A stretch of DNA of 64,000 nt from a virus (lineage: Duplodnaviria > Caudoviricetes): IMG/VR virus record IMGVR_UViG_3300037400_001617. One strand, 5' to 3'. The translations under genes were made by a program, and so were the position numbers. The notes beneath the pieces were generated by a model, which did not search any database, was not told the origin of the DNA, and saw only the letters and a program-made list of their open reading frames with translations. This document shows positions 1 through 64,000 of this stretch, piece by piece; within the stretch, counting starts at the first letter, position 1; each line of letters begins with the position of its first letter.

Positions 1-2
1 AT

Positions 3-812
3 ACAGCACTCAGAGATCGTTATCAGCTTCTCTATAACCACATCGTTGATCCTAACAAGCCTGCTACATTCGAAGCTTGGCTGAAGACAGTTCCTGAAGA
101 TGCAATCGACGATTACTTCTTCGCTGCTTATAAAGCTACATTCGGTGCTGCAAACATTCTTACCTACGAGTGCCCTAAGGACGGATGCGACAACGTATTC
201 CTTAAGGAAGTACCTGTTATGTCCATGATCAAGTATAAGAACGATGCTGTTAAGAAGGAGTATCTCGATCTTCTCCACAACGGCAAGCTCAACATCTCGA
301 AAGATACTTACTCTGCTGGACTCTTCCAGGTCAGCGATGAGTACGTGTTCGCTCTCAAGACTCCTACACTCTACGAGAGAGTATTCGAGCCTACACTTCT
401 CGACTCTCAGATTCTTGAGACTTATGGTCAGCTCATTACACTCATCACTTATATCGACGAAATCTATGTAATCGATCAGGCTAACAACAAGCTTATTCCT
501 ATCGACATGCAGCCTGTTCATACAGATCCTCGTAAGACTGTAAGAAGACGTATCAAGACATGTGCTTCTATCATCAGAACACTTACATCTGATCAGCTTC
601 AGACACTTACTGTCGAGACAGACAAGTATGATAAGCCCGATTCAAAGAGAAATCGTAACGACGATGACGACGAAGACACAACACCCGAGATCCAGTACAT
701 TTATCCTGAGTGTGAGTGTCCTAAGTGCAGGATCAAGATCAAGGAAGCAGTAGCTGATCCTGTCGACATGCTTTTTACACGTCATCAGCTGGGAGTTTAT
801 CAGCGGATATAA
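3..812 (+). CDS. 5'-truncated baseplate hub/tail assembly chaperone-like protein (T4 gp26-like)
   Basis: Frame is open from position 3 (TALRDRYQLLYNHIVD...YECPKDGCDNVF...), so the gene starts before the window. It has two Cys clusters (CPKDGC, CECPKC) and a C-terminal MLFTR end, as in jumbo-phage gp26-like proteins. Confidence 0.55.
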   Translation, partial: TALRDRYQLLYNHIVDPNKPATFEAWLKTVPEDAIDDYFFAAYKATFGAANILTYECPKDGCDNVFLKEVPVMSMIKYKNDAVKKEYLDLLHNGKLNISKDTYSAGLFQVSDEYVFALKTPTLYERVFEPTLLDSQILETYGQLITLITYIDEIYVIDQANNKLIPIDMQPVHTDPRKTVRRRIKTCASIIRTLTSDQLQTLTVETDKYDKPDSKRNRNDDDDEDTTPEIQYIYPECECPKCRIKIKEAVADPVDMLFTRHQLGVYQRI

Positions 813-862
813 GAAGAGCCGAACGGCTTACTAATAATGTATACAAGGGGAGGATATCGTTC

Positions 863-1009
863 ATGGAACTCATGACGATGCCTCCTGCTTGGTTCAATGT
901 TCTTTACATGATCGCTATTGAGAGACAAGAACAGCATGCTAAAGAATTGGCTGAGCAAGCCCAAGCTGATGCAATAGAAGAAGCAATTGAGGAAGGAGGA
1001 GCTATGTAA
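863..1009 (+). CDS. 48-aa protein MELMTMPPAWFNVLY...; possible frameshift extension of the upstream chaperone
   Basis: SD AAGGGGAGG at 845-853. The frame is open from 758 to TAA at 1007-1009. The ELMTMP motif resembles tail chaperone GT extensions. Not in the ORF track (<60 aa). Confidence 0.55.
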   Translation: MELMTMPPAWFNVLYMIAIERQEQHAKELAEQAQADAIEEAIEEGGAM

Positions 1010-1010
1010 G

Positions 1011-1352
1011 ATGTGTATGATGGACATCTTAAGTCACTCTAAGAAAACTGCTTTAGATAACAAGGTTGATGTAGCGTACTATATCATCAACTATATCGAT
1101 CACGAGCTGATTACTTTCAATCTCATCAATCAGCTTGATAGAGAGTGTATAGATACCAAGATAGACACAGATGGTATCATCACTGTCACTTTCAAGACTA
1201 ACTCTACAGAAGACTATGAGTCCTTCAAGTCAGAGCTCTCTTCTCTGATCGAGAGTAATCCTACAGTAGAAGTATCAGGCAGTTTCTATAACCTAGCCTT
1301 GACAAATATCGAGAATGAAGTAGGAGTGACTATCTCCCCCTATACTACATGA
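1011..1352 (+). CDS. hypothetical protein
   Basis: ORF 987..1352; SD AAGGAGGA at about 993-1000 favours the ATG at 1011. Confidence 0.7.
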   Translation: MCMMDILSHSKKTALDNKVDVAYYIINYIDHELITFNLINQLDRECIDTKIDTDGIITVTFKTNSTEDYESFKSELSSLIESNPTVEVSGSFYNLALTNIENEVGVTISPYTT

Positions 1353-1366
1353 TCGTTCATATAGAA

Positions 1367-1394
1367 GGTCCAGTGGAGTAAAATCCACTGGATT
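1367..1394 (+). terminator. GTGGA/TCCAC hairpin, probable terminator
   Basis: GGTCCAGTGGA-GTAAAA-TCCACTGGATT inverted repeat after the stop codon. Confidence 0.6.
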
Positions 1395-1404
1395 GCCTTT
1401 GTGA

Positions 1405-1416
1405 AACATCTATATA
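1405..1416 (+). promoter_or_regulatory. AR9-like late promoter AACA-N6-TA
   Basis: AACA tctata TA upstream of the SD of 1438; the same motif recurs at over 20 intergenic sites. Confidence 0.7.
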
Positions 1417-1437
1417 ATTACGAAAGGAGGAATTTGA

Positions 1438-2649
1438 ATGAGCGGTAAGTTTATCAATAAATCCTATGTTAACACAATAGATGCCTTACAGCAAGGCCAA
1501 GTGAACAGGGTCAAGAATGCGAACTACCTCTTTAACGATAAAAAGCCAGTCATATCAGACTGGTATAATATGAACTCTACTGGCACTACATTCGATGAAG
1601 GTACTAGAGCAGAGTATGCTAGACTTAGTCATGCGTCTCCTATAAGATACAATAAGATTACTGGAGCTGTATTCTATGCTAGCGGAATCAAGCTTGCTAT
1701 GGATGTAGACTTCAATGAAGACGGTCTTGGACTTGCTTCTCAACCTGCTATATCTGGTACAGTACTTCCTAATACGTGGATCCCATATGCTGGAGACTAC
1801 TTCTCGATTCAACACGCTGGAAAGGAGTGGCTGTACAAGGTTACTGCTACATCGTTTGATACTATAGACAATGGTAACAACGTCTATAGCTTTGAGGCTA
1901 TGCTGGACAACTACGGTATAGATGAGATCGAGAGACAAGTAGTAGAGAGATACAAGTTTGTAGTAAACAATATTGGTACAAACTACTCTGTCGTTATCAA
2001 AGAAGAATCATACGATGCTATAGAGACTCTTGATAATCTTCTTTCCCAAATCAAGACGTACTTTGTAGCTCTGTTCTTCAAGGAAGCACTTCAGACCTTT
2101 GTGTATCCTGGAAAGTATGGAGAAGTCTATGATCCTTATATGATAGAGTTCCTTATGAGACATTCTATCCTTACTGGATCTGATCCATATATCTATGTCT
2201 CACAAGCTATACAAGTACCACAGACAATGATATTAGACTACGACAAGACTTTCTTCAAGGCTTTAGAGACTAAGTCTATAGATCGTTTCTGTAATCGTCC
2301 TGCCAATATCAATATCATTGAAGACATCTATAGTCTCTTCCATACTACACTTGTTAAATACTTCAAGGTCGACTATGCAGAGCCCATATTCCAAGGTGGT
2401 TATGCTATACTTGATCCAGTGATGATATCGGATGCTAAGGAAGGTATAGAGCGTCAGAATGATGATCCTAAAGCACTTAACAATATCATCACTCGTTACT
2501 TCCACGATAAACCTCTTGACTCATCGATTTGCGATATCTTTGACAATATAGATTATAAGCCTACGCCATATCTATTCTATGGTCTTCCGATGGCTCTGTT
2601 CTGTATTGAATCCCAGATACGTAATTTGATGAGCAGTTCAACATCTTAG
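1438..2649 (+). CDS. putative virion structural (neck/head-tail connector-like) protein
   Basis: 403 aa, late promoter, SD AAAGGAGG. SPIRYNKI and VLPNTWIPYAGDYF motifs resemble conserved jumbo-phage virion proteins. Confidence 0.55.
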   Translation: MSGKFINKSYVNTIDALQQGQVNRVKNANYLFNDKKPVISDWYNMNSTGTTFDEGTRAEYARLSHASPIRYNKITGAVFYASGIKLAMDVDFNEDGLGLASQPAISGTVLPNTWIPYAGDYFSIQHAGKEWLYKVTATSFDTIDNGNNVYSFEAMLDNYGIDEIERQVVERYKFVVNNIGTNYSVVIKEESYDAIETLDNLLSQIKTYFVALFFKEALQTFVYPGKYGEVYDPYMIEFLMRHSILTGSDPYIYVSQAIQVPQTMILDYDKTFFKALETKSIDRFCNRPANINIIEDIYSLFHTTLVKYFKVDYAEPIFQGGYAILDPVMISDAKEGIERQNDDPKALNNIITRYFHDKPLDSSICDIFDNIDYKPTPYLFYGLPMALFCIESQIRNLMSSSTS

Positions 2650-2651
2650 TA
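2640..2651 (+). promoter_or_regulatory. late promoter
   Basis: AACA tcttag TA. Confidence 0.65.
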
Positions 2652-2679
2652 ACTAAATCCTACTTAAGGAGGGAAAATA

Positions 2680-3102
2680 ATGACTACTGACGTATTAACT
2701 GTAGATGACCTTCTGATTGAAGCGTGTGAAGAAGATGCTGAAATAGAAGAGGGTTACTTCACAGAGAATCTTAAGTTTATACTCGATAGAGATATAGACG
2801 AAGACATCAATAACGGCATGAACTCTATCTTTAATGGAGAGGGTCTTTCACTTGATGAAACTATCATCAATCTTGTTGATCGTCTTGAAACAGAAGTAAA
2901 CGATTCTGAATCTGGAGAAGCTAAACTTTACATAGCACCTGAAGATATACATGATCCAATCGAAGATGAGCTTCCTGGAAAGTTCAGTTCATCACTTTAC
3001 GATTGGGTAGACGAAGACGATCCTAACCAAGAGAGTGCTTGGTATGGAAATGATTCTGGTGACTACAATGTTGGATATGACTCTATATTCGGCGATAACT
3101 AA
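2680..3102 (+). CDS. highly acidic hypothetical protein
   Basis: 140 aa, D/E-rich, SD AAGGAGG, late promoter. Confidence 0.8.
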   Translation: MTTDVLTVDDLLIEACEEDAEIEEGYFTENLKFILDRDIDEDINNGMNSIFNGEGLSLDETIINLVDRLETEVNDSESGEAKLYIAPEDIHDPIEDELPGKFSSSLYDWVDEDDPNQESAWYGNDSGDYNVGYDSIFGDN

Positions 3103-3116
3103 AGGAGGTACTAACA

Positions 3117-3491
3117 ATGGACGAATACATCAGAGATATCATAGACAGTAGACGTTCTCTTATTGTAGAACGTGCTGTGGATGAAGACCTTCAGGCTGAG
3201 AAAGAACTCAGTATTGAAGTCAATACTCTTGCTGGCAAGTTCGTAGACGGCTTTATAACCCAGGAAGAAATAGATAGCTGTCAGCTTACTGAAGAGGAGC
3301 TTAACAGCACACTCGACGACATCATAGATGATGCTGAAGCAAACGAACTCGCTTTATATGAACCTGAGACCTTCTCCGACGATGACGGAGAACTTTCAGA
3401 TATCAATGCTATACTTGACTCAGACATAGATCCTGAGCTTCTCGAGCTGGATGATGATGAGTCTATGTATTGCGAACCAAGCGTAGACTAA
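3117..3491 (+). CDS. highly acidic hypothetical protein
   Basis: 124 aa, D/E-rich, SD AAAGGAGGT. Confidence 0.8.
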   Translation: MDEYIRDIIDSRRSLIVERAVDEDLQAEKELSIEVNTLAGKFVDGFITQEEIDSCQLTEEELNSTLDDIIDDAEANELALYEPETFSDDDGELSDINAILDSDIDPELLELDDDESMYCEPSVD

Positions 3492-3506
3492 GGAGGTACA
3501 TGAAAC

Positions 3507-4028
3507 ATGAATATCATAAAAAAGAAGTGTATGCTCATTACACCTTGTAATGTCACATTCAGGACATCAAGCGGTAAAGAGATCAAGCCCAATACAAAGA
3601 GTATCGAATTCGTATTGACTAAGGAAATACTTGTAGCTATGAACAGCGGCATCAGAGTATTCGAGATCGGCTCAGACGGTAAGCAGGTTCAGCTTAATAA
3701 GAGCAACTTCGATAAGATCAATGTTCTTATGAACTATGATGAGACGGCAGAGGAGAAGGAAGCTCCTACAGAGGTGCCTGTTGGTCCTGTTAAGATTACA
3801 CCAGCATGGTTGAAGGGTGAAACAGATCATCCTGCAGAAGATAAGCCTAAGGAAGAGGAGACTGTAGATCCTGCAGAAGAGGAGTCACCTTCTGAGGAAG
3901 ATGAGGAAATCGACATGACCCCTCAGGAAGATCCTGAAGCTAAGTACTACGATACTGATTCCGATTCAAAGGACGACTGCGATGAGGAAAAAGAAAACGG
4001 CGAAGACGACGAATTCAACGTTGACTAA
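3507..4028 (+). CDS. hypothetical protein with acidic disordered tail
   Basis: 173 aa, SD AAGGAGGT. Confidence 0.8.
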   Translation: MNIIKKKCMLITPCNVTFRTSSGKEIKPNTKSIEFVLTKEILVAMNSGIRVFEIGSDGKQVQLNKSNFDKINVLMNYDETAEEKEAPTEVPVGPVKITPAWLKGETDHPAEDKPKEEETVDPAEEESPSEEDEEIDMTPQEDPEAKYYDTDSDSKDDCDEEKENGEDDEFNVD

Positions 4029-4038
4029 TCTGCTCGAC

Positions 4039-4074
4039 AAAAAAGAACACTGGGTTTGATCCCAGTGTTCTTTT
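4039..4074. terminator. bidirectional intrinsic terminator
   Basis: AAAAAAGAACACTGGG-TTTGAT-CCCAGTGTTCTTTT. Confidence 0.8.
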
Positions 4075-4084
4075 CTTACTGTGC

Positions 4085-4153
4085 TTAGACTTGGACTTGT
4101 AGCACGTCTTCTGATGGAAATGCATATCCACCACAAGTTTCAAAATCGTCCAT
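4085..4153 (-). CDS. 22-aa small ORF MDDFETCGGYAFPSEDVLQVQV in a structured early transcript
   Basis: Strong SD AAGAAAGGAGGT on the minus strand (about 4163-4174), early motif at 4248-4255, terminator at 4039-4074. Confidence 0.45.
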   Translation of the reverse strand: MDDFETCGGYAFPSEDVLQVQV

Positions 4154-4247
4154 TTTTAGCACACCTCCTTTCTTGTTAGCTATATGTCCCCTTTAAGGAG
4201 GTAGGGGATATATAAGACTACAGAATTCATTTTCTGTAGACATCTTA

Positions 4248-4255
4248 ATAATATA
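4248..4255 (-). promoter_or_regulatory. early promoter motif TATATTAT
   Basis: Plus-strand ATAATATA; same motif as at 6089, 9245, 19756, 24501, 42562 and 57563. Confidence 0.55.
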
Positions 4256-4277
4256 TGCTTCTAAATGCGTACTTTAA

Positions 4278-4302
4278 CGACGGTGGGATTTCCCCACCGT
4301 CG
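4278..4302 (-). terminator. hairpin terminating the RNAP gene
   Basis: CGACGGTGGG-ATTTC-CCCACCGTCG directly after the stop of 4310..6013. Confidence 0.65.
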
Positions 4303-4309
4303 ATTTAAA

Positions 4310-6013
4310 TTAGAATACTGGGTCGATAGGCTTGAATGATGGATCAGGCTGTATAGTGAGGCTATATAGATTCATGATACATTCCTTCGTTACATTACGA
4401 GGACTTATACCATCCATACCTATAAGGTTGATCTTGCTATTTGCAGCTTTCTCCAGTTCAGCATTAGCTTCGATAGTATAGATACCCTTAACTATAGCGG
4501 TATCTCCATCGAAGTCCATACCCATTACATCTATATTACCATTAGAGATAGTAAGAGTTGGAGAGAAGAGAGCAGCGGTGTTTCTTCCGAGATCTTCAGA
4601 TCTGATCTTAGGCCACCACTTATACACTTTACCATCCATCATAACAGGCTCAGTTTCATTAGTAGACTTGATGTTTATCTTGGAAGGATACTGGTTAAGG
4701 TAACGGTCTATAGGGAATCGAGTAATCAGACACATCTTATCTGCAGTCATCTCACATGCAGCAAGATAGAAGAGATCACACCATGTCATAGGTCTTTCTA
4801 TAAGAGGATAGCCTGAATAATCCTTCTGGTCATCTATATGCTCAGATGTAACTTTTCTTCCTTTAAATACTATGAACGGAGTATCTGATGTAGTTTTAAG
4901 TTTCTTCTCTTTCACCATCTTAGCCCATTCAGCTTTATCTATGGGAACTGGTATAGGCTGGAAACGGTTAGAGTATCCATGAACAAATCTCTCTATCTGT
5001 TTCACTATCTCCGTATCAGAGAACATGATCTGATAGTCTTCTATAGGAACAGATATCTCACCACTCGGACCAGTCATGGAATACATAGTCTTACCACCGA
5101 ATTCGTTCTCAAAGAAACGTCTACAGTAGTAGATGATGAATGGCTGGAAGAGTACTATAGCAGCCTCAAGAGGGCATGCTGCATGGTCCATATCAACCAT
5201 GAGGTCTTCTATGTTTTCAACCTTCAGATTGGCAGCAGACATAACAAGACGTACACTATAGTCTACAGTCTTGTACATGACACCCTTCTTTATAATGCCA
5301 GTCTTTCCAGGTAAGTTACCACCAGTTTCTTCACCATTGATTACTGTACCTGCACCGAACCAATCATAGATCTGTTTCAGTGTAACTTGTATTCTACCCT
5401 TAGTAGCATCTGCAAGACTTAGTCCATACTCAGCAGTTTCTCTGAGTGCTTTGGTCGCAATGATAAGAGAGCTGTAGAGCTTATTGATTTCTCCGACGCC
5501 TATACTAGCCTGCTTAGTATCAACGTCTCTATAGTATGGCGGTATAACGGGGCATTTCTTAACCCACATCTGGCTCTTGACTTTGTCAAGAAACTTAATC
5601 TTTGTAGCTCTGTCTTTAGAACTGGATTCTTTGGCAGACCAGTCTATCTTATCGTAGTTTGCTTTGAACCAATTCAGACCAGTATTACCTTCAGGGTCTT
5701 TAACCAATTGTCCTTTAGCATCAATAGAGAAGTTCTCGGTTCCGTGTACTATAGCCTCTACCTTCTTATCTAGAGTACAGAGTATCTTATAGACCAGAGG
5801 ATTGAGGAACCATTCGCCAAGATCTATATATGCATAGATACCAGCTCTTTCAGCTTTAGTAATACCGAAGATCTCATTAGACAGAAGTCCATCTGGTGCT
5901 GGAGTCGGACCGTTAAAGAATACAGGGTTAGTGATCTCTTTACAGTCATTGGCTCTGACAAAGCGTTCTACGTCTAATATACTTATATCGAAATGATTAG
6001 TAGATGAACTCAT
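4310..6013 (-). CDS. multisubunit RNA polymerase beta-prime subunit, N-terminal half (probably virion RNAP)
   Basis: DGLLSNEIFG, PVIPPYYRD, KTVDYSVRLV, TRFP and catalytic GMDFDGD motifs. The late promoter fits a virion-packaged RNAP. Confidence 0.9.
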   Translation of the reverse strand: MSSSTNHFDISILDVERFVRANDCKEITNPVFFNGPTPAPDGLLSNEIFGITKAERAGIYAYIDLGEWFLNPLVYKILCTLDKKVEAIVHGTENFSIDAKGQLVKDPEGNTGLNWFKANYDKIDWSAKESSSKDRATKIKFLDKVKSQMWVKKCPVIPPYYRDVDTKQASIGVGEINKLYSSLIIATKALRETAEYGLSLADATKGRIQVTLKQIYDWFGAGTVINGEETGGNLPGKTGIIKKGVMYKTVDYSVRLVMSAANLKVENIEDLMVDMDHAACPLEAAIVLFQPFIIYYCRRFFENEFGGKTMYSMTGPSGEISVPIEDYQIMFSDTEIVKQIERFVHGYSNRFQPIPVPIDKAEWAKMVKEKKLKTTSDTPFIVFKGRKVTSEHIDDQKDYSGYPLIERPMTWCDLFYLAACEMTADKMCLITRFPIDRYLNQYPSKINIKSTNETEPVMMDGKVYKWWPKIRSEDLGRNTAALFSPTLTISNGNIDVMGMDFDGDTAIVKGIYTIEANAELEKAANSKINLIGMDGISPRNVTKECIMNLYSLTIQPDPSFKPIDPVF

Positions 6014-6039
6014 TGTAGTACCTCCTTAAGTAAGTTGAT

Positions 6040-6051
6040 TATAGAATGGTT
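6040..6051 (-). promoter_or_regulatory. late promoter
   Basis: Minus strand AACC attcta TA. Confidence 0.65.
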
Positions 6052-6088
6052 CATGCTTTAGAATCAGGTTCAAATGCAAGTACGACTA

Positions 6089-6096
6089 TATATTAT
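6089..6096 (+). promoter_or_regulatory. early promoter motif TATATTAT
   Basis: Upstream of the monocistronic gene at 6166. Confidence 0.65.
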
Positions 6097-6165
6097 AAAG
6101 GTGTACAAGAGAGTTAGTGATTCAATGCTCTTGAGTACTAAATACATTATTAAGGAGGATCTATT

Positions 6166-6402
6166 ATGATCAATGGTTACAACACGCAACTCCCGTCAAG
6201 AGAGGCTAAGATGACAGGACAGCCTGTCAGTCTCGAAAGCGTGATGAATGAATTCACATTCATCACTACATCAATCAACGCTGGCTATTTGTCAGCAAAA
6301 GACCCTGCAGTTCAGAAGAGGATAAGAGAACTGCAGCATGATATCACTCATCTGCAGAACGCATATCATCAGGCAGCAAATATGGGCCTGATACAGCGCT
6401 AA
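6166..6402 (+). CDS. small early hypothetical protein
   Basis: 78 aa, SD TAAGGAGG, own early motif and terminator. Confidence 0.8.
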   Translation: MINGYNTQLPSREAKMTGQPVSLESVMNEFTFITTSINAGYLSAKDPAVQKRIRELQHDITHLQNAYHQAANMGLIQR

Positions 6403-6420
6403 GTAGTAGCGCAACCTCCT

Positions 6421-6456
6421 TGATCGGTCCACTGCCCCGTGGACCGATTATTTTTT
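6421..6456 (+). terminator. intrinsic terminator
   Basis: TGATCGGTCCAC-TGCCCC-GTGGACCGATTA then TTTTTT. Confidence 0.8.
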
Positions 6457-6501
6457 GTCGTAGAACATCACTATAATTACACACCCTTGAAAGGAGGACT
6501 C

Positions 6502-7935
6502 ATGATGGGTAGACATTATAGATGTATATACTGCTCTAAGTCTCTTGATAGAGACAAGCTTGTAACCCATATGGAGAAGGAACACTCTGATATGCTTAAT
6601 CCTGATAAGGGATTTACTGCTAATCATGTAGTGTTCGATATATGTAACAACAAACAGCCTGTAGGAGATGCTCGTGGAGTTTGTAGAATCTGTAAGGCTC
6701 CTACTATGTGGAACGAGAAAACTGTTCGTTACGATGCTTTCTGTTCTGATCGCTGTAAATCTGTCGCCAGACAAAATGCAGTGAAGAACATGATGAAAGT
6801 ATATAACAAACCCACTCTTCTCAATGATATGGATCATCAGGAGAAGATGCTCGCCAATAGATCAATCTCTGGTAAGTACAGATGGTCTGACGGAACATAC
6901 AAAACTTACGTAGGAAACTATGAGAAGAAGTTCCTCGAGTTTTGCGATGGGGTCCTTGGAATGGACTCATCAGACCTCGTAACACCTGGTCCTACTTTAA
7001 AGTATGAACATAATGGTGAAGAACACGTCTGGATCACTGATGCTCTTTATCTCCCTTATAACCTCGTCTTTGACATTAAGGATGGTGGAGATAACAAGAA
7101 CACCAGAGAGATGCCAGAGTACCGATCTAAACAAATTGCTAAAGAAAAGATGATTACTGATCAAGGCGAGTATAGCTATATTAGGCTTACTAATAACGAG
7201 TTTGTTCAACTGCTCGATATATTCGCTGAGCTCAAAAAGATCAGCATGGAACCTGATCCGCATACTATATCCAGGATCCATGAAAGCCTGATTGGAGGTG
7301 CACTTCCTCCTGCAGGTGCTACGGATGTTAATCCACACCCTTACCTGTTGAACTATCATACCTTTGCAGGTGGTGATGAGGGCTATGCTCTCTGCAACGA
7401 TATAGCTTCAGATTGTTGTCTGACAGTGGATGATAACGGTAAGATCAAGAAGAAGAACACCAAGAAGCTCCTAGCTCAGAAGGAATGTATTGTATATAAG
7501 TACAAGGGCACTAACGGAGAACAGATCATGAGAGAAGCCTATTCAAAGTACAAGTCTCAAAAGACTGTAAGAATGGACTACTTTGCTAAGTTGGTATCTG
7601 AGATGTCTGACATATTAACGCCAGACCAACTCGACTACTCCCCAGTCCTTGAACAAGTTTCTATATCTTCACTCGGAGAGAAGTTCACATCTCTTTGTGT
7701 TACCATAGAAACTGCAGTAAACGAACTAGTTGGTAACAGAACTCTCTCTGTACCAGTAGTAGATCCATACAAGATGGAACAGTGTCGACACATACTGAGA
7801 AACTATAAGAATCTCGTCGTGAAAGAATGTGTCGATGGTGGATACTATGTGGAGAACACCATATCGAAAACCAGGTCTAGACTCATCGATTCTATAGAGG
7901 ATATCGACAAATCCCTCTTAGATTCAGTGAGCTAA
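6502..7935 (+). CDS. Zn-finger plus PD-(D/E)XK (TnsA/T4 gp4-like) nuclease, possible head-completion protein
   Basis: CIYC..H...H zinc finger, CRIC..FCSDRC, then YE...ITD...LVFDIKDGG nuclease motif. Late promoter at 6464-6475; SD AAAGGAGG before ATG 6502. Confidence 0.6.
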   Translation: MMGRHYRCIYCSKSLDRDKLVTHMEKEHSDMLNPDKGFTANHVVFDICNNKQPVGDARGVCRICKAPTMWNEKTVRYDAFCSDRCKSVARQNAVKNMMKVYNKPTLLNDMDHQEKMLANRSISGKYRWSDGTYKTYVGNYEKKFLEFCDGVLGMDSSDLVTPGPTLKYEHNGEEHVWITDALYLPYNLVFDIKDGGDNKNTREMPEYRSKQIAKEKMITDQGEYSYIRLTNNEFVQLLDIFAELKKISMEPDPHTISRIHESLIGGALPPAGATDVNPHPYLLNYHTFAGGDEGYALCNDIASDCCLTVDDNGKIKKKNTKKLLAQKECIVYKYKGTNGEQIMREAYSKYKSQKTVRMDYFAKLVSEMSDILTPDQLDYSPVLEQVSISSLGEKFTSLCVTIETAVNELVGNRTLSVPVVDPYKMEQCRHILRNYKNLVVKECVDGGYYVENTISKTRSRLIDSIEDIDKSLLDSVS

Positions 7936-7974
7936 ACATATAAGTAAAATCTACAACCCGAAGGAGGTTACATT

Positions 7975-8442
7975 ATGAACTTAAGCACAATGATTCTTCA
8001 GGAAGCTTCTAAGGCAGATCAGAAGATTCTTGATGATATCGAAAGAGATCAGATAGCACATGACTACCAGGATACTTTGGCTGGTCTGGCTACAGTAGGA
8101 AGTATCACTTTCCCAGCATCAGAAGTCCCGATCATAAAGGACGAATGTGGTGAGTGTGGAGAGTGCGGCGAATGTAATGAGAGCTACATGGTAGAGTACG
8201 ACATGCTCTATAAGTTCATGGAAGCTAACAATATCGACGAAGAGTACGAAGCTCATGCAGCACTGTGTGAGGAGTACTCACTTGAACAGGCTCAGCTTGT
8301 AGTAGTTGCAGAATGCGACGAAGTAAACAAGGGCCTTCTTAATAATGCACTTAAGACTGGAGAACTCGGCGTAGCAAGACGTTATTGCTCAGGTCTCTGC
8401 AATCTTCTCAATCACGGAATCCGTGTAATGAAGAAGGGTTAA
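7975..8442 (+). CDS. late hypothetical protein with (ECG)3-EC repeat
   Basis: 155 aa, late promoter at 7935-7946, SD GAAGGAGGT. Confidence 0.8.
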   Translation: MNLSTMILQEASKADQKILDDIERDQIAHDYQDTLAGLATVGSITFPASEVPIIKDECGECGECGECNESYMVEYDMLYKFMEANNIDEEYEAHAALCEEYSLEQAQLVVVAECDEVNKGLLNNALKTGELGVARRYCSGLCNLLNHGIRVMKKG

Positions 8443-8522
8443 TTATTACACTAACGGCGACATCATAGTAGGGACCAAGGGTGGTTGCCCTTGGTCCAAT
8501 TCTATGCCTAGGAGGAATCTAT

Positions 8523-9239
8523 ATGAACAATAACCCGTTAGATAGTATCAAACTGCCCGAACTTCATAAAGTCACAATTCCCTCAATCGATAAAGACAAG
8601 ATACCACAGGAGAAAGTGACTATCTCTAAAGAACAGGAAGTTGAATGGGCTAAAGACCTTATACTCAGAGCAACAAACAATACGTATCTGCTGGAAGAGG
8701 GAGAGAAAGATCCTTCTATCGAGATGAAAGAGAAGCTCGATAAGATGTCAGATGATGAGGTACTTGAGATGGCTGAAAAAGTTGGAGAGTGTATCCACAA
8801 GATGGTTCAAAGAAAGAAAGAAGAAGAAGCAACTTTCAGTATGAAAGCTAAGGCAGAACTACATGAAGAGGATGGAGAGATCGTAGCGAATCCTACCAAA
8901 GTCATTAGCTTCAGTCCTGTAGATATAAATGCGGAGTTACTTTCACCTATAATTAAGGAAAGACTTAGTGCAGAACTTGGTATAGGAGAGATTCCAGATG
9001 ATCTTGAGACACAAGTACATCTGTGCAGAACATGGCTCAAGTCTAAAAACTTCTTTGAGCTTCCTGTTGAAGAGATGTATGATTGGCAAGTTATACTGCT
9101 CACGACATCAGCTTTAGACGATAAGCTTGAAATGTATCATAATCTTGCAAGTATGACCACTAAAGATGTCGAGGAAGCTTCTAAGGATTATGAGACTATG
9201 CTTAATAACTTCAATACTGTATTCGGTAAACAAGACTGA
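8523..9239 (+). CDS. hypothetical protein
   Basis: SD GGAGGA before ATG 8523; late-like motif GACA-N6-TA at 8459-8470 followed by a 5' hairpin. Confidence 0.8.
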   Translation: MNNNPLDSIKLPELHKVTIPSIDKDKIPQEKVTISKEQEVEWAKDLILRATNNTYLLEEGEKDPSIEMKEKLDKMSDDEVLEMAEKVGECIHKMVQRKKEEEATFSMKAKAELHEEDGEIVANPTKVISFSPVDINAELLSPIIKERLSAELGIGEIPDDLETQVHLCRTWLKSKNFFELPVEEMYDWQVILLTTSALDDKLEMYHNLASMTTKDVEEASKDYETMLNNFNTVFGKQD

Positions 9240-9244
9240 CATTA

Positions 9245-9252
9245 TATATTAT
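9245..9252 (+). promoter_or_regulatory. early promoter motif TATATTAT
   Basis: Precedes the RNase H operon and is followed by a long 5' hairpin. Confidence 0.65.
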
Positions 9253-9310
9253 AGAGGCGAGTCCCAAGGATATGTCCTTGGGGCATCTCTATTGAAAGGA
9301 GGAATGAGGC

Positions 9311-10147
9311 ATGATTTCATATGCCGACGAAGGGAGCAATCATCCCAAACACGACGTCGTGTGTATTTTTACTGATGGTGGTATACACGACGGACAATCA
9401 TCAGCATCATCAGTTATAGGGCTTCTTAGAAACGATGGAAGTAATGAGCCCTGTTTGGATAAGATAGAAATCTTCTCCAAGTATCACGACAACTCTACAA
9501 ACAACATCGCAGAGCTGTCGGCTATTCTCTTCGGTATAGAGAAAGCCTTTGAGCGTTATAAGAGTTCTGACGATCATACTTACGCATATCTGATCTTCTC
9601 GGACTCTGAATACGCAATTCATTCTTTAACAGAGTGGGTCTTCGGATGGTACAAGACCTACACATGTGAAAAGAAGAATGGCATCGTAGTTCCTTACATG
9701 CTCACTAAGTGTGGTACGCCAGTTAAGAACTGCGAGATTATCAGTGCTATCATAGGAATGATAGTACATCATCAGGATTGGTTTACCTTCCTACAATTTG
9801 TTAATGTGAAGGGTCACACTTGGAAGAAGGGTGGCGTAGAAGAACAGATGGCATACTATAGAAAGGCTAACCAGACTGATATAACAAAGAAAGAAGCTAT
9901 CTTCGTGACGAAGTACAATCACATCGTCGACAGAGTAGCTTCTAATGTTTGTGATTGGGTCCAGGACAATGGATTCGACATAAACTTCGACGACAATGGG
10001 GATCCATGTATGCGTTTCACTGTAAAGGGTATGGACTTCAATGTCTATGATTCCGTAAATGACGGTGTAAGATACTCAAAGTATATGATACTCACTGATG
10101 CTATAATGAGATTGTATAGAGAGATCTTAAACCAGACGCCGTTCTAA
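9311..10147 (+). CDS. rnhA: ribonuclease HI
   Basis: IFTDGG, TNNIAELSAI, IFSDSEY, VKN, VKGH and NHIVDRVA motifs. Confidence 0.92.
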   Translation: MISYADEGSNHPKHDVVCIFTDGGIHDGQSSASSVIGLLRNDGSNEPCLDKIEIFSKYHDNSTNNIAELSAILFGIEKAFERYKSSDDHTYAYLIFSDSEYAIHSLTEWVFGWYKTYTCEKKNGIVVPYMLTKCGTPVKNCEIISAIIGMIVHHQDWFTFLQFVNVKGHTWKKGGVEEQMAYYRKANQTDITKKEAIFVTKYNHIVDRVASNVCDWVQDNGFDINFDDNGDPCMRFTVKGMDFNVYDSVNDGVRYSKYMILTDAIMRLYREILNQTPF

Positions 10148-10164
10148 TGAAAGGAGAAAGAACT

Positions 10165-10695
10165 ATGTTGACGTTAAACGAAATGATCGATAACGCAGTT
10201 GCAAGACTTTCTATCAAGTCTTATGACATAGTGAGCATAATAGATCTTTCTAATGTTAAGGCGAACTATTCTTCGTTCTACCATTATAATCTAAACAACT
10301 GCTTTATGGTAGAATATGATAAGTACTTTGACATACATTACTGCTTCATATGTGATAACGGCTTTGTTGTTGAATATGAAGAAGAAAGATATGTTGTAAA
10401 TCCCCATGACACCTATAATATCTATAACATAATGGTTCTCTATGGTGTTATGGGCTATAAGCAAAACGATATAGCTAAAGCACTGAACACTTCTGTGTCT
10501 ACTATAGGAAATAGAATAAAGATAATCAAGCAGATATTAGAGGTATCTGATATAAAAGATTTAGATCCAGAAGATGTTGTCAAGATCAAATATGACCGTA
10601 CCCACTTACGATTATCTGATCTAAGCAACAAGTTGCAAGCAATCATCGATAAGTACGAAAGGAGAAAGAACGATGAGAATGTCGATAATGACTAA
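10165..10695 (+). CDS. helix-turn-helix protein (sigma-70 region 4/LuxR-like HTH)
   Basis: GYKQNDIAKALNTSVSTIGNRI. Confidence 0.7.
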   Translation: MLTLNEMIDNAVARLSIKSYDIVSIIDLSNVKANYSSFYHYNLNNCFMVEYDKYFDIHYCFICDNGFVVEYEEERYVVNPHDTYNIYNIMVLYGVMGYKQNDIAKALNTSVSTIGNRIKIIKQILEVSDIKDLDPEDVVKIKYDRTHLRLSDLSNKLQAIIDKYERRKNDENVDND

Positions 10696-11098
10696 GGCTA
10701 ACAAAGCCGCTAAAAGACTGGGTATCCGTCCTAGTCAGATCACACATATTCACGATCTCTCAGAAGTCTCCTCAGAGGGAGCTAAGGGAATCATGATCGT
10801 GTTTCAGGTAGCAGATGAGAAGTATGCTGCCATTGTAAGCGACAACGGCCACATTAAGAAGTGGATTGTTGGCGAGAGACATGACAAGGTTGTTAATATG
10901 TCTGCAAAGACTAAGAAGTCTATGAGACTCAATAACAATCAGTACATCATCTTTCTGTTATACGCCTATGGCTTTACCCAGAGAGCAATAGCTCGTCTGA
11001 TGGGTTGCAGTATGGAGCCTATTAACAGAAGAATATCGAACATTCGCCTCATGCTGGAGACAGCTAGTGTAGGCGACGAACTTGAAGAAGAGGACTAA
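10673..11098 (+). CDS. helix-turn-helix protein
   Basis: GFTQRAIARLMGCSMEPINRRI. Confidence 0.7.
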   Translation: MRMSIMTKANKAAKRLGIRPSQITHIHDLSEVSSEGAKGIMIVFQVADEKYAAIVSDNGHIKKWIVGERHDKVVNMSAKTKKSMRLNNNQYIIFLLYAYGFTQRAIARLMGCSMEPINRRISNIRLMLETASVGDELEEED

Positions 11099-11102
11099 TC
11101 TG

Positions 11103-11393
11103 ATGGATATGGATATATTTGAACGTGGATATACAGCTTGTACAATGTTAGGGGTTGATCCTAGCACTGTTATTGGTGTAAGATCTATATCTACAGAGGA
11201 GAAAGAAGATGTCGGAATAGCATTGGATTGTGGCGATTGTATACACGTTCGCATCGACAAGTTTATGAAATGCTACAAGAAAACCGACGATATCTCTATA
11301 CTCGTAGAGATGTACAAGGACGGTATCGAAAGATCTCATATAGCTCAGATCTTCGATATATCGATAAAGACTGTTAACGCATTCACAAAATAA
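11103..11393 (+). CDS. helix-turn-helix protein
   Basis: GIERSHIAQIFDISIKTVNAF. Confidence 0.65.
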   Translation: MDMDIFERGYTACTMLGVDPSTVIGVRSISTEEKEDVGIALDCGDCIHVRIDKFMKCYKKTDDISILVEMYKDGIERSHIAQIFDISIKTVNAFTK

Positions 11394-11406
11394 TGGAGGT
11401 AATCAC

Positions 11407-13116
11407 ATGATTAAGTTTGAAATTGAAGGAACCACAAACAAGGAGTCATCATACGCTACTATTGGCGTAGACATCGATCCTAATACAGAACACCACACTC
11501 ATGCAGACTTCGATGTACAGTCTACAGATCATACTTCTGTATTCAGAATTAGTGGAATACCGATCGCTATGATCAATCACGATGTCAATAAAGAATACAA
11601 AAGTTTTAAGCCTACCGATACTTTCAAGCTTCTCGGAACCGACTCTACAGGAAACACAAAACAGTTCGATGTAGTTACGGTAGCAAGAAACGGTGTAACC
11701 GTACATGCTAACGGAATGTATAAGAACCTAGGTTTTCTCGAAGGCATCGGAGATACCATATGGGATGAATGCTATGACAAGCATCCTGTGTTCAATGGAA
11801 TGGAGTATACTGCCGAGATGGATGGCAACAGCTTTAACAATCCGTTCCTTGAATATAAGAGATTAAAAACTCTTCCTGATGTAAAAGCAAAAGTCGTACG
11901 TTCTAAGTACGAAGGAATCAACACTCAGAAGATTATCGTAGGAAACTACGATATCGTAGCAAGGGTTGAGGATGGAGAGATTGTAAATATGAACTTCCCC
12001 AGAATCAATCAGTGTATCGATATAAGCGATTCTGGTGACGATTCGTTTGGATCTACTGTGGTTAAGGTAAATCATAAGATCACTGATATACGTCAGTCAA
12101 AGCTTGTAGCCCATGTAGCTTATGTTACTGGAACAGGTATAGTAATAGAATCCTTGGCAGACGGAAACGATGAATACGAAATAGCTATTGGTAAGAAGGC
12201 TGAGAAGCTTGTCTTATCGATACTGAAGTCCAGCGATTATATGTCAACATGGATCGCAAAGGGTGCTCATAACTATGACCATATCAATGTCTACTACATC
12301 ACTCTGAACCAGAACTACGAAGACGTTAAAGAGTACTTCTATATATCGGATCACTCTTCTTTCTGGGCTCTCTATAGAGCAGATCTGAGAGAGGGCGAAC
12401 CTGTTCCGATCAAGATTACATTGGAAAATCTCAAAGTCAACGAGGGAGATAAGTACACATATATGAATACATACTATGACGACTTTGGTGATATAGTGTT
12501 TGAGAAGACGATCGTGGACGGAACAAATGAGTCACACTACACTGAAACAACCAAGAACTATAAGTTGGTATGTGATGTAGAGCATACGAAAGACGAGTCA
12601 AAGTACTCTATAACCATCAATAGAGAAACTGGTGGTGGCGCTCACATTGCAGCTATAATCGAACGTCTCGCCGATATTGCTAAATATGGTGCAGATAAGT
12701 ATGTGGATGCTCTTGAATCTATTATCGAGTACAACGACAATGGCTACTTCCAGCCTATAAACATGTATCGTTATCTTACAAAGATCGAGAGTATCTGTAA
12801 GAATCCTCAGAATGCTCTGAGATGGAACTATACTCTCTTTAATCCTAAGCGCAGCAAACAGTGCATTGATATTGATCTGTTACTTAACCCTGGCGACATA
12901 TTCGGCTTAGCAAGACTTATACTCTGGCATAAGGATGTCTATGAACATGGCCCATGTGAAGAATATAAGCTTCTCGAGAAGATAGAATGGAATTCATTCA
13001 TGCTTCCAAGCGACTTCAAGTGCGAAGAAGAACCGAAACGTGAAAGAAGACTATACAGAAGACATGTGTCTAATGCGTGCGAAGCAATGGCTATGGACGT
13101 GGACGTAGACGACTAA
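11407..13116 (+). CDS. hypothetical protein
   Basis: 569-aa ORF, SD GGAGGT; no recognisable motif. Confidence 0.8.
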   Translation: MIKFEIEGTTNKESSYATIGVDIDPNTEHHTHADFDVQSTDHTSVFRISGIPIAMINHDVNKEYKSFKPTDTFKLLGTDSTGNTKQFDVVTVARNGVTVHANGMYKNLGFLEGIGDTIWDECYDKHPVFNGMEYTAEMDGNSFNNPFLEYKRLKTLPDVKAKVVRSKYEGINTQKIIVGNYDIVARVEDGEIVNMNFPRINQCIDISDSGDDSFGSTVVKVNHKITDIRQSKLVAHVAYVTGTGIVIESLADGNDEYEIAIGKKAEKLVLSILKSSDYMSTWIAKGAHNYDHINVYYITLNQNYEDVKEYFYISDHSSFWALYRADLREGEPVPIKITLENLKVNEGDKYTYMNTYYDDFGDIVFEKTIVDGTNESHYTETTKNYKLVCDVEHTKDESKYSITINRETGGGAHIAAIIERLADIAKYGADKYVDALESIIEYNDNGYFQPINMYRYLTKIESICKNPQNALRWNYTLFNPKRSKQCIDIDLLLNPGDIFGLARLILWHKDVYEHGPCEEYKLLEKIEWNSFMLPSDFKCEEEPKRERRLYRRHVSNACEAMAMDVDVDD

Positions 13117-13120
13117 GACA

Positions 13121-13205
13121 CAAAGGAATGGCTAGAGCACAACGCTCTAGCCAACCCAATTTATTTTTTAGAAAGGAAGTGCACATGAACACATCTTCAA
13201 CCCTT
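13121..13205 (-). ncRNA. candidate ~85-nt late small RNA
   Basis: Minus-strand late motif AACA taatga TA at 13205-13216, a 5' hairpin containing CACUUCCUUUCU, then the bidirectional hairpin at about 13125-13157. Confidence 0.4.
13125..13169. terminator. bidirectional terminator
   Basis: TGGCTAGAGC-ACAAC-GCTCTAGCCA with TTATTTTTT on plus and TTCCTTTG on minus. Confidence 0.7.
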
Positions 13206-13284
13206 ATCATTATGTTACCTGAACAGACTAAATCACTATTGTCTGAACTTTATAATAATCAAATCAGATAAAGGAGGGCTTAAC

Positions 13285-14226
13285 ATGCCTAAGAACTATG
13301 GTACAACTTACTTATACAACAAGTTCCCCTATGAGGAGAAGATCTTCAAGTTCATCATGAACGCTGAGCAGATTCCTGTAATGGATAGCTCGTTCGACGA
13401 TGTGAAGTATGAGTTCAAGAAGAGACAGCTCTCTCCTGCACTCAGTAAAGTTCTTATAAGTAAAAACGTTATTCTTCTTTCCGCTAAGGATGGAAGACCT
13501 GTAAATACTCAGTTCCGTGTATTCTGCTGCAAGGATATCAGAAGTAAGTCGAACGACCTTAAGGTCTTCGTAGACGTTACTGGTCTGATATACAGAGACA
13601 AGGAAAGCAATGAGTTTAAGTGTCGCAATATCGACATACTCATAGCCAATATCGTGAATGCTATGGTAACTCTTATCTACCACAAAGCAGAGGACAAGAT
13701 CCTCACTACTACTATCATACATCAGGCTATGGACGCTTTCTCTAGCCTTATGACTTATATAGTAGACTACCTCACTCATATATCCACCATTCCTTCAACA
13801 AAGAGCAAGTGTCAGTATCTCTGCTGCATGTACTTCGTAAGGAATATTCTTTACAGAAACTTCGACAACAATATGAAGCGTGTAGCTGGTCAGATCTGCG
13901 GTCTGTCTGAAAGAGAACAGGATATGATCATCGCTAGCGTAGATGAAGAGGACGATTTCATCAATCTCAAGTTCTTCATCGAATGCCTCGCTAAATCTAT
14001 CAAGTCACCTAGTCTCAAGATAGACAACATTGTGGACAAGTGGATGTTCTGCTTCGGCTCTAACACTCCATTTGCTATGGAGTACTTCCCTGCATTATCA
14101 GCTATGCTGACAGATGCATATACTGGTGCATATATGAACAACCAGAAGACAATCGAAAAGGTAGTTGGAAACATTCTCGTATCATATACTAAAGCTGTCA
14201 TTGAGAAAGGTAGTGTATTAGTATGA
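13285..14226 (+). CDS. late hypothetical (probable virion) protein
   Basis: 313 aa, late motif at 13246-13257, SD AAAGGAGG; first gene of a structural operon. Confidence 0.75.
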   Translation: MPKNYGTTYLYNKFPYEEKIFKFIMNAEQIPVMDSSFDDVKYEFKKRQLSPALSKVLISKNVILLSAKDGRPVNTQFRVFCCKDIRSKSNDLKVFVDVTGLIYRDKESNEFKCRNIDILIANIVNAMVTLIYHKAEDKILTTTIIHQAMDAFSSLMTYIVDYLTHISTIPSTKSKCQYLCCMYFVRNILYRNFDNNMKRVAGQICGLSEREQDMIIASVDEEDDFINLKFFIECLAKSIKSPSLKIDNIVDKWMFCFGSNTPFAMEYFPALSAMLTDAYTGAYMNNQKTIEKVVGNILVSYTKAVIEKGSVLV

Positions 14227-17201
14227 GCAACTTCATAAGAGATGTGTCTGCTCGTTCAAGGGATATCCCCTTGAACGGGCTTCCAGCTGTATATGAAGAC
14301 TATGTATACCCTTCGGATACTACGAACAACTACGAAGAACTCGGTAGTACTAGTCATATCTTTAATCAGCAGCCTATACAGCAGGTAGACTCATATTATA
14401 ATAACCTCTATAGACACACTATAGAGAAACTTAGATCATGCACAGAGACATGGAATGATTACCATAACGCTAATGCTGTTCCTTTCTACATCAAGGAACC
14501 AGTATCTGCAAGAATAAACGATGATACTCTTCATATGAGGATCAACTCTGAAGACAGCAATACCTTTGTTCCAGATGCTTCTACTTTTCTTGTAGAGGAC
14601 CATATCATGAATGACAAGGATCTTGTTGCTAATAATGAGATTGAGACAACAAAGAGATTCACATATCGTCTCAACTTCAATCCCTATATGAACAATACCG
14701 AGAATCTTGAGGTAATGCATGAAGGACATGCACTTAAGTTTATAAATGGTACTATCCATATAGTCTCCAGTTATGCTGTCCCTCCAGTAGATGAGAATGA
14801 TGAAGGTACACTCGATACCCTCACAAGCTTAAAGGACACTGTACTGGACTTCAATATATCCAAAGCTATCGAAGCTTCCAAGTTCAACGATACATTCCTT
14901 ATCGATATAGCACCTACAGTATCTCAGGAAGAAGATCTTAAGATAACAACTGATACACCTTTGGATCTTGGTACTATTATAGATACTGGTATACCTTGCA
15001 CACAAGAAGAACTTTGGAAGAGAGGAATCATAGCACCGTTTCTGTTCTTTATAGACGGTCATCCTCTTGCATGGCATAATGTAGTCTTCACAACCGACAA
15101 GAGAGACACTTATGTCACTTTCATACTCAGATACAATCACATTAAGTCTATAGTATCTAACGACCCCTATATCAGATGTGTCGGATTCCCATTCCCTATA
15201 TACTATATCACACCATATCACTGGGAAGATTACGATATAGAAGGTAAGTATGATCTCTTCTGTTGGAAGGGATATGATGATGATTGGTGTGATCATATCT
15301 ATCCTACTAGCAATCAGAGACAAGCTGCTAGTAACTATCTTCTCTATGCCATCTATCCAGCAGTAGATAATGTATACGTAGAGGATATCAATGTAGAGTT
15401 TAGCAAACTTCGCAAGGCTAATACTACATCCAACCCTCTGTACTACAACTACAAGATATCTACAAGCAAACTTCCTTATGAAAACAAGATCAAACGTACC
15501 AATGTTTTCTCACTGTTCTATTCTAAGGACTGTAAGAACAACACTACTGCTAGAGGAATCATCTCTGAGTTCGATGATGAAGAGAAGATAAAACTTACTT
15601 GGCATCCTTTCAATCATCTCAACTTTACAGTTGATCCTTCTACAATAGATTACGTTGAAGACTACTATGAAGATGAGAGGATCAACATCGATGGAATGTA
15701 CTTCAGAATCTTCTATAACAAGAAGGTTGTATATGACCAAGATAATGTCATGAGACTCTGGAACAAGACCAGGGTAAACCAAGACTATGAGAGATATGTA
15801 GCATCTCTTGAGTCTAATATCAAGCTTTTCATCGATCGTATATACAATCTAGCTCAAGATCCTGTATGGCAAATACATACAGACATAATGCACTTCGACA
15901 ATATGGAAGAAGGCTCTACTCCTATAGATGAGTTTCTTTGGTACAGCAACCAAGAAACAAAAGTTAAGCTTCACGAGATAGCAGATGAGATGTTTGAGTC
16001 TGACTCAGAGCTGATCAAGAACACTATATCTTCTATCATAGATGATGCATCTGTAGAGAACTTCAATACAGATGCTTTAGATGAATGGTGCTTACGTAAA
16101 AATCTTCCAGAGATGTTTGTGTATGGCGATAACATGGATCTTATCATCAATAACATGGGATTACTGGAAGAGGTGTTTGATTTCAAGTATCGTGATTACA
16201 ACGATTACTTCAGAGATCTATATGATGCCACTAACTATATTATCGGATACGATCCAGACAAACTTGAAAAGACTATCATACATCCTACATTCAGTTATAC
16301 TAAGACTGGTAAAGAGCTGTATGGTATGGTATATGAAGACGATACATACGGTCCTTCTATCAAATTCCCTATGGCTGAATGTGATGGTAGAGAATCATAC
16401 CTTATGCTGTTCCATAATGGAGAACTGTACAGGAATTATAACTCGATTCGTTATGACGGTTTCTTCATATACTTCAATATGTCAAAAGACATCGACGTAT
16501 TAAACTCTGATGATGACAAATGGGAGTTCGTATGGTTCAGAAACGTTAACAATGGAGTCTACGAGACTACTTACTACAATCATACATCGGATAAGCTTGC
16601 TACTATGTACGCAACTACTGGTAGTATAGTCACTCAACAGACTGGATATAAAGTAATTGGATGCAATACTGATGTATTCGATCCAGAGGATCTTGTCGTT
16701 ATGACAAACATAATCAACTCGAATCGATACAAAGAAAGAATCAAGAGCAATACAGATGCTGAGTTTAGCAAGACAAAGTATCCATTGTACTATAGACTCT
16801 TCTCATACGAAGGTCATCATGAAGATCCACAGTATAATCACTATGGTGTCTTTAAGTACCTTGCAGACTATAAGCTTAATGGTCTTCATAGAGTATCCAG
16901 ACAGGGTGGAGGAGAGTATTTCATTCAGCCATACATGAGCAGCTTCATGAATAGTAGAAGTGTACTTCACTCTAGCCCCGATCCAAACCCAGACAGAATG
17001 GCAACCTACAAGAGCAGACCAGGACTCGGATCTCATTGTTTCGCGTTCTGTCCGAATACAAGTAATGCGAATATATCATATGAAGGCGATACAAGTGGAA
17101 TGGCTAGTGTATCGAAAGACAATAGCTGGTTCTATGGAACCAATATAACTACCATCAGATGTAGCAATACTTCATATGCTGTTCGTAAGGAAGAAGAATA
17201 A
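14223..17201 (+). CDS. large virion structural protein ending in a BspA-like LRR/C-cap segment
   Basis: 992 aa; recurring LFFIDG/LMLFHNG beta modules; C-terminal GSHCFAFC...WFYGTNITTIRCSN. Confidence 0.65.
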   Translation: MSNFIRDVSARSRDIPLNGLPAVYEDYVYPSDTTNNYEELGSTSHIFNQQPIQQVDSYYNNLYRHTIEKLRSCTETWNDYHNANAVPFYIKEPVSARINDDTLHMRINSEDSNTFVPDASTFLVEDHIMNDKDLVANNEIETTKRFTYRLNFNPYMNNTENLEVMHEGHALKFINGTIHIVSSYAVPPVDENDEGTLDTLTSLKDTVLDFNISKAIEASKFNDTFLIDIAPTVSQEEDLKITTDTPLDLGTIIDTGIPCTQEELWKRGIIAPFLFFIDGHPLAWHNVVFTTDKRDTYVTFILRYNHIKSIVSNDPYIRCVGFPFPIYYITPYHWEDYDIEGKYDLFCWKGYDDDWCDHIYPTSNQRQAASNYLLYAIYPAVDNVYVEDINVEFSKLRKANTTSNPLYYNYKISTSKLPYENKIKRTNVFSLFYSKDCKNNTTARGIISEFDDEEKIKLTWHPFNHLNFTVDPSTIDYVEDYYEDERINIDGMYFRIFYNKKVVYDQDNVMRLWNKTRVNQDYERYVASLESNIKLFIDRIYNLAQDPVWQIHTDIMHFDNMEEGSTPIDEFLWYSNQETKVKLHEIADEMFESDSELIKNTISSIIDDASVENFNTDALDEWCLRKNLPEMFVYGDNMDLIINNMGLLEEVFDFKYRDYNDYFRDLYDATNYIIGYDPDKLEKTIIHPTFSYTKTGKELYGMVYEDDTYGPSIKFPMAECDGRESYLMLFHNGELYRNYNSIRYDGFFIYFNMSKDIDVLNSDDDKWEFVWFRNVNNGVYETTYYNHTSDKLATMYATTGSIVTQQTGYKVIGCNTDVFDPEDLVVMTNIINSNRYKERIKSNTDAEFSKTKYPLYYRLFSYEGHHEDPQYNHYGVFKYLADYKLNGLHRVSRQGGGEYFIQPYMSSFMNSRSVLHSSPDPNPDRMATYKSRPGLGSHCFAFCPNTSNANISYEGDTSGMASVSKDNSWFYGTNITTIRCSNTSYAVRKEEE

Positions 17202-17214
17202 GGAGGTGATATGA

Positions 17215-18810
17215 ATGTCAACAGCAAGAATTTACTGCGGTGCTTCTGAAGAGATTATACGATCTTCTATCACAAGTGATGTAGATACTCTTACAATATA
17301 TGGTGCTGGTTCAAACTACACACTGACTAAAGAGTTTGTTGACGTAGTATTATCTCTTGATGCTACTATAACAACTTATAATCTTGAAGAGATACATGCT
17401 ATCGGAAAGGAAGCTTTTCGATACGTTAAGAACACAGATGGTTCTTCAATCGCTATCAATGCTGACGATACATTAGAAGTGATAGAGCCATTTGCATTTG
17501 GACAATCGAATGTCCTGAGAAGTATAACTCTTCCCAAATCTCTTAAGAGAATAGAGAACTGTGCGTTCTTCGATTCGGCTATAACTACAGTCAAAATCGA
17601 ACACGAAGACAACGTAGCAGCCTTAGAGTACATAGGCATGTCAGCATTCCAAGACTGTACTAGTTTAACTCAATTCGGTAGAGATGGAGCAGAATCGCAG
17701 GGTTACTTTACAGAAGGTCTTAAGGTTATTGATGCGTACGCATTTGCTAGATGCTCAGCATTGACTATAACCTTCCATGCTCCTGCTAGTCTTGAAACTA
17801 TAGGAGCATACGCATTTGCGTGGTCTGGTATAAGCGGATTCGCTCTACAAGAAGGTTTAAACAAGAGGTCAGGTACTTTACCATCGAATGCTGAATTGGA
17901 AGCTCCAGCCAAAATCACACTGTGCTCAAAGCGCCAATTCAGGTACTTTCATGTCGACGTTTCTAACGAAGTTAACAGAATTGAGCTTCCAGAAGAGTTC
18001 GTTACTTGTGTAAATGATGATCAGTTTATGGTATTCAAAAACGGTCGTCTTATACCACATGGTAACGTTATGTCGAGACCTGTAGATGGAACTCCTCTGT
18101 TCAAATATGAGATCTATATAGATACTCCTAATGCTCAGCCAGGTGACGTACTCGATATATTCTATATACCAGAGATACTTACTTCCATCAATAGCTCCGT
18201 AGAGAACTTCTCTCAGTATAAACCTCCAGAGTCTGAGATAGAGGGACTTATAGAGGACTACTCTTTACTCCAACCATATAACTTCCTCCCTGCAGATCAG
18301 AAGGGGTTCATTAAACTCAGCACTCCTCTATACAACTTCAGCAACAAAGACTCTATGTTCATATTCGTCAATGGTAAGAAAGTAGATATAGATCATATAT
18401 ATGATGTGTCTACTGCTACTATGAGGATAACTCAGTTCCTTCAGCCTCTCGACATACTCAACAACGATGAGTCTAAGCATTACCCAATACAACTCCTCAA
18501 CTTCCAAGACAATCATAGAATCAATTCATTCGTATTCTCCAAAGACGGTTTATCACATTCACCAGACCAAGTAAACATTGTACCATTCGAATGCTTGGAA
18601 TCTTACAACAAACTGTCCATTCTTGATAGAATGCTTTACAATCTCCCAATAGATAAACTTGAAGTTCTCTTCCCAATCGAAACAACCGATATGGATGAAG
18701 ATGACTTCATAGGCGTAAAGTATCCTAGAGACACTGTTATAGTACAGAGACTATACAATATCAACAAGGAATCTGGAGACGACGAATGGTGGAGATACAT
18801 TAACAGTTAA
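17215..18810 (+). CDS. BspA-type leucine-rich repeat virion protein
   Basis: Repeats IGKEAF, IEPFAF, LPKSLKRIENCAF, IGMSAFQDCTSL, IDAYAFARC, SLETIGAYAF, followed by FMVFKNG/FIFVNG structural modules. Confidence 0.8.
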   Translation: MSTARIYCGASEEIIRSSITSDVDTLTIYGAGSNYTLTKEFVDVVLSLDATITTYNLEEIHAIGKEAFRYVKNTDGSSIAINADDTLEVIEPFAFGQSNVLRSITLPKSLKRIENCAFFDSAITTVKIEHEDNVAALEYIGMSAFQDCTSLTQFGRDGAESQGYFTEGLKVIDAYAFARCSALTITFHAPASLETIGAYAFAWSGISGFALQEGLNKRSGTLPSNAELEAPAKITLCSKRQFRYFHVDVSNEVNRIELPEEFVTCVNDDQFMVFKNGRLIPHGNVMSRPVDGTPLFKYEIYIDTPNAQPGDVLDIFYIPEILTSINSSVENFSQYKPPESEIEGLIEDYSLLQPYNFLPADQKGFIKLSTPLYNFSNKDSMFIFVNGKKVDIDHIYDVSTATMRITQFLQPLDILNNDESKHYPIQLLNFQDNHRINSFVFSKDGLSHSPDQVNIVPFECLESYNKLSILDRMLYNLPIDKLEVLFPIETTDMDEDDFIGVKYPRDTVIVQRLYNINKESGDDEWWRYINS

Positions 18811-18815
18811 TGATA

Positions 18816-18837
18816 GTGGGTGGAGCAATCCACCCAC
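18816..18837 (+). terminator. GGAGCAATCC hairpin
   Basis: GTGGGTGGA-GCAA-TCCACCCAC; no U-tract. Confidence 0.6.
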
Positions 18838-18892
18838 CATTCTATGACACTGAACTATACTATAATCTATGAAAGGAGATGAAAAGTGTCAA

Positions 18893-19693
18893 ATGACTAC
18901 TACAACACCAAATGAAATTGCTAATGAAGCAACTTCGGCAGAGTCTGTCGAAAAGTATGCTGAGTTGATAAATAAATACGGTGCGTTGGTTGTTATAGCT
19001 GCAGTGTTCTTGGTTATAGTTCTTGCGGTTATGGTAATCATGCTAAAGTCTTATTTAAAAACTCAGAGTCTAATTCAATCTCAGAACCAAACAATGTTTG
19101 AGGCAATTCTTGACAACATAGCAAGCTCCAAAGAAGAGAAAACCAAAGATAAGGAAGAGCATAAAGAGCTCGTAGATACATTCATACGAATGTCTGTCCC
19201 TATCAGATCTACATTGGAAATTCTAGCAGACCGATTGAATGCAGACAGGACGTCAGTGTACGTATTCCATAATGGTACAAACACTACTCACGGTCTTCCA
19301 TTCATAAAGATATCATGTCTGACAGAAGTCATGAAACGGGGAACATTAGTCGCAAGAAAAGTCGTACACCATCAAGGACTGCCTTTAGCATCATTTGACA
19401 AGAGCATAAGCTATCTCGTATCCAATCAGGTTGGATATATTCTTGACAATGACGCGGATGATAGATTCCCAGACATCAAGAATATACTCAACACGGCTGG
19501 AGTGATGGCTGCAGGATTTCTTGCTTTGTATGACGACGATAATAATATGCTCGGAATCATTGTATCAGAATTTGCGGATAGGAAAACAGAAGAGGAGATG
19601 GAAACTGCAATCGATATGATGAAAGAAGAGTCACTCAAGATCATACCCGTACTTGATTATGCAGACTATCAGTTAAAGAAGGAAGAGGAATAA
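18893..19693 (+). CDS. putative holin (single TM plus GAF-like domain, T4 T-like)
   Basis: Hydrophobic helix ALVVIAAVFLVIVLAVMVIML; LNADRTSVYVFHNG...LGIIVSEF GAF-like pattern; late motif at 18853-18864. Start could be 18869. Confidence 0.6.
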   Translation: MTTTTPNEIANEATSAESVEKYAELINKYGALVVIAAVFLVIVLAVMVIMLKSYLKTQSLIQSQNQTMFEAILDNIASSKEEKTKDKEEHKELVDTFIRMSVPIRSTLEILADRLNADRTSVYVFHNGTNTTHGLPFIKISCLTEVMKRGTLVARKVVHHQGLPLASFDKSISYLVSNQVGYILDNDADDRFPDIKNILNTAGVMAAGFLALYDDDNNMLGIIVSEFADRKTEEEMETAIDMMKEESLKIIPVLDYADYQLKKEEE

Positions 19694-19755
19694 CTTCAGA
19701 GGTCCCCTACCGTGATGGTAGGGGACTTTCTACGTCCAAATCTTACCAATAACTA

Positions 19756-19763
19756 TATATTAT
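19756..19763 (+). promoter_or_regulatory. early promoter motif TATATTAT
   Basis: Upstream of the SLT gene. Confidence 0.6.
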
Positions 19764-19813
19764 TGTCATGTATCCTTGAGAACCACAACCACTTTGAAAG
19801 GAGAATGATAATA

Positions 19814-20515
19814 ATGGGTACAAGAAATAACGGAAGGATAGTAGCAGCATTCTTTATGGCAGTCTGCATGACTGTAATATCTCTGCTGATCATCTTTGGT
19901 AGAGAAGAAAAGACTGTGCCGATGAGCAATAACGTTACTACAACTTCCACAACAGAGTGTAGAACATCGACGACAACAACCACAACAATGAAGAAGAGTA
20001 CTACTAGTAAATCTACTTCAACCACAACGACAACCACAAAGACCACAACTACGGAATCTACAACTGAACCTGTAGAGACAGAGCCTCAGAATGATCAAAT
20101 CATCGGAGGCGATGGAACCGTTACCGTTAACGGATGGATTTTCAATAGTCCTATCGATGCACAGTATCTCTATGATCGCTGTGCTGATTATGGAATCGAT
20201 CCTGCTGTCATGTATGGAGTAATGATGGCAGAGTCAACAATGGGTACCGCATGCACTAACTTATGTGGTATCACAGATGTAGCTGCTCAAAGCTACAATG
20301 AAGCTACTGGTAATGGATACTGGAACTGGGAGTCCGATCCTTATCAGAACTTAGAGATCAGTTTATATTGTCTGAATGGAGCCTATGGATACTATGGTAA
20401 TGGCTCTACTTACGATGCACTGGCAGGATATAACACAGGATACTGGGGTCACATTGCAGGTACATACAGCCCGTATGCTGAAACTGTAATGGGTTATGCC
20501 AACTCAGTGTATTAA
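19814..20515 (+). CDS. membrane-anchored lytic transglycosylase (SLT/GH23-like)
   Basis: N-terminal TM helix, Thr-rich linker, and YGIDPAVMYGVMMAES, DPYQN and ALAGYNTG motifs. Confidence 0.82.
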   Translation: MGTRNNGRIVAAFFMAVCMTVISLLIIFGREEKTVPMSNNVTTTSTTECRTSTTTTTTMKKSTTSKSTSTTTTTTKTTTTESTTEPVETEPQNDQIIGGDGTVTVNGWIFNSPIDAQYLYDRCADYGIDPAVMYGVMMAESTMGTACTNLCGITDVAAQSYNEATGNGYWNWESDPYQNLEISLYCLNGAYGYYGNGSTYDALAGYNTGYWGHIAGTYSPYAETVMGYANSVY

Positions 20516-20568
20516 ATAGAGAAACCACAAGCCACAAACCTAGGTTCTCAGAATACAAGCAACATGAC

Positions 20569-20607
20569 AAGTCCGAGGAGAGTGGTTCTCTCCTCGGATT
20601 CTTTTTT
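20569..20607 (+). terminator. intrinsic terminator
   Basis: GTCCGAGGAGAG-TGGTT-CTCTCCTCGGAT then T-tract. Confidence 0.8.
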
Positions 20608-20664
20608 GTCAGTAGAAACCCCCAGAGCAATTCTGCTCTGGGGATCTGAGTGCTGTGTATGCGA

Positions 20665-20883
20665 TTACGGATTATCAGGATCAACGTTAGAACCGTTACC
20701 GTCGTTGCCGTCCTTAGGAACATAGGCAAGAATCACTGTATCACTCCAGAGAGCTTCTACAACGACATTTGAACCCTGCTCCTTCTCGATCTCAACGATT
20801 GCATCGTTGATGTTCTCGGTAGCTACTTCAGGCTTGTCTGCAATTCTGACAACCTTAACAGCCTTATTCTTAGGAGTTGCCAT
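20665..20883 (-). CDS. small late protein (possible abundant virion component)
   Basis: 72 aa, late motif at 20971-20982, multi-hairpin leader, own terminator at 20620-20643. Confidence 0.75.
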   Translation of the reverse strand: MATPKNKAVKVVRIADKPEVATENINDAIVEIEKEQGSNVVVEALWSDTVILAYVPKDGNDGNGSNVDPDNP

Positions 20884-20985
20884 AGTCGATTACCTCGCTT
20901 TCTTGATAGATTAGAGCATATATTTATACTCATCAAAAGGAGAATTTTGATAATAGCACCGCTGCTATTTTACTCATATGTTAAC

Positions 20986-21017
20986 AAAAAAGAAGGGATG
21001 AGACGCTCATCCCTTCT
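20986..21017 (-). terminator. intrinsic terminator
   Basis: AGAAGGGATGAG-ACG-CTCATCCCTTCT with a T-tract on the minus strand. Confidence 0.8.
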
Positions 21018-21029
21018 AATGATAGTGTA

Positions 21030-22583
21030 TTACGCAACCTTTGGCTCAAGATCAAGACAAGACTGAATGTCGTCAAGATCCTCTTCTGTATATGAATCCA
21101 TAGAAAGGTTAACGAAGCTGTTGAGACAGATGAGATTGTTGGTCTGAAGAGATACATTAGTCTCAAACAGACCAGTGTTTCTGGAGATCTGACCAACGTA
21201 ACGTGGATTGAATACTTCCATACAAGCCTTGAGGAACTCCTGATTGATGATGTACATGCAGTTCAGAGTATCACCATCAAAGTCTGCATTAAGACCAGAG
21301 AGAATCTCAAGTGGCAGTGACATTGCATAAGAGTCAAAGTGAATACCAACAACCTGCATCTGAAGAACTGACAGAGACCAGATAGATGGATTACGATTGA
21401 TAAGTACACCGACATACTCGGAGTTGACTATATTCATCATAATGTCATAGATCTCTTTAGACGGATTGATAGTTGCCATGAACCACTTCTGATATGCAAT
21501 GTGACGAGGCATTGTCTTTGAGAGAATATTGACTATTCTGAACTCAAGAAGCTCTACCATAGATGCATATGGGAGTATTACCTGATCTATCTCAAGATCA
21601 CTGTTCGGCACGATTACTGATCTCGCACAGAAGTTATATCTGCCTCCTATAGTAGAACGTACCAGTCCCTTCTTATGAGAAAGCTGCTTCTCAAGGTCTG
21701 TATAGATATCCATCCACTTAGACTGCATTCTATACAGAATCTGTTTAGCAGGTTTACCAGTACGTCTAGAGACAAGCTGGTTACGATTGACTCTTGTAGC
21801 CTGAGCCGCAAGAATATTATACAGTGAGTTATTACCATCAAAGTTGAACTGACTGTCGTCAAGGTTGAATGGTCTTAACTGTGTAGTATAGACTGGAATG
21901 GAGTGGGTGAACACGATGTTCTTATACTCCATGATGTGGTCATAGTAATCCATCTTCTCTGGCTTCTTGGCATGCTTGTTCTTATAGAACTCCATGATCT
22001 CGTCAAAACGATCACGGAATGCAAGTATACCAATTCCAACGAATGGACTACTCTTACTAGGTTTCACCTCGATAGGTTTACCGTCTACATCTATCTTATC
22101 ATCATTATCGATGATTGCATCGAACTCTTTGGCTCCGATAAATGCAGAGATAGACTTGAACAGGTTGGGATGAATCAGACAATACTTTTCGTCTATACAT
22201 ATCCATCCAAACTTCTCAAAGTCATCACCCATGTAGTCTACTGGAGTATGACAATACTCACAGATCTGTCCATAGTGTAATCTACCATTAAGATGATTGC
22301 ACTTACATCTGTAGCGATTAGAGTATGCATCCTGATCATTCAGAGTGGGACCGAAGAATGTCGAGAAGATACTTTTGTCGCTCTTAAGGTCTTTCTTGAT
22401 GTCCTGACGCTTCTCGATGATCATACCCTTACCTCTCATAAGGTCAGCTTCTCTTTCCTTATCGAGGTCTATGATTTCGAGAGACGTCTCATATACGTAT
22501 TGCTGTTGTGTTTTGGGGTCTGATGATACGGGTGTTATTGAAAGGGTTGTTCTCCTTTCACGTCTGTCGTAGTCGCTTAACAT
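21030..22583 (-). CDS. multisubunit RNA polymerase beta-prime subunit, N-terminal half (probably non-virion RNAP)
   Basis: Zn ribbon CKC...CEYC, GGRYNFCARSVIVP, LINRNPS and catalytic NADFDGD motifs. Confidence 0.92.
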   Translation of the reverse strand: MLSDYDRRERRTTLSITPVSSDPKTQQQYVYETSLEIIDLDKEREADLMRGKGMIIEKRQDIKKDLKSDKSIFSTFFGPTLNDQDAYSNRYRCKCNHLNGRLHYGQICEYCHTPVDYMGDDFEKFGWICIDEKYCLIHPNLFKSISAFIGAKEFDAIIDNDDKIDVDGKPIEVKPSKSSPFVGIGILAFRDRFDEIMEFYKNKHAKKPEKMDYYDHIMEYKNIVFTHSIPVYTTQLRPFNLDDSQFNFDGNNSLYNILAAQATRVNRNQLVSRRTGKPAKQILYRMQSKWMDIYTDLEKQLSHKKGLVRSTIGGRYNFCARSVIVPNSDLEIDQVILPYASMVELLEFRIVNILSKTMPRHIAYQKWFMATINPSKEIYDIMMNIVNSEYVGVLINRNPSIWSLSVLQMQVVGIHFDSYAMSLPLEILSGLNADFDGDTLNCMYIINQEFLKACMEVFNPRYVGQISRNTGLFETNVSLQTNNLICLNSFVNLSMDSYTEEDLDDIQSCLDLEPKVA

Positions 22584-22637
22584 GGCTAGATTCCTCCTTG
22601 TGTTATATTATAGAATCGTTACAGGTCCTATAACTTT

Positions 22638-23156
22638 CTACTCGAAGATCTCGCTAACGGTCTGAATACCATCATTGAACTCTTCGAAGAATCTGTATTG
22701 CTTCTTTACTGAGATTTCATATGAGTTCACTACGATCTCTGGGTCGGGAACGAAGTACTCTCCATACTTCTCAAGTATTCCGCATCTGCGAACGATTGTG
22801 TTTAATTTCTTCAGCGTCATATTCTCATCGAATTCGATATCCTCGTTCGCTGTGATATCGATACCTTCTATTGAGGAGCCGTCTGATAGTTTACCGAACT
22901 CTGTTTTGATTTCGAATGTAAACTTACCTTCGCTGTCTTGTTCGGCAATAACTTTGATACTGTTGATAACAATCACCTTAGACTTTACTATCTCTGGTGG
23001 TTTGTCTTCTTCTTTGTTAGTGATAGGTGGTTTATAGTTAGAGAGAATCCTATCTCTCGTAGCCTGGTCTACCGAACTTAGAAGAACATATCCCTGCTGT
23101 TTCTGTTTAGGAATGTTCTCTTCATCGTTATCTGTTATCAGTTCGACTTTCGCCAT
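22638..23156 (-). CDS. hypothetical protein
   Basis: 172 aa, SD AAGGAGGT, early-like CATACTAT at 23179-23186. Confidence 0.8.
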   Translation of the reverse strand: MAKVELITDNDEENIPKQKQQGYVLLSSVDQATRDRILSNYKPPITNKEEDKPPEIVKSKVIVINSIKVIAEQDSEGKFTFEIKTEFGKLSDGSSIEGIDITANEDIEFDENMTLKKLNTIVRRCGILEKYGEYFVPDPEIVVNSYEISVKKQYRFFEEFNDGIQTVSEIFE

Positions 23157-23250
23157 AATTGTACCTCCTTACGGTTCTATAGTATGTAAGTCTAACCATT
23201 ATTGACTGGTTGAACAATTAAGTAATGAATTCAATGCAAGGAGGTCTATT

Positions 23251-24465
23251 ATGGCTACTAAACGTGTTGCTAAAGAGATCACTAACAAAGAAGATCTCGA
23301 CGAGATACTGAATCTGAGTGATCATGACTGTCTGAAGTTATCTGTAGCGATGGAGTACTTCGGAGAGTTCAATGGTAAAGTAAGATTCCACCCGTATGAT
23401 TGGTTCAAAGTTCCGAAGGGAACTTTCCATAATAACAAGAACGTGTTTACTACTACTCTTGGTGCTTGGCTCTTCAATAAGGGCTGTCTCTCATGGAGCG
23501 GAGTGTTCGAAGAAACTGGATATATCAATGTACCAGTTACCAAGAAGGTTGTCAAGGGTATTCTCACAAAGCTCTCTTATGCTATACTGGAGGAGAGACT
23601 TACTGTTCCTCAGTATAAGAGAATGATCGATGCTATGCAGAAGATGATGCCATACAGCACTGTCATCTGTCCTACTACATCAGAGGCTATGCTTACTATC
23701 GGTAAAACTATAGAACCCAAGAAGAAAGAGCTCTTCAAGAAGTACGAGAAAGAACTCGCTGCTGGAGATGCTCTTACTATGAACAAGATCGAGAAGGAAC
23801 TTCTCGACTACTGTAAAGAGAAGCTTGATGGAGATCCTTGTATGGATGGTATCAACTCTGGTGCTGGAGCAGACTGGGGAAACAACTTCAAGAACATGTA
23901 TGTCATCAAGGGAGCTCAGAAAGATCCAGATCCTACAAAGGGATACAATCTTATCACTTCTAACTACATGGAAGGTGTAAGTAAAGAAGACTACTCTGCT
24001 ATGGCTAACTCTCTTGCTGCAGGTCCTTATGCCCGTGCAAAGAATACTGCTTCTGGAGGCTACTCTGAGAAGCTCTTCTTGGGTGCAACCCAGCACGTCG
24101 TACTTGACGAGAAGGGCTCAGATTGCGGAACCACGAGGACTATTCAGATAACCCTCGATAATACGCGTATGAGAATGATGATGTACTCATACATCGTAGA
24201 GGGGAGCAAACTGGTTCGACTCGATAGTACAAACATGGAGAAGTATAGAGGTAAGACTGTAAAGATGAGATTCGCTTCTATGTGTAAGGGTAAGAAGATC
24301 TGTAACAAGTGTGCTGGAGATCTCTTCTACTTACTGGGAGTAAAGAATGTCGGTACAGCATCACCTCAGCTTGCATCATGCGTAAAGCTGATATCAATGA
24401 AGGCTTTCCATGACTCTACAGATAAATACATCAAGATGGACCCAGGTGAAGCATTCGGAACATAA
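23251..24465 (+). CDS. RNA polymerase beta-prime subunit, middle/C-terminal half (probably virion RNAP)
   Basis: NTASGGY bridge-helix region, DCGT, RFASMC...ICNKCAG and MKAFH trigger-loop motif; late motif at 23213-23224. Confidence 0.9.
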   Translation: MATKRVAKEITNKEDLDEILNLSDHDCLKLSVAMEYFGEFNGKVRFHPYDWFKVPKGTFHNNKNVFTTTLGAWLFNKGCLSWSGVFEETGYINVPVTKKVVKGILTKLSYAILEERLTVPQYKRMIDAMQKMMPYSTVICPTTSEAMLTIGKTIEPKKKELFKKYEKELAAGDALTMNKIEKELLDYCKEKLDGDPCMDGINSGAGADWGNNFKNMYVIKGAQKDPDPTKGYNLITSNYMEGVSKEDYSAMANSLAAGPYARAKNTASGGYSEKLFLGATQHVVLDEKGSDCGTTRTIQITLDNTRMRMMMYSYIVEGSKLVRLDSTNMEKYRGKTVKMRFASMCKGKKICNKCAGDLFYLLGVKNVGTASPQLASCVKLISMKAFHDSTDKYIKMDPGEAFGT

Positions 24466-24471
24466 GATAAT

Positions 24472-24495
24472 GTCGGTGGGAGCAATCCCACCGAC
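24472..24495 (+). terminator. GGAGCAATCC hairpin
   Basis: GTCGGTGGGA-GCAA-TCCCACCGAC. Confidence 0.6.
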
Positions 24496-24563
24496 TGTTA
24501 TATATTATTAAGATGTGGAACACCAACCACATCTATATTTTATATCCGAAAGGGAACGATATC

Positions 24564-24839
24564 ATGATGACTATTGAAGATTTTAGAGAACAGAATCCAA
24601 ACAGCTGCGGAAACTTATGTTGGAATTGCAGATATAACTGCGATCACTGGGATAGAAGACATAATGGTGCACGTTGCCTCTCTTTTGAGAGAAGTCCTAA
24701 TCTATCTACAAGTGAACAAAGAGCTTATTTGATGAAGGCACTTAGAGAAGAATATGAAGCTAGCAAGAATAATGCAACTAACTACTTCTACAAGGCCTAT
24801 AGAAGTCTTTACTTCAATGAAGAGGAGACTCTCGTATGA
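24564..24839 (+). CDS. small Cys-rich early protein
   Basis: CGNLCWNCRYNC...C; early motif at 24501-24508. Confidence 0.7.
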   Translation: MMTIEDFREQNPNSCGNLCWNCRYNCDHWDRRHNGARCLSFERSPNLSTSEQRAYLMKALREEYEASKNNATNYFYKAYRSLYFNEEETLV

Positions 24840-24881
24840 GAGTCCCCTGTTTCTCTCTTCCACCACATCTTTATTTCTTTT

Positions 24882-25928
24882 TTAGAAGTACAGGTAGTAG
24901 GAGATTTCAATTCCCTTAGAAGTATCAGAGAGGGATTCGTTAGGGAAGTTGAACTTAGTGAATGGTCTGATGTCCTGATAGAACTTCTTGTAGTCTGCGT
25001 CTCCTGCAGAGTCCTTACCGAGGTATGGTACTGCTGTACAGAGTGAGATAGTGTTAATTCTTGCAGAGCTCATAGCATCAAGGTTCTTGAAGTATTCTCT
25101 ACAGTCTGATGCAGAGATAGTCATATGAAGCTCTACTACTACATCAGCATCAGAGATCTTATCGCTTCTGAAGATATCTGTAGCAGAATCAATGATACCA
25201 GAACCGTCTGCCCATCTATAATGGATGATAGGATTGGTATCGAATGTCTTGAAGAAGTATGATATCATCTGGTTAGGTGCTGTACCAGTCGTACAACGAC
25301 CAAAGTAGATTCCTCTATCTGTAACACCAAGGTCACTGTTAGCAGCCTTAACCTTAAATGGTACAAGACAGTTATTTACAGCCTCATCATTGATCATACC
25401 AGGATCATCAATGATAGAGAAGTTTGTGTATCCATATGGAGCGATCCACTTAGTGTTAGACACTCTGAATACTCTGGAGTTGTCTATACCACATCCGTCG
25501 AAGCCGACAGCAAAGAGACAGATTCTCTTGGTAAAGTATTCGTACACTGTCTTAAGTGCAGCCGATGCAGTACTATATGCTGTACCAGAATCACTATTAC
25601 CGAATACATTAAGAGGGTTAGTATTGTCTGACGAACCCATAAGTCTCTTATCGTTAGGCTGATCGAACTGAGTATGATAAGTACTGAAAGCTTCATCATA
25701 GCTCTTTATACCAGCAAACTGTTCATCATATGATGTAGCATCGAATGTAGGATCGAAGAGTATAGCTTTCTTAGCGTTAATCTCTGATCCTGAGATGAGT
25801 ACTTTGTTTGATCCTCTGAAAAGGACCTTACCAGTACCAGTCTCTTTAAGTACGATATCTGTACCTTTGATTGTAGCAGCATCTGATGCTCTGTGTTCAG
25901 AGTCAAATGCGTGTATCTGTTTGTTCAT
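24882..25928 (-). CDS. putative baseplate/tail structural protein
   Basis: NKVLISG, FAVGFDG and RINTISLC...KFNFPNE...ISYYLYF resemble jumbo-phage tail/baseplate proteins; lies in a late operon. Confidence 0.6.
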   Translation of the reverse strand: MNKQIHAFDSEHRASDAATIKGTDIVLKETGTGKVLFRGSNKVLISGSEINAKKAILFDPTFDATSYDEQFAGIKSYDEAFSTYHTQFDQPNDKRLMGSSDNTNPLNVFGNSDSGTAYSTASAALKTVYEYFTKRICLFAVGFDGCGIDNSRVFRVSNTKWIAPYGYTNFSIIDDPGMINDEAVNNCLVPFKVKAANSDLGVTDRGIYFGRCTTGTAPNQMISYFFKTFDTNPIIHYRWADGSGIIDSATDIFRSDKISDADVVVELHMTISASDCREYFKNLDAMSSARINTISLCTAVPYLGKDSAGDADYKKFYQDIRPFTKFNFPNESLSDTSKGIEISYYLYF

Positions 25929-25940
25929 TAATATACCTCC

Positions 25941-28900
25941 TTATACGATTGTACGATAGCAGTCTGGAATTTCACACTCTACAACTACATCTTCCATGAA
26001 GCATGTAGCATCTATCATTGTACACGGGAATCCCTGAATCTCTTCAGGAAGTCTGATCTTGTTATACTTAGAAATATAACGGATAAGTCGAACTTCTCCA
26101 TCTTCGATCGAGTAGATAAAGTCGAGTTCTGTTGTCTGATAGTATGAGAAGCTACGAGAGAACTTAACTCTTTCAGAAGAAAGACCTACTTTATCACTGA
26201 ACCCAAAAGTGGATTTCAATACAGGTGTATCGTACACTGTACTCTTCTCAAAGAAGAAGTGAGCTCCGTTCTTATTAAGGTTATCGAGTATATGCACTCT
26301 GTTACCTGTAGTGTCTGAATCATCATCTATAGAGAATACAGATGATGTATCGATGAGTTGTGTCTTCCAAGATTTGAAGAAGTTGATTATCTTAACGATC
26401 CAGTCTCTTACATACTCTTGGTTGTGAGACGGAATAAGATTGTAGAGATATACCCATTCGCCAGAGTCAAAGTATGCCTCAAGTGCATAGACTACATACT
26501 CACATACCTGGTTGATATATGTACGCCTATCATCTATAGAGCTATAGTTACGAGCAGTATTGAGTATATCTGCAAGATGCTCATCACGATCACTGAGGAA
26601 CTCATAGTAAGTCTCAGCTACATGAGGAGTACCCTCTTCATCCACAGTAAAGAAAGTGAAGTCATTCTGGGTTTCCATGAACGACTCATAGAGTATCTTA
26701 TAGACATCGTATTCTTTTTTGGATTCAGCATGCTTCATCATATACACGAGATGCTCACGAAGCTTTACGTTTGTATAGTAAATCTCCTTAAGCTTTTCGA
26801 ATGTCTGTATAGTCTGAATAGCTGTGGGGTCTTCTTCATCTGTATGGTAAGCATTCATGAAATCAGCTTCAGTGTTTCTTACAAACTCATATGGATAATA
26901 AGAGATATCGACGATATGACCGAATCTTCTGGTATCTTCTATAGGGAAGATATCCTCTGGATCGTACTTACCAGCCACTACAGCATTGTGTACACTAGTA
27001 GGATGAGCTTTGTCGCGAATGCTTGCTACATTGTCTTCATTTATCTTGAAGTAAGCTTTCTTCTTAATGACATCTCCATCAAGATATGATATCTCATAGA
27101 AACCTTCGAAGAAATCATCTATCTTGTGGTTCTTAAGGTCTTGGAAGATCTTACTACCAGGGTCTGTAGCAGTAGGTTCATATCTACCACAAAGGAATGC
27201 ATTCTCTCTAAGCTTTACTCCTTCTTCTATATACTCAAAGAACTGTTCAGGATTCTCAAGTACATCATCGAGATATATCTTCTTTCCAGTTCCAGGCTGT
27301 ACATAGTTTGCATAGGTATCGAAGAGAGTGATGATTCTGTCATAGACTTGACTCCAGTCTTGAGAGAAGTCAAAGCCATTGATAGTCATATTAGCTTCCA
27401 TAGAGCTAGCTACGTTATCTGCTTCTACTCCATTATATAAGTAACTTAAGGCTATCATCATCGCCAAAAGGTCATTCAATCTCACTTGGTTGGGTGAGAT
27501 GAATGAGTCTATGTTTACCATAAGAGCATCTGTAGCCCTAAGGATCTCGCCACTATTTCTCATGGCGTCGAAGATCATATTCATGAAGTACATAGTCTGA
27601 TAAAGATACTTAGTACTATCTATAGCAGAGTCTACACAGATATATTTAGTTCTCTCACATGAGAAGTCTTGGTTAAGAATCTCATTAGTCTTACGCTGAT
27701 GGTAATTGTCCCTTTCAGTCTCAGACATGATTTCATCTCTAGACAGACCATCCCAGAATGGATCCTCTCTAGTGATAGTATCATATGATCTACGAAGAGA
27801 ATCGTTCTCTATATACTTATCAGCATTCTGATCTTCTATAGGAACTCTTAAGAATGCTAAGTCGTAGTTTTCATAATACTTCTCGAAACCAACCATATCC
27901 TCAGTTACGAGATGTGAACTTCCAGGATATATGAATGACTTACCTACATCATCTTCAGTATAGTACTTGAAGTTGGCTCTGTCCTTTTTCTTGGTCTTGA
28001 TAAGCCAGTATGTGAAGATCTCTATATCATCTCTACCAAAGAGGTTCTTGATATCCATGATGTTTCTATTGGTACTCTTGTACTTCAGAATCTCATTGAT
28101 ATTCTTGATGAGCTTGATCTGGTAGTTCATAGGGATCTCTTTATAGTATTCAATACCATAAGACTCAAAGAGATAACGAATGGTACGTGAGTCAAAGATA
28201 TCCTTATTGATGATATACTCTTGCACTTCAGAAATGAGATCTATCATAGTCTGTATGAGAAGAAAGATGATAAGAACGTCTTCATAGTGCTCACTACCGA
28301 TAGCATAAGCATCGCTGTACATGGTAGTGATTGTGTATTCTCTGTTACGATCAAAATAACGGAGAAACTTGTAGTATATAGGGAACTCTGTATTGGTAGC
28401 TCCAAACTTAAGTGTAGGTTTAGGACAATACAGAAGTGAGAAATCTGGAGCCATACGAGCTGTGTATGGATCAATAGCCTTCTCTCTTAAGTGATAGAGG
28501 TATTTAAAGTCAGGACCAGTATAGTCCTGCTTCATAATGTCGAGTATGTTTATATTACGTCTAGAACTTTCACCAATCTCTGAGACATCTCTATAGATCT
28601 CCCAGGCTTGATTGTCTGCAGGGTCCAGATCAGGGTCTAACCAGTCAAGAATCTTTCTGGCTAACTCGCCATCAGGTCCTTCAGCATTGTAATCCCTCTG
28701 GATCTCATGTATGTACTGATACTTGTTTACGGCATCAGCATCATATTCCTCAGTATCAGGGTTATAGTAACCAATACCTACATTGTTAAAGACAGTAAGG
28801 TTCGCTTCCACGGTTATGTAACCTTCATCCTTATATCTTTGGAGAGGTACATACTTGGTAGCATTCAGTTCTTCCATAAGAGCATCATATTCGTCTGCAG

Positions 28901-29228
28901 AAATAACTCCATGATAGTCATGAGTAGCTATCCATTCTTTTATCTCTGCAGTTTCTGGATATGGCTGTTGTCCATTAAGCTGTCTATAGTAGTTATTCAG
29001 TTCATCATAACTCTCTTCAAGATACTGAGACTCATCAATTAGTCCAGCCTTGTAGCGAATCAGTTCATCTGAGTTTCTACGTGATTCAAGCGTCTCGTAT
29101 TTGAGAGCATCTCTCTCATTTTTGACTACGGAGTTGATAGCCATGTTCTTAGTATCTCTGACAACAAGGTCTATATAGGGGTTATCAGTAAACTTCATGT
29201 CATACTGATACGAGTAATGTCCGCCCAT
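25941..29228 (-). CDS. large baseplate wedge-like virion protein with C-terminal BspA-like segment
   Basis: SD AAAGGAG before ATG 29228; late motif at 29259-29270; YDELNNYYRQLNG, YKST and INFFKSW motifs. Confidence 0.65.
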   Translation of the reverse strand: MGGHYSYQYDMKFTDNPYIDLVVRDTKNMAINSVVKNERDALKYETLESRRNSDELIRYKAGLIDESQYLEESYDELNNYYRQLNGQQPYPETAEIKEWIATHDYHGVISADEYDALMEELNATKYVPLQRYKDEGYITVEANLTVFNNVGIGYYNPDTEEYDADAVNKYQYIHEIQRDYNAEGPDGELARKILDWLDPDLDPADNQAWEIYRDVSEIGESSRRNINILDIMKQDYTGPDFKYLYHLREKAIDPYTARMAPDFSLLYCPKPTLKFGATNTEFPIYYKFLRYFDRNREYTITTMYSDAYAIGSEHYEDVLIIFLLIQTMIDLISEVQEYIINKDIFDSRTIRYLFESYGIEYYKEIPMNYQIKLIKNINEILKYKSTNRNIMDIKNLFGRDDIEIFTYWLIKTKKKDRANFKYYTEDDVGKSFIYPGSSHLVTEDMVGFEKYYENYDLAFLRVPIEDQNADKYIENDSLRRSYDTITREDPFWDGLSRDEIMSETERDNYHQRKTNEILNQDFSCERTKYICVDSAIDSTKYLYQTMYFMNMIFDAMRNSGEILRATDALMVNIDSFISPNQVRLNDLLAMMIALSYLYNGVEADNVASSMEANMTINGFDFSQDWSQVYDRIITLFDTYANYVQPGTGKKIYLDDVLENPEQFFEYIEEGVKLRENAFLCGRYEPTATDPGSKIFQDLKNHKIDDFFEGFYEISYLDGDVIKKKAYFKINEDNVASIRDKAHPTSVHNAVVAGKYDPEDIFPIEDTRRFGHIVDISYYPYEFVRNTEADFMNAYHTDEEDPTAIQTIQTFEKLKEIYYTNVKLREHLVYMMKHAESKKEYDVYKILYESFMETQNDFTFFTVDEEGTPHVAETYYEFLSDRDEHLADILNTARNYSSIDDRRTYINQVCEYVVYALEAYFDSGEWVYLYNLIPSHNQEYVRDWIVKIINFFKSWKTQLIDTSSVFSIDDDSDTTGNRVHILDNLNKNGAHFFFEKSTVYDTPVLKSTFGFSDKVGLSSERVKFSRSFSYYQTTELDFIYSIEDGEVRLIRYISKYNKIRLPEEIQGFPCTMIDATCFMEDVVVECEIPDCYRTIV

Positions 29229-29332
29229 AGCAGTGCACTCCTTTCTATAGTTTGATTTTACTGAGATGTTGGGGGTAGCGAGAATGACGCAAATGAGAGG
29301 GATGCACAAAGCATCCCCCTATTTTGCTTCGG

Positions 29333-29785
29333 TTATATACCAGTTTGTCCGTTGTGTTCCATAACGAAGTTTGTTACTCTGAAGTACACTCTTTTGGCTA
29401 TTATATCAGTGATAGCATCCTCATTGTAGAGGATACATAACTGCTCATATAGAGCTTCTGAAAGTCTTTGTGAGACGAGAGTACAGATATCTTTGTTGAT
29501 CTGAATCTCTTCCTCTTCTTTGATATAGTAATCACTCTTATAAGCAAGATTGAGTATAGTGAACTCCTCAAAACATTGCTCTACAACAAGATCGAGCTTC
29601 TCATCTATCTTGTTATCAATGTCGAGTGTGGTGATATGTTTATATCTTTCAAGTTCCACGTTGTTATCTTTAGCCGTAGCCCATACCTTTATTGCAGTCT
29701 TAGCTAAACTCCTGAGTGACAGGAGGTAGATCATACTAAAAACGATAAGGACTTTGACCAGGAATTGTATCGATATGACTGGCAT
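29333..29785 (-). CDS. hypothetical membrane-anchored protein
   Basis: N-terminal hydrophobic segment; SD GGAG before ATG 29785. Confidence 0.7.
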   Translation of the reverse strand: MPVISIQFLVKVLIVFSMIYLLSLRSLAKTAIKVWATAKDNNVELERYKHITTLDIDNKIDEKLDLVVEQCFEEFTILNLAYKSDYYIKEEEEIQINKDICTLVSQRLSEALYEQLCILYNEDAITDIIAKRVYFRVTNFVMEHNGQTGI

Positions 29786-30461
29786 AAGTTTTCTCACTCC
29801 AATTCTTTACTTCTTCAGCTACTTCGAGAAGTCCATCATCTACTGAGTCTACTTCTTCGTAAGCTGTGCGTATATAGTAAAGCACCTTGGTACAAATATC
29901 TGGAGTGATGCCGTTGTAGTATCTCTTGAAGAGTTCTGTCCACTTTCCAAATACCTGATTAGGGTGCGTATAAAAGTTATCGGCGTTATGATAGAGCTGA
30001 TGCACAGTTTTACTCATCATAACTATTGGTACCATGTTGTTCGCATGAGCAAATCTGAGCTCTGCTACTACATGAGGTACTGTTACGTATCCATAAGTAT
30101 TAAGAAAGTGTTCGGTGATCATAACTGTAATGTCGAAGATCGTTAAGATACAATGGTTCATTTCCAATGTAGCCATGTTCGAATCGATATTGTGCAGTAC
30201 TTGACAATGATCAAGACCCATCTCCATCAAGTATGCTTTGTAGTTCTTATAGAATCTGAGTCCTCTAAAGAGATTGATAGCACTATGTATGAATCTATTA
30301 TAGAGGTCTACATCTATCATGGAATCCTTAGTCTGCATCATAGGAAGTTCATACGGTGAACTTGGAGAACACAGTGTAGGATTACCATTATTAAGATACG
30401 CTGTTACATCTGGGAAGGGCTGTCCATTACCCTTATATGTAAGATCTAATGTTTCATTCAT
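29736..30461 (-). CDS. HNH-like conserved jumbo-phage protein (paralogue of 63304..63996)
   Basis: LEMNH...IVMMSKTVHQLYHN; late motif at 30486-30497. Confidence 0.6.
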   Translation of the reverse strand: MNETLDLTYKGNGQPFPDVTAYLNNGNPTLCSPSSPYELPMMQTKDSMIDVDLYNRFIHSAINLFRGLRFYKNYKAYLMEMGLDHCQVLHNIDSNMATLEMNHCILTIFDITVMITEHFLNTYGYVTVPHVVAELRFAHANNMVPIVMMSKTVHQLYHNADNFYTHPNQVFGKWTELFKRYYNGITPDICTKVLYYIRTAYEEVDSVDDGLLEVAEEVKNWSEKTYASHIDTIPGQSPYRF

Positions 30462-30504
30462 ATTCTATGCCTCCTTAGCACGTATTATAAGATAGTTTAA
30501 AGAC

Positions 30505-30703
30505 AAAAAGAGGGGAGGAGGCCGTTAAGCCTCCTCTGCGAAGGGGGTGAATGGTTCTAGATAAAGCCAAATTAAGCACCACTTGAAGAATGGATGTCGT
30601 TACGCCTACGACAACCGAGGGCTCAATAGGCAATACATGAGTTGAACCGAATGCTAGAATGATTATAGTCACGTTAGCGAGACGATCCGTCAACATCCCG
30701 CTC
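30505..30703 (-). ncRNA. candidate ~200-nt structured late small RNA
   Basis: Late motif AACA ctatag TG at 30703-30714; successive hairpins, two with G-U pairs on this strand; terminator GAGGAGGC/GCCUCCUC plus U-tract; no SD for the overlapping 76-aa ORF. Confidence 0.65.
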
Positions 30704-30731
30704 ACTATAGTGTTATAGGAGTTGTAAAGTA

Positions 30732-31175
30732 TTATTCTGTTTCTTTAACACTTGTTTTCTTTATGTCAATGATAGCAAGCAACTCTTCCGCCGATACAGC
30801 GATATTGCTATTGAGAGGTCTGACATAAATAGAATGGACCCGTCTGAAGTCTTGTAATGCCCTGAATACATCTTTATCAAACTGGTCATGAAGCCCAATA
30901 CTGTACCCTTTGATAAACATAAACAGTCTCACTATACCCCATAGAGTATCTCTAAAGAATGATAGACTTATCTGCTTATCAAGGATTGTTTTCTCAAGCT
31001 GGGGTTCAGATTTGACGTTTAGGTATCGCTTCAGTATTTCCATACAGATGTCGTGTTGCTCTTCGTATGTGTTAAAGTTATGTGATGGTGTGTACTCCAT
31101 ACGTTTCACACAAAAACGAACAAATGATTCTTTGCCGTCTTTATCGATGAAACTATGGTCTTTGTTGATAGACAT
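30732..31175 (-). CDS. hypothetical protein with peptidoglycan-binding-like domain
   Basis: GYSIGLHDQFDKDVFRALQDFRRVHSI resembles PG_binding_1; late motif at 31200-31211; next to the endolysin. Confidence 0.55.
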   Translation of the reverse strand: MSINKDHSFIDKDGKESFVRFCVKRMEYTPSHNFNTYEEQHDICMEILKRYLNVKSEPQLEKTILDKQISLSFFRDTLWGIVRLFMFIKGYSIGLHDQFDKDVFRALQDFRRVHSIYVRPLNSNIAVSAEELLAIIDIKKTSVKETE

Positions 31176-31272
31176 AAACAGTCCCTCCTTTAAAGTGATT
31201 ATAGAATGGTTGCGGGAACTGTAAATGAGCAGTAACAGCAGAGGGAGGCTATTGCCCCCCTCCGCGTATATG

Positions 31273-32415
31273 TCACTTTATGTCGGATTCATTGACCCAA
31301 CCAGTCACATAATTACCGATAGGAGTTTTACCTACATTGCTAGAAGAATTTGTTATTCTGATACGTCCATTGAGTACTTTACCATCATAGATGAAGTAAG
31401 TACCAGTCTTCTTACCAGAAGGGTTCTTAGCTGTAGATGATGTGTAGAGATCTACACTAGAAAGCTCAACTTTCTGTCCTTCACGAATAGTTGTAGTAGG
31501 TGCAGGAGCAGGTGTAGGCTCTTCCTTCTTAGTCTCCTGAACAACAGGAGCTGGAGCAGCCACTGTAGTAGGATTATCGATCCATCCAGTTACATAGTTA
31601 CCGATAGGATTCTTACCTACATTAGCCGCAGAGTTAGTGATACGAATACGTCCATTGACTACTTTATCATCGTATCTGTAGAAAGTACCAGTCTTCTTAC
31701 CAGAAGGGTTCTTAGCAGATGCAGATGAATAGAGAGGAGTATTGTTCAGCTGAAGAACGTTATCGTCTGTTACAACAGGCTGTACAGGCTTCGGCTCTTC
31801 TTCAGGCTGTTCTGTTGCGGGCTGAACACCATTGATCTTAGCTGGGTAGTCTACATAGCAGTAGTCAGCATCTACATCGCCGTAGATACCAGGAATCTTA
31901 GCAGTCCAGCTATACTGCCACATAGTGTGACCAGTGTAAGACGTTCTGTTTACTCCAACTTGAGCTATCCACACATCATACTTGTTCTTGATCTGTGAAG
32001 AGATAGCTTTAGACATGTCGAGGAATGTGTAGAGACCTACATAGTATCCTGCAGCCTTAACCTTATCGAGGAATGCAGGAATAATAGTATTCACGATTCC
32101 TCTCTGCTTTCCTTCCTCTACATCGTAGAAGAGAGGGTAGTCGAATGTCTTACCCTTGACAGCCTGAAGGAAGCAGTCAGCCTCTATGCGAGCCTCTGCA
32201 GCAGACATAGCATATGAATACCAATAAGCACCCACCATAAGTCCAGCAGCTTTAGCACCAGCATAGTACTCTTCGAACTTCTTATCCTTCTGGGAGATGA
32301 GTCTTCCATATCCAGCACGGATAATAACAAAGTCTATACCAGAATTCTTAACTGCGTTCCAGTTTATGTTACCCTGGAAATATGAGACGTCAATGCCTCT
32401 ATATGTTTTGCTCAT
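31273..32415 (-). CDS. GH25 muramidase endolysin with two SH3-like cell-wall-binding repeats
   Basis: GIDVSYFQG, GAYWYSYA, FYDVEE, WQYS and DVDAD motifs; duplicated KNPSGKKTGT...GRIRITN domain; late motif at 32439-32450. Confidence 0.93.
   Translation of the reverse strand: MSKTYRGIDVSYFQGNINWNAVKNSGIDFVIIRAGYGRLISQKDKKFEEYYAGAKAAGLMVGAYWYSYAMSAAEARIEADCFLQAVKGKTFDYPLFYDVEEGKQRGIVNTIIPAFLDKVKAAGYYVGLYTFLDMSKAISSQIKNKYDVWIAQVGVNRTSYTGHTMWQYSWTAKIPGIYGDVDADYCYVDYPAKINGVQPATEQPEEEPKPVQPVVTDDNVLQLNNTPLYSSASAKNPSGKKTGTFYRYDDKVVNGRIRITNSAANVGKNPIGNYVTGWIDNPTTVAAPAPVVQETKKEEPTPAPAPTTTIREGQKVELSSVDLYTSSTAKNPSGKKTGTYFIYDGKVLNGRIRITNSSSNVGKTPIGNYVTGWVNESDIK
31295..31730. repeat. internal duplication encoding two cell-wall-binding repeats
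   Basis: For example AAGTACCAGTCTTCTTACCAGAAGGGTTCTTAGC is identical at about 31398-31431 and 31683-31716. Confidence 0.85.
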
Positions 32416-32486
32416 AGTATAACCTCCTTTATAGGTATTATATGAATGTTTAGGGGCCTAGATAAGTAGACCCCTATACGAATGAA

Positions 32487-35400
32487 TTAGAATGTAGGAT
32501 CAGAACCTACTACAGTCATAGAAGTGATTCGTCCCTTAGCATCGAATTCGCAAACGAATTCTTTACCGTCGTCTGAATCGATAGTCATGTCAGTGTAAAG
32601 GTTTGCATATCCAGTAGCAGAAGGATTGTATATCGGTACCTTGTTATCAGTTCCTCCTCCAATATCTGCATAAACATCTTCCCATCTAAAGGTGAGAACT
32701 CTTGTTGTAGATCTGAGAATACCTTCTTCTACTGTAGAGTAGTAAAGTCCGTCTGCGTAATCATCAGAATACCTAGAATCTGAATTAGCAAATACTGAGC
32801 TGACTTTACTAGCAGTGGATGTGCTATGATGCTGTGTGATTCTGAAGAATCCAGTAGCCATAGGAGACCTTCTACCTTCCATATTTTCTATATATTCCTC
32901 TTTCTCACACGAAGTATTATAGAAGTACTTTCTTCCGAATATCTCCTGGAAACCACTCTTTATGAAGAAACGATGGTTTATTACATCTATCGTTACACGA
33001 GCTGGCTGTCCAGCTATAAACAGCACGGTTGTAGTTATAGACTTGCTGGCAAGTCTTTCAGTAAGACCATTTACAGTATCTAAATCATAGAACACCAGTC
33101 CTGTACCACCAGAGATCTCTTTTCGTGTCTTAACCATAAACACTTCGTATCTTACTGGATCTGGATCTCCGTCGTTATATTTATCACATATGTCTCTGAG
33201 TCCCTTGAATGAGACACCGAGAATTGGGCATATAACAGGAAGGATCGTTTCTACTTCTTTACCAGTCTTATCTGTAGCAGAATCGATGTACCAGTATATC
33301 GGAAGCTCGAGGTCGTTCAGTAACATTGGATCAGACCAGAATGATCTAGCCCACTGATAACGATCATATCCTTCGATAGCCATACCAGTACTTGAACCGT
33401 CAGCATTATAAATCATCGCATATCCAGTATTGGACTGTCTGTTGACTTCTGAGACTTTTCTATTAGACTTAGCGAAGTGTTTCATGCCAACAAGAGGACC
33501 AGCAATATCTACACTTCTATTAGTACTAAGTCCTAACAGGAGATCTTTCCAGTTGATAGTGTCCGCTTCGATTGGTTCTATACCAGTACCAGTGAGAAGA
33601 AGCTTATCACCATTCTCATCCGTGAGAGAAAGTGCAGTTACTTTCTTTAGACCAGCAGTAACCTTAGCCACATTTATTCTGTTAGCTTCGTTTACGGAAT
33701 AGTCTATAGAAGAATCTGTCTTGTCTCTAAGATATGTGTCTATACCGCCGTGAGGATGCTCAGAAGTTACATTAAACTTATACATCGCAGTAGTAGTATA
33801 TTTATTCTCAGCCTGCCAAGTTATAGCAGTATTGGCATCAAAGAAGCTCATCTTGACGTTAATGGACTCGAAGTTTCTGTTGTCATCGTTAACTTCCTTG
33901 ATTCCTTTTCCATTACCTACGTCTTTAGTAAAGAGATCGTACATGAAATCATAAAGACTTCTGTACTTAGTCTTACTACTGTCAGTGTAGATGAACTGTT
34001 CATCTATACCTCTATTATACATAGACATTTTGTGAAGAGCAGTAGTTTCGTCTCTATCGAAAAGCTTCCAGCATTCTATGGTCTTAAACCACTTCTGGAA
34101 GTCGATTCCATATTGTGTGTCAGGACGTGGCGGGAATGTGTTAGCCTTTGGTACTCTAGGATAAGGACAAGTAGGCTGATAGAAAGCAGCACAAGAAGGT
34201 ACTACTTGAGCTGCAGAGTATGGGAATAATCTTACGCCTCTACATTTGATGTCATACTTGTTCCTTCCTTTTGTCTCAGTTCTCCAAGTGCTTGTATCAG
34301 CATTCCATAAGTGAGCAACAAGAGTCTCTTTATAGAATACATCGTTCCTCTGAATATCAGGCGAGCTGGTAGGAGCTTCAGTGAAATGGAATGTTACAGC
34401 ATATTCGTACCATCCATATTGTTTATGAGTGTCATCATTCTGACCGTCATAATAGTACAGAGTCTTATCTATACCAGCATTTTTATAGTTCTGATACATA
34501 CTCTTGGTTACAACAGTAGTAAACTCTCTATCCTCGAACAGCTGATAGGAATCGATATGCATCTCTTCGACATCGAGATTGTTTACAACGTGGATAGGAC
34601 GTCCTATTGCAGATGCATCTCCATTTATAGCATAGGTAGCTCGAGTATACTTCAGTATCGCAAAGATGGTAGAGTTCTCATAGAGAATTTCCTTGGTATC
34701 AAAGTTTACCATGTGAGGATATCTTATCACTATCTTGTATACTGCATAGTAGTCTCTACCCTCATCATTTGAATTGACGAAGTATGGTAAAGAATCAAAA
34801 CCAGATACTTCATACTCGAATGTATAATCTGGTGTAGTGATCGAATCTGTTCCTATGGTGAACTTCGCATTGTTCTGGGAGTACTTGAGCTTGATATTAG
34901 AAGTGAAAGTAGTACCATGACTACTATCGTCGAGTTTGTATACGATATCCTCCAGATCCTTTGAAAGGTGCAACGATCTAAAGTTGAATATAACTTTCTT
35001 GCAGTTCTCTTCTGAGATACCAGTAGCAGTTTTGATCTCCTCTATAATCTCGTCAGACATCTTATAAGTTACAAGACAATGACGATCAGCTGTTATAGGG
35101 GTTACATCTGTTTTGTCGAATGGATCGGCATACATAGAAAGCTCTGGGTATTGATCGGAATTAGAACCAAAGAATCCATATCCAGATCCAGCAAGTACAA
35201 GATGTCCATTAGATGGATTGGTAAGAATATCGAAACCGTAGTTCTTAGTTCCGTTAGCCTTGATACTCCACCAATGAGTTATGATATATGGTGCATAATC
35301 AGACTCTTCTATATTGATTTCAGACTTAGCACCATTGATCGTGATATCGGTAGGACGTGGAAATGATAACGAGATATAGTTATCTATATCTCTTACAGGT

Positions 35401-36878
35401 ACATACTTGATACTTTGCATATCGTATTTGACATCAATACCTTCATCTGCACATCCTATAGCCAGATAGTACTTAGGAAGTTCATTGAGTGACTCTATGT
35501 GCTCAAAGAATCCTCCAGGATATGGAGTAAGATGAAGAGGATTAGAGCCATGATCTCTATCCATGATACTCTGATATGAAGATGCAGGATCACTTGAGTA
35601 GGGGATAGCATATCTTGTTCTGAACTGCTCGGAGAGGTTTCCTATGGTTTGTACTATTGCTTGAGTAGCCAATACGTTACAAAAAGCTCCTTCATACTTA
35701 TCGTATATACTTCCTTCTTCTCCGCTGTCTCCATTAGGAGTCATAAACGCACATACAGCTACATTAGACTGAAGTCTGTTAAGGTCATCGATCTCAACGT
35801 TTGCCACTGGAGCCATAGCAAAACCTTGATCGCCGCTCTTAGGAGCATAAGAATAGAACTGGTATAATACCAAGTCCTCATTGTTTCTGACAAGAGAATA
35901 GTTCATACAGTTATTCTGCTGAAGAGAAACGGCTCTGGATAAGAGATTATATGAAGTACCTGTTTCGCCATTAACGATTTCTTCTATCTCTCTATCGAGA
36001 TCCACTGAATACATTTTGAGTGTACCAGGCGCATTAGTATCTACAGGAGAAAGAAAAACAAAAGAGCTACTCTCTGTTTCTGTCATTGAAGCAGCATACA
36101 GAGTTGGCTGTGGGTCGATATTGTCTGATTTGTAGAGTTTGCTCGGATCGATATCGAGAAAATACATATGTGCTTCGTCAGCTTCCATATCTTGTATCGT
36201 ATACGCTTTATCAGTTTTCTTCTGAGTAAGGAAAAGACCAGATGCCTTTCCTTTCTTAGTCTTCAGTTTAGTTACAGTAGTCTGCATCACACTCTTGATA
36301 GTGTGATCTTCTCTAGCTGTCGATCCCGTTTTGTCATAGTAAGAATCTGGATACTGCTTCTTGTTAGTATCAGAAGCTCCTTCGCTGTCAGTATAACGAT
36401 AGAACGATATAGGATCGATAGACTTCATATCGATAATCGGATCAGCATCACTTACAAGAACGCCACTATCGTCTTCGATTATCTTTCTACGAAACTCTTT
36501 GAATGATCCTCCACCTATCTCATTAGTAGGAGCTATGAAGATCTTGTTAGCATCAAGATCTATAAGAGCCATTACATACTCTCCTACATCTGGGAGAGAA
36601 TCTAACGGGTCACCATCGAAATTGAAACATTGGTCTGCCGTAAACTGAGCAACTACATCGTTATTCTGGTTCTTGACATCGAATACCTTATGCCAAGAGC
36701 TATACGGATAGTTAGGAAGAGTAGCAGTTGCTAAGTATTCTTTAAGGATTATACCTTTCACTTTAACAGGATAGGATGTATCCATAGTGAGGTGATTGAC
36801 AGCTGGACCTGACGACCCAGAGTCTTGTGTAAGCGTATGGATAAGGTCCATACGTCTAGTGAGAAGTTCTGTACTCAT
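32487..36878 (-). CDS. large tail fibre/virion structural protein
   Basis: 1463 aa, beta-rich, late motif at 36905-36916, SD AAAGGAGG. Confidence 0.6.
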   Translation of the reverse strand: MSTELLTRRMDLIHTLTQDSGSSGPAVNHLTMDTSYPVKVKGIILKEYLATATLPNYPYSSWHKVFDVKNQNNDVVAQFTADQCFNFDGDPLDSLPDVGEYVMALIDLDANKIFIAPTNEIGGGSFKEFRRKIIEDDSGVLVSDADPIIDMKSIDPISFYRYTDSEGASDTNKKQYPDSYYDKTGSTAREDHTIKSVMQTTVTKLKTKKGKASGLFLTQKKTDKAYTIQDMEADEAHMYFLDIDPSKLYKSDNIDPQPTLYAASMTETESSSFVFLSPVDTNAPGTLKMYSVDLDREIEEIVNGETGTSYNLLSRAVSLQQNNCMNYSLVRNNEDLVLYQFYSYAPKSGDQGFAMAPVANVEIDDLNRLQSNVAVCAFMTPNGDSGEEGSIYDKYEGAFCNVLATQAIVQTIGNLSEQFRTRYAIPYSSDPASSYQSIMDRDHGSNPLHLTPYPGGFFEHIESLNELPKYYLAIGCADEGIDVKYDMQSIKYVPVRDIDNYISLSFPRPTDITINGAKSEINIEESDYAPYIITHWWSIKANGTKNYGFDILTNPSNGHLVLAGSGYGFFGSNSDQYPELSMYADPFDKTDVTPITADRHCLVTYKMSDEIIEEIKTATGISEENCKKVIFNFRSLHLSKDLEDIVYKLDDSSHGTTFTSNIKLKYSQNNAKFTIGTDSITTPDYTFEYEVSGFDSLPYFVNSNDEGRDYYAVYKIVIRYPHMVNFDTKEILYENSTIFAILKYTRATYAINGDASAIGRPIHVVNNLDVEEMHIDSYQLFEDREFTTVVTKSMYQNYKNAGIDKTLYYYDGQNDDTHKQYGWYEYAVTFHFTEAPTSSPDIQRNDVFYKETLVAHLWNADTSTWRTETKGRNKYDIKCRGVRLFPYSAAQVVPSCAAFYQPTCPYPRVPKANTFPPRPDTQYGIDFQKWFKTIECWKLFDRDETTALHKMSMYNRGIDEQFIYTDSSKTKYRSLYDFMYDLFTKDVGNGKGIKEVNDDNRNFESINVKMSFFDANTAITWQAENKYTTTAMYKFNVTSEHPHGGIDTYLRDKTDSSIDYSVNEANRINVAKVTAGLKKVTALSLTDENGDKLLLTGTGIEPIEADTINWKDLLLGLSTNRSVDIAGPLVGMKHFAKSNRKVSEVNRQSNTGYAMIYNADGSSTGMAIEGYDRYQWARSFWSDPMLLNDLELPIYWYIDSATDKTGKEVETILPVICPILGVSFKGLRDICDKYNDGDPDPVRYEVFMVKTRKEISGGTGLVFYDLDTVNGLTERLASKSITTTVLFIAGQPARVTIDVINHRFFIKSGFQEIFGRKYFYNTSCEKEEYIENMEGRRSPMATGFFRITQHHSTSTASKVSSVFANSDSRYSDDYADGLYYSTVEEGILRSTTRVLTFRWEDVYADIGGGTDNKVPIYNPSATGYANLYTDMTIDSDDGKEFVCEFDAKGRITSMTVVGSDPTF

Positions 36879-36949
36879 TACATTTCCTCCTTTGTGTTGA
36901 TTGTTACTTAGATGTTTCGGAACAAGAAAAAATAAGGGGTAGGGAGAGC

Positions 36950-37756
36950 TTAACGCCCTCCCCTCCTTCTTGTTTCGAGATACAGTTCGGATATTACTGT
37001 ATTCAGACTCATCAGCAGGTTGTAATTGTATTCGATGTTCAACGCTCCCATGTATGATGGGTCTGGAGCTCTATCTATAGTAAACTCACTCACGAATCCA
37101 GGTATGATACGGAAGTGAGATTGACTGTTAAACTCCCTATACCATTCTACAGGGAGTAATCTATTGATATAACTCTTTGATATGCTGCTTAGATACTTGA
37201 TAGCGGAATCGATATCGTTATTCAGCAGGTAACCAAAGAGATTGCATAGGAAAGTAACCCAAGTATCATAGTGAATCGGTAAAGCTTCATCTTTAACTCC
37301 CTTCACGTCTAAGATAGATTCTTCATTATCTACTCCGAAGAAGAACTCTAACTTAGGACACTCTGTCTTGAGGAATATGTCATAGCGATTCTTCAAGACA
37401 AACTCTATAGGCGAAAATGAAGTCTGATGTAGTGGACGAGTGATAAAGAGTGCATCTTTCTTTATCGAAATGATCTCGTCTAATTCTATAGAGTTGGATT
37501 CTATAAGAAGTTTTCTCGCTTCTTCAAACCCAGTCTCAAGAACTTGCTTGAGCTTTGGGTTTTCTCTTTGCATGAGACCTATCTTGATCTGACGTTCCTT
37601 CTTGTCCATCACAAGGAATTCATTATAGGTCTCTTTCGTGATCGCACCATACTTTAGCAGTATGCTTATATTAGCTTTTCGTATGTCATATTCATAGATA
37701 CTACTCTGTACGTATCGTAACGGAGTAGTGTAGTTTGTTTTCTTCCATATGCTCAT
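36950..37756 (-). CDS. divergent family-B DNA polymerase subunit (jumbo-phage split PolB type)
   Basis: IYEYDIRKANISIL (motif A-like) and IISIKKDALF (motif C-like); only 268 aa, no exonuclease domain. Confidence 0.7.
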   Translation of the reverse strand: MSIWKKTNYTTPLRYVQSSIYEYDIRKANISILLKYGAITKETYNEFLVMDKKERQIKIGLMQRENPKLKQVLETGFEEARKLLIESNSIELDEIISIKKDALFITRPLHQTSFSPIEFVLKNRYDIFLKTECPKLEFFFGVDNEESILDVKGVKDEALPIHYDTWVTFLCNLFGYLLNNDIDSAIKYLSSISKSYINRLLPVEWYREFNSQSHFRIIPGFVSEFTIDRAPDPSYMGALNIEYNYNLLMSLNTVISELYLETRRRGGR

Positions 37757-37767
37757 ACGTAGCCTCC

Positions 37768-38244
37768 TTAATCTGGAGGATCATTAGGAAGATCCTCCAG
37801 AGGGAAATTGATTCGAACCCAATCAAGATCCAACTCAATCTGTTCCAAACCTCTATCCGAGAAGGTAGCTTCTTTGATTGTCTCCAGATCTTGGGGTTCT
37901 TTTACAATATTGCAGACACATCCGTACAGCATAAGAATGTACCCTGCCATTGTTTCCGCAAGGTATTCGGCATACGGTATACTGAAGTCTACAAGTATAA
38001 CTACATCATTACCGTAATGGACATTACGCATGATGTCTACTATTATCTTATGAACTTCAGGCTTCCCAGTCCATAGTTCATAACAGAATCTATTGAACTC
38101 GGAATCATCGTTATACATCATAAGGTTACTTGTATAATTGAACGGATCCAAGCTAGATATCTTGGGATAGTTCTCATTATACGAGCATAACGAGAGTACC
38201 ATAGTATCCTCATGACCAAACGGGAATTGCGAGAATGCTATCAT
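37768..38244 (-). CDS. hypothetical protein (weak DUF488-like pattern)
   Basis: SD GGGGAGGT before ATG 38244; SLDP...EFNRFCY...GNDVVILVD. Confidence 0.7.
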   Translation of the reverse strand: MIAFSQFPFGHEDTMVLSLCSYNENYPKISSLDPFNYTSNLMMYNDDSEFNRFCYELWTGKPEVHKIIVDIMRNVHYGNDVVILVDFSIPYAEYLAETMAGYILMLYGCVCNIVKEPQDLETIKEATFSDRGLEQIELDLDWVRINFPLEDLPNDPPD

Positions 38245-38831
38245 CACTGACCTCCCCACATTGGTGTGAACAGCATCTGCTGCTGTGGCTGCTGAGGTGC
38301 TGGATAGATCTGATAAGCATATGCTTTGTTCTGTATCTGTCCTACGAATGCTTGGTCGATACTAGATGTCATGGAAGGATGATGCGGGAATCCAGTTACC
38401 ATCAAGATTCCATAGAATTTTGCAAAGACATAAAACAGAACGTCCTTGAAGTTTCTCACATCTAAAGTGCTCACTATCTTATCTCCACCATCCTGATAGA
38501 AGATAAAATCGATATCTTCAAACAGCATCTTAGCTGCAATTGTCGATACGAACTCATCTATTGTTGGTGTCATATCTGAGCGAGTAAGATAGTTGATGTA
38601 ACAGATTTCGAAACTGTTTCTATCTCCATTCTGTAAGAATGAATAACAGTTAAGATCAGGAAGCAGAGCACTTCCAATCAGAACTCTTTGAGCTGCCATA
38701 GCCTGAACCTGTGCCTGATCGACCATAGGGTCGTCAAGCAGAATGACAAAGTGTTTACGACCATTACTATCAAGAGTATATCTTACCATTGAAAGGTCGT
38801 TAGCATTGTTTATATAGTATGCATGAGCCAT
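38244..38831 (-). CDS. hypothetical protein (possible paralogue of 37768..38244)
   Basis: ALLPD...SFEICYINYL...EDIDFIFY; SD AAAGGAGGT. Confidence 0.75.
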   Translation of the reverse strand: MAHAYYINNANDLSMVRYTLDSNGRKHFVILLDDPMVDQAQVQAMAAQRVLIGSALLPDLNCYSFLQNGDRNSFEICYINYLTRSDMTPTIDEFVSTIAAKMLFEDIDFIFYQDGGDKIVSTLDVRNFKDVLFYVFAKFYGILMVTGFPHHPSMTSSIDQAFVGQIQNKAYAYQIYPAPQQPQQQMLFTPMWGGQ

Positions 38832-38894
38832 ACCAATACCTCCTTTTCTATAGTGTTAGGGGATGAGTAAAATCACCCCCTAACGTCGATACTA

Positions 38895-40928
38895 TCAGTT
38901 CTTCCTCTTGTTGTAGTTATTGTCCTTTCTTCTCTTCTTGTTTCTCTTCTGTTCATATTTCTTTGCTCTTGCTGCTTTCTCAGGATCATAGTAATCTGTG
39001 ATCACTGATGAAGTAGATACTGAAATAGGCTGTTCTTCTTCTTCATCTCCCCAGTCTTCTCCTTCTTCTCTAGCACGGAGAGGAGGAGTAGAATTGTCTG
39101 GTGTCATCGTAGATGAAGTGTATGCCTTCTTAGGACGAGGTGTAGTGTCAACTGTATACATCCACCAAGGTGTCTCATTGTTCTTCACAGATTCCTCATA
39201 GATCTTCTTCGCATCGTCATTTTCCTCTATCTCTATGTGTTCTGAATCGTTCTTTTCAGATTCTCCTTTAGTCCCCTGAAGCTGTTCCTTAACAAGCTCA
39301 GGAATCATCTTCATGAAAGCTGGGACGACTTTGTCGACGATATCGATGATGAGACTCTTCTTGTCAGGCATTCCCTGATAAAGTGAAGCGACAGTCTCTT
39401 TCATGCTCTTAAAGTCTACCTCGACTGCCATGAAGTTCTCGTTGATCTTGTTTGCATCTGTTGCATACTCATCTCCGAGATTCTTAAGATCGTTTGCTAT
39501 CTTTTCGATCTTTTCATCAAGGTCATTGATCTTGTTGTAGATCGATGAGGCGAATCTATCGAACTCATCACGAGTGATGTAATCCGCATCGGTGTCTTCA
39601 TCATCCTCATCTTCATTCAAATAATCAAGATCTCCTTTATAGTTAGCTGCAAGAACTTCAGCAGTAGCTGAATACGAATTCAGGATTGCGGTGTCGTCAG
39701 GAACAACCGACTCATCAACAATTTCTGCTTCAACATGCTCTACAGGAGTCTCATTTGTTTCGACGTCAACAACCTCTTCTTCCTTCTTATCCTCTACTTC
39801 ATCGTCTTCAGCCATTACATCAAGTCCTGAAGACGAAGTGAAGCTGTTAGGATTAGTAGCAAATTCCGTCAGTCTTGCCATTGATTCTACGAACGAATCT
39901 GTGGAATCATCAGAAGTTATAACTGGTGCTGATATCGGTGCTGCCTTAGGTGCAGGTGCATGCTCCATATCAACAAATGATGAAGAACGGTCTACAAGTA
40001 CCTTCTTCTTGGTCTTCTGGCTTACGCCGTCTACGATTACATCGTCTGTGTCAAAGATAATTTCGATTGCCATATTAGATAACTCTCCTTTTCTGCTTTC
40101 GCCCTTAACGTAGGTGCGATTGATTGTGGTGGGTGTGTTTGTAGCCATAAGGCTCTTGATCTCGTACTTCTGTCCGCAGACAGTGCATTCCATCTTATTG
40201 AATCCGAGATCAAAATCAATAAGACCATTGCATGGCATTTCTATACCATGTCTTTTGACCCTTCTAGTACAATAGCACTTCTTAGGGTCTAAGATAACGA
40301 CAGACGGAAAGTCACATAAGATTGGGCCAAAGTTTCTTCTTATAACCCACTGCTTAGGTGTAGCGATTCCTACATCTGTCATGGCAATCTTTCTTCTTCT
40401 GAAGACGATATCTAAGATATCAAAGATCTGATCGCCATAATCTATTATACTGTCTTTGTCTATTCTGAGACCAACCTCATCCAATGCTATTGCACCAGAC
40501 TGAGTCACATCATAGACTTTGGTACAGTATGGTTTAAGAACATGCTGAACGTTGAACTCGTCCTTGTTGTTCTTAAATCCTTCTAGAGAGGTGCTTATCT
40601 TAGCACCGAACTGAGGGAATTCAACAGATGAATAGAACCTTCTATTAGTTCCACCGATCTCTGTCTTGAACCCTCTGCTTTCCATAAACTCATCCAGAAG
40701 ATGATACTTTTCTATCGGATGAGTTGTTAGAGTTGGTGAGACAGCTACATCCTCGATGAACTTGATGTCCTGAGGAGTGAACCATCTCGCTAATGGAGGA
40801 CTCTGCCAAGAATCATACCAACGAATCATCTGATCATCGATAGACATCTCTGGATCGAATCCATGCGTTTCTTTATACTTAGCCACAGGGTCAAAGTATA
40901 TTTTATCGAGGTCTTTATTCACTCTCAT
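38895..40928 (-). CDS. protein-kinase-like domain plus Zn ribbon plus acidic/coiled-coil tail
   Basis: IGGTNR (Gly-loop), AKI (Lys), NKDEF (alphaC Glu), TDVG..KQW (catalytic loop), ILCDFP (DFG-like), then CYC..C..CTVC. Confidence 0.6.
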   Translation of the reverse strand: MRVNKDLDKIYFDPVAKYKETHGFDPEMSIDDQMIRWYDSWQSPPLARWFTPQDIKFIEDVAVSPTLTTHPIEKYHLLDEFMESRGFKTEIGGTNRRFYSSVEFPQFGAKISTSLEGFKNNKDEFNVQHVLKPYCTKVYDVTQSGAIALDEVGLRIDKDSIIDYGDQIFDILDIVFRRRKIAMTDVGIATPKQWVIRRNFGPILCDFPSVVILDPKKCYCTRRVKRHGIEMPCNGLIDFDLGFNKMECTVCGQKYEIKSLMATNTPTTINRTYVKGESRKGELSNMAIEIIFDTDDVIVDGVSQKTKKKVLVDRSSSFVDMEHAPAPKAAPISAPVITSDDSTDSFVESMARLTEFATNPNSFTSSSGLDVMAEDDEVEDKKEEEVVDVETNETPVEHVEAEIVDESVVPDDTAILNSYSATAEVLAANYKGDLDYLNEDEDDEDTDADYITRDEFDRFASSIYNKINDLDEKIEKIANDLKNLGDEYATDANKINENFMAVEVDFKSMKETVASLYQGMPDKKSLIIDIVDKVVPAFMKMIPELVKEQLQGTKGESEKNDSEHIEIEENDDAKKIYEESVKNNETPWWMYTVDTTPRPKKAYTSSTMTPDNSTPPLRAREEGEDWGDEEEEQPISVSTSSVITDYYDPEKAARAKKYEQKRNKKRRKDNNYNKRKN

Positions 40929-42526
40929 TATACTTCCTCCCCCATCGCTTTGTACTGAGCAAGTCTAGCATTGATATTGTACTCAGTCAATGCATCCTGC
41001 TGTTCGTCAGTAAGCTGACTTGCTAGATCCTTAGTAGGATCAAACAAAGGTTTACCATATATGTCCTTAATTACTCCGTTGTCATCTGGAGCTATAGGAG
41101 CTGTACCAACTATCGGTGGACACGGATCAGCATCTCTTATTGGTGCATTATAGTCAACTCTACAGTTGCCAGTTCTGAGCTTATCTAAGAAGGCTCTCTT
41201 TCGCATCTCATAGTTGACTTTAAGCTTATTAGTAAGATACTGTTCAACCTGAGGACCATTAAACAGCTCAGGATGATTCTGATAGTCGTACGCCAGTTTT
41301 ACATCCCTTCTATCGCCAAGCTGAGTTGGCAGAGTATTCATATCGAACCTTATATTCGGATCAATACCACTCAGATAGAAGGAACGTGTGTATTCTTTTG
41401 GTGACATATAGCAACCCGCTTTCCAACGAGTCATATGTCTCTTATAATCCTTCAGATAATAGGTATTGTAAACCCATTTCATATATGGATCATCAACGCC
41501 ATTCGTCAGGATCGATTCGTACGATGTAGCAAGTGCTTCTGGCGGTGGTGCACATACTACATCAAAGATATATCGTGCCATCTGCTTTTCATATTCTGAT
41601 CTACGACAATTGTCATAGAAGTGCAGACGGGACTGATATTCTGCAACGTCGTGAGACTTGCTATACACAATCTTATGAGTACCAGTCTCTGGGTCGTTTG
41701 GTTGTGTTAAGAGAATTTCATCTCCTTCTTCTGTAAGAACAGATACGCTGACTCCAGACTCTTCAACTCTCTGGAAGTTCTCATCATAAGTGTAATCCAT
41801 AAACTTATGATCTGCTTCGTATCTCATCTGCTGAAGATCCTCTTGAGATGGGAACATACGTCTTAATGTTTCCTCAACCTGTTTTGTCCAATCTTCAACA
41901 GATACATTTTCTGGTCGGCCCCACATCATGGTTCCTCTCCAGTAGTTCTTCATAGTCTGCATTTGAGCTTCCTGAGCTTTTCTGATCTCTTCAGCCTGCT
42001 CATTGTTCATCTGCATTCCGCCAATACCCATACCCATGCCAAACATATTGTATCCCTGCTGAGCCTGAGAGATATAAGAACCTCCCAACGGATTATAAGT
42101 TGTGGCCGCAGCGTTTACTATTGGATTGGAATACGGCATGGATGTTGCTGTCTTCTGTGTCATACTGCTCTGCTGTCTTGCTATGTTCTGCCAGTTTGAG
42201 GCAGTAGAATCGCTTGATACACAAGACATTCCTTCGCTTTCCTCTTCATTGTCGAACGAGAAGTTTGATTCATCATTCAACTCATTCAGACCATCTAAAG
42301 AGAAATCTACATCTTCTGTCGGCTTTGGTGAACCATACATCTCTTCTTCGATGTATGATTTGCTTGACTGTAGCAGTCTCGCTTTTCTTTCAGCTCTTCT
42401 CTTCTTTTCTTCATCTAACATAACTGAAGCTGTCGGTGGAGCTGACTTTTCTTTAAGTTTGTTTAATGTCACATTATCATTCCTTTCATGTATTTGTATG
42501 TCTGAATAGTAGTAAGGTTGTGCCAT
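40928..42526 (-). CDS. early hypothetical protein with Q/M/S-rich low-complexity region
   Basis: 532 aa; early motif at 42562-42569 only about 35 nt upstream; no obvious SD. Confidence 0.8.
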   Translation of the reverse strand: MAQPYYYSDIQIHERNDNVTLNKLKEKSAPPTASVMLDEEKKRRAERKARLLQSSKSYIEEEMYGSPKPTEDVDFSLDGLNELNDESNFSFDNEEESEGMSCVSSDSTASNWQNIARQQSSMTQKTATSMPYSNPIVNAAATTYNPLGGSYISQAQQGYNMFGMGMGIGGMQMNNEQAEEIRKAQEAQMQTMKNYWRGTMMWGRPENVSVEDWTKQVEETLRRMFPSQEDLQQMRYEADHKFMDYTYDENFQRVEESGVSVSVLTEEGDEILLTQPNDPETGTHKIVYSKSHDVAEYQSRLHFYDNCRRSEYEKQMARYIFDVVCAPPPEALATSYESILTNGVDDPYMKWVYNTYYLKDYKRHMTRWKAGCYMSPKEYTRSFYLSGIDPNIRFDMNTLPTQLGDRRDVKLAYDYQNHPELFNGPQVEQYLTNKLKVNYEMRKRAFLDKLRTGNCRVDYNAPIRDADPCPPIVGTAPIAPDDNGVIKDIYGKPLFDPTKDLASQLTDEQQDALTEYNINARLAQYKAMGEEV

Positions 42527-42561
42527 TGGCCATTTGGCGCATCCCTAGTACACTCGCCACT

Positions 42562-42569
42562 ATAATATA
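42562..42569 (-). promoter_or_regulatory. early promoter motif TATATTAT
   Basis: Drives the 42526 to 38895 operon; divergent late motif AACT acttag TA at 42592-42603. Confidence 0.65.
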
Positions 42570-42640
42570 TAACTTACACTTTGTTTGCGATAACTACTTA
42601 GTAACAAGCCTGGATGGGCATGATAAGAAAGTGAGTGTGA

Positions 42641-43363
42641 ATGCACATGGAAAAATTAAGAGATATGATGATGGACTCTCTCACCCCGTTTCATAAGAAG
42701 CGGTCTCGTTATGAGAAAGGTGGAAGAGGTATTCCGTCAGTAACAGAGATCCTTGGTTACATAGATAATCAGGGTCTTATTGATTGGGCGAATGCCATTG
42801 GTCGAAAGGGCCAAAACAATAAAGACATAGCAGCGAAGGCTGCTAGATATGGAACCGCTACTCACTCAGCTATAGAGAACTACCTTAAGGAAGGTTACGA
42901 TACAGGGTTTCTTGATAACTCTTCATTCAAAGCTTTTCTTAAGTGGTGGAATGGAATCAATAGCTGTCACAAAGTGGTAGTATTAGGACAGGAAGAAGCT
43001 CTTATAACTGAGCTCTTTGCTGGCACATATGATCTGCTTATCTCTATAGATGGAAAGATCTATATGGTCGACTTCAAGACAAGCAATCATGTTAACTACA
43101 AATACTTCATGCAGTTGGCTGCCTACAGATATCTGATATACAGACTCAAAGGCATCAGCATTGATGGAGTAATTATTCTTCAGCTTGGTAAAGGTCCTAA
43201 TGCAGGATTCACCGAGTTCCCTCTGGACTTCAACATTCCAGATCATTACAACTTCATAGAGAACTGTATGAATGCTTTCGTAGGAGCTCTCTACACATAT
43301 CATAGTGCAGAGCCTCTGAAGGATCAGTTCAAAGACGTATTCTATGAGATCAACAAAAAATAA
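42641..43363 (+). CDS. PD-(D/E)XK exonuclease (RecB/Cas4-like family)
   Basis: PSVTEIL, GTATHSAIE, AGTYDLL, VDFKTS and QLAAY motifs. Confidence 0.88.
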   Translation: MHMEKLRDMMMDSLTPFHKKRSRYEKGGRGIPSVTEILGYIDNQGLIDWANAIGRKGQNNKDIAAKAARYGTATHSAIENYLKEGYDTGFLDNSSFKAFLKWWNGINSCHKVVVLGQEEALITELFAGTYDLLISIDGKIYMVDFKTSNHVNYKYFMQLAAYRYLIYRLKGISIDGVIILQLGKGPNAGFTEFPLDFNIPDHYNFIENCMNAFVGALYTYHSAEPLKDQFKDVFYEINKK

Positions 43364-43396
43364 GTAAGGGGAGTCAATCGACTCCCCTTATCTTTA
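43355..43396. terminator. bidirectional terminator
   Basis: TAAGGGGAGTC-AATC-GACTCCCCTTA between convergent genes. Confidence 0.75.
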
Positions 43397-44761
43397 TACC
43401 CATTCAGCATCAGAAATCATCTTGTTCTCGACAAGCAGCTTCTTAAGCTGACGTTTAATCTGACCATACGATCTAGTCTTTGTGGGATCATAGTCAATCC
43501 CAATCGCACAGCACATGGCCTGATATCTATCAGTGCAGTTTCTTTCGGCATCCTGATATGCATTATATGCTGCTGCGGCAAGATTGACATCATATATGAC
43601 TTTCTCACTAGCTTTTTTGAGATGCTCAATCTCTTTCTTCATAGCTTCGATTGTAGCGATGTGTCTCTCATCTGCCGACTTGAAGTTGTCGGCAACTTGC
43701 TTAGATTTCTCGAGAGCTTCATTCTGAGTCTTAATGATGCTCTCAAGCTTAGCAATTGTATCCTCGAGATCCTTGACTTTCTTGTCGTAATCTGCAGGGA
43801 TGTTCTTCTGCTTCTCAAGAACCTGTTCTAGTTCCTCTCTCATCATAGCTTCTCCGCAAGCCTGATCTGAGAGTTTCTGGTTCTCTTCGGCAAGCTCGTT
43901 TCTCTCTCTACGGAATTCATTTCTTTCCTTTTCAAGCTCCATATACTGATCCTGAAGCTTGTGGAGTTCTGTGTTATCCTGATAGAGTTTGAACGCTTTT
44001 GGGTCTTGCTCATAGAGATAGCTTAAGATACGGTTTATGTTGTATCCTCTCTCTACGTAGGTCATCTTGAAATCCTCAAGAAGAACCTGTTCCACAGCAG
44101 TTTGGTTCATTGTGACTGGAACTGATTCTACTGCTGATATCGGAAAGGTTATGATCTGACCGTGATCCAGGTAAGATATAGCGTTTATATTCTTTGCCAG
44201 GATCTCTGGTGTGCTTGGAATCGCACTACGGCGATTTCCAGTGATTGACCCGATTATGCCAGGCTTACTACATAATGGTAAGCCTCTAGCCAGAGTACCA
44301 TCACACCATACGACGAATATGGGACGATGAGATCCAGCTATGAGTTCGTTCTCGATGTCTTCTTTGTCATCAAAGACACCTGTTGTGATAACAACATCGC
44401 CTGGTTTGATCAGACATCTGTTGTACTGTTTCACCATATTCTTATTCAGGATAAGGTGAGGCTTGTTTCTTTTACCCATATCGGGTAACTGAACCCTCTT
44501 GGGTGTTTCTACCTCGAGAGTCTTTACTTCAGTTTTATCTTCAACAACGGCGGGAACTGGTGGCTGTTCTATAACTACTGGTTCTATAATTGAAATCTCC
44601 GATTCAGTAGTTTCTTCAATCACTTTAGCAGCCTCTTCGTTCTTGTCAACGTCATTGAGAACTGTTGTTGACTCAACTGGAGTAGTTTCCCTAACACCAA
44701 CTTTACTGGTTCCTATGTAGTTAGTGTTAGCTTTTTTGTTCTTCTTCTTTCTTGAATGCAT
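43394..44761 (-). CDS. PemK/MazF-fold domain fused to a long coiled coil
   Basis: IKPGDVV...E...GSHRPIFVV...GLPLCS...SYLDHGQIITF pattern, then heptad-rich C-terminus; early motif TATACTAT at 44812-44819. Confidence 0.6.
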   Translation of the reverse strand: MHSRKKKNKKANTNYIGTSKVGVRETTPVESTTVLNDVDKNEEAAKVIEETTESEISIIEPVVIEQPPVPAVVEDKTEVKTLEVETPKRVQLPDMGKRNKPHLILNKNMVKQYNRCLIKPGDVVITTGVFDDKEDIENELIAGSHRPIFVVWCDGTLARGLPLCSKPGIIGSITGNRRSAIPSTPEILAKNINAISYLDHGQIITFPISAVESVPVTMNQTAVEQVLLEDFKMTYVERGYNINRILSYLYEQDPKAFKLYQDNTELHKLQDQYMELEKERNEFRRERNELAEENQKLSDQACGEAMMREELEQVLEKQKNIPADYDKKVKDLEDTIAKLESIIKTQNEALEKSKQVADNFKSADERHIATIEAMKKEIEHLKKASEKVIYDVNLAAAAYNAYQDAERNCTDRYQAMCCAIGIDYDPTKTRSYGQIKRQLKKLLVENKMISDAEWV

Positions 44762-44877
44762 AAAGCAATCCTCCTTTTAAGTAATTAGCATAGTCATCCA
44801 TGCTTACTATAATAGTATATAACCATAGATACTTACCAAGGCCAGAACTTCTAAGTAATCAGAAAAGGAGGAATCGT

Positions 44878-46014
44878 ATGTTTTACAGTAACCCAAACGC
44901 TACCAGACCTACTCTGGTAGAGATACATACAGCAGATATTCACTTTGGAGCAATGGATCCAAAGGTTCAATATGATCTCTTAACTAAAGGGATTCTCGAC
45001 AAGCTTCAGAATATACAGTTCGATCTGTTCTGTATCAACGGAGACTTGTTTCATCATAAGTTCATGAGTAACTCGGATGCGGTATTATATGCATCCATGT
45101 TTGTAGACAATATCGTACAGCTCTGTAAGAGAAATAGAGCTGCTCTGATCTTACTTCATGGTACTGCGTCTCATGATGCTAACCAGTTAAAACTATTCTA
45201 TCACTACCTCGCAGATACTACACTCGAGATGTACATAATAGAAACAGCTACATTCGTTTCAACACACGGTAAGAAGATACTCTGTCTCCCAGAGGAATAC
45301 AATAAGGGTAGAGATTACTATCTAAACCTCTTGGAGTGGAGCGGTTCATACGATAGTGTATGTATGCACGGAAATCTTAAGGGTGCTATCTTCGGTTGCG
45401 ACAAAGAAGATCTCGACACAACAAAGAACCCTACATTCGATATCAACTCATTCCAGTTCTGTAAGGGTCCTATCATTGCAGGACATGTACATGTGTCTGG
45501 CTGTTACCAAAGTCATATGTACTATTCAGGAAGTCCTCTTAGATGGCAGTTCGGAGAAGAAGAAACTAAGGGCTTCTTGATAGTTATACACGACCTCGAC
45601 TCTACTTACTATACAGTGCAAATGGAAGAAGTTGTGTCGTTCAAGTACAATACTATCAATCTGGATGAGATGGTTAACTATGATCCTAAGGATGTAATCA
45701 AGTATCTAACGGACCTGAAAGCTACTGGTGTAGACTATATCAAAGTCAAGTTCACTAAGGGTGGTCCAACTGTAGATGCTCTTAAGGTATACTACAAGAT
45801 GAACAATGAGATTACTATAGATGCTTCGGATGTTCAATTCCAAGAGACTATAAGAGAGAACCAAAAGGTGAGCGAAGAGTATGCTAAGTATTCATATATC
45901 TCCGACAAGAATCTTACTCCTAATGATATCATAGTACGATACATCAATGATGAGAAAGGTTGTGAATTCATCACTGTAGATGAGCTCGTCAAGTTACTCA
46001 GTTCAATCGATTAA
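44878..46014 (+). CDS. sbcD: SbcD/Mre11-like DNA repair nuclease
   Basis: TADIHFG, NGDLFH, GTASHD, MHG, AGHVH, YSGS..RWQFGEEE.KGF. Confidence 0.88.
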   Translation: MFYSNPNATRPTLVEIHTADIHFGAMDPKVQYDLLTKGILDKLQNIQFDLFCINGDLFHHKFMSNSDAVLYASMFVDNIVQLCKRNRAALILLHGTASHDANQLKLFYHYLADTTLEMYIIETATFVSTHGKKILCLPEEYNKGRDYYLNLLEWSGSYDSVCMHGNLKGAIFGCDKEDLDTTKNPTFDINSFQFCKGPIIAGHVHVSGCYQSHMYYSGSPLRWQFGEEETKGFLIVIHDLDSTYYTVQMEEVVSFKYNTINLDEMVNYDPKDVIKYLTDLKATGVDYIKVKFTKGGPTVDALKVYYKMNNEITIDASDVQFQETIRENQKVSEEYAKYSYISDKNLTPNDIIVRYINDEKGCEFITVDELVKLLSSID

Positions 46015-46134
46015 GGGGAGTTTATCTCCCCTTCATAACCTGAATCAGATATATACTATCCATGAGTATAAAACTATCATCTTAGAAACATACAAGTAAT
46101 CATATGAATCCTAAATTGGAGGAGGCATACACAT

Positions 46135-48228
46135 ATGCGAGTTAGAACCGCAGGTAAAACAATCGAACCAATGGCCTCTGAGGTGAAGATACCTCAGAGA
46201 CTTTCAATAACACTTTTGGATATAATCTGTTCTTATATGATAACAGATAACAAAAACATTCGTCGTAAGGGATATACAAATATCCTCATGGCGATGAACA
46301 CATTAGACCTTAGCATCTATACAGATGATGCATACTTATTACGTTTCGACTTCATTAAGACTGCTCTTAAGGCAAGAGTCGATAACGGCTTAACCAATCA
46401 GGCTCTCGTAATGGACTATATAGAAAACAATCTTGGAGATCTCTATAAGGAGATTGAACTTAGAGAGCTCAATAATAAAGAGATAGACTACATCAATCAG
46501 ACAATCTCAAACATGCTTGACAATGTAGTCTTCGCACGTAATATAATGTCCTTTGAGTCTATAGCTCAGAGGTTTAAAGAAGCTAGTCCTAACCAGAAAC
46601 CGTCTATAGTTAAAGAGTGGAAAGGACTTGTTGATGAAAGTAAGAATGCCATTCGTCAGCATCGTATAGAGAAGACTGACGAACAGATGTATTCACTGCA
46701 AGAGGGTGTATTCGAAGATTACGTAATGTACACTCACGCAGATTTATCTAGCCCGTGTAACAAACTTGCCACAGGTATGATTGGATTCAATGTCCTTTTA
46801 GGGGGTGGATTCCAGTCTGATAGAATATATGGTATCTTTGGACTGCAGGGTGAAGGTAAGTCATCAACTTTAGTTAACTTAGCATATCAGATCAAGATGT
46901 ATAACAGAGGGTATAAGTGTAAAGACCCGACGAAGACACCTTGTGTAGTATATTTGACAATGGAAGATCATCCTAAGGAGACTCTGTCACGTCAGTTCTC
47001 GATGGTAACAGAACAGGGTAGTCTTATCGATCATGACGTTAATGAGTCAATTCAGCTTATGAGACAGGGTGGTCTCGAGGTAACTCCAGATAACCCGATT
47101 GATATCATAGTCAAATATAAACCTAATGAGTCTGTAGACACATCATATATCTATGACTTAGTAGACGATCTTGAAGAGATGGGATATGAAGTTATCTGCG
47201 TGATACTTGACTATCTCAACAGAATTCGTTCAGTCAATAAATTTAGTGCGTCCGAAGAAAGACTCAGACTTGGTGCTGTTGTAAATGAGCTTAAGACTAT
47301 AGGAACAGAACTCCACATCCCAGTCATTACAGCAGCTCAGTTCAATAGAAGTGCTAATAAGAATATAGACGAAGCTAGAGAAAGCGGAACAGACGATCTT
47401 GTCAATCTTCTCGGAAGAGATAATATAGCTGAGTCTATGAAGATACTTGACAACCTCGATGCGGCATTCATGATAGTGCCAGAGTTCGATATCAATCATC
47501 ATAAGTATCTCGGTATCAAGTTAGCAAAGAACAGATACCAGGTTGATTTAGAGTCTCCTCTTATCAATACTAAGAAGAGATGTATTCATCATCCATACAC
47601 AAACAACTTCTCTATGCGTCTTGCAGAAGATGTATTATCAGGAGTGCCAGTTCATAAGAAGACACTCGTAGAGATGCAGATGTGTGATGAAGAAGGCATT
47701 GTAGTAGACGACAATGCTATCATTCCAGATAACAGCAATAGATTCAACTCTGCTGTTACAGAGTCTACAAAGAAGAATCTCCTCAAAGAAGCAGGTATCA
47801 AGGATACAAGTAAGACTACAGTAGTAGGTAATACTGTCGTACCTAATCTTGATAATATGACTGAGGAAGAGAAAACGAAGTACAAGAAGAAAACGTCAAA
47901 GAGTAAGAGTGCAACTAAGTGCACTCTCACACCTGATAGATATTCGTTCTTGTATACATTGACTCAAGACCCATTGGGATCTATCAATCAGAGATTTGTA
48001 GATGACTTCAACAAAGAGTTTAATACAAACTATGGTGTCGATATGTTCCCATACATAGCTAGTACTAGAGAAATCAACCGTCTTAGAAAGGTGGAAGGTT
48101 CTCAGTATGAAGATATGAAATGCAAGAAGGGTGAACTATATACACCTCTCTTCAGGGTAGTAGAACAGAGAAATCTGTTTGAGATATTGACTCCACAAGA
48201 GTATGCGGCTTCACGTTGCAGAAGCTGA
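46135..48228 (+). CDS. dnaB: replicative DnaB-like helicase
   Basis: GLQGEGKS Walker A, YLTME, ILDYLNRI, VITAAQFNR and KNR motifs; early (46052) and late (46087) motifs upstream. Confidence 0.92.
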   Translation: MRVRTAGKTIEPMASEVKIPQRLSITLLDIICSYMITDNKNIRRKGYTNILMAMNTLDLSIYTDDAYLLRFDFIKTALKARVDNGLTNQALVMDYIENNLGDLYKEIELRELNNKEIDYINQTISNMLDNVVFARNIMSFESIAQRFKEASPNQKPSIVKEWKGLVDESKNAIRQHRIEKTDEQMYSLQEGVFEDYVMYTHADLSSPCNKLATGMIGFNVLLGGGFQSDRIYGIFGLQGEGKSSTLVNLAYQIKMYNRGYKCKDPTKTPCVVYLTMEDHPKETLSRQFSMVTEQGSLIDHDVNESIQLMRQGGLEVTPDNPIDIIVKYKPNESVDTSYIYDLVDDLEEMGYEVICVILDYLNRIRSVNKFSASEERLRLGAVVNELKTIGTELHIPVITAAQFNRSANKNIDEARESGTDDLVNLLGRDNIAESMKILDNLDAAFMIVPEFDINHHKYLGIKLAKNRYQVDLESPLINTKKRCIHHPYTNNFSMRLAEDVLSGVPVHKKTLVEMQMCDEEGIVVDDNAIIPDNSNRFNSAVTESTKKNLLKEAGIKDTSKTTVVGNTVVPNLDNMTEEEKTKYKKKTSKSKSATKCTLTPDRYSFLYTLTQDPLGSINQRFVDDFNKEFNTNYGVDMFPYIASTREINRLRKVEGSQYEDMKCKKGELYTPLFRVVEQRNLFEILTPQEYAASRCRS

Positions 48229-48675
48229 TTGATTGTATGAGTCAATGAATGACTTCTCGGAGCCATTGATACTACTAAGGGCTTGAGACATTTGAGACTT
48301 TGAGATAAGACGAACTTCACGGAAGTTGAAGTCTTTGACAGACCAAATGTCATTGAGCCATAGTATAATGTAATAGAGCTCTCCGTTTCCATAGAGGAAA
48401 TCGGCTAAGAGCTTAGGTCTAAAACGATATCTGAGGTACTCTTGCTCAGATAACGTGACCTTGGTAGACATATCTTTCAGATCCTGTATATAGTCTGACA
48501 TGACATTGTATACATCGAACTCGATGTGATGTGCTGTATCGGGCTCTAACAGAGAAAGATAGTAGTATGACAACTGACCAGACGGCTTAGCATTAACGAA
48601 GTCGTCTAAAGTACAAGTTCTTGAAGGAACTTGCTGTGCGGAATTGACGTAGGTAGATGAGTTATTGTACTTCAT
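48211..48675 (-). CDS. baseplate wedge LysM-like protein (T4 gp53-like)
   Basis: YRFRPKLLADFLYGNGELYYIILWLN. Confidence 0.75.
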   Translation of the reverse strand: MKYNNSSTYVNSAQQVPSRTCTLDDFVNAKPSGQLSYYYLSLLEPDTAHHIEFDVYNVMSDYIQDLKDMSTKVTLSEQEYLRYRFRPKLLADFLYGNGELYYIILWLNDIWSVKDFNFREVRLISKSQMSQALSSINGSEKSFIDSYNQSASAT

Positions 48676-49019
48676 TCGTAACACCTCCCGATGATCTGTA
48701 CGTTGTTTATATTACCGCCTACAAAAGCAACTAAGAACTTAGTGCCTTTAGGGATGAACTTGTCTTCATAGGCGAGCATAATCTCTCTAGGTATCTTAAG
48801 GTCTAGTGTTATCTCACTAGACATCTTGCTAGTGGATAACCAGGTAAGGTCTTTATTCATAATATAAGATCTATTAACTACTACAGTTCTTCCAACCTCT
48901 GTTTCAAAAGGCACCAATGCCTTGATATAGAATGGATGTTTAACTGTAGGGTTTTCATACTTGTTTACTTCTTCGTACAGGATAGCTTCTTGTACGTAGT
49001 TGTACTTCGAGTATTCCAT
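48672..49019 (-). CDS. putative baseplate spike/OB-fold protein
   Basis: IPKGTKFLVAFVGGNINNVQIIG resembles the gp5/gpV OB-fold end; late motif at 49041-49052. Confidence 0.55.
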   Translation of the reverse strand: MEYSKYNYVQEAILYEEVNKYENPTVKHPFYIKALVPFETEVGRTVVVNRSYIMNKDLTWLSTSKMSSEITLDLKIPREIMLAYEDKFIPKGTKFLVAFVGGNINNVQIIGRCYE

Positions 49020-49079
49020 TCAATCACCTCCAGGATAACTTATTAGATGGTTCTGGAGACACAATAAGGAGGAACCTAT

Positions 49080-49727
49080 ATGGCTATGCTTTATACACTT
49101 GATTATTCTCCATTTAAGAAGCTTACACCAAGTCAGTATAAAAAGGGTATACCGAGTCTGGACAGTTATACTGGTATAGAAGGACTGTTACAGTCGGTAA
49201 GACCAAAAGATCGTGAAGCTATCAGAACAGTACTCACATATGATCCATCGATCATATTCATGGATATCATGTACTATGCTGGTATTGGAACCAGTAATGG
49301 TATCGTCGTAGATAATGATACTATGAGACCATTACCTTACAATGGAAACAAGCTCATGAGATATCCTGCTGTTATCGGCGGATGCGGAAACATGAACATA
49401 GTCAACTTCGATCCTATCTTCAACCTTAAGATGATGGAGATAGTCTTCACTGTGTATATCACTAAGATATCTGCAGAGAGAAACATAAGCATCAAGTCAT
49501 TCTATATATACGGACGTCAGAACCAACTTAAATCTGGTGAGTTGTGTTTAGACGACTATAAGGGAACTAAACTAGTTTCGGATCAATTCATGACTGATAC
49601 TGTATGCTATATCAATCTGATGATGCAGATTGAGGGTGTAGACAGAGAAACAGCATACAATCAGTGTGCGGCTCTTGACAACTACATCGTTTGCTCAAAG
49701 AAGATGAAAGGACGTCATTATGAATGA
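49080..49727 (+). CDS. hypothetical protein
   Basis: 215 aa, SD AAGGAGG. Confidence 0.8.
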   Translation: MAMLYTLDYSPFKKLTPSQYKKGIPSLDSYTGIEGLLQSVRPKDREAIRTVLTYDPSIIFMDIMYYAGIGTSNGIVVDNDTMRPLPYNGNKLMRYPAVIGGCGNMNIVNFDPIFNLKMMEIVFTVYITKISAERNISIKSFYIYGRQNQLKSGELCLDDYKGTKLVSDQFMTDTVCYINLMMQIEGVDRETAYNQCAALDNYIVCSKKMKGRHYE

Positions 49728-50928
49728 TTATGGATCACTGAACACTAATCAGCGTAGAGTGTTCGACGCAGCTATGGAATGGTGGAAAGGTGCTCGATCT
49801 GAACCGTTCGAGATCTCTGGACCACCAGGCTCTGGCAAGACATATCTGATAAACACTATAGTCGATTACCTCGGTATAGCTAGAGAAAAAATAGCTCCAC
49901 TCGCATACACTGGAGCGGCCGCAATCAATATGAGAGTTCATGGAATGGAGAACGCTAAAACTGCTCATTCATGGCTCTATCTTCCAGTAATGCAACAGCT
50001 AGTCGACGAAAATGGTAAACCTATCATAGATCCAAGAACTGGTAAGCAAAAAGTGGTGATAAAATACGTCGAAAGAGAATCACTACCAGGTATAGATCTC
50101 TTGATAATAGATGAGGGTGGCACTATACCACCCAACATGAGAGCTACTATAGAGAAACATCATATACCAACCATAGTAGCAGGAGATATAGATCAATTGC
50201 CACCAGTACATGGTAAGCCTGCGTATCTGAATGATCCCCGCAAGATTCACTTCCTAACGGAGATCATGAGACAGGCTCAGGATAGTGGTATAGTCTATAT
50301 CTCTCAAATGGTAAAAGATGGAAGACAACCGCATTGTGGACTCTGGAAAGATGCGCTTGTCATCCATCGAAATCAGCTAACCTTAGATATGCTCTTAAGG
50401 TCAAAGATTATACTATGTGGCAGAAACGTCACTAGAGACTATTATAATGACTTCATGAGAGCTACCTATGGTTTTGCAGGACAGCTACCAATGTATGGTG
50501 AGAGGGTAGTATGTCGTAAGAACAACTGGAATGTCGTCACTCCAGATGGAATCAATCTCACCAATGGTCTTTTAGGTATGTGTATAAATGACCCAAAGTA
50601 TACATATGATAGAAAGCATGATTCTTTCGTCTTAGACTTTGCACCAGATATGAGTACTGGTGTAACGTCTAATGTATTCCACGGTCTCGACTGTTCATAC
50701 ACATACTTCACATCGGATGCTAAAGTCCGTGAGAAACTACGAAACGATCCCGAAATAAAGACTGAAAGATTTGAGTTTGGATATGCCATTACTACCCACA
50801 TGTCACAAGGCTCTGAGTACGACAATGGTATATACATAGAAGAATCACTCAACAAGAGCATAGATCACAAACTTAACTACGTTGGAGTTACACGCTTCAG
50901 AAAGTTTTGTATCTATGTAAAAGAGTGA
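49720..50928 (+). CDS. Dda/RecD-like SF1B helicase
   Basis: GPPGSGKT, AYTGAAA, IIDEG, GDIDQLPPV, LTEIMRQ, YAITTHMSQGSEY and YVGVTR motifs. Confidence 0.92.
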   Translation: MNDYGSLNTNQRRVFDAAMEWWKGARSEPFEISGPPGSGKTYLINTIVDYLGIAREKIAPLAYTGAAAINMRVHGMENAKTAHSWLYLPVMQQLVDENGKPIIDPRTGKQKVVIKYVERESLPGIDLLIIDEGGTIPPNMRATIEKHHIPTIVAGDIDQLPPVHGKPAYLNDPRKIHFLTEIMRQAQDSGIVYISQMVKDGRQPHCGLWKDALVIHRNQLTLDMLLRSKIILCGRNVTRDYYNDFMRATYGFAGQLPMYGERVVCRKNNWNVVTPDGINLTNGLLGMCINDPKYTYDRKHDSFVLDFAPDMSTGVTSNVFHGLDCSYTYFTSDAKVREKLRNDPEIKTERFEFGYAITTHMSQGSEYDNGIYIEESLNKSIDHKLNYVGVTRFRKFCIYVKE

Positions 50929-50961
50929 TGTATTCTTCTAACAAACTCACAACAATATAGT

Positions 50962-51110
50962 ATGGCGGTGCAGCTATGCACTATTAGACTCTCACAGCAG
51001 TTCTCTATGTTAAAATGGACAGTTATGAGTCTAGACGAGCGATTCTTTAAGAGTTGAATCTTAAGCAGTTACCGCCACCACCTTTCCGTAGTGGAAATGT
51101 CCACTACGGA
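50962..51110 (+). ncRNA. candidate structured late RNA with tRNA-like acceptor stem and 3' ACCA
   Basis: Late motif AACA atatag TA at 50951-50962; GGCGGUG/UACCGCC closing stem then ACCA; internal UAGACUC/GAGUCUA helix; downstream hairpin at 51085-51110; no ORF. Confidence 0.65.
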
Positions 51111-51194
51111 TAAGTTGTCTTAAAACAACTTTTGGCTACATATCATACCTTTGAGTCAAGAACAATACTAAGACTCAGAAAGGAAATCGAAACA

Positions 51195-51911
51195 ATGAGC
51201 GATAACATTGTAAACCCCTTTGGTATTGTGAATCCTGTATCTGGTGAAGTAACCGAACAGGAAGTTAATCCTACCAAAGAGGATCTCAAACTTATCAAAG
51301 AAAAGGAAAAGAGACTGGCAGAAGAGGCTAAGAAGAACCTCAAGACAGTCAAAGTTGCAGATGGTACAGCAACAACTAAGAGACCTGCTAAGAATAAGAG
51401 AGCTCCACAGGCTCCAGTAGTAGCAGGTAAACCACAACAGCAGAATGTTCCTCAGAAGCCTAAGCAGATACAGTCTGTAAAAGAGTATCTTGTGTGCTTT
51501 GTATTTGAGGGACAGGATATGACTGAACCAGACTGGACACGTTCCAGATGGATAACTGCAGAAGGAAGAGGTTTATGCTTTGCTAAGACAGTAAGCATGA
51601 TTCATGATATAACCTCTGAAAATGAAGACTTCTATGATCCTATCGATTATGAGGAGTCATTCGTGTTATGCACGGGAGTCAAGTATGAAGAGAAGGTTCC
51701 GCTCCTTCAGTTCATCAGACTCTGCATCGAGAAAGAAGCCAAAGCAATAGACAAGTATATGCTTGACTATATGCAGGCAGTCCTCAAGTCATACGAAACT
51801 GGTTCGTTTGAACCTATTGACGAATGGGTCAAGGTTAACAATGATACACCTTGTACTCCACAGGTTCAGCAGACCATGTATACATCACTTGAGGGTGAAG
51901 ATATAAACTAA
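51195..51911 (+). CDS. hypothetical protein
   Basis: SD AGAAAGGA before ATG 51195. Confidence 0.8.
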   Translation: MSDNIVNPFGIVNPVSGEVTEQEVNPTKEDLKLIKEKEKRLAEEAKKNLKTVKVADGTATTKRPAKNKRAPQAPVVAGKPQQQNVPQKPKQIQSVKEYLVCFVFEGQDMTEPDWTRSRWITAEGRGLCFAKTVSMIHDITSENEDFYDPIDYEESFVLCTGVKYEEKVPLLQFIRLCIEKEAKAIDKYMLDYMQAVLKSYETGSFEPIDEWVKVNNDTPCTPQVQQTMYTSLEGEDIN

Positions 51912-51933
51912 ACTAGCCAAGGAGGACACTAAT

Positions 51934-52701
51934 ATGGCACAGAACAACAAACCAAGACAGCCTCGTAAGACGTGGTTTGATAACCAGGCCGAGAGGAAAG
52001 GACAGAGGTTTCTGGACGGTTGGGCCAATGGTCAGGACAGAGACTTCATATTACCAGATAAAAAGATAAGAGCCATCGATAATATCCTGAGAGATATTAA
52101 AGATGGCCAGATAAATCAGATTAGGGATATAACTCCAACAAGGTTACTTAACAAGGACCTTCTGTATTCCATCACGCAGGTATGTAAAGCGAGACTGGAT
52201 TATTTTAACCGTATGTATAATGCGTTTGTTATGCTCGACATGGTAAGCTACTGCGTTCTGACACAGAAACGGCTTTATGAACTGACAGAAGGAATAACAG
52301 ACGTAGATGAAAAAATGAAGCATCTTGAAAAGATTGGTGTTGACAGAAACTATATTTGGCTCGTCGGCACTATGCCTTTAGACGGAGCATATGATCCCAT
52401 GACCAACACTTACAAAGGTGGTATACCTTATACAAGAGAGCTTCAGCAAGCACACAATCACCCAGCATATCAAACGCAGATATGGATGGCTGAGAGGTAT
52501 AAAACCATGTATAAGATCATGTACAATATCTTCTCAAAAATCTATGATGGTGTGGCACATAACACGCTCAAACAGTCGGATATAACATTTTATGAGCAGA
52601 TTCAGTCAGCAATGAAAAACGCTGAAGAGCATAAGTTCCCAAATGGAATGAAGGTGCCGCTTGACTTCAATGTGCTGACTGGATACGACTACATGCTTTA
52701 A
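51934..52701 (+). CDS. hypothetical protein
   Basis: 255 aa, SD AAGGAGG. Confidence 0.8.
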   Translation: MAQNNKPRQPRKTWFDNQAERKGQRFLDGWANGQDRDFILPDKKIRAIDNILRDIKDGQINQIRDITPTRLLNKDLLYSITQVCKARLDYFNRMYNAFVMLDMVSYCVLTQKRLYELTEGITDVDEKMKHLEKIGVDRNYIWLVGTMPLDGAYDPMTNTYKGGIPYTRELQQAHNHPAYQTQIWMAERYKTMYKIMYNIFSKIYDGVAHNTLKQSDITFYEQIQSAMKNAEEHKFPNGMKVPLDFNVLTGYDYML

Positions 52702-52749
52702 CCAGGCACTCAACTTATCTATAATACTAACCAAAGGAGGTTAATAGTT

Positions 52750-53286
52750 ATGGATAAAGCAAAACTTATAGCTCTTAGAAAAGAGCTTCATCAGCTTACC
52801 AATATAGCTAGAAAGAATCCCGATCAGAAGATAGATGTACCGCTCATCATAGCAATCGATCACGGTACTACTGTAATCGACGAGATCGATAGTTGTATAA
52901 TGTGGGATGATGATAACGAAGTATTGTACTCAATCGAGTACAATAACAACGTGAACGACAAGCTGTACAATATCTGCCCGATGAGAATCAGAGCATTTCA
53001 GTACAGCACGATCGTTTCAGTAACTGCGAGAGCAGATCTGAATATGCTTATGGACTTCTTCGACTCAAAGATTTCTGACGGAATCACGAATGAGACTACT
53101 AAGGAGAAGTACAGAAAGGCATACATGGATATGAGAGATCCGAGAACCTTCGCTGCAGGACATCCTAGTCCGTCTACTTCAAAGGATCTTCCTTTGAATC
53201 AGGTAGATAGATTCAACGAAGACTTCCCGCTCATGAATCCATCAGCTATCATGGCAAACCTCGAGAACTCAAATCCTGAGGTATAA
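52750..53286 (+). CDS. late hypothetical protein (candidate sRNA target)
   Basis: 178 aa, late motif at 52712-52723, SD AAAGGAGGT. Confidence 0.8.
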   Translation: MDKAKLIALRKELHQLTNIARKNPDQKIDVPLIIAIDHGTTVIDEIDSCIMWDDDNEVLYSIEYNNNVNDKLYNICPMRIRAFQYSTIVSVTARADLNMLMDFFDSKISDGITNETTKEKYRKAYMDMRDPRTFAAGHPSPSTSKDLPLNQVDRFNEDFPLMNPSAIMANLENSNPEV

Positions 53287-53370
53287 ACACAATAACAATT
53301 GTATACAATAGAGGGGTACGAGAGGATCCCTCTTGTATAAATCAAAATTCTTTTAAGGAGGACATCGACA

Positions 53371-54447
53371 ATGATGTACAATTCTGTTTTCAACACACCC
53401 AACGGAGGAATCTATCCTTCAACAGTAATCAACCCCGTTAATGAGAAGCCTCAGGTTTCTACTCTTAACGAAAAGGAAGAGAAGATCCTCGCTTCAACAG
53501 GCGGAAACGAGTTCGTTTTCACAGAGGAAGAAATGGCAGTAGCTCACTGCAACCACGCTCCATCAAACAACGGCCAGAATGTTCTGGAAGTAGAAAGCGA
53601 TGACGGAGTTGTTGCAAAGTTCCGTTGCAGACGCTGCCACACTACATTCGAAGTGGACAGAAGAATCACTGAGAGTGATGTAAGCAAGGTGTGCGAGGTA
53701 ATGCATAATATACTCAACACCATCAAAACATATCTTGGATCTGAGATCTCACCTCAGTTCGCAAGAGACGTGTTCAGCATTGATGCAGCTTTCCCGAAGC
53801 TGCCTAAGCTCTACTCACAGGCTAAGAAGAGCATCGAGCAGAAAGTCGCTGCACTCAATCAGCAGTTCCAGTATGCAAATCCTGGTGCTTACTTCGGCCA
53901 GGCAAATCCATACCAGACTGCATTCGCAAACGGTCTGAACAGTCCGTCAGCACAGTACCAGTACAACCAGTACGCTGCAGCTGCATATCCTACCTTCAAT
54001 GGTAATGGAATGCCTCAGCAGATGTATGGTTACGCAGGACAGCCTGGAATGCCTGTAAATCCATATGCAGCTCAGACACCTCAGATGGTAAATCCTTATG
54101 CTCCTCAGCAGGGATATGCACCTTCTCCTGTTGGCGGTCTGATGACTGCAGAAAATCCGCTGTATACTTCACAGACTAGCGGAGTAGCTCCTGAGGGTAC
54201 TGGAACTTATTCAGTTCCTGCTCCCAACTCAGGAATGATGTTCAACAGCGTTGTTCCCTCAAACGTAAATGTTGCTCCTGCAGCTCCTATGGCAGGTACA
54301 ACAACACAGGCAACACCTCAGATGAACATCCCTACAGTAGGAAGTCCTGCACCTGCACTTCCTCCTGTAACAAACCCTACACCTGCAGCTGCTCCTGCTC
54401 CTAATGTAGCAACTCCTGTAGGTAACACAAGCACAATCACACTGTAA
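53371..54447 (+). CDS. Zn-binding domain plus long P/Q/A/N/Y-rich disordered tail
   Basis: CNH...CRRC; the C-terminal 190 aa or so are almost devoid of charged residues; late motif at 53294-53305. Confidence 0.8.
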   Translation: MMYNSVFNTPNGGIYPSTVINPVNEKPQVSTLNEKEEKILASTGGNEFVFTEEEMAVAHCNHAPSNNGQNVLEVESDDGVVAKFRCRRCHTTFEVDRRITESDVSKVCEVMHNILNTIKTYLGSEISPQFARDVFSIDAAFPKLPKLYSQAKKSIEQKVAALNQQFQYANPGAYFGQANPYQTAFANGLNSPSAQYQYNQYAAAAYPTFNGNGMPQQMYGYAGQPGMPVNPYAAQTPQMVNPYAPQQGYAPSPVGGLMTAENPLYTSQTSGVAPEGTGTYSVPAPNSGMMFNSVVPSNVNVAPAAPMAGTTTQATPQMNIPTVGSPAPALPPVTNPTPAAAPAPNVATPVGNTSTITL

Positions 54448-54547
54448 TTCATATTGCCCTATAGGGAGGTGAGAGATTCTCTCACCTCCTTATTTTTATC
54501 GATCCTACAACAACACTATAATCAAATTAGAAAGGATTGATGCTACA

Positions 54548-56908
54548 ATGGCAACAGTGAAAAAGAAGAAGACCGAATCCCTTGAAGAACAAATCAAGAA
54601 TTATGGGTCGCAGATCAAGGAGATTAATGATATTGTCGATCAGGTTCGACAGACTCCTGATGTGTATATAGGACCTTTAGGAAATAAGGGATTCCTAACG
54701 ATGATTAGAGAGATCTTTCAGAATGCTCTTGATGAGATACTGAAGGGTGTAGCTCTTGATATGAATATATCGCTCACATTCGATGAGCGCACTAACGCGG
54801 TGACTGTTGCAGATCATGGTCGTGGAATACCTCATGGTATGATAGGCAAGATCTTCGGTCAGACGCATACAAGTTCCAACTATGAAAAACAGCCTGGTGT
54901 ATATTCTGCTGGAAAGAATGGTTGTGGCGGTGCTGTCACAAACATGCTTTCTCATAGTATGATTATAGATTCATACGTTTTAGGCGAAGGCCGACACGCC
55001 GAATTCGTAGAGGGACATCTCTGGAAGAAAGGCGAGGTAGCAATCCCCAAGAAGGATTGCAAAGGGAAACAGGGATCAGTGATCACATTCATTCCATCTG
55101 AGACATGTTTAAACGTTGACAAGTTTAGTTTGACTTGGGAGAATGTGCATGACTTGGTTGCTTCCATAGTTCCGTTGGCACCAATAGGAACAACTTGTTC
55201 ATTCGATGGAGTGGACATGAATGGAGTTATCCATCACGAGGATATAGTCAATCAAGATGGGGTGATAACCCATTTGATCAACATGACCCAGAATCCGTTC
55301 ATTGCTCCTATCGTTGTACAAAACGATAATGGAACAATGAAGATGGATTTATGTTTGACGTACGATACAAGTGTCGAGAACAACTTTGAAGACTATCAGA
55401 GCTTCAACAACACTTGTCCTACTGAGGGCGGAAAGCATCTTGATGGTGCACTCGATGGAGTAGTACGATTCTTCAAAGAGTACATGAACAAGATATACCT
55501 TGTAAACGTAAAAAGCAAGGTTAAGCTCGTATGTGGAATCAACGACATCAAACAAGGACTCAAACTGGTCATAAGTACATTCCATCTCTATGCTATGTAT
55601 ACTGGCCAGAGTAAGGAGATACTCAGCAATGAGGATATCTTCCCATTCGTTTCGCAGACTACTTATGAAGGTCTTCAGGCTTGGAGTCAGAACAATACTA
55701 CTGATCTTCAGAACCTGTGTAAGTACTTCAGAAGCATAATCGAACTTAGACTGAAGCAGGATAAGGACAAGGTGAAGTTGGCAAACTCTTTTAAGTCATC
55801 GATCCTTTCGGGCTATCCTGATAAGTTCAAGAAACCTAATATGAAGAAAGGTTTCGAGTTGATTATAGTTGAAGGAGATTCAGCTTTCGGTTCTGCAGAG
55901 AACTCGAGAGACAATAACACTCAGGGTATCTACCCCATAAGAGGTAAGTTACCTAATGCCTTCGAAAAGCCAGCGAGCGTAATCTTCCAAAACGAAGAGG
56001 TAGCATCCATCTTCCAAATCATAGGTGGAGGCTACGGTAAGAACTTCGATATATCAAAGGTCAACATATCAAAGCTTATATTCATGGCTGATGCTGACCC
56101 TGATGGTAAACATATCTTGACACTTCTCCTCAGGCTGATCGCACTGTATGCGAGACCGCTTTTGGAGGCAGGTATGGTTTACGCGGCAATACCGCCGTTA
56201 TTTGGAGTTCCTATGGGTAAGGATAAGTACAAGTACTTTGTCGATAAGAAGGACTACTATCAGTATATACAGAAGAAGTTCTCTACAGACAATGTCCTTA
56301 CCGATATCAACGGAAAGGCTATGAGTACAAAGAGTATCGTAGACCTTCTCGACAGAACAGATAACTATATCAGCGTTCTTGAGAGTACTGCTACTAACTA
56401 TGCAATTGATCCTAGTCTGCTTGAGAGTATCTTAATCAATAAAGATCTCTCACCCAAGAAGTTCAAGTCTGCTATAGAAAAGCAGTATAGATTCATGAAT
56501 GTACGTACTGAGAACGGTATAACTGTTCTTGATGGTTTGGCTGGAAACAAAGCACATCTGGTATTCCTTACACCTCGTCTCTTAGCAGCGTGTGGTATGG
56601 TTATGAGTTATTTGAACGCTAATGAACCGTACTACAGACTCAATGGAGAAGTGGTGTCACTGTATGGACTCAGAATTGCATTCGGCAAATACGAACCATC
56701 ACATCTGCAGAGATTTAAAGGTCTCGGCGAGATGAATGCTAAGATGCTTGGTATAAGTACATTAAGACCTGACGGAGATAGACTTCTTGTTAGATACACG
56801 TTTGAGGATATCAATCGTGAGATCAATGAGATGAGAAAGCTCAATGATAACAAGGAACTTCTCCTCAAGGGTATTGGAAAGATACCTAGACAGGACATCT
56901 TAGGATAA
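54548..56908 (+). CDS. gyrB: type IIA topoisomerase (gyrase-like) B subunit
   Basis: EIFQNALDE, DHGRGIP, GKNGCG, VEGDSA, PIRGK, DADPDG and RFKGLGEM motifs. Confidence 0.95.
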   Translation: MATVKKKKTESLEEQIKNYGSQIKEINDIVDQVRQTPDVYIGPLGNKGFLTMIREIFQNALDEILKGVALDMNISLTFDERTNAVTVADHGRGIPHGMIGKIFGQTHTSSNYEKQPGVYSAGKNGCGGAVTNMLSHSMIIDSYVLGEGRHAEFVEGHLWKKGEVAIPKKDCKGKQGSVITFIPSETCLNVDKFSLTWENVHDLVASIVPLAPIGTTCSFDGVDMNGVIHHEDIVNQDGVITHLINMTQNPFIAPIVVQNDNGTMKMDLCLTYDTSVENNFEDYQSFNNTCPTEGGKHLDGALDGVVRFFKEYMNKIYLVNVKSKVKLVCGINDIKQGLKLVISTFHLYAMYTGQSKEILSNEDIFPFVSQTTYEGLQAWSQNNTTDLQNLCKYFRSIIELRLKQDKDKVKLANSFKSSILSGYPDKFKKPNMKKGFELIIVEGDSAFGSAENSRDNNTQGIYPIRGKLPNAFEKPASVIFQNEEVASIFQIIGGGYGKNFDISKVNISKLIFMADADPDGKHILTLLLRLIALYARPLLEAGMVYAAIPPLFGVPMGKDKYKYFVDKKDYYQYIQKKFSTDNVLTDINGKAMSTKSIVDLLDRTDNYISVLESTATNYAIDPSLLESILINKDLSPKKFKSAIEKQYRFMNVRTENGITVLDGLAGNKAHLVFLTPRLLAACGMVMSYLNANEPYYRLNGEVVSLYGLRIAFGKYEPSHLQRFKGLGEMNAKMLGISTLRPDGDRLLVRYTFEDINREINEMRKLNDNKELLLKGIGKIPRQDILG

Positions 56909-56913
56909 CCAAT

Positions 56914-56946
56914 AGAAGGTGTGGAGCAATCCGCACCTTCTTTTTT
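56914..56946 (+). terminator. intrinsic terminator (GGAGCAATCC family)
   Basis: AGAAGGTGTGGA-GCAA-TCCGCACCTTCT then T-tract. Confidence 0.8.
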
Positions 56947-57033
56947 GTGCGTAATATTTTAATGACAATCCTACATATATATAATCGAACCCAATTGGGC
57001 GATATTAAAATACATCCAAAGGAGAGTATCATT

Positions 57034-57477
57034 ATGAACAACAACAGAAACCCTAAGTACAACAAGAAAGGCTATTCAAAGCCTAACCCGAACACCACAA
57101 GAGTAGCAAAGTATACTACGGCTGAGTTCGAACTTGGTTCTTCTGACAAGTACGACTCTATAATCGACACACTTATTGCTATCATTGATTCATGCAGCTT
57201 CGACTGCTGCGCTATCACTGCTAAGATGAGAAAGTCCGCTTTCTTTGACAGCTCTGAATCAAAGGGAATGATCGACCTCGGCGAGATCAGAGAGTTCAAC
57301 AATGATACAAAGAAGTTCACTGTATCTATGCCTACAGCTACATATACAAAGCTTAAGGACGTCATCAACAACGGCAGTCTTAAGATCGTACCTGCAGTGA
57401 GACTCAACAAGGACACTGGTGAAGTTAAGTTCATCTCTTGCTTCGAAGCTGTTCTTCCTTCCACTGCAAACGAATAA
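57034..57477 (+). CDS. hypothetical protein inserted between gyrB and gyrA
   Basis: SD AAAGGAG before ATG 57034; flanked by terminators. Confidence 0.8.
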   Translation: MNNNRNPKYNKKGYSKPNPNTTRVAKYTTAEFELGSSDKYDSIIDTLIAIIDSCSFDCCAITAKMRKSAFFDSSESKGMIDLGEIREFNNDTKKFTVSMPTATYTKLKDVINNGSLKIVPAVRLNKDTGEVKFISCFEAVLPSTANE

Positions 57478-57562
57478 GACAACTTCTATCATTTCAAAAC
57501 CATCCTTATATAGGAATTCGGTGGAGGTCCCTAGTGGCCTCCACCAATTCCCGTGTCTGTTG

Positions 57563-57570
57563 TATATTAT
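57563..57570 (+). promoter_or_regulatory. early promoter motif TATATTAT
   Basis: Upstream of gyrA. Confidence 0.6.
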
Positions 57571-57632
57571 AGAGAGGTAATAAAGGAGTTTGGTCAGAAC
57601 TCTACAATAATCACACAAGGAGGTTACAATAT

Positions 57633-60023
57633 ATGCCAGAAACAATAGTAGAAAGGAATATGCTCAGTCAGTATCACGGAGATTATAGAGCGTTTGCTCT
57701 GTACTGTGAGATGCAGAGAAGTGTTCCTAATATGAATGACGGACTTATACCAGTACACAGAAGAACTGTGCACTGTGCATGGGAGTATTGTCATGCGTAC
57801 TATCGGGAGAATGAACGCCCGAACCTTATGAAATGCGCCAATGTGATCGGAGCTACAATGTCACACGATCACCCACATGGTGATGCTGGTATACAAACAG
57901 CGCTCTATACAATGATAAACTGGTATCAGACTAAGTATCCTCTGTTCCTTGGACAGGGAAACTTTGGTAACACCTTTACCAGTACTGGTGCTTCACCACG
58001 ATATACTGAGGCTACAATTTCAGCATTCTGCAGGGATGTAGTACTCGATGAAGTTATGCAGTTCAAAGATGTAATCGATTGGACTCCTAACTATGACAAG
58101 AGAAGCTTGGAACCATTATACTTACCTACTAAGGTTCCGCTTCTTCTGTTAAATGGCTCAATGCATATGAGCGTTGGTGATAAGGTTGATGTACCTTCAC
58201 ATAATATCTGTGAGGTAATTGATGAGACTATCAAACTTATCAAGGACCCTAATCACCAGGTAGTTCTTATACCCGATCACACTCAGGCTTGTGAGATCAT
58301 AGATACAGACTGGAAGGAAATGTCTAGAACTGGTTATGGCTTATACAAAGTAAGAGGTGTGATAGAGATTAAGGAGTACTTCGGTAAGACTAAGAAGTAT
58401 AAGGGACGTACTGTTCTTGCTATACGTAGTTGTCCTAATCTCACTTATCTCGGAAACATCATAACTTCTATCGAAAAGCTTGTTAAGGACAATAAGCTTA
58501 TCGGTATAGAAGATATCGAAGATGAATCAGGCATCGACGATATGAACTATATTCTCGTTCTCAGACCTGGTGTAGATCCCAACTTCGTTAAGGAGAGTAT
58601 CTATACAAACACCAGACTTCAGAACACATTCCGTCTCTATCTGAAGGTATTCGTAGACGATGGAATGTATGTATCTACTAAGAGAATGAACTACACAGAG
58701 TATCTCACACACTTTATCGATATCAGACGTATCACCAAGCAGAGATACTACTGCCACAAACATCAGAAGATTCAGACTCGTCTGCATGTAGTAAACAACT
58801 ACATCTGGGCTTTTGAGTCTAAGAAGGTTACTGATGAGGTTCTTAACCTTATTCGTAAGAAGAAAGTTGTCGATGATGCAGAGCTTATAGAAGATCTGAT
58901 TAAGAAGTTTGGCTTCACTGATCTTCAGGCTAAGTTCATAATCGACATGGAAGTCAAGAAGCTTTCACAGGGCTGGTATCTTAAGTTCAAAGAAGAGAAG
59001 GAACAGCTTGATGCAGAGGCTAAGATATGTGCAAACATCATCGCCAATGACGATGTACTCGATCAGATCATTATAGATGAGCTTGAAGATATCAAGAAAA
59101 AATATGGCGATAAGAGAAAGTGCAGAGTTATCTCTGCTGCAGAAGCATCTGGTATTCCTCAGGGTATCTTCAAGATATCTCTGTCAGAACAGAACATGCT
59201 CAAGAAGTTCGGACCAGAAGAGAATATAACTGGAACCAGATCTGGTGATAGAGTTAAGTTCCTTATCAAGGGAGACAACTCTAAGAATATACTTCTCTTC
59301 GGCAACAAGGGAAGAGTATACAATATTCCGCTGTCGAAGATTCCGTTTGCGGATAAGTCTTCTCCTGGTACAGATGTCAGAATCATCAACAAGAATATCA
59401 ATGCTCCGATAACTGCAGTTATCTATGAGCCTTTGTTCGAACAGTACAAGGATGGATATCTTGTAGTAGTTACAAAGAGCGGTCTTATTAAGAAGATGAC
59501 CATAGGTGACTTCTTAGCAGTTCCACCTAGCGGTCTCGTGTATACGAATCTTGACCCAGATGACTATGTGATCAGCGTTAACTTCTTCTATGGCAACAAC
59601 GCTGACATAGTGATCTACAATCAGAACAAGGCTCTTAAACTCAACATTGCGGAGATACCTCTCTTTAAGCGTAATGCTAAGGGTAATATCTCTATGGGAG
59701 GTACAAACAAACAAGTAAACGGTATGAGTGTACTTAAACACGGCAGTACCGAGTATCTTGTATGTACAGCAAACGGCTATATCAACAAAATAACTCCAGA
59801 CACTCTTCCTTCAGGAAGGGCAAAGGCTGGCAAGTCGGTAACAAGATTGACTAAGGGAGACTATATAGTCGATATACTTGGTGTAAACGAAGAATCGACT
59901 GTAAGAGTACTCACTAATAATGGCCAGCACACAGACATCGCTGTAAACACAATTCCTATGGGTAGCTCAGTATCTGTAGGATACAAAGCCAACTCTGGTA
60001 TCATCGGAGTTTGGAACTTATAA
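57633..60023 (+). CDS. gyrA: type IIA topoisomerase (gyrase-like) A subunit with beta-pinwheel CTD
   Basis: DGLIPVHRR, HPHGD, GQGNFG, catalytic PRYTE, PLLLLNG and PSHN motifs; CTD repeats KRNAKG and GRAKAG. Confidence 0.95.
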   Translation: MPETIVERNMLSQYHGDYRAFALYCEMQRSVPNMNDGLIPVHRRTVHCAWEYCHAYYRENERPNLMKCANVIGATMSHDHPHGDAGIQTALYTMINWYQTKYPLFLGQGNFGNTFTSTGASPRYTEATISAFCRDVVLDEVMQFKDVIDWTPNYDKRSLEPLYLPTKVPLLLLNGSMHMSVGDKVDVPSHNICEVIDETIKLIKDPNHQVVLIPDHTQACEIIDTDWKEMSRTGYGLYKVRGVIEIKEYFGKTKKYKGRTVLAIRSCPNLTYLGNIITSIEKLVKDNKLIGIEDIEDESGIDDMNYILVLRPGVDPNFVKESIYTNTRLQNTFRLYLKVFVDDGMYVSTKRMNYTEYLTHFIDIRRITKQRYYCHKHQKIQTRLHVVNNYIWAFESKKVTDEVLNLIRKKKVVDDAELIEDLIKKFGFTDLQAKFIIDMEVKKLSQGWYLKFKEEKEQLDAEAKICANIIANDDVLDQIIIDELEDIKKKYGDKRKCRVISAAEASGIPQGIFKISLSEQNMLKKFGPEENITGTRSGDRVKFLIKGDNSKNILLFGNKGRVYNIPLSKIPFADKSSPGTDVRIINKNINAPITAVIYEPLFEQYKDGYLVVVTKSGLIKKMTIGDFLAVPPSGLVYTNLDPDDYVISVNFFYGNNADIVIYNQNKALKLNIAEIPLFKRNAKGNISMGGTNKQVNGMSVLKHGSTEYLVCTANGYINKITPDTLPSGRAKAGKSVTRLTKGDYIVDILGVNEESTVRVLTNNGQHTDIAVNTIPMGSSVSVGYKANSGIIGVWNL

Positions 60024-60075
60024 GAAATGCGGGTAGAGGATAACACCTCTACCCATCTTTTATAGGAGGGTTATT

Positions 60076-60804
60076 ATGAGCGAAACAATCAAAAACACCA
60101 ACGCAAAGATAAACGCACAGATGGAATTCACTATAGCTAATGGTGGCAACATCTGGCTCATGACTGATTGGCATCTTATCAGATACAACAAGAAAACTGG
60201 CGAGTTCTATGAAAGAGAAAACGCAGCTGATATCCTTGGAACTGCGGTAAGGACTATTAAGGATACCGACATTGTTATCTTCATGGGCGACCTTGTAGAT
60301 TCAGAATGCTATACAGATTATCCAGTTGTATCACTGTACAGGAAGTTAGCAACTATCTGCAGTGTCTTCAAGAAGGCTAAGAAGAAGTACTTCGTTATCG
60401 GCAACAATGATAGCGATGTCATACAGCTCTATAAGGATCTCGGATTCGATGAAGTGGTTCCGTGTATCCTCTTTAGAGGCGACATAGTGATTAGTCACAT
60501 GCCATTCAAGTGTAAAGATGCTAAGTATAACATACACGGACATCTGCATATCGGAGATCCAGATCTCAAGTGTACTAGCCATTATTGGCCTCAGTATGGA
60601 GTAGAGAAAACCAGTCAGCACATCAATGTGTTCAACAACGAGAGACATCCGATTGATCTGATGAGTGATGTTCTCAATGGACTCTGTATCAACGGAGTTC
60701 CAAATGATTCAGAGCCGTTAACTACTACAGACATGAAGGCTAAGAAACATAACGCACAACTTCTTAAGGATACCAAAGCTTACTACAAGGAACTTAAGAA
60801 GTAA
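60076..60804 (+). CDS. calcineurin-like metallophosphoesterase
   Basis: TDWH, MGDL, IGNND, SHMP and IHGHLH motifs. Confidence 0.85.
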   Translation: MSETIKNTNAKINAQMEFTIANGGNIWLMTDWHLIRYNKKTGEFYERENAADILGTAVRTIKDTDIVIFMGDLVDSECYTDYPVVSLYRKLATICSVFKKAKKKYFVIGNNDSDVIQLYKDLGFDEVVPCILFRGDIVISHMPFKCKDAKYNIHGHLHIGDPDLKCTSHYWPQYGVEKTSQHINVFNNERHPIDLMSDVLNGLCINGVPNDSEPLTTTDMKAKKHNAQLLKDTKAYYKELKK

Positions 60805-60855
60805 TCTATAGGGGGTTGTTATACACAACCCCTTATTTTTAAGGAGGAATCGGAT

Positions 60856-61452
60856 ATGAATAACAGAATTCCTAAGATACCAAAGATGAAGATAGAAGAT
60901 CTTCTCGAAAAGCTCAAAGAAGAATTCAGAATAGGACATTGGGATCCGAAGGAGGAAGAGTTTACTCCAAGAGGTGCATTCAACATGCACTCTATATACA
61001 GAACTCTCTCCCCACAGAAGTTTGAAGCTTACAAATGTGGACTCAACTACGACTACACAGAGTATCTGGCTTGGTATTTCACTACATACTTCAATTCAAC
61101 ATTCTTTGAACTGTACTACATAGAGTTCAGCGATGGCTTCAATTACACATTCCTTATCTATCAGGATCAGTACGGATATCATCTTGTCATTCCAGATGGC
61201 TATCTTCCAGTGTATGGAGTCATCGACAAAGGAACAGAAGATGAGTGTGTACAATTCATAGTCAATGTGATAAGTAGCTATAGAATGTGTAAAACAGAAT
61301 GGATCGTCTTCAAGTATCTGCCTACTGGAATATATGGGTGTACTATAAAACAGTTCATGGATGATAAGTGGGTATGGAGATGGTACTACAAGTCATCATG
61401 TAGACAGGATCAAGTTCAATTCTTATTCAAGAGAGTCAATACCGTCCTATAG
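60856..61452 (+). CDS. hypothetical protein
   Basis: 198 aa, SD AAGGAGG. Confidence 0.75.
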   Translation: MNNRIPKIPKMKIEDLLEKLKEEFRIGHWDPKEEEFTPRGAFNMHSIYRTLSPQKFEAYKCGLNYDYTEYLAWYFTTYFNSTFFELYYIEFSDGFNYTFLIYQDQYGYHLVIPDGYLPVYGVIDKGTEDECVQFIVNVISSYRMCKTEWIVFKYLPTGIYGCTIKQFMDDKWVWRWYYKSSCRQDQVQFLFKRVNTVL

Positions 61453-61485
61453 TTACATATTATAATGACGAAAGGAGGACTAGTT

Positions 61486-61875
61486 ATGGCTAGTGGAGTA
61501 CGTATAGTATCAATCCCTAGGCGAGTAACTAAGAAAAACGAAGAGTATAAACTCGATGGATACCACTATGTGGGAATGGAGGAAGCTCTTCGGAAGTACA
61601 CACACCCAAGGTTTGCCGATCAATGCTGCTGGGTTTATATGCAGAGGGATTCAGCAAACCAAAACAACCAGTTACCAGATGCTCTCACAATAGTGGGTAA
61701 AGTGATCAATTACGATGAAGAGCAATTCACTGTAGAACTCTATAGGAATGACTGGTACAATACTTTACCCAATCCAGAAATCTCTATAGCCTTTACAGGT
61801 CACAGAGACGTCGAAAACAAAGCTATCGAAGTATACTCCATTACTGGACTGTACTTAGGTAGCGTAATATTCTAA
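61486..61875 (+). CDS. hypothetical protein
   Basis: SD AAAGGAGG; early-like CATATTAT at 61456-61463. Confidence 0.75.
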   Translation: MASGVRIVSIPRRVTKKNEEYKLDGYHYVGMEEALRKYTHPRFADQCCWVYMQRDSANQNNQLPDALTIVGKVINYDEEQFTVELYRNDWYNTLPNPEISIAFTGHRDVENKAIEVYSITGLYLGSVIF

Positions 61876-61888
61876 GGAGGAATTACAC

Positions 61889-63253
61889 ATGGGAACAACA
61901 AGAATGGGAATTATCGTTAGGGATACTAAGAAGCCCTTTCCATTCGATAAGGAAAAGATCGAGAAAGTTAACAAGACAGAAGAAGGTTACTCTATTCTCG
62001 TACATGGAGGAGTAAACCACTTCGATGACAGAGCTTGTGTTGCTCTGTTCAGACTGATCATGGCTGGATATTCCACCAGTTATGTAAGAAACACAATCCC
62101 TGCTGTTGAAGGTGATGAACCTGCATGGGAGCATGAAGTTACGATTTCAGAAAAGACACATGACAACAACGAAAATATTACAGTTGAAAGACAGACTAAG
62201 TACTCACTCATCTGCGACATCGGTCGTAAGTATGATCCTGAAAAGGGATATTTCGATCATCACCAGGAGCTTGACGAAGCACATAAGAACTATGCAGCTT
62301 TTGGTCTTCTCTGGGAATACTATACTACGCCAGAGATGAGAGAATACTACAAGGAGTTTGACAGATTCGTTCATCAGATGGATGATCATGACATGGGAGT
62401 TAAGAAGTCTCCTGTATGCGACTTCTTCAGAAACTTCAATGCGTTCTCATCAACCAGTGGTTATTATGATAATGATGAGATACTTTTTGAAGAGAGCGTT
62501 AACATACTCACCTTTGTATTCAGACGTATGCTGATCAATTGTCACATCAGCAGAGTAGCAGAAAAGGAAGCTGCTATAGCATCAGAGATAAAGACAGTAA
62601 AGCTGGAGAATGGTAAAGAAGTAAAGATCTGTATGCTCAAACACTTCTTCCCTGCTGGTGAATCATATGCTGCATCAATGGGTTGCGAATTGGTAGCATG
62701 GAAACTTGCAGAGGACGATGATCGCAATCCTAACTGCTATCATGTAATTTGTGTACGTCCCGACAGAAGCACTTACTCTACACCAGTTCGTTTCCCTGCT
62801 GACTGGGCAGAGAAGAAGAGTGCACCTGAATGGGTAAAGTTCTGCCACAAGACAGGATTCCTTGCAGTGGTAGATACTTATGAGCATGCTGTGGAGTGCT
62901 TACATCATGTAGTACTCAATGAGAAGGCTGCTGATAAGGTTCTCAATATCAAGCTCATATGCTCAGACGACATCAAACTCGAGGATATGTATAACCAGTA
63001 CATGTCAGAGTTCGGAGTTATGGGTGACTATGGCGAAGGAAATATCTCCATAGATCGTTTCCCTGAAGCAGACAATATGGGTATCTACAGCGATGTGAGA
63101 GAACTTGGTCTCACTTTAGATCTGAAGAAGGCTATAGCTCCTAATCAGCTTGTTAGTATGATGGGAAGAGTATTCTCCGATCAGTGTTGCGAAGATCTCT
63201 ATGACTATCACGATGAGATACTCGAAAAGCCTGCAGGAAACTTTGGCTTATAA
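61889..63253 (+). CDS. MYG1-family (DHH-like) 3'-5' exonuclease with C-terminal extension
   Basis: HGG..HFDD, DIG..YDP...FDHHQ, AAFGLLW, DDHDMG and FCHKTGF motifs. Confidence 0.85.
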   Translation: MGTTRMGIIVRDTKKPFPFDKEKIEKVNKTEEGYSILVHGGVNHFDDRACVALFRLIMAGYSTSYVRNTIPAVEGDEPAWEHEVTISEKTHDNNENITVERQTKYSLICDIGRKYDPEKGYFDHHQELDEAHKNYAAFGLLWEYYTTPEMREYYKEFDRFVHQMDDHDMGVKKSPVCDFFRNFNAFSSTSGYYDNDEILFEESVNILTFVFRRMLINCHISRVAEKEAAIASEIKTVKLENGKEVKICMLKHFFPAGESYAASMGCELVAWKLAEDDDRNPNCYHVICVRPDRSTYSTPVRFPADWAEKKSAPEWVKFCHKTGFLAVVDTYEHAVECLHHVVLNEKAADKVLNIKLICSDDIKLEDMYNQYMSEFGVMGDYGEGNISIDRFPEADNMGIYSDVRELGLTLDLKKAIAPNQLVSMMGRVFSDQCCEDLYDYHDEILEKPAGNFGL

Positions 63254-63262
63254 TACATCAGC

Positions 63263-63302
63263 AAGAAGGAACGGTGGGAATCATCCCACCGTTTCTTTTT
63301 TT
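63263..63302. terminator. bidirectional terminator
   Basis: AACGGTGGGA-ATCA-TCCCACCGTT with a T-tract, between convergent genes. Confidence 0.8.
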
Positions 63303-63303
63303 G

Positions 63304-63996
63304 TTAATCCCACGGAGAACGGAACAATGGTACATATACAGGTTGCTGTGCAGGCGCTTGTGAAGGTATACCAGCATAGTTATCGTTACCATCTCTTAAA
63401 AACGACAGACGCTGTTTAAGCAGTTCCCGAGTAGCCCCAAGCTGGTCGACTTGAGAGTTGTCTCCCATATCGATAGCAATGTATTTCTTTTCAAGTATCT
63501 GCATGTAGTCATTGTATATCTGATCTTGTGCAAGCTTCTCAATCATTTTCAGTTTGTCGAGAAGTTCAGTATCGATATAGTCATGATATTGCTGAACGAA
63601 TGCATTGTAATATCCGTATACCCTGTTCGCAGGAACATAGATATACTGATTATGAACAAGCTCATGAACAGTCTCTGATAATGGGATAAGTCCTACCATT
63701 AAGCAGTAGTGTACATAGAGTACTTCATATGCTACTGCTTCTATAGTAAGAAGCTCTCCAAGAGCCATTCTCTTTCTGATGATTATACTACAGATCTCAT
63801 AGAGTGTCATAGGAGAGTGGTGAATCTCTATCCTTATCTTAGGAGTAAACTCGTTCGATACGTTAGGCAGAAATGCACAGTTTCTCATATCCATATACTC
63901 CCTGAGATACTGTACCATGTTCTTGTATTCGAGTGATTGTCTGACAAATCTCTCGAGATCTTTTATGTATTTAGTCATATCCTTCTCATCAAACAT
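63304..63996 (-). CDS. HNH-like conserved jumbo-phage protein (may start beyond the window)
   Basis: IEIHH...LIPLSETVHELVHN; similar to 29736..30461. Confidence 0.6.
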   Translation of the reverse strand: MFDEKDMTKYIKDLERFVRQSLEYKNMVQYLREYMDMRNCAFLPNVSNEFTPKIRIEIHHSPMTLYEICSIIIRKRMALGELLTIEAVAYEVLYVHYCLMVGLIPLSETVHELVHNQYIYVPANRVYGYYNAFVQQYHDYIDTELLDKLKMIEKLAQDQIYNDYMQILEKKYIAIDMGDNSQVDQLGATRELLKQRLSFLRDGNDNYAGIPSQAPAQQPVYVPLFRSPWD

Positions 63997-64000
63997 ATCG

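Follow-up and report, generated by a model that had tools for sequence, protein, structure and literature searches.

Six anti-Shine-Dalgarno tracts of an uncultured AR9-like giant phage and the case for treating them singly

Introduction

Giant phages that encode their own RNA polymerases (RNAPs) make small RNAs of unknown function. The DNA analysed here, a stretch of 64,000 nucleotides that we refer to as the window, raises the question of whether six pyrimidine tracts complementary to Shine-Dalgarno (SD) sequences belong to one regulatory system of this kind. A first-pass annotation had proposed that such tracts are placed just before terminators in small RNAs (sRNAs) and 3' UTRs, and that together they form a network controlling translation of phage or host genes, timed by the two RNAPs of the phage.

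Results

Phage identity and promoter motifs

The phage is an uncultured AR9-like giant gut phage. Its initial placement among the AR9/phiKZ-like phages is borne out by AR9-type promoter motifs and by split RNAP beta/beta'-like genes at 4310-6013 (minus strand; phrog_2986, E 3e-74) and 21030-22583 (minus strand; phrog_2987, E 5e-58). The top cultured relatives are AR9-like phages of Staphylococcus, Bacillus and Listeria with ~31% identity, a search of cultured phages for near-identical DNA found none, and a Firmicute host is assumed. In AR9, the promoter consensus is ATATATTAT-N6-G for early and AACA-N6-T(A/G) for late promoters (PMC5312081). Both motif types are enriched in the intergenic DNA of the present phage, which makes up 7.9% of the total and holds 10 of the 15 copies of the early core TATATTAT and 32 of the 152 copies of the late motif, the majority being directed toward a gene start. 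Scans for tRNA and tmRNA found none, and an Rfam covariance-model scan gave no match at the gathering score; its sole match at E<=1, to BSnc120 at 56896-56985, is unrelated and, with 24 bits, falls far short of the gathering score of 114.

The six tracts and their conservation

All six tracts are present as originally written, except that the span 13170-13183 was 2 nt too wide, adding two bases (TG) to a 12-mer:

4195-4203, minus strand: tract TACCTCCTT, in a hairpin loop
6414-6423, plus strand: tract ACCTCCTTGA
13170-13181, minus strand: 12-mer tract CACTTCCTTTCT
30541-30551, minus strand: tract TTCACCCCCTT
51075-51085, plus strand: tract CCACCACCTTT
57498-57507, plus strand: tract AACCATCCTT

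Five of the tracts lie 8-25 nt upstream of a stable hairpin and the sixth, at 4195, is carried in a hairpin loop, as had been described. The core CCUCC is found in only two of the six, the remaining four being one-mismatch or looser matches. The complements of the 13170, 30541 and 57498 tracts do read as an SD followed by ATG, as claimed, but relatives keep only the 13170 case, and the complements of the 6414, 51075 and 4195 tracts have no start codon after the SD-like part.

Relatives are few (3-7 lineages), so that covariation statistics are thin; RNAalifold on 3-4 close sequences saw too few changes to count covariation. The tracts at 4195, 13170 and 57498 are kept among these relatives, those at 30541 and 51075 are kept in most lineages, and the 6414 tract is lost in distant ones. 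In diverged lineages, the 13170, 30541 and 57498 tracts were recovered in 4-5 of 9 distant checks against ~8% expected, a retention that shows some selection and for which the reading favoured below offers no pairing partner.

Placement of the tracts before terminators

Tracts were scored by duplex energy against AAAGGAGGUGAU, with dinucleotide shuffles as the control, at the 64 terminator hairpins that lie in sense orientation on the 122.5-kb contig. The U-tract was rejected as an indicator of terminator strand because many sense-strand hairpins of this phage are without one. With energy thresholds picked after the data were seen, tracts at or below -10.8 accompany 4 of the 64 terminators compared with 1.3 in the shuffles (P=0.04), and those at or below -9.5 accompany 8 compared with 3.2 (P=0.017). 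In a positional test on sense intergenic DNA, three of the 15 tracts flanked a terminator, where 1.0 was expected (P=0.075); of the 12 others, eight are simply the 3' arms of terminator stems. At the relatives' loci, only two of 65 sense terminators reach -9 or below, both being homologues of flagged units. The expected rate per terminator flank is ~8% or less. The supposed excess over shuffled DNA before terminators is only weak (P=0.04-0.075) and is not replicated in the relatives, and the data do not support a rule by which anti-SD tracts would precede terminators throughout the genome.

An early micro-ORF cassette carries the best supported site

The tract at 4195 is the best supported of the six sites and lies within a compact early cassette:

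4039..4255, minus strand: early micro-ORF cassette with promoter, hairpins, SD, ORF and terminator
4248-4255, minus strand: early promoter core TATATTAT, followed by N6 and G at 4241, matching the AR9 early consensus (PMC5312081)
4216-4241, minus strand: hairpin 1
about 4181-4213, minus strand: hairpin 2, whose loop (4195-4203) holds the anti-SD UACCUCCUU
4162-4171, minus strand: SD AAAGGAGGUG
4085-4153, minus strand: 22-codon ORF beginning MDDFETCGGYAF
4039-4076: bidirectional terminator at the 3' end of the cassette

The leader hairpin with its anti-SD loop is present in seven lineages on five different stems, the RNAP beta' of these lineages being 72-93% identical. The loop reads CCUCCUU, CUUCCUU, CUCCUU(U) or UCCUCC, with CUCCU as the summary consensus ~25 nt upstream of the micro-ORF SD, and across the seven lineages the best 10-mer pairs with the SD region of the same leader at scores between -10.5 and -14.3. 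The micro-ORF spans 10-22 codons and retains the peptide start MDDxETxG, with changes that are mostly synonymous. Among the eight early leaders compared, an anti-SD tract is found in the 4195 leader only.

The tract forms part of the 5' leader in a small predicted early mRNA, transcribed from a virion-RNAP-type promoter and comprising two hairpins, a strong SD, a 10-22-codon ORF and a terminator. It is the best conserved of the six, and its position upstream of a translated micro-ORF, within the leader and beside that ORF's own SD, argues for action in cis and not for a trans-acting sRNA. Given this layout and its conservation, the tract most likely masks its own SD. Masking could come about through pairing of the CU-rich loop with the downstream SD, forming a pseudoknot, or alternatively through refolding into an anti-SD:SD helix, and would set the level of micro-ORF translation or act as a switch for it. 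In minimum-energy folds of the full leader, the SD is paired with a CU-rich tract in three lineages; its partner is the loop tract in L026 and L027 and an upstream CUCUUUCU tract in L025. The SD is left open in the window and in L006, L003 and L004, under a scoring that does not include pseudoknots.

Three late units without a conserved ORF

Three units had been described as bounded by a late promoter motif and a terminator and devoid of a credible ORF. This motif-to-hairpin layout was found again at 13.2 kb (minus strand), 30.6 kb (minus strand) and 51.0 kb (plus strand), with its position kept in relatives:

13118..13216, minus strand: late unit within a plus-strand gene block
13205-13216, minus strand: late motif AACATAATGATA
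13170-13181, minus strand: pyrimidine tract CACUUCCUUUCU in an ~85-nt RNA
13125-13157, minus strand: hairpin
30503..30714, minus strand: late ORF-less unit, ~200 nt
30703-30714, minus strand: late motif AACACTATAGTG, followed by a 5' hairpin and a nearly invariant ~100-nt core
30541-30551, minus strand: linker tract UUCACCCCCUU
30515-30536, minus strand: terminator with U-tract
50951..51125, plus strand: late ORF-less unit, ~160 nt
50951-50962, plus strand: late motif AACAATATAGTA
51083-51112, plus strand: 3' hairpin with a poor U-tract

In each unit (13216-13118, 30714-30503 and 50951-51125), promoter and terminator follow one another within 250 nt and the ORF frames are not conserved. The late motif precedes the hairpin by 85-200 nt, unlike the usual late promoters of this phage, which lie within ~30 nt of a gene start. 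Such an arrangement points to small non-coding RNAs like those of phage 201phi2-1, which the three units probably are.

At 13.2 kb, L004, L025 and L026 share the late motif on the minus strand, the pyrimidine tract and the hairpin at similar spacing, the hairpin of L026 having a GAAA loop on the minus strand. The tract has a P(unpaired) of 0.35-0.59; beside flanks that can no longer be aligned, it is retained in L025 and, less strongly, in L026. The plus strand at this site reads AGAAAGGAAGUGCAC-AUG (ATG 13185). Every lineage examined has the SD-like part. The ATG is shared by the close lineages and by L025, in which it is immediately followed by a stop codon (ATG-TAA), and the frame and length of the mini-ORF vary (28, 18 and 14 codons).

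At 30.6 kb, L015 and L017 have the promoter and terminator in the same position; the tract occurs in L008, L010 and L017 and is missing from L015. In the putative RNA, the flagged tract would be a mostly unpaired linker (P(unpaired) 0.54-0.76). A 25/31 match connects this RNA with the start region of gene 52750..53286 in the window and was reached by 0 of 150 shuffles and by 2 of 82 natural anti-SD-bearing segments. As a conserved target this gene was rejected, since it ranks 40, 81 and 45 of 114 in three sister lineages. The anti-SD seed itself confers no specificity, because by duplex energy it pairs with about half of the 114 phage start regions. The comparison with start regions and shuffles that the first-pass annotation had called for, made here on phage start regions, returned an unspecific seed and a sole extended match that relatives do not keep, and a conserved trans target for the tracts was not found among them.

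The 51075 tract is mostly paired, both with the RNA's own 5' end in a closing helix and at the base of the terminator. The 5' end, AUGGCGG, pairs with CCGCCA at 51072-51077, the overlap of which with the flagged tract is stated as four bases, and the closing helix is preserved in L013 with an altered 3' strand. On the predicted fold, the tract serves chiefly as one strand of a helix. Reading from the 5' AUG gives an ORF of 31, 10 or 7 codons depending on the lineage. RNA data were taken from Logan assembled contigs of four RNA-labelled runs, which are patchy in cover and carry no strand, start, end or level. One metatranscriptome contig covers 50894-51368 and bridges from the unit into the next gene, so that the unit may instead be a long leader. 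Viral contigs were searched for relatives of the 238-codon protein at 51195..51911, and none were found.

Tracts in two 3' UTRs

Two tracts lie in the 3' UTRs of predicted genes:

6403..6450, plus strand: 3' UTR of the 78-codon gene 6166..6402, with tract ACCUCCUUGA (6414-6423) abutting the terminator
6421-6450, plus strand: terminator with 7 U
57478..57547, plus strand: 3' UTR of the 147-codon gene 57034..57477, with tract AACCAUCCUU (57498-57507)
57518-57547, plus strand: terminator, 10 nt past the tract

At 6414, CCTCCTT is invariant in three close lineages, where the terminator stem has compensatory changes, and the tract is absent in L025 and L026. It is lineage-specific and may be due to chance. 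The sequence AC(U)UCCUU or CUCCUU at 57498 is found in six of six lineages, across which a small upstream hairpin in the 3' UTR was replaced and the terminator stem changed, a pattern that points to a selected 3' UTR element. Two RNA contigs from one study stop at 57496, the point of strain divergence, and these ends are probably an assembly break. Pairing of the 51075 or 57498 tract, within a read-through RNA, with the following gene's SD was also considered and is not supported: by eye, no covariation is seen in the complementary bases outside the SD core.

Discussion

The tracts, late motifs and hairpins that prompted this analysis are present, whereas the excess of tracts over chance is only weak. 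We consider that the six tracts are real yet do not constitute one system, and that they are a mixed set in which each site should be treated singly, a view to which we give about an even chance. The anti-SD network itself is unsupported because the placement rule is marginal and unreplicated and the tracts share no conserved target; moreover, the 51075 tract is structural, and L025 and L026 lack the one at 6414.

It is unlikely, in our estimate, that all tracts apart from the 4195 leader element are functionless, being chance matches or by-products of helix strands and of pyrimidine-rich spacers beside GGAGG/CCUCC-type terminator stems. Such an origin would account for the loose definition of the tracts, with mismatches in four of six, for placement tests that reach only P=0.04-0.075, and for the stem arms that make up eight of the 12 other intergenic tracts. 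The helix strand at 51075, the loss of the 6414 and 30541 tracts in some lineages and the absence of tracts at the relatives' terminators, apart from the two homologues of flagged units, are equally in keeping with it. What it leaves unexplained, at an expected rate of ~8% or less per flank, is the persistence of the 57498 tract in six of six lineages despite the replaced neighbouring hairpin, of the 13170 tract in L025 and more weakly L026 amid unalignable flanks, and of the 30541 tract in L017. The same persistence, together with that of the 4195 loop, would suit a trans model, in which sRNAs and 3' UTR fragments with single-stranded anti-SD tracts repress phage or host mRNAs under the timing of two RNAPs. 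The mostly unpaired 30541 linker, the one early and three late promoter motifs that drive the units, the nominal enrichment before terminators and the 25/31 match (0/150 shuffles) also speak for this model, which we nevertheless regard as less likely still. Its enrichment is marginal, post hoc and absent from the relatives' 65 terminators save the homologues, its extended match is lost in three sister lineages, and its seed alone fits about half of the start regions. CCUCC occurs in only two of six tracts. The 51075 tract is structural, and others are lost in L025 and L026 (6414) or L015 (30541).

That the opposite strand is the functional one, the tracts being mere complements of real SDs driving small ORFs, seems highly improbable. 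The plus strand at 13170 offers an SD-like part in all lineages examined and an ATG kept in the close lineages and L025, and the genes adjoining the unit lie on that strand. Against this stand the unstable mini-ORF (down to ATG-TAA in L025), the retention of the minus-strand late motif 13205-13216 in three diverged lineages, the missing ATG at 30541 and 57498 in relatives and the missing start codons at 6414, 51075 and 4195. Opposite-strand mini-ORFs were accordingly rejected, leaving a minor possibility at 13170 alone.

The main value of the analysis is negative, in that neither the genome-wide rule nor the network is supported. We think it improbable, and no likelier than the trans model weighed above, that several sRNAs (one early peptide-coding RNA displaying its loop, two or three late RNAs and possibly 3' UTR-derived fragments) expose an anti-SD resembling the 16S tail and act in trans on phage or host ribosome-binding sites. 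If true, an AR9-like giant phage would control translation at the RNA level, with its two polymerases setting the timing. Binding of the 4195, 13170, 30541 and 57498 tracts to ribosome-binding sites would provide a first mechanistic handle on small RNAs of the AR9 branch and would add control of translation to the switch between early and late polymerases. The cassette with the early micro-ORF, in which the peptide start and the anti-SD loop are conserved while the stem is free to change, lends itself to a reporter test.

The late units can be compared with the 11 sRNAs that ONT-cappable-seq revealed in phage 201phi2-1, three of them intergenic and eight arising by promoter-proximal termination, and with the phiKZ sRNA upstream of gp182; the main text of that report does not contain the terms 'Shine-Dalgarno' or 'ribosomal binding' (PMC11512511). 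Common to both sets are a promoter-to-terminator layout of <250 nt without an ORF, an intergenic or 5' UTR location, a position conserved relative to homologous genes and a phage with two multisubunit RNAPs. The 201phi2-1 sRNAs were seen as transcripts, whereas the units described here are predicted from motifs and conservation only; furthermore, 201phi2-1 and phiKZ are Pseudomonas phages whose late promoter motifs are different. In AR9, seven late promoters drive antisense transcription; as with the motif at 13205-13216 (minus strand), an AACA-N6-T(A/G) late promoter faces opposite to the genes around it, but the AR9 cases are antisense to genes and the 13.2-kb unit to an intergenic stretch (PMC5312081). 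The 13.2-kb RNA would be perfectly complementary to a transcript of the plus strand across that stretch.

The c4 antisense RNA of phages P1 and P7 is processed from its target's own transcript and pairs through two defined target boxes. It shares with the tracts described here the principle of a phage-encoded small RNA (here putative) covering the ribosome-binding site of a phage mRNA; an RNA-target pair of that kind was not found here. In Firmicutes, sRNAs with CU/UCCC loops, such as RNAIII, RsaE and SprD of S. aureus and LhrC of Listeria, block SDs through several motif copies and have proven trans targets. The tracts resemble them in presenting a C/U-rich SD complement in a hairpin loop or in a linker beside a terminator and differ in that there is one tract per RNA, that no conserved target was found and that the best case lies beside its own SD. 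The 4195 anti-SD, displayed in a loop in all lineages, also resembles these trans-acting sRNAs, and RNAIII likewise codes for a small peptide, as does the predicted ORF of the 4.2-kb unit. In the S. aureus icaR mRNA, a UCCCCUG motif of the 3' UTR pairs with the SD of its own 5' UTR, and the tracts at 57498 and 6414 are, at the level of sequence, comparable pyrimidine anti-SD motifs in a 3' UTR shortly upstream of a terminator. Cis-acting leaders that mask an SD include translational operators, RNA thermometers and pseudoknots of the S15 and gene-32 type. The conservation of the 4195 anti-SD as a loop goes beyond what simple masking needs; as in these leaders, however, it shares the 5' UTR with the downstream SD to which it is complementary, is kept while its stem context covaries, and may allow open and closed folds.

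Tracts and terminators

The six pyrimidine tracts complementary to Shine-Dalgarno (SD) sequences fall into at least three kinds, namely a probable cis-acting element of a leader, strands of RNA helices, and a few tracts that are conserved:

4195 (-): tract in a hairpin loop of an early leader
6414 (+): tract in a 3' UTR
13170 (-): tract in a late unit (13.2k)
30541 (-): tract in a late unit (30.6k)
51075 (+): tract in a late unit (51.0k)
57498 (+): tract in a 3' UTR

All six sequences stand as originally read, except that the tract at 13170 is the 12-mer CACUUCCUUUCU spanning 13170-13181 rather than 13170-13183. A stable hairpin lies 8-25 nt downstream of five tracts and the sixth resides within a hairpin loop; CCUCC occurs in only two of the six, the other four being one-mismatch or looser versions. 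The first-pass annotation had proposed a phage small-RNA network built on anti-SD tracts placed just before terminators. This unifying claim is based on a marginal, unreplicated enrichment, and we regard a trans-acting network as unlikely. The sequences are nevertheless real, and several of the units deserve experimental study.

Every 12-mer was scored by its duplex energy against AAAGGAGGUGAU, and terminators were taken genome-wide as hairpins 3' of a same-strand gene (n = 64, 37 within the window). Within the 35 nt 5' of these hairpins, four tracts score <= -10.8 versus 1.3 when these flanks are dinucleotide-shuffled (P = 0.04), and eight score <= -9.5 versus 3.2 (P = 0.017), both thresholds having been chosen post hoc with the sites already seen. 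By position, 3 of 15 anti-SD tracts in sense-strand co-directional intergenic DNA fall in terminator flanks versus 1.0 expected (P = 0.075), and 8 of the remaining 12 are 3' arms of GGAGG/CCUCC-type terminator stems. Many strong hairpin-adjacent tracts on the non-gene strand are complements of real SDs and have to be left out of such a count. Across the relatives' loci (~115 kb), just 2 of 65 sense terminators reach <= -9, both homologues of flagged units. Given the marginal enrichment and the scarcity of tracts at the relatives' terminators, there is thus no reproducible placement rule.

SD-like and anti-SD-like arms are common in terminator stems (30511, 54478, 56930, 57531, 60039 and others), as in GAGGAGG...CCUCCUC and GGUGGAGG...CCUCCACC.

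Phage type and promoters

The window runs from base 20064 to base 84063 of one 122.5-kb contig and has a G+C content of ~40%; a single-base difference separates window and contig at position 8317. No tRNA genes were found in the window, which encodes gyrase B, gyrase A and a DnaB-like helicase as well as split RNA polymerase (RNAP) proteins:

4310-6013 (-): RNAP beta/beta'-like protein, split
21030-22583 (-): RNAP beta/beta'-like protein, split

Among cultured phages, the closest are AR9-like ones that infect Staphylococcus, Bacillus and Listeria, with an identity of only ~31%. Near uncultured relatives, with 91-93% identical RNAP beta', lie on contigs of ~230 kb, and the 122.5-kb contig is therefore part of a jumbo phage. 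The DNA runs in which the stretch occurs are labelled as gut metagenomes, bovine or from other animals. In a simple gene model, most genes carry strong SDs of the AAGGAGG type.

The promoter consensus sequences of AR9, AAATATATATTAT-N6-G for early and AACA-N6-T(A/G) for late promoters (PMC5312081), are valid for this phage. Of 15 copies of the early core TATATTAT, 10 lie between genes, as do 32 of 152 copies of the late motif, whereas intergenic DNA makes up 7.9%, and the majority of copies are directed toward a gene start. This enrichment and orientation, together with the split RNAP genes and the relatives, bear out the earlier reading of phage type and promoters.

Several genes have a further promoter-like motif, AACT-N4-5-TATAAT(A), ~20 nt 5' of their SD, at 30484-30497 (-), 52712-52725 (+), 18853-18866 (+) and 13246-13259 (+); this motif may be a variant late or a middle promoter. 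It is invariant among relatives upstream of gene 29736..30461, whose end is overlapped by ~50-60 nt by a ~150-codon gene, 29333-29797 (-), called in all relatives' contigs and absent from the simple gene model used here.

A leader hairpin facing its own SD

At the level of sequence comparison, retention of the hairpin and loop at 4195 (-) is the strongest signal among the six sites. Located 3' of the RNAP beta' terminator, the unit comprises, in order:

4248-4255 (-): early promoter TATATTAT, followed by N6 and G at 4241
between early promoter and SD (-): two hairpins of the 4.2k leader
4162-4171 (-): SD AAAGGAGGUG
4153-4085 (-): 22-codon micro-ORF, MDDFETCGGYAF...
end of the unit, after the micro-ORF: bidirectional terminator

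The 22-codon ORF behind an SD rules out a small RNA without an ORF at this site. The peptide start MDDxETxG is retained in six other lineages, within peptides of 10-22 residues, and most changes close to the start are synonymous; in lineage L006, four of the changes in the first nine codons are synonymous and one is non-synonymous.

The leader alone folds as a hairpin in seven lineages (RNAP beta' identity 72-93%), among which the stem takes five different sequences and the loop always bears CCUCCUU, CUUCCUU, CUCCUU(U) or UCCUCC. Scored against the SD region of the same unit, the best 10-mer reaches -10.5 to -14.3 in all seven. In minimum-energy folds of the full leader, the SD is paired with the loop tract in L026 and L027 and with an upstream CUCUUUCU tract in L025. 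Among eight early leaders compared, the 4.2k leader is the only one with an anti-SD tract. The comparison points to a tract that masks the SD of its own unit, which would occur either as a pseudoknot between loop and SD or through refolding. Display in a loop is also typical of trans-acting CU-loop small RNAs, and by this analogy the tract may have an additional trans role.

Three late units

The earlier description of three promoter-bounded units without a credible ORF holds: each starts at a late motif, ends at a strong hairpin and contains no ORF whose frame is retained in relatives. They are exceptional, since ordinary late promoters of this phage lie within ~30 nt of a start codon.

30.6k unit (-): ~200 nt
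51.0k unit (+): ~160 nt
13.2k unit (-): ~85 nt, opposed to a long plus-strand gene block

In the 30.6k unit, the promoter, 5' hairpin and ~100-nt core are nearly invariant across four close relatives, with indels in the stretch separating hairpin from core. In L015 and L017 (flanking protein 83% and 75% identical), promoter and terminator positions are retained and the inner sequence is changed. The tract, predicted to be mostly unpaired, is kept as CACCCCC(C)UU in L008, L010 and L011; it persists in L017 in the form UAUCACCCC and is absent from L015. In the more distant L018 (1440-2078; 66% on a 241-codon protein), a Sigma70_r4-domain gene lies upstream of the homologue and the small-RNA unit is absent.

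Roughly half of the 114 phage start regions pair with an anti-SD seed, which therefore confers no specificity by itself. The start region of gene 52750..53286 has a longer match to the 30.6k RNA: 30541-30571 (+), the complement of the RNA's 3' part, is identical at 25 of 31 positions to the SD-start region at 52734-52764 (+). This level is unusual for the genome, being seen in 0 of 150 shuffles and in only 2 of 82 natural segments. In sister lineages, the cognate pair ranks 40th, 81st and 45th of 114, which rules out this gene as a conserved target; the match may be left over from an inverted duplication.

In the 51.0k unit, the 5'-terminal AUGGCGG forms a helix with CCGCCA, and this CCGCCA shares bases with the 5' end of the flagged tract; pairing is preserved in L013 despite an altered 3' strand. 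The CUUUCC part of the tract is paired at the base of the 3' hairpin. With its strands engaged in the closing helix and the hairpin base, the putative anti-SD at 51075 is thus largely accounted for by RNA structure. The most distant lineage carries CCUAGAUUA in the linker. The unit may be a structured leader, since its 3' hairpin is poor in U-tract and an RNA-library contig crosses it into the next gene.

In L004, L025 and L026, the minus-strand late motif, pyrimidine tract (CACUUCCUUUCU, CAUUUCCUUUCU or CAUUUCUUCCAC) and hairpin of the 13.2k unit are retained at similar spacing, the hairpin of L026 having a GAAA loop on the minus strand. The complement at 13170 does read as SD plus ATG on the plus strand, as proposed, but the resulting mini-ORF varies in frame and length (28, 18 or 14 codons, or just ATG-TAA). 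Most simply, the 13.2k RNA would serve as antisense to plus-strand read-through; AR9 possesses late antisense promoters (PMC5312081).

Outside the window, intergenic stretches of 425 and 512 nt (window coordinates 92704-93128 and 95871-96382) contain several late motifs and many hairpins and may harbour further small RNA units.

Tracts in two 3' UTRs

The tract at 57498 looks to be under selection, judging from its retention as AC(U)UCCUU or CUCCUU in six of six lineages, where it lies 3' of a small hairpin and 5' of the terminator. This hairpin is swapped outright among lineages and missing in the window, the terminator stem varies too, and close relatives carry an extra CCCCUCCU directly 3' of the stop codon. 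A search for a pairing partner of this tract found none. RNA-library contigs from two runs of one study (57007-57496) both stop at 57496, 20 nt past the stop codon and just 5' of the tract, which is probably an assembly break because strains diverge there.

Three close lineages carry an unchanged CCUCCUU at 6414, and their terminator stem shows compensatory changes. The tract is absent from L025 and L026, where the terminator lies directly 3' of the stop codon.

Comparison with known systems

The SD-blocking CU-loop small RNAs of Firmicutes, the icaR 3' UTR and the P1 c4 RNA provide functional analogies. A full-text literature search returned no direct precedent for jumbo-phage small RNAs with anti-SD seeds. 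The giant Pseudomonas phage 201phi2-1 produces 11 small RNAs, eight of them from termination just after a promoter and one positionally conserved across genera; their functions are unknown, and neither 'Shine-Dalgarno' nor 'ribosomal binding' occurs in the main text of that report (PMC11512511). The late units of the window, as inferred from sequence, fit this kind of small RNA.

Follow-up and report, generated by a model that had tools for sequence, protein, structure and literature searches.

The DNA studied here contains, between a 147-aa gene and a 241-aa gene on the minus strand, a short stretch bounded by what look like a promoter and a terminator. Does this stretch encode an RNA of its own, and if so, on what does that RNA act? 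The initial annotation had answered both questions, proposing a late minus-strand small RNA of ~200 nt that would silence a gene 22 kb away by covering its translation start.

The window (the whole stretch of DNA that was analyzed, 64,000 nt, corresponding to bases 20064-84063 of a 122.5-kb IMG/VR record estimated to be ~50% complete) belongs to an uncultivated giant phage from cattle-gut samples, whose close relatives have genomes of 229-232 kb. Its genes for gyrase subunits and for several split, beta-like subunits of RNA polymerase lead us to regard it as a jumbo phage of the phiKZ/AR9 type. A blastn search of the region against 50,697 phage records returned no match. The RNA unit sits beside lysis genes, with a GH25 endolysin gene two genes upstream, and the unit, its two flanking genes and the endolysin gene are all on the minus strand. 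The polymerase genes and the two genes flanking the unit are as follows.

4310-6013: phrog_2986, "RNA polymerase beta subunit" (PHROG match).
21030-22583: phrog_2987, "RNA polymerase beta subunit" (PHROG match).
23251-24465: phrog_2962, "RNA polymerase beta subunit" (PHROG match).
30732-31175, minus strand: 147-aa gene (ORF), upstream of the unit.
29736-30461, minus strand: 241-aa gene (ORF), downstream of the unit; phrog_12252, a family of unknown function.

A transcript of the 147-aa gene would end at the same terminator as the unit, which can therefore also be the 3′ UTR of that gene. The RNA itself would span 30703 to ~30508 on the minus strand, starting at a late-type promoter of the form AACA-(6N)-TG. 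From its 5′ end it would comprise a hairpin, a variable AU-rich linker, a second hairpin of 31 pairs, a linker with the box UCACCCCC, and an intrinsic terminator.

30703-30714, minus strand: late-type promoter motif AACA-CTATAG-TG, read from the sequence, with a predicted +1 at G 30703.
30676-30702, minus strand: 5′ hairpin of 9 pairs, AGCGGGAUG/CGUCUCGCU, directly at the 5′ end (single-sequence and consensus folds).
30649-30675, minus strand: AU-rich single-stranded linker of variable length (alignments).
30553-30648, minus strand: long irregular hairpin of 31 pairs, closed by GGUUC/GAACC (consensus fold and pair counts).
30537-30552, minus strand: 3′ single-stranded linker AUUCACCCCCUUCGCA, with UCACCCCC at 30550-30543 (fold and opening cost).
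30505-30536, minus strand: intrinsic terminator GAGGAGGC-UUAA-CGGCCUCCUC, then CCCUCUUUUU (sequence).
30486-30497, minus strand: separate late-type promoter motif AACT-ATCTTA-TA for the 241-aa gene (sequence).

The promoter was found just as the initial annotation had described it: on the minus strand, AACA (30714-30711), CTATAG (30710-30705), T (30704) and G (30703) follow one another as AACACTATAGTG at 30714-30703. In the Bacillus phage AR9, 94 mapped late start sites fit AACA-(6N)-TA/G with the start at the last base, and early promoters read AAATATATATTAT-(6N)-G; AR9 late units are transcribed by the non-virion RNA polymerase, and antisense and internal transcripts also arise from its late promoters (PMC5312081). 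The motif of the unit is an exact fit to the AR9 late class and a poor fit to the early class (7/11). Motifs of the type AAC-N7-T[AG] peak at −40 to −31 before start codons; 25 of 108 genes have one there, where ~2.3 would be expected for a 10-nt bin, and such a site also precedes both the 52750 gene and the 241-aa gene. A late motif with its start at the last base thus occurs together with split multisubunit RNA polymerase genes, as in AR9. By analogy, the RNA would be made late, by the phage's non-virion polymerase.

The RNA promoter contains a 10-bp perfect palindrome, CACTATAGTG, at 30703-30712. The motif and its palindrome are invariant in six variants of the RNA (see below) and in the more distant relatives L010/L054, and the palindrome could double as a site for a dimeric protein. 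Other promoter-like sequences were noted along the way. Some start codons are preceded, at a distance of 60-70 nt, by a second class, TTATATAyTAT-(6N)-G, usually with a 5′-UTR hairpin directly after it, and this class resembles the AR9 early (virion polymerase) consensus; sites of this class were seen at 9245, 42569(−) and 57563 in the window and, in window numbering, at −6537, 64588(−), 79101 and 81407 in G000. In addition, AAC(A)CTATAGAA occurs 23-27 nt before the ATG of three genes (38844-38857, 29241-29254 and 23173-23186, all on the minus strand), where it abuts the ribosome-binding site; it has the CTATAG core of the small-RNA promoter, without the T before the start base.

At the other end of the unit, the U-tailed terminator claimed earlier was likewise present on the minus strand, as a G+C-rich stem of 9 pairs (30536-30515) followed by CCCTCTTTTT. 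All variants have this terminator, and other clades have a different stem in the same place. The AACT-ATCTTA-TA motif of the 241-aa gene is kept in all relatives, down to 65% protein identity. As a side observation, the 5′ arm of the terminator, GAGGAGGC (30515-30536), is almost the same as the next gene's ribosome-binding site, AAGGAGGC (30470-30477), so that in read-through transcripts the 3′ arm, GCCUCCUC, could pair with that ribosome-binding site; this possible pairing is not kept in the clades with other terminators.

Pattern and protein searches recovered five further distinct variants of the RNA (L002/L003, L004/L062, L005, L060 and L063), and a consensus fold was computed with RNAalifold on the resulting six. 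The hairpin AGCGGGAUG/CGUCUCGCU appeared at 30702-30676 in the single-sequence and consensus folds alike, in agreement with the initial annotation; two of its pairs vary, only between G-C and G-U, and 100% of its cells are paired. The GUCGU/ACGAC hairpin was also recovered, as part of the apical helix. A third proposed hairpin, GGUUCAA/UUGAGCC, can form, but it competes for the same bases with a better-backed long-range alternative, in which GGUUC (30648-30644) pairs with GAACC (30557-30553) and UUGAGCC pairs with GGUGCUU/C. In support of the long-range pairing, two columns vary, with three haplotypes that are compatible with it, and GAACC survives inside an otherwise variable stretch.

Across the six variants, 97.9% of stem cells form standard pairs, the few unpaired ones lying in the basal helix and the terminator. 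Nine pairs vary, each on one side only, as G-C/G-U or U-A/U-G on the minus strand. The structure conservation index was 0.89 for the minus strand versus 0.70 for the plus strand, and 0.92 versus 0.65 when the terminator was left out. The argument made earlier from G-U pairs therefore extends to the whole set of variants: changes in the stems preserve pairing on the minus strand only. The MFE z-scores of the single sequence did not separate the strands (−2.39 versus −2.48). No compensatory double changes were seen in the stems of the six variants, which are too close to one another for covariation tests to be informative.

The window is the outlier among the variants: at four-fold sites of the 241-aa gene its identity to the others is 66-69%, versus 88-95% among the others. 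Between the window and the sister phages, identity is highest in the core of the long hairpin, the best-conserved part of the RNA, at 89-92%, and reaches 87-90% in the 5′ hairpin. In the two single-stranded linkers it drops to 25-59% with gaps counted; the AU-rich linker of the sister phages is ~13-17 nt longer and 30-43% identical to that of the window, again with gaps counted. Identities of 87-92% in the stems against 66-69% at four-fold sites indicate that the stems are under purifying selection and that the linkers, apart from a C-run discussed below, are not.

More distant relatives show what happens to the slot over longer times. In L010/L054, the neighbors of which are 82-83% identical, TATAACACTATAGTGAG, a 5′ hairpin, a long hairpin and a terminator are kept around a body that cannot be aligned, and the 5′ hairpin of L010 has a different sequence, GAGGG/CCCUC. 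In L012 (75%), L055 (77%) and L056 (75%), the late motif lies just past the upstream stop codon and is followed in each by an unrelated ORF-less body of 170-330 nt with its own terminator. In relatives with 75-83% neighbor identity, the same slot thus contains an ORF-less body of 170-330 nt that follows a late motif and ends in a terminator. The chance of a late motif in such short stretches is ~5%, as estimated from base composition, so finding one in each of the four ORF-less body types examined suggests that transcription of an RNA here is selected. Because the bodies cannot be aligned between clades, the constraint on their sequence is shallow in evolutionary terms. Farther out, the slot is occupied in L057-59 (67% neighbors) by the gene for a protein of 120 aa that has a single membrane helix, at its N terminus (P0125; L057:1048-1410), possibly a holin-like lysis protein given the nearby endolysin, and in L013-16 (65%) by a gene on the opposite strand. 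Inspection of translations showed that this opposite-strand gene is not a homologue of the 52750 protein. Nor is the unit a remnant of the gene for the 120-aa membrane protein, of which tblastn and blastn found no trace.

The body of the RNA was recovered from RNA libraries, as a short piece on its own. Metatranscriptome runs containing a small share of a 1.6-kb query were found by index search, and four were mapped on 29700-31300. DNA runs with ~60% of the 31-mers of the window lineage exist as well. One bovine metatranscriptome study yielded exactly one contig, at 30544-30700 (157 nt, no mismatch, depth 9.5), and a second study likewise yielded exactly one, at 30542-30691 (150 nt, no mismatch, depth 2.3). 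Neither contig extends beyond the predicted RNA; one end of each is near the RNA's predicted start, and the other falls a few bases short of the terminator stem. The matching ends in two studies are a weak hint at the ends of the RNA. The contigs carry no strand information, and missing coverage elsewhere does not count as evidence; this applies to runs X4 and X5, which had no coverage on the flanking genes. In runs X2 and X6, only parts of the flanking genes were covered, by sequence from a 95-99% relative. A host-derived or CRISPR-repeat-like origin was rejected, since a 20-mer core of the unit is absent from 185,579 species genomes, which makes a bacterial source of the RNA unlikely. A degenerate pattern of the apical hairpin gave three matches, in genomes of Actinobacteria and Chloroflexi, which are presumably due to chance.

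The unit has no conserved reading frame. Its longest frame (76 aa, GTG start, 30475-30705) runs through the terminator, has no Shine-Dalgarno sequence and no PHROG match, and is split over two frames by 1-nt indels in the sister phages, which argues against a small protein or a type I toxin. The plus-strand mini-ORF MVLDKAKLSTT, which had been offered as a trace of a duplicated gene start, exists in the window, but its ATG is lost in the sister phages. No Rfam 15 family matched the 64-kb window at gathering score, and at E values up to 10 the interval 30300-30900 gave two chance-level matches only, both outside the unit (E 1.5 and 4.5). RsaE, 6S, c4, tmRNA, riboswitches and ribozymes were set aside accordingly, none of these curated families having a covariance-model match near gathering score, and ARAGORN found no tRNA or tmRNA in the window. 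Another ORF-free stretch, at 50951-51110, begins with TATAGTATGG; there too ARAGORN and Rfam returned nothing.

Taken together, these data indicate that the RNA gene is very probably real. The proposal of a minus-strand small RNA stands as far as a discrete, structured, ORF-less unit with its own signals and a body found in RNA libraries is concerned; its strand, its exact ends and its length of ~195 nt are predicted.

What such an RNA would do is suggested by its 3′ linker. UCACCCCC is the only single-stranded element kept across the variants (5/6, L060 having CACCUCU), and it is flanked by highly variable single-stranded sequence. We take it to resemble the 3′ end of 16S rRNA, i.e., the anti-Shine-Dalgarno sequence. 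The predicted opening cost is below 1 kcal/mol at RNA positions ~153-167, which include the box. A motif TCACC[CT]C, defined after being seen, occurs once near the 3′ end in 3/5 unalignable body types, against a genome frequency of 9.4e-5 per nt; in L010 the UCACCUC falls inside the terminator stem, and L055 and L056 lack the motif. Among possible targets, the GGAGGTGA ribosome sites of three genes are kept in both lineages, and the orthologues 17215-18810 and G001 73601-75214 are predicted targets via the C-run, each in its own genome, at ranks 5 and 12. Ribosome sites of the GGAGGUGA type belong to 17215-18810, to 48672-49019 and, past the end of the window but in its numbering, to G000 87377-87619.

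We therefore favor, with some confidence, a stand-alone late noncoding RNA gene of ~195 nt, the product of which acts in trans by base pairing through its C-rich box. The accessible box would mask Shine-Dalgarno sequences of the type GGAGGUGA or GGGGG, and the hairpins would provide stability or a platform for protein binding. Several observations weigh against this reading. The stems lack compensatory double changes, the strand and exact ends of the RNA are predicted, the available sequences being contigs, and the body is not alignable between clades. Except for the C-run of 7-8 nt, the single-stranded parts are the least conserved, which is unusual for a seed-driven small RNA and fits a structure- or protein-dependent function equally well. 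The place of UCACCUC in the L010 terminator stem and its absence from L055 and L056 also count against it, and complementarity to Shine-Dalgarno sequences is short and of low specificity.

The more specific target named in the initial annotation is the translation start of a 178-aa gene without a PHROG family, 52750-53286. The two segments concerned are as follows.

52734-52764, plus strand: proposed target, comprising the Shine-Dalgarno sequence, AUG and first codons of gene 52750-53286.
30541-30571, minus strand: segment of the RNA complementary to it at 25/31 positions (ungapped alignment); 30553-30571 falls within the 3′ arm of the long hairpin, and the remainder, 30541-30552, within the single-stranded linker.

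The ungapped match of 25/31 is exact as claimed, and the mismatches at positions 5, 9, 13 and 17 and the one G-U pair follow from the two strings. It is the best 31-mer match of the unit on either strand of the 122.5-kb record, the next unrelated one scoring 22. When the unit was shuffled 150 times with its dinucleotides preserved, the best scores were 21 (18 times), 22 (101 times), 23 (22 times) and 24 (9 times) and never reached 25, so the match is unusual, at a p of ~0.01 for a search of the whole record, but not overwhelming. Likewise, the RNA of a sister phage has no 31-mer match of at least 23 in its own 232-kb genome, which again makes 25 unusual. The match falls exactly on a translation start, in antisense orientation, and includes a run of 10 pairs over the AUG, UGGAUAAAGC with GCUUUAUCUA. 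Scores fall from 25 for the window RNA with the window target to 20 and 20 for mixed pairs and 19 for the sister pair, so that lineage differences on both sides raise the match, although the direction of these differences cannot be polarized with two lineages. These features would be expected if the RNA were a trans-encoded antisense repressor of 52750-53286, at least in the window lineage.

Conservation and target ranking speak against such repression. The sister phages keep both loci, the RNA and the 52750 start region, but show only background complementarity between them: sister RNAs match their own start regions at 19/31 (L002 with L018) and 16/31 (L005 with L019), in the same range as unrelated RNA bodies from other clades (15-18), and the duplex energy drops from −27.2 kcal/mol in the window to −23.1 and −18.4 kcal/mol in the sisters. 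The sister changes of GCUUUAUC to GCUCUACC or GCUCUACA destroy the 10-pair run; they are U-to-C changes opposite a G in the RNA's own 5′ arm, so that they improve the hairpin and break the pairing with the target GAUAAAGC, which has not changed. Sequence change here tracks the intramolecular hairpin, in which 19 of the 31 nt are paired, and not the target. A mismatch at each fourth base makes a poor helix, and nine of the matches amount to no more than the anti-Shine-Dalgarno box lying opposite a Shine-Dalgarno sequence.

Targets were ranked by a simplified scheme of our own, not with IntaRNA, and whole-RNA duplexfold and cofold rankings were discarded as long-loop artifacts. By hybrid energy alone, the 52750 start region came second of 110, at −28.2 against −28.3, −27.9 and −27.1 for others, so it was no outlier among start regions, and many segments away from starts scored better. 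With accessibility taken into account it fell to 68th of 110 and 89th of 108, and in the sister genome G001 the 52750 homologue ranked 196th of 198; the expectation that it would be the top-ranked target was thus not borne out. The sister RNA, moreover, has an equally striking gapped match to an unrelated gene: UUCAUUUACUCAUUUCUAGCUAUCGGUUCA, in its longer linker, forms ~26 pairs over 29 nt with the start region of a 143-aa gene (G001:C1:64823-65251). This is the top predicted target in the sister genome, and the window RNA lacks that segment of the linker. Such matches evidently do arise.

Antisense control of 52750-53286 as a conserved function is therefore not supported by the relatives or the rankings. 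Silencing of the gene 22 kb away is not kept in the sisters and is probably not the main job of the RNA, and repression of that gene in the window lineage is unlikely overall. The best reading of the 25/31 pairing is that it is specific to the window lineage, and it may be largely explained by the RNA's own hairpin. The alternative origin that had been suggested, a decayed duplicate gene start, fares no better, as the similarity stops after 31 nt, there is no ORF, and the sisters show no residual similarity. Naming a target from a match of this kind should await a check of sister genomes.

A different possibility is that pairing with mRNA is irrelevant and that the long hairpin is the functional module, binding or decoying a protein in a structure-dependent manner, for example as a sponge for an RNA-binding protein or nuclease of either host or phage, or as an RNase III substrate. 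In favor of such a function, purifying selection acts on the stems and spares the single-stranded linkers, conservation of the fold is strand specific, and L010 shows the same layout, a 5′ hairpin, then a long hairpin and a terminator, built from a different sequence. The sequence of the hairpin nevertheless differs between clades, whereas a protein site would be expected to persist, and Rfam, which includes 6S and other protein-binding RNAs, gave no match. We consider this explanation rather improbable, and the base-pairing RNA described above remains our preferred reading.

It is very unlikely that the unit has no trans function at all and is only a long 3′ UTR or spacer ending the late operon, with a weak or incidental promoter and the RNA a decay product protected by its hairpins: the terminator does serve the upstream genes too, and the slot is variable (in relatives it contains unrelated bodies, a gene on the opposite strand or the gene for the 120-aa membrane protein) with fast turnover of the body, but the stems evolve three to four times slower than synonymous sites, the late motif lies directly past the stop codon in 4/4 ORF-less body types examined, and, as a weak hint, the contigs end at ~30700 and 30691 and do not enter the upstream gene.

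The preferred reading, action in trans through the C-rich box, can be taken one step further, although we regard the extension as improbable. In AR9-like jumbo phages of the cattle gut, a fast-evolving late RNA in a fixed slot next to the lysis genes might keep a constant UCACCYC as an anti-Shine-Dalgarno decoy that damps GGAGGUGA-type mRNAs, its seed being lengthened lineage by lineage. If this were true, a phage-made copy of the 16S 3′ end (UCACCYC) would damp translation from extended GGAGGUGA-type sites, and in individual lineages the seed would be lengthened to form long duplexes with certain start regions, that of 52750 among them.

Cataloguing of small RNAs in jumbo phages has only begun, and none has a known function. 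The unit described here combines clear signals, measurable selection on its stems and presence in RNA libraries of two independent studies, in a phage known from metagenomes only. A literature search for anti-Shine-Dalgarno RNAs of jumbo phages found nothing specific, and four known systems offer partial parallels. The late units of AR9 (PMC5312081) share the promoter AACA-(6N)-T[A/G] with the start at its last base, and belong to a jumbo phage with split multisubunit RNA polymerase genes; no homologous RNA is described in AR9, and the window phage is uncultivated. Small RNAs of the Pseudomonas jumbo phages 201phi2-1 and phiKZ were found by ONT-cappable-seq; 201phi2-1 encodes eleven, of unknown functions, one of which is conserved by position across genera (PMC11512511). 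They resemble the window unit in being promoter-to-terminator units of <250 nt, intergenic or in 5′ UTRs, and the positionally conserved one adjoins a structural gene (PMC11512511). They come from another phage lineage and host phylum, and no relation in sequence to the window unit is expected. In the window, a separate promoter lies between the unit and the next gene, so the unit is not a prematurely terminated 5′ UTR.

RNAs of the RsaE/RoxS type in Firmicutes, which mask Shine-Dalgarno sequences with a C-rich seed, are similar in having an accessible C-run near the terminator that is complementary to G-rich ribosome-binding sites. The window RNA differs from them in being phage encoded, in having one C-rich box only and no Rfam match, and in that its candidate targets are predicted only. 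The c4 antisense RNA of P1 and P7 (RF01695) is likewise a phage RNA for which blocking of a phage gene's ribosome-binding site has been proposed, but c4 is processed from the operon that it controls, whereas the window RNA has no Rfam match and a target pairing that is not conserved. Against these systems, the window RNA is best read as a new phage small RNA, unrelated to the known ones and belonging to no Rfam family, from an AR9-like lineage, and it provides a concrete candidate for studying late RNA regulators in giant phages with their own polymerases.

What the first reader, a model, noticed from the sequence alone, without database searches (positions are those of the whole stretch)
50951..51110. 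tRNA/tmRNA-TLD-like non-coding RNA with an encoded CCA end
Seen: a late motif puts +1 at about 50962. GGCGGUG (50964-50970) pairs with UACCGCC (51070-51076), followed by discriminator A and CCA (51077-51080). Inside are a 14-nt D-like segment with no canonical stem, a long irregular helix (UAGACUC/GAGUCUA, UCUAU/AUGGA), GAC, and a T-like hairpin (UUAAGA-GUUGAA-UCUUAA), followed by a strong terminator-like hairpin. At 117 nt, with the T-like arm not abutting the acceptor stem, it is not a canonical tRNA, and it lacks the G3-U70 alanine determinant and tag ORF of tmRNA. Inference: a novel tRNA mimic (decoy for anticodon nucleases or tRNA-targeting toxins, or an SmpB/aaRS ligand), or a 6S-like RNAP-binding RNA.
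Basis: partly seen in the sequence, partly recalled or inferred. Interest (0 to 1): 0.75.

Follow-up and report, generated by a model that had tools for sequence, protein, structure and literature searches.

The report
Late small RNA of jumbo phage
This is a real, previously uncatalogued small structured RNA gene with its own late promoter in a clade of uncultivated giant phages from cattle gut and wastewater, but the features that made it look like a tRNA (the T-like arm and the CCA end) are the parts that relatives do not keep.

Summary
The element lies in the 266-nt gap between a Dda-like helicase gene and an unknown ORF of an RNA-polymerase-encoding jumbo phage. An AR9-type late promoter (AACA-N6-TA, 50951-50962) puts +1 at A50962, 1-2 nt before the terminal helix.

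Eight distinct copies were aligned (helicase 74-100% identical). A more distant copy (L075, 63%) recodes the whole terminal stem.

The tRNA reading fails:
- ARAGORN and Rfam give nothing.
- The "T-like" hairpin exists only in this genome, and the stretch holding it, the 3' strand and the tail is 40% identical among close relatives, against 84% for the core.
- ACCA occurs in two lineages only.
- The +1 AUG frame is not conserved.

Best reading: a late-transcribed small RNA of about 150 nt that shares the helicase terminator hairpin and probably acts in trans. Its partner is unknown, and no target was found. The scan noted the same family before in another genome.

Novel family, ordinary kind, narrow distribution.

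The parts
50951..50962 (+). Late promoter AACAATATAGTA (AACA-N6-T-A(+1)); predicted start A50962
   Evidence: It matches the AR9 non-virion RNAP late consensus AACA-(6N)-TA/G, in which the last base is the start site (PMC5312081, PMC7598289). The motif is 9-fold enriched upstream of genes in this genome. It sits at the same place in all RNA-bearing relatives.
50963..50967 (+). P1 5' strand (UGGCG); pairs with 51073-51077. G50968-G50970 can extend it but compete with P2
   Evidence: All five pairs are kept in the 8 aligned sequences. In L075 the stem is recoded to UUGCGAA/UUCGCAA.
50968..50981 (+). P2 hairpin GUGCA-GCUA-UGCAC
   Evidence: Four of its 5 pairs change on both sides in L073/L122, which read GAUGC-GAUU-GCAUC. 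L075 and L111 also have a local hairpin at this place.
50985..51033 (+). P3 long irregular helix: outer 7 bp UAGACUC/GAGUCUA, middle ACAG/CAGU with an A-A mismatch, inner UUC/GGA, and an apical loop holding UGUUAAAAU
   Evidence: The outer helix has 2 pairs changed on both sides, and the inner part has 3 more. The two differences between L122 and L073 are A-U to G-U and G-U to G-C, both inside this helix.
51034..51072 (+).
   Evidence: From the end of P3 to the 3' hairpin, mean identity among five close variants is 40%, against 84% for the core and 85% for the helicase gene. The region is replaced or absent in L003, L004, L117, L072 and L073.
51073..51077 (+). P1 3' strand (CGCCA)
51078..51085 (+). 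Single-stranded linker CCACCUUU, which includes the 'CCA'
   Evidence: This sequence is present only in the window and in L004/L115/L117. It differs in L003, L072, L073/L122 and L075.
51086..51109 (+). Perfect 10-bp hairpin; probable terminator shared with the helicase transcript
   Evidence: It is also kept, with covariation, in relatives that lack the RNA (L078, L112). No adjacent U-tract follows it.
51112..51133 (+). Weak A/U-rich second hairpin followed by a run of U; possible true 3' end
   Evidence: The pairing is only partly kept in L003 and L004.
51138..51153 (+). Early-type promoter ACATATCAT-N6-G of the next gene (ORF 51195-51911). It is not part of the RNA but bounds the unit
   Evidence: It resembles the AR9 early consensus TATATATTAT-(6N)-G (PMC5312081). 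It is conserved in all relatives.

Best explanation
This is a stand-alone small non-coding RNA gene of an AR9-like jumbo phage that encodes its own RNA polymerases.

Late in infection the phage's non-virion RNA polymerase would start at A50962. It would transcribe a closed multi-helix domain: terminal stem P1, hairpin P2, long helix P3 and a lineage-specific P4. It would then stop at the hairpin(s) that also end the helicase transcript, giving an RNA of about 150-170 nt. The layout is that of a 3'-UTR-type small RNA with an internal promoter of its own.

Shown here: the promoter motif, the position of the terminal helix at +2, covarying P1, P2 and P3, one copy per genome, and no conserved ORF.

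Inferred: that it is released as a discrete RNA and acts in trans. I think the most likely mode is binding a phage or host protein through the conserved P3, with its A-A mismatch, CA/AA internal loop and UGUUAAA loop. The fast-changing P4 and linker would be either unconstrained or under diversifying selection.

The CCA and the T-like arm are lineage accidents, not functional tRNA features.
For: - The late promoter consensus is confirmed from the literature and is enriched 9-fold upstream of genes here. The genome encodes RNAP beta and beta' homologues.
- The promoter and a terminal helix starting at +1 to +3 are kept in seven lineages.
- Covariation: 99.5% of cells pair, 9 pairs change on both sides, 0 of 500 shuffles reach these values, and slid controls give 0-2 pairs.
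- A covariance model built from six close copies finds L073 and L122 at E about 6e-7.
- There is one copy per genome in two complete relatives.
- Synteny is conserved, and relatives with helicase identity of 61% or less have only the hairpin, so the RNA is an insertion between the stop codon and the terminator.
- G-U pairs and the promoter fix the strand as +.
- The frame from the +1 AUG stops after 7 and 10 codons in L003 and L004, and L075 has no AUG.
Against: - There is no direct evidence for discrete ends. Only contigs were available. RNA-library contigs of 479 nt and 7.1 kb run across the hairpin, which fits read-through or DNA carry-over.
- The hairpin lacks an adjacent U-tract.
- The core is no more conserved than the neighbouring coding DNA (84% against 85%).
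- Only about five independent lineages are known, and the alignment used for the pair counts was fitted to the model.
- An extended P1, in which the 5' CAGCU pairs with a 3' AGCUG-like segment, competes with P2 in the energy-minimum folds and cannot be excluded.
- No partner or target was identified.
Confidence: 0.5

Rival explanations
1. It is a cis-acting late leader. The late promoter serves to express the downstream operon (ORFs 51195-53286) late in infection, as for AR9 genes that carry both early and late promoters. The folded domain, which starts at +2, would be a 5' stabiliser or a regulatory leader, and the hairpin only a partial stop.
For: - AR9 has a class of continuously expressed genes with both promoter types.
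- No other late motif lies before ORFs 51195-53286.
- The hairpin has no adjacent U-tract.
- RNA-library contigs bridge the hairpin.
- The early transcript of the same gene also starts with a 5'-terminal hairpin.
Against: - The late promoter is placed upstream of a 10-bp perfect hairpin that ends the helicase unit.
- Relatives express the same operon without the 110-140-nt domain.
- No conserved antiterminator pairing between the linker or P1 3' strand and the hairpin could be drawn in L003 or L072 (hand check on the sequences).
- A mere stabiliser would not need three covarying helices.
Confidence: 0.25
2. It is a tRNA or tmRNA-TLD mimic. The RNA would be trimmed to the ACCA end and engage tRNA-handling proteins such as RNase P, CCA-adding enzyme, aaRS, SmpB or anticodon nucleases, acting as a decoy or ligand.
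For: - A terminal stem of 5-7 bp is followed by A in most lineages, and by CCA in the window and the L004 group.
- The window's P4 loop GUUGAAUC resembles GUUCGAAUC with one base missing.
- Phage T4 does encode tRNA-like stable RNAs of unknown function.
Against: - ARAGORN finds nothing, and there is no tRNA, tmRNA or tRNA-Sec match even at E <= 10.
- CCA is absent in L003, L072, L073/L122, L075 and L111.
- The T-like hairpin is unique to the window, does not abut the stem, and has a 6-nt loop.
- The region that holds it is the least conserved part (40%).
- The D-like segment is a tetraloop hairpin without GG.
- The long helix has an 11-13-nt loop, not an anticodon loop.
- Transcription starting at +1 leaves only a 1-2-nt leader, so RNase P processing is not needed.
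- T4 rnaC, by contrast, carries a canonical CCGGG-UUCGAAU-CCCGG T arm abutting its 3' strand.
Confidence: 0.07
3. It is a structured 3' UTR or a selfish insertion. The domain would be a remnant of an inserted element, or a 3'-UTR structure of the helicase mRNA, with no trans function. The late-promoter match would be incidental or residual.
For: - It is present only in a subclade and is inserted exactly between the stop codon and the terminator.
- It has short terminal inverted repeats.
- Its 3' part is hypervariable.
- Core identity equals that of coding DNA.
Against: - Compensatory changes in three helices show selection on the fold.
- The promoter motif is invariant at the same distance from the helix in all lineages, even where the RNA sequence is unrecognisable (L075, L111).
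- There is a single copy per genome and no repeats elsewhere.
Confidence: 0.12
4. It is a leaderless mRNA for a 33-codon peptide that starts at the +1 AUG (50962).
For: A50962-U-G is at the predicted 5' end, and the frame is open for 33 codons in the window (sequence).
Against: The frame stops after 7 codons in L003 and 10 in L004. It is shifted by 2-nt indels. L075 starts AUU.
Confidence: 0.02

Closest known systems
3'-UTR-type bacterial small RNAs with their own internal promoter (e.g. DapZ, MicL; from my own knowledge, not checked here)
   Same: The promoter sits at the end of, or just behind, the upstream gene. The RNA shares that gene's terminator hairpin and is 100-200 nt long. A single-stranded stretch lies just before the terminator.
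   Different: The promoter here is a phage non-virion RNAP late promoter. The body is a closed multi-helix junction rather than an open seed region. No seed or target was found.
Phage T4 stable RNAs rnaC (species 1, 139 nt) and rnaD (species 2, 119 nt)
   Same: They are phage-encoded RNAs of 120-140 nt with unknown function and paired 5' and 3' ends. They have no Rfam family either.
   Different: T4 rnaC has a canonical T arm abutting the 3' strand and lies inside the tRNA gene cluster. The present RNA has no T arm in most copies, lies 50 kb from the only tRNA gene found, and has its own promoter.
Small RNAs mapped in phiKZ-like giant phages (201phi2-1 sRNA005 / phiKZ sRNA upstream of gp182; PMC11512511)
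   Same: They are short transcription units in giant phages with own RNAPs, in which a stop follows closely on a start. They are conserved by position and by 2D structure, and their function is unknown.
   Different: Those are 5'-UTR-derived, come from Pseudomonas nucleus-forming phages, and use different promoters. No sequence relation was tested or is expected.
tRNA / tmRNA tRNA-like domain
   Same: A G/C-rich terminal stem of 5-7 bp. In two lineages it is followed by ACCA.
   Different: There is no cloverleaf, no T loop, no D loop and no G3-U70. CCA and the T-like hairpin are not conserved. No model matches.

Membership tests
tRNA | Cloverleaf recognised by tRNA detectors and the covariance model | tested here: not met
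   ARAGORN finds 0 genes in the window. There is no RF00005 match at gathering score or at E <= 10.
tRNA | T arm (5 bp plus a 7-nt UUCRANY loop) abutting the acceptor stem and conserved | tested here: not met
   The window hairpin has a 6-nt loop and lies 5 nt from the stem. It is absent or replaced in all relatives.
tRNA | Discriminator base plus a 3' CCA end (encoded or added) | tested here: inconclusive
   An encoded ACCA is found only in the window and in L004/L115/L117. Post-transcriptional addition and the real 3' end cannot be tested with contigs.
tmRNA tRNA-like domain | G3-U70 pair, T arm, tag reading frame, and an RF00023-type match | tested here: not met
   The third pair is C-G. 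ARAGORN finds no tmRNA. There is no Rfam match.
6S RNA | A rod of about 180 nt with a large central bubble, and a match to the 6S models | tested here: not met
   There is no Rfam match at E <= 10. The fold is a 3- or 4-way junction.
Other Rfam phage or tRNA-like RNAs (C4 antisense RNA, phi29 pRNA, bacterial Y-RNA-like) | A match to the family covariance model | tested here: not met
   cmscan of all 4227 Rfam 15 models gave two chance-level matches (E = 7.3) to Streptococcus sRNA models. Both centre on the hairpin region downstream of the core (51077-51177), and only one reaches the last four bases of the proposed RNA.
AR9-type late transcription unit | AACA-(6N)-T-A/G(+1) motif in a phage that encodes multisubunit RNAPs | tested here: met
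   The motif lies at 50951-50962. It is enriched 9-fold upstream of genes. RNAP beta and beta' homologues are present. The consensus is taken from PMC5312081. Actual initiation was not tested.
Structured non-coding RNA (general) | Base pairs kept through compensatory changes, and no conserved reading frame | tested here: met
   Nine pairs change on both sides and 99.5% of cells pair. The frame is broken in L003, L004 and L075. Caveat: 8 sequences, about 5 lineages, and a model-fitted alignment.

The most novel reading that the evidence does not exclude
The invariant core (P1-P2-P3) carries an exchangeable 3' module (P4 plus linker) that is under diversifying selection. In this reading the RNA is a decoy or specificity RNA in an arms race with a host defence or a competing phage. 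In the window and L004 lineages the module ends in a tRNA-like ACCA that is really used by tRNA-handling enzymes.
Probability: 0.08. Interest if true: 0.8.

Novelty: new member of a known kind. Interest (0 to 1): 0.4.

Why it matters
Small RNAs of giant phages that bring their own RNA polymerases are almost unexplored. A few have been mapped in phiKZ-like phages, and none has a function. Here a promoter of known type, a defined start, covarying helices and a graded series of natural variants define a new RNA family in uncultivated AR9-like phages of rumen and wastewater. This gives a concrete candidate for late-phase RNA-based regulation.

It also corrects an attractive but wrong reading. An encoded CCA after a G/C stem is not enough to call a tRNA mimic. 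The sharp contrast between a constrained core and a 40%-identical 3' module is the one feature that is still unexplained.

Tried and rejected
- **Public phage records:** blastn 'distant' of 50000-52000 found no match.
- **Downstream ORF as a probe in IMG/VR:** no relatives found.
- **Exact 18-mer of the 5' part in IMG/VR:** only the three known relatives.
- **Hairpin pattern in IMG/VR:** 35 hits, mostly unrelated palindromes, so it is not specific.
- **Gapped pattern in JGI metagenomes:** only 2 loci, one of them a duplicate.
- **Laying RNA-library contigs:** contigs only, with no starts or ends. The wastewater and activated-sludge runs hold the L004-type variant. This gives no evidence for or against a discrete RNA, and parts without cover are not interpreted.
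- **Target searches:**
  - Duplex energies of the linker, P3 loop, J2/3 and P4 against 109 translation-initiation regions were no better than shuffles.
  - blastn-short of the variable modules against the genome gave only chance 11-12-mers.
  - The complement of the P3 loop in two complete relatives gave no more hits than the reversed control.
- **Anti-SD idea:** the linker CCACCUUUC resembles a 16S 3' end, but the similarity is not kept in L072, L073 or L075, so it was dropped.
- **Riboswitch or antiterminator pairing with the hairpin:** not conserved.
- **Loop-loop (pRNA-like) or palindromic AGCU kissing interaction:** not kept in L073.
- **The TATAGTATGGCGGT repeat at 5530:** lies inside a minus-strand ORF and is chance.
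- **P0136 look-up:** returned no DNA.
- **L020 match to the model:** E = 0.32, taken as chance.

Full report
**1. Context**

The window is part of a 122.5-kb IMG/VR virus record, estimated to be about 50% complete. Its close relatives are complete genomes of 229-232 kb. DNA runs that hold the stretch are from bovine gut. Wastewater and activated-sludge RNA libraries hold a variant of it.

The genome encodes beta- and beta'-like RNA polymerase pieces. The finding lies in the 266-nt gap between a Dda-like helicase gene (49720-50928, PHROG 325, E = 1e-71) and an ORF without family (51195-51911). The neighbourhood holds replication genes, including a DnaB-like helicase and a topoisomerase II.

**2. 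The observation**

ARAGORN finds no tRNA or tmRNA in the window. Rfam 15 gives no match at gathering scores, and only two chance matches (E = 7.3) centred on the hairpin region just downstream when the region is scanned at E <= 10.

The whole unit folds well below shuffles (z = -4.6). Most of that comes from the 3' hairpin (z = -6.7 for 51081-51135). The 119-nt core alone gives z = -2.05. Energy alone would therefore not establish the RNA.

**3. Promoter**

The 'late motif' is real. AACA-N6-TA is the late promoter consensus of the non-virion RNA polymerase of Bacillus phage AR9, and its last base is the start site (PMC5312081 and PMC7598289).

In this genome the motif occurs 3.46 times per kb in the 20-80 nt upstream of start codons on the coding strand, against 0.38 per kb overall. 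23 of 109 crudely called genes have one. The flanks show an extended consensus that the RNA's copy (AACAATATAGTA, 50951-50962) fits. The predicted start is A50962, one base before the terminal helix.

The next gene has its own early-type promoter (ACATATCAT-N6-G, about 51138-51153). It resembles the AR9 early consensus and is followed by a 5'-terminal hairpin.

**4. Relatives**

I used the helicase as an anchor and fetched the homologous gap from a graded series. Gene order is the same throughout.

| Helicase identity | Loci | What the gap holds |
|---|---|---|
| 100-74% | window, L003/L005, L004/L115, L117-L120, L072, L073/L074, L122 | A recognisable copy |
| 67% and 63% | L111, L075 | The same promoter motif, then a different sequence that again folds into a domain closed by a terminal helix starting at +1 to +3 |
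| 61-52% | L076/L077, L078, L112, L113, L114 | A gap of only 55-158 nt holding at most the hairpin |

The RNA is thus an insertion, or a loss elsewhere, between the helicase stop codon and its terminator, and it is confined to one subclade. There is one copy per genome.

**5. Structure**

A covariance model built from six close copies finds L073 and L122 at E about 6e-7. On the resulting 8-sequence alignment:
- 99.5% of cells pair, and 9 of 25 pairs change on both sides.
- No shuffle of 500 reaches these values.
- Sliding the partners by 1-3 columns leaves 0-2 such pairs and 24-41% pairing.

By helix:
- **P2 (50968-50981):** changes from GUGCA/UGCAC to GAUGC/GCAUC, with 4 compensatory pairs.
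- **Outer P3:** changes from U-A to A-U and from A-U to G-C.
- **Inner P3:** has three more double changes. The only two differences between L073 and L122 are A-U to G-U and G-U to G-C within it.
- **P1:** invariant in these eight except for one G-U. In L075 it is wholly recoded to UUGCGAA/UUCGCAA.

G-U pairs fix the strand as +.

Caveats:
- There are only about five independent lineages.
- The alignment was fitted to the model.
- The energy-minimum folds prefer an extension of P1, in which the 5' CAGCU pairs with a conserved 3' AGC(U)G, over P2. The two may alternate, or the loop may form a pseudoknot. I could not decide this.

**6. What is not conserved**

Among five close variants, mean pairwise identity is as follows:

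| Segment | Identity |
|---|---|
| Helicase 3' coding DNA | 85% |
| Stop codon to +1 | 91% |
| P1-P2-P3 core | 84% |
| End of P3 to the hairpin | 40% |
| Hairpin to the next ATG | 93% |

The T-like hairpin exists only in the window. L004/L115 and L117 have an unrelated 7-bp hairpin with an 11-nt loop, L073 has a 4-bp one, and L003 and L072 have none.

ACCACC follows the stem in the window and in the L004/L115/L117 lineage only.

The frame that starts with the +1 AUG (33 codons here) stops after 7 and 10 codons in L003 and L004, and L075 has no AUG. The unit is therefore not coding.

**7. tRNA likeness judged**

Apart from a G/C-rich terminal stem followed mostly by A, none of the defining features of a tRNA or a tmRNA TLD is met (see the membership table).

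For comparison, T4's stable RNA rnaC, a phage RNA of 139 nt and unknown function, carries a textbook T arm abutting its 3' strand and sits in the tRNA cluster. It too lacks an Rfam family. The present RNA resembles it only in being a phage RNA with paired ends. The single tRNA gene found in the record is 50 kb away.

**8. Function**

What is shown: a late-promoter unit whose transcript would begin with a closed, covarying multi-helix domain and then run into the hairpin that also closes the helicase unit.

I take it to be a discrete late small RNA, like a 3'-UTR-type sRNA with its own promoter, that acts in trans. I rate this at 0.5. I favour protein binding through the conserved P3, because the best-conserved bases are in stems, an internal loop and the P3 loop, while the single-stranded linker varies. 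No base-pairing target emerged in the phage genomes. Host targets cannot be searched because the host is unknown.

The main rival, at 0.25, is a cis-acting late leader for the downstream operon. In its favour, the hairpin has no adjacent U-tract, RNA-library contigs bridge it, and AR9 has genes with both promoter types.

I rate the tRNA-mimic reading at 0.07.

**9. Earlier scan notes**

The scan had already noted the L003-type copy in another genome as a stand-alone structured RNA with the same promoter (e1-5496173, and e1-5496187 for a further reading). My comparison shows these are the same family as the present finding.

**10. Verdict**

This is a real and uncatalogued RNA family. It is of an ordinary kind (a phage small RNA), has a narrow distribution, and has no known function. 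The eye-catching tRNA features are not conserved. The unexplained point worth keeping is the hypervariable 3' module beside a constrained core.

Noticed in passing
window 30505-30714 (-): A second unit of about 190 nt without an ORF lies behind a late motif (AACA-ctatag-TG).
   Followed up: no
window 51138-51194 (+): An early-type promoter ACATATCAT-N6-G is followed at once by a 5'-terminal hairpin (UGAGUC...GACUCA) and the SD GAAAGGA of ORF 51195. The hairpin is kept with changed sequence in L073, L075 and L078. This stretch is the best-conserved part of the gap (93%).
   Followed up: partly
L078:3712-3857 and L112:2587-2746: Relatives that lack the RNA keep a near-late motif, AACT-N6-TA, directly in front of the conserved hairpin. 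This suggests either a minimal ancestral unit or a remnant left after loss of the RNA.
   Followed up: no
L075:3775-3896 and L111:2394-2466: At the same place and behind the same promoter motif, more distant phages carry RNAs of unrelated sequence (122 and 73 nt). Both again fold into a domain closed by a terminal helix at +1 to +3. The covariance model does not detect them.
   Followed up: partly
window 50964-51080, other samples: RNA libraries from wastewater and activated sludge (three studies) contain contigs of the L004-type variant, in which a 70-nt module replaces 56 nt of the window. This phage clade is therefore not confined to the rumen.
   Followed up: partly
G000:C1:100181-100534 and 121060-121749; window 21252-21647 (-): There are two separate beta-like RNAP matches and a split beta'-like match, as expected for a phage with virion and non-virion polymerases. 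One beta-like frame contains a TAA.
   Followed up: no
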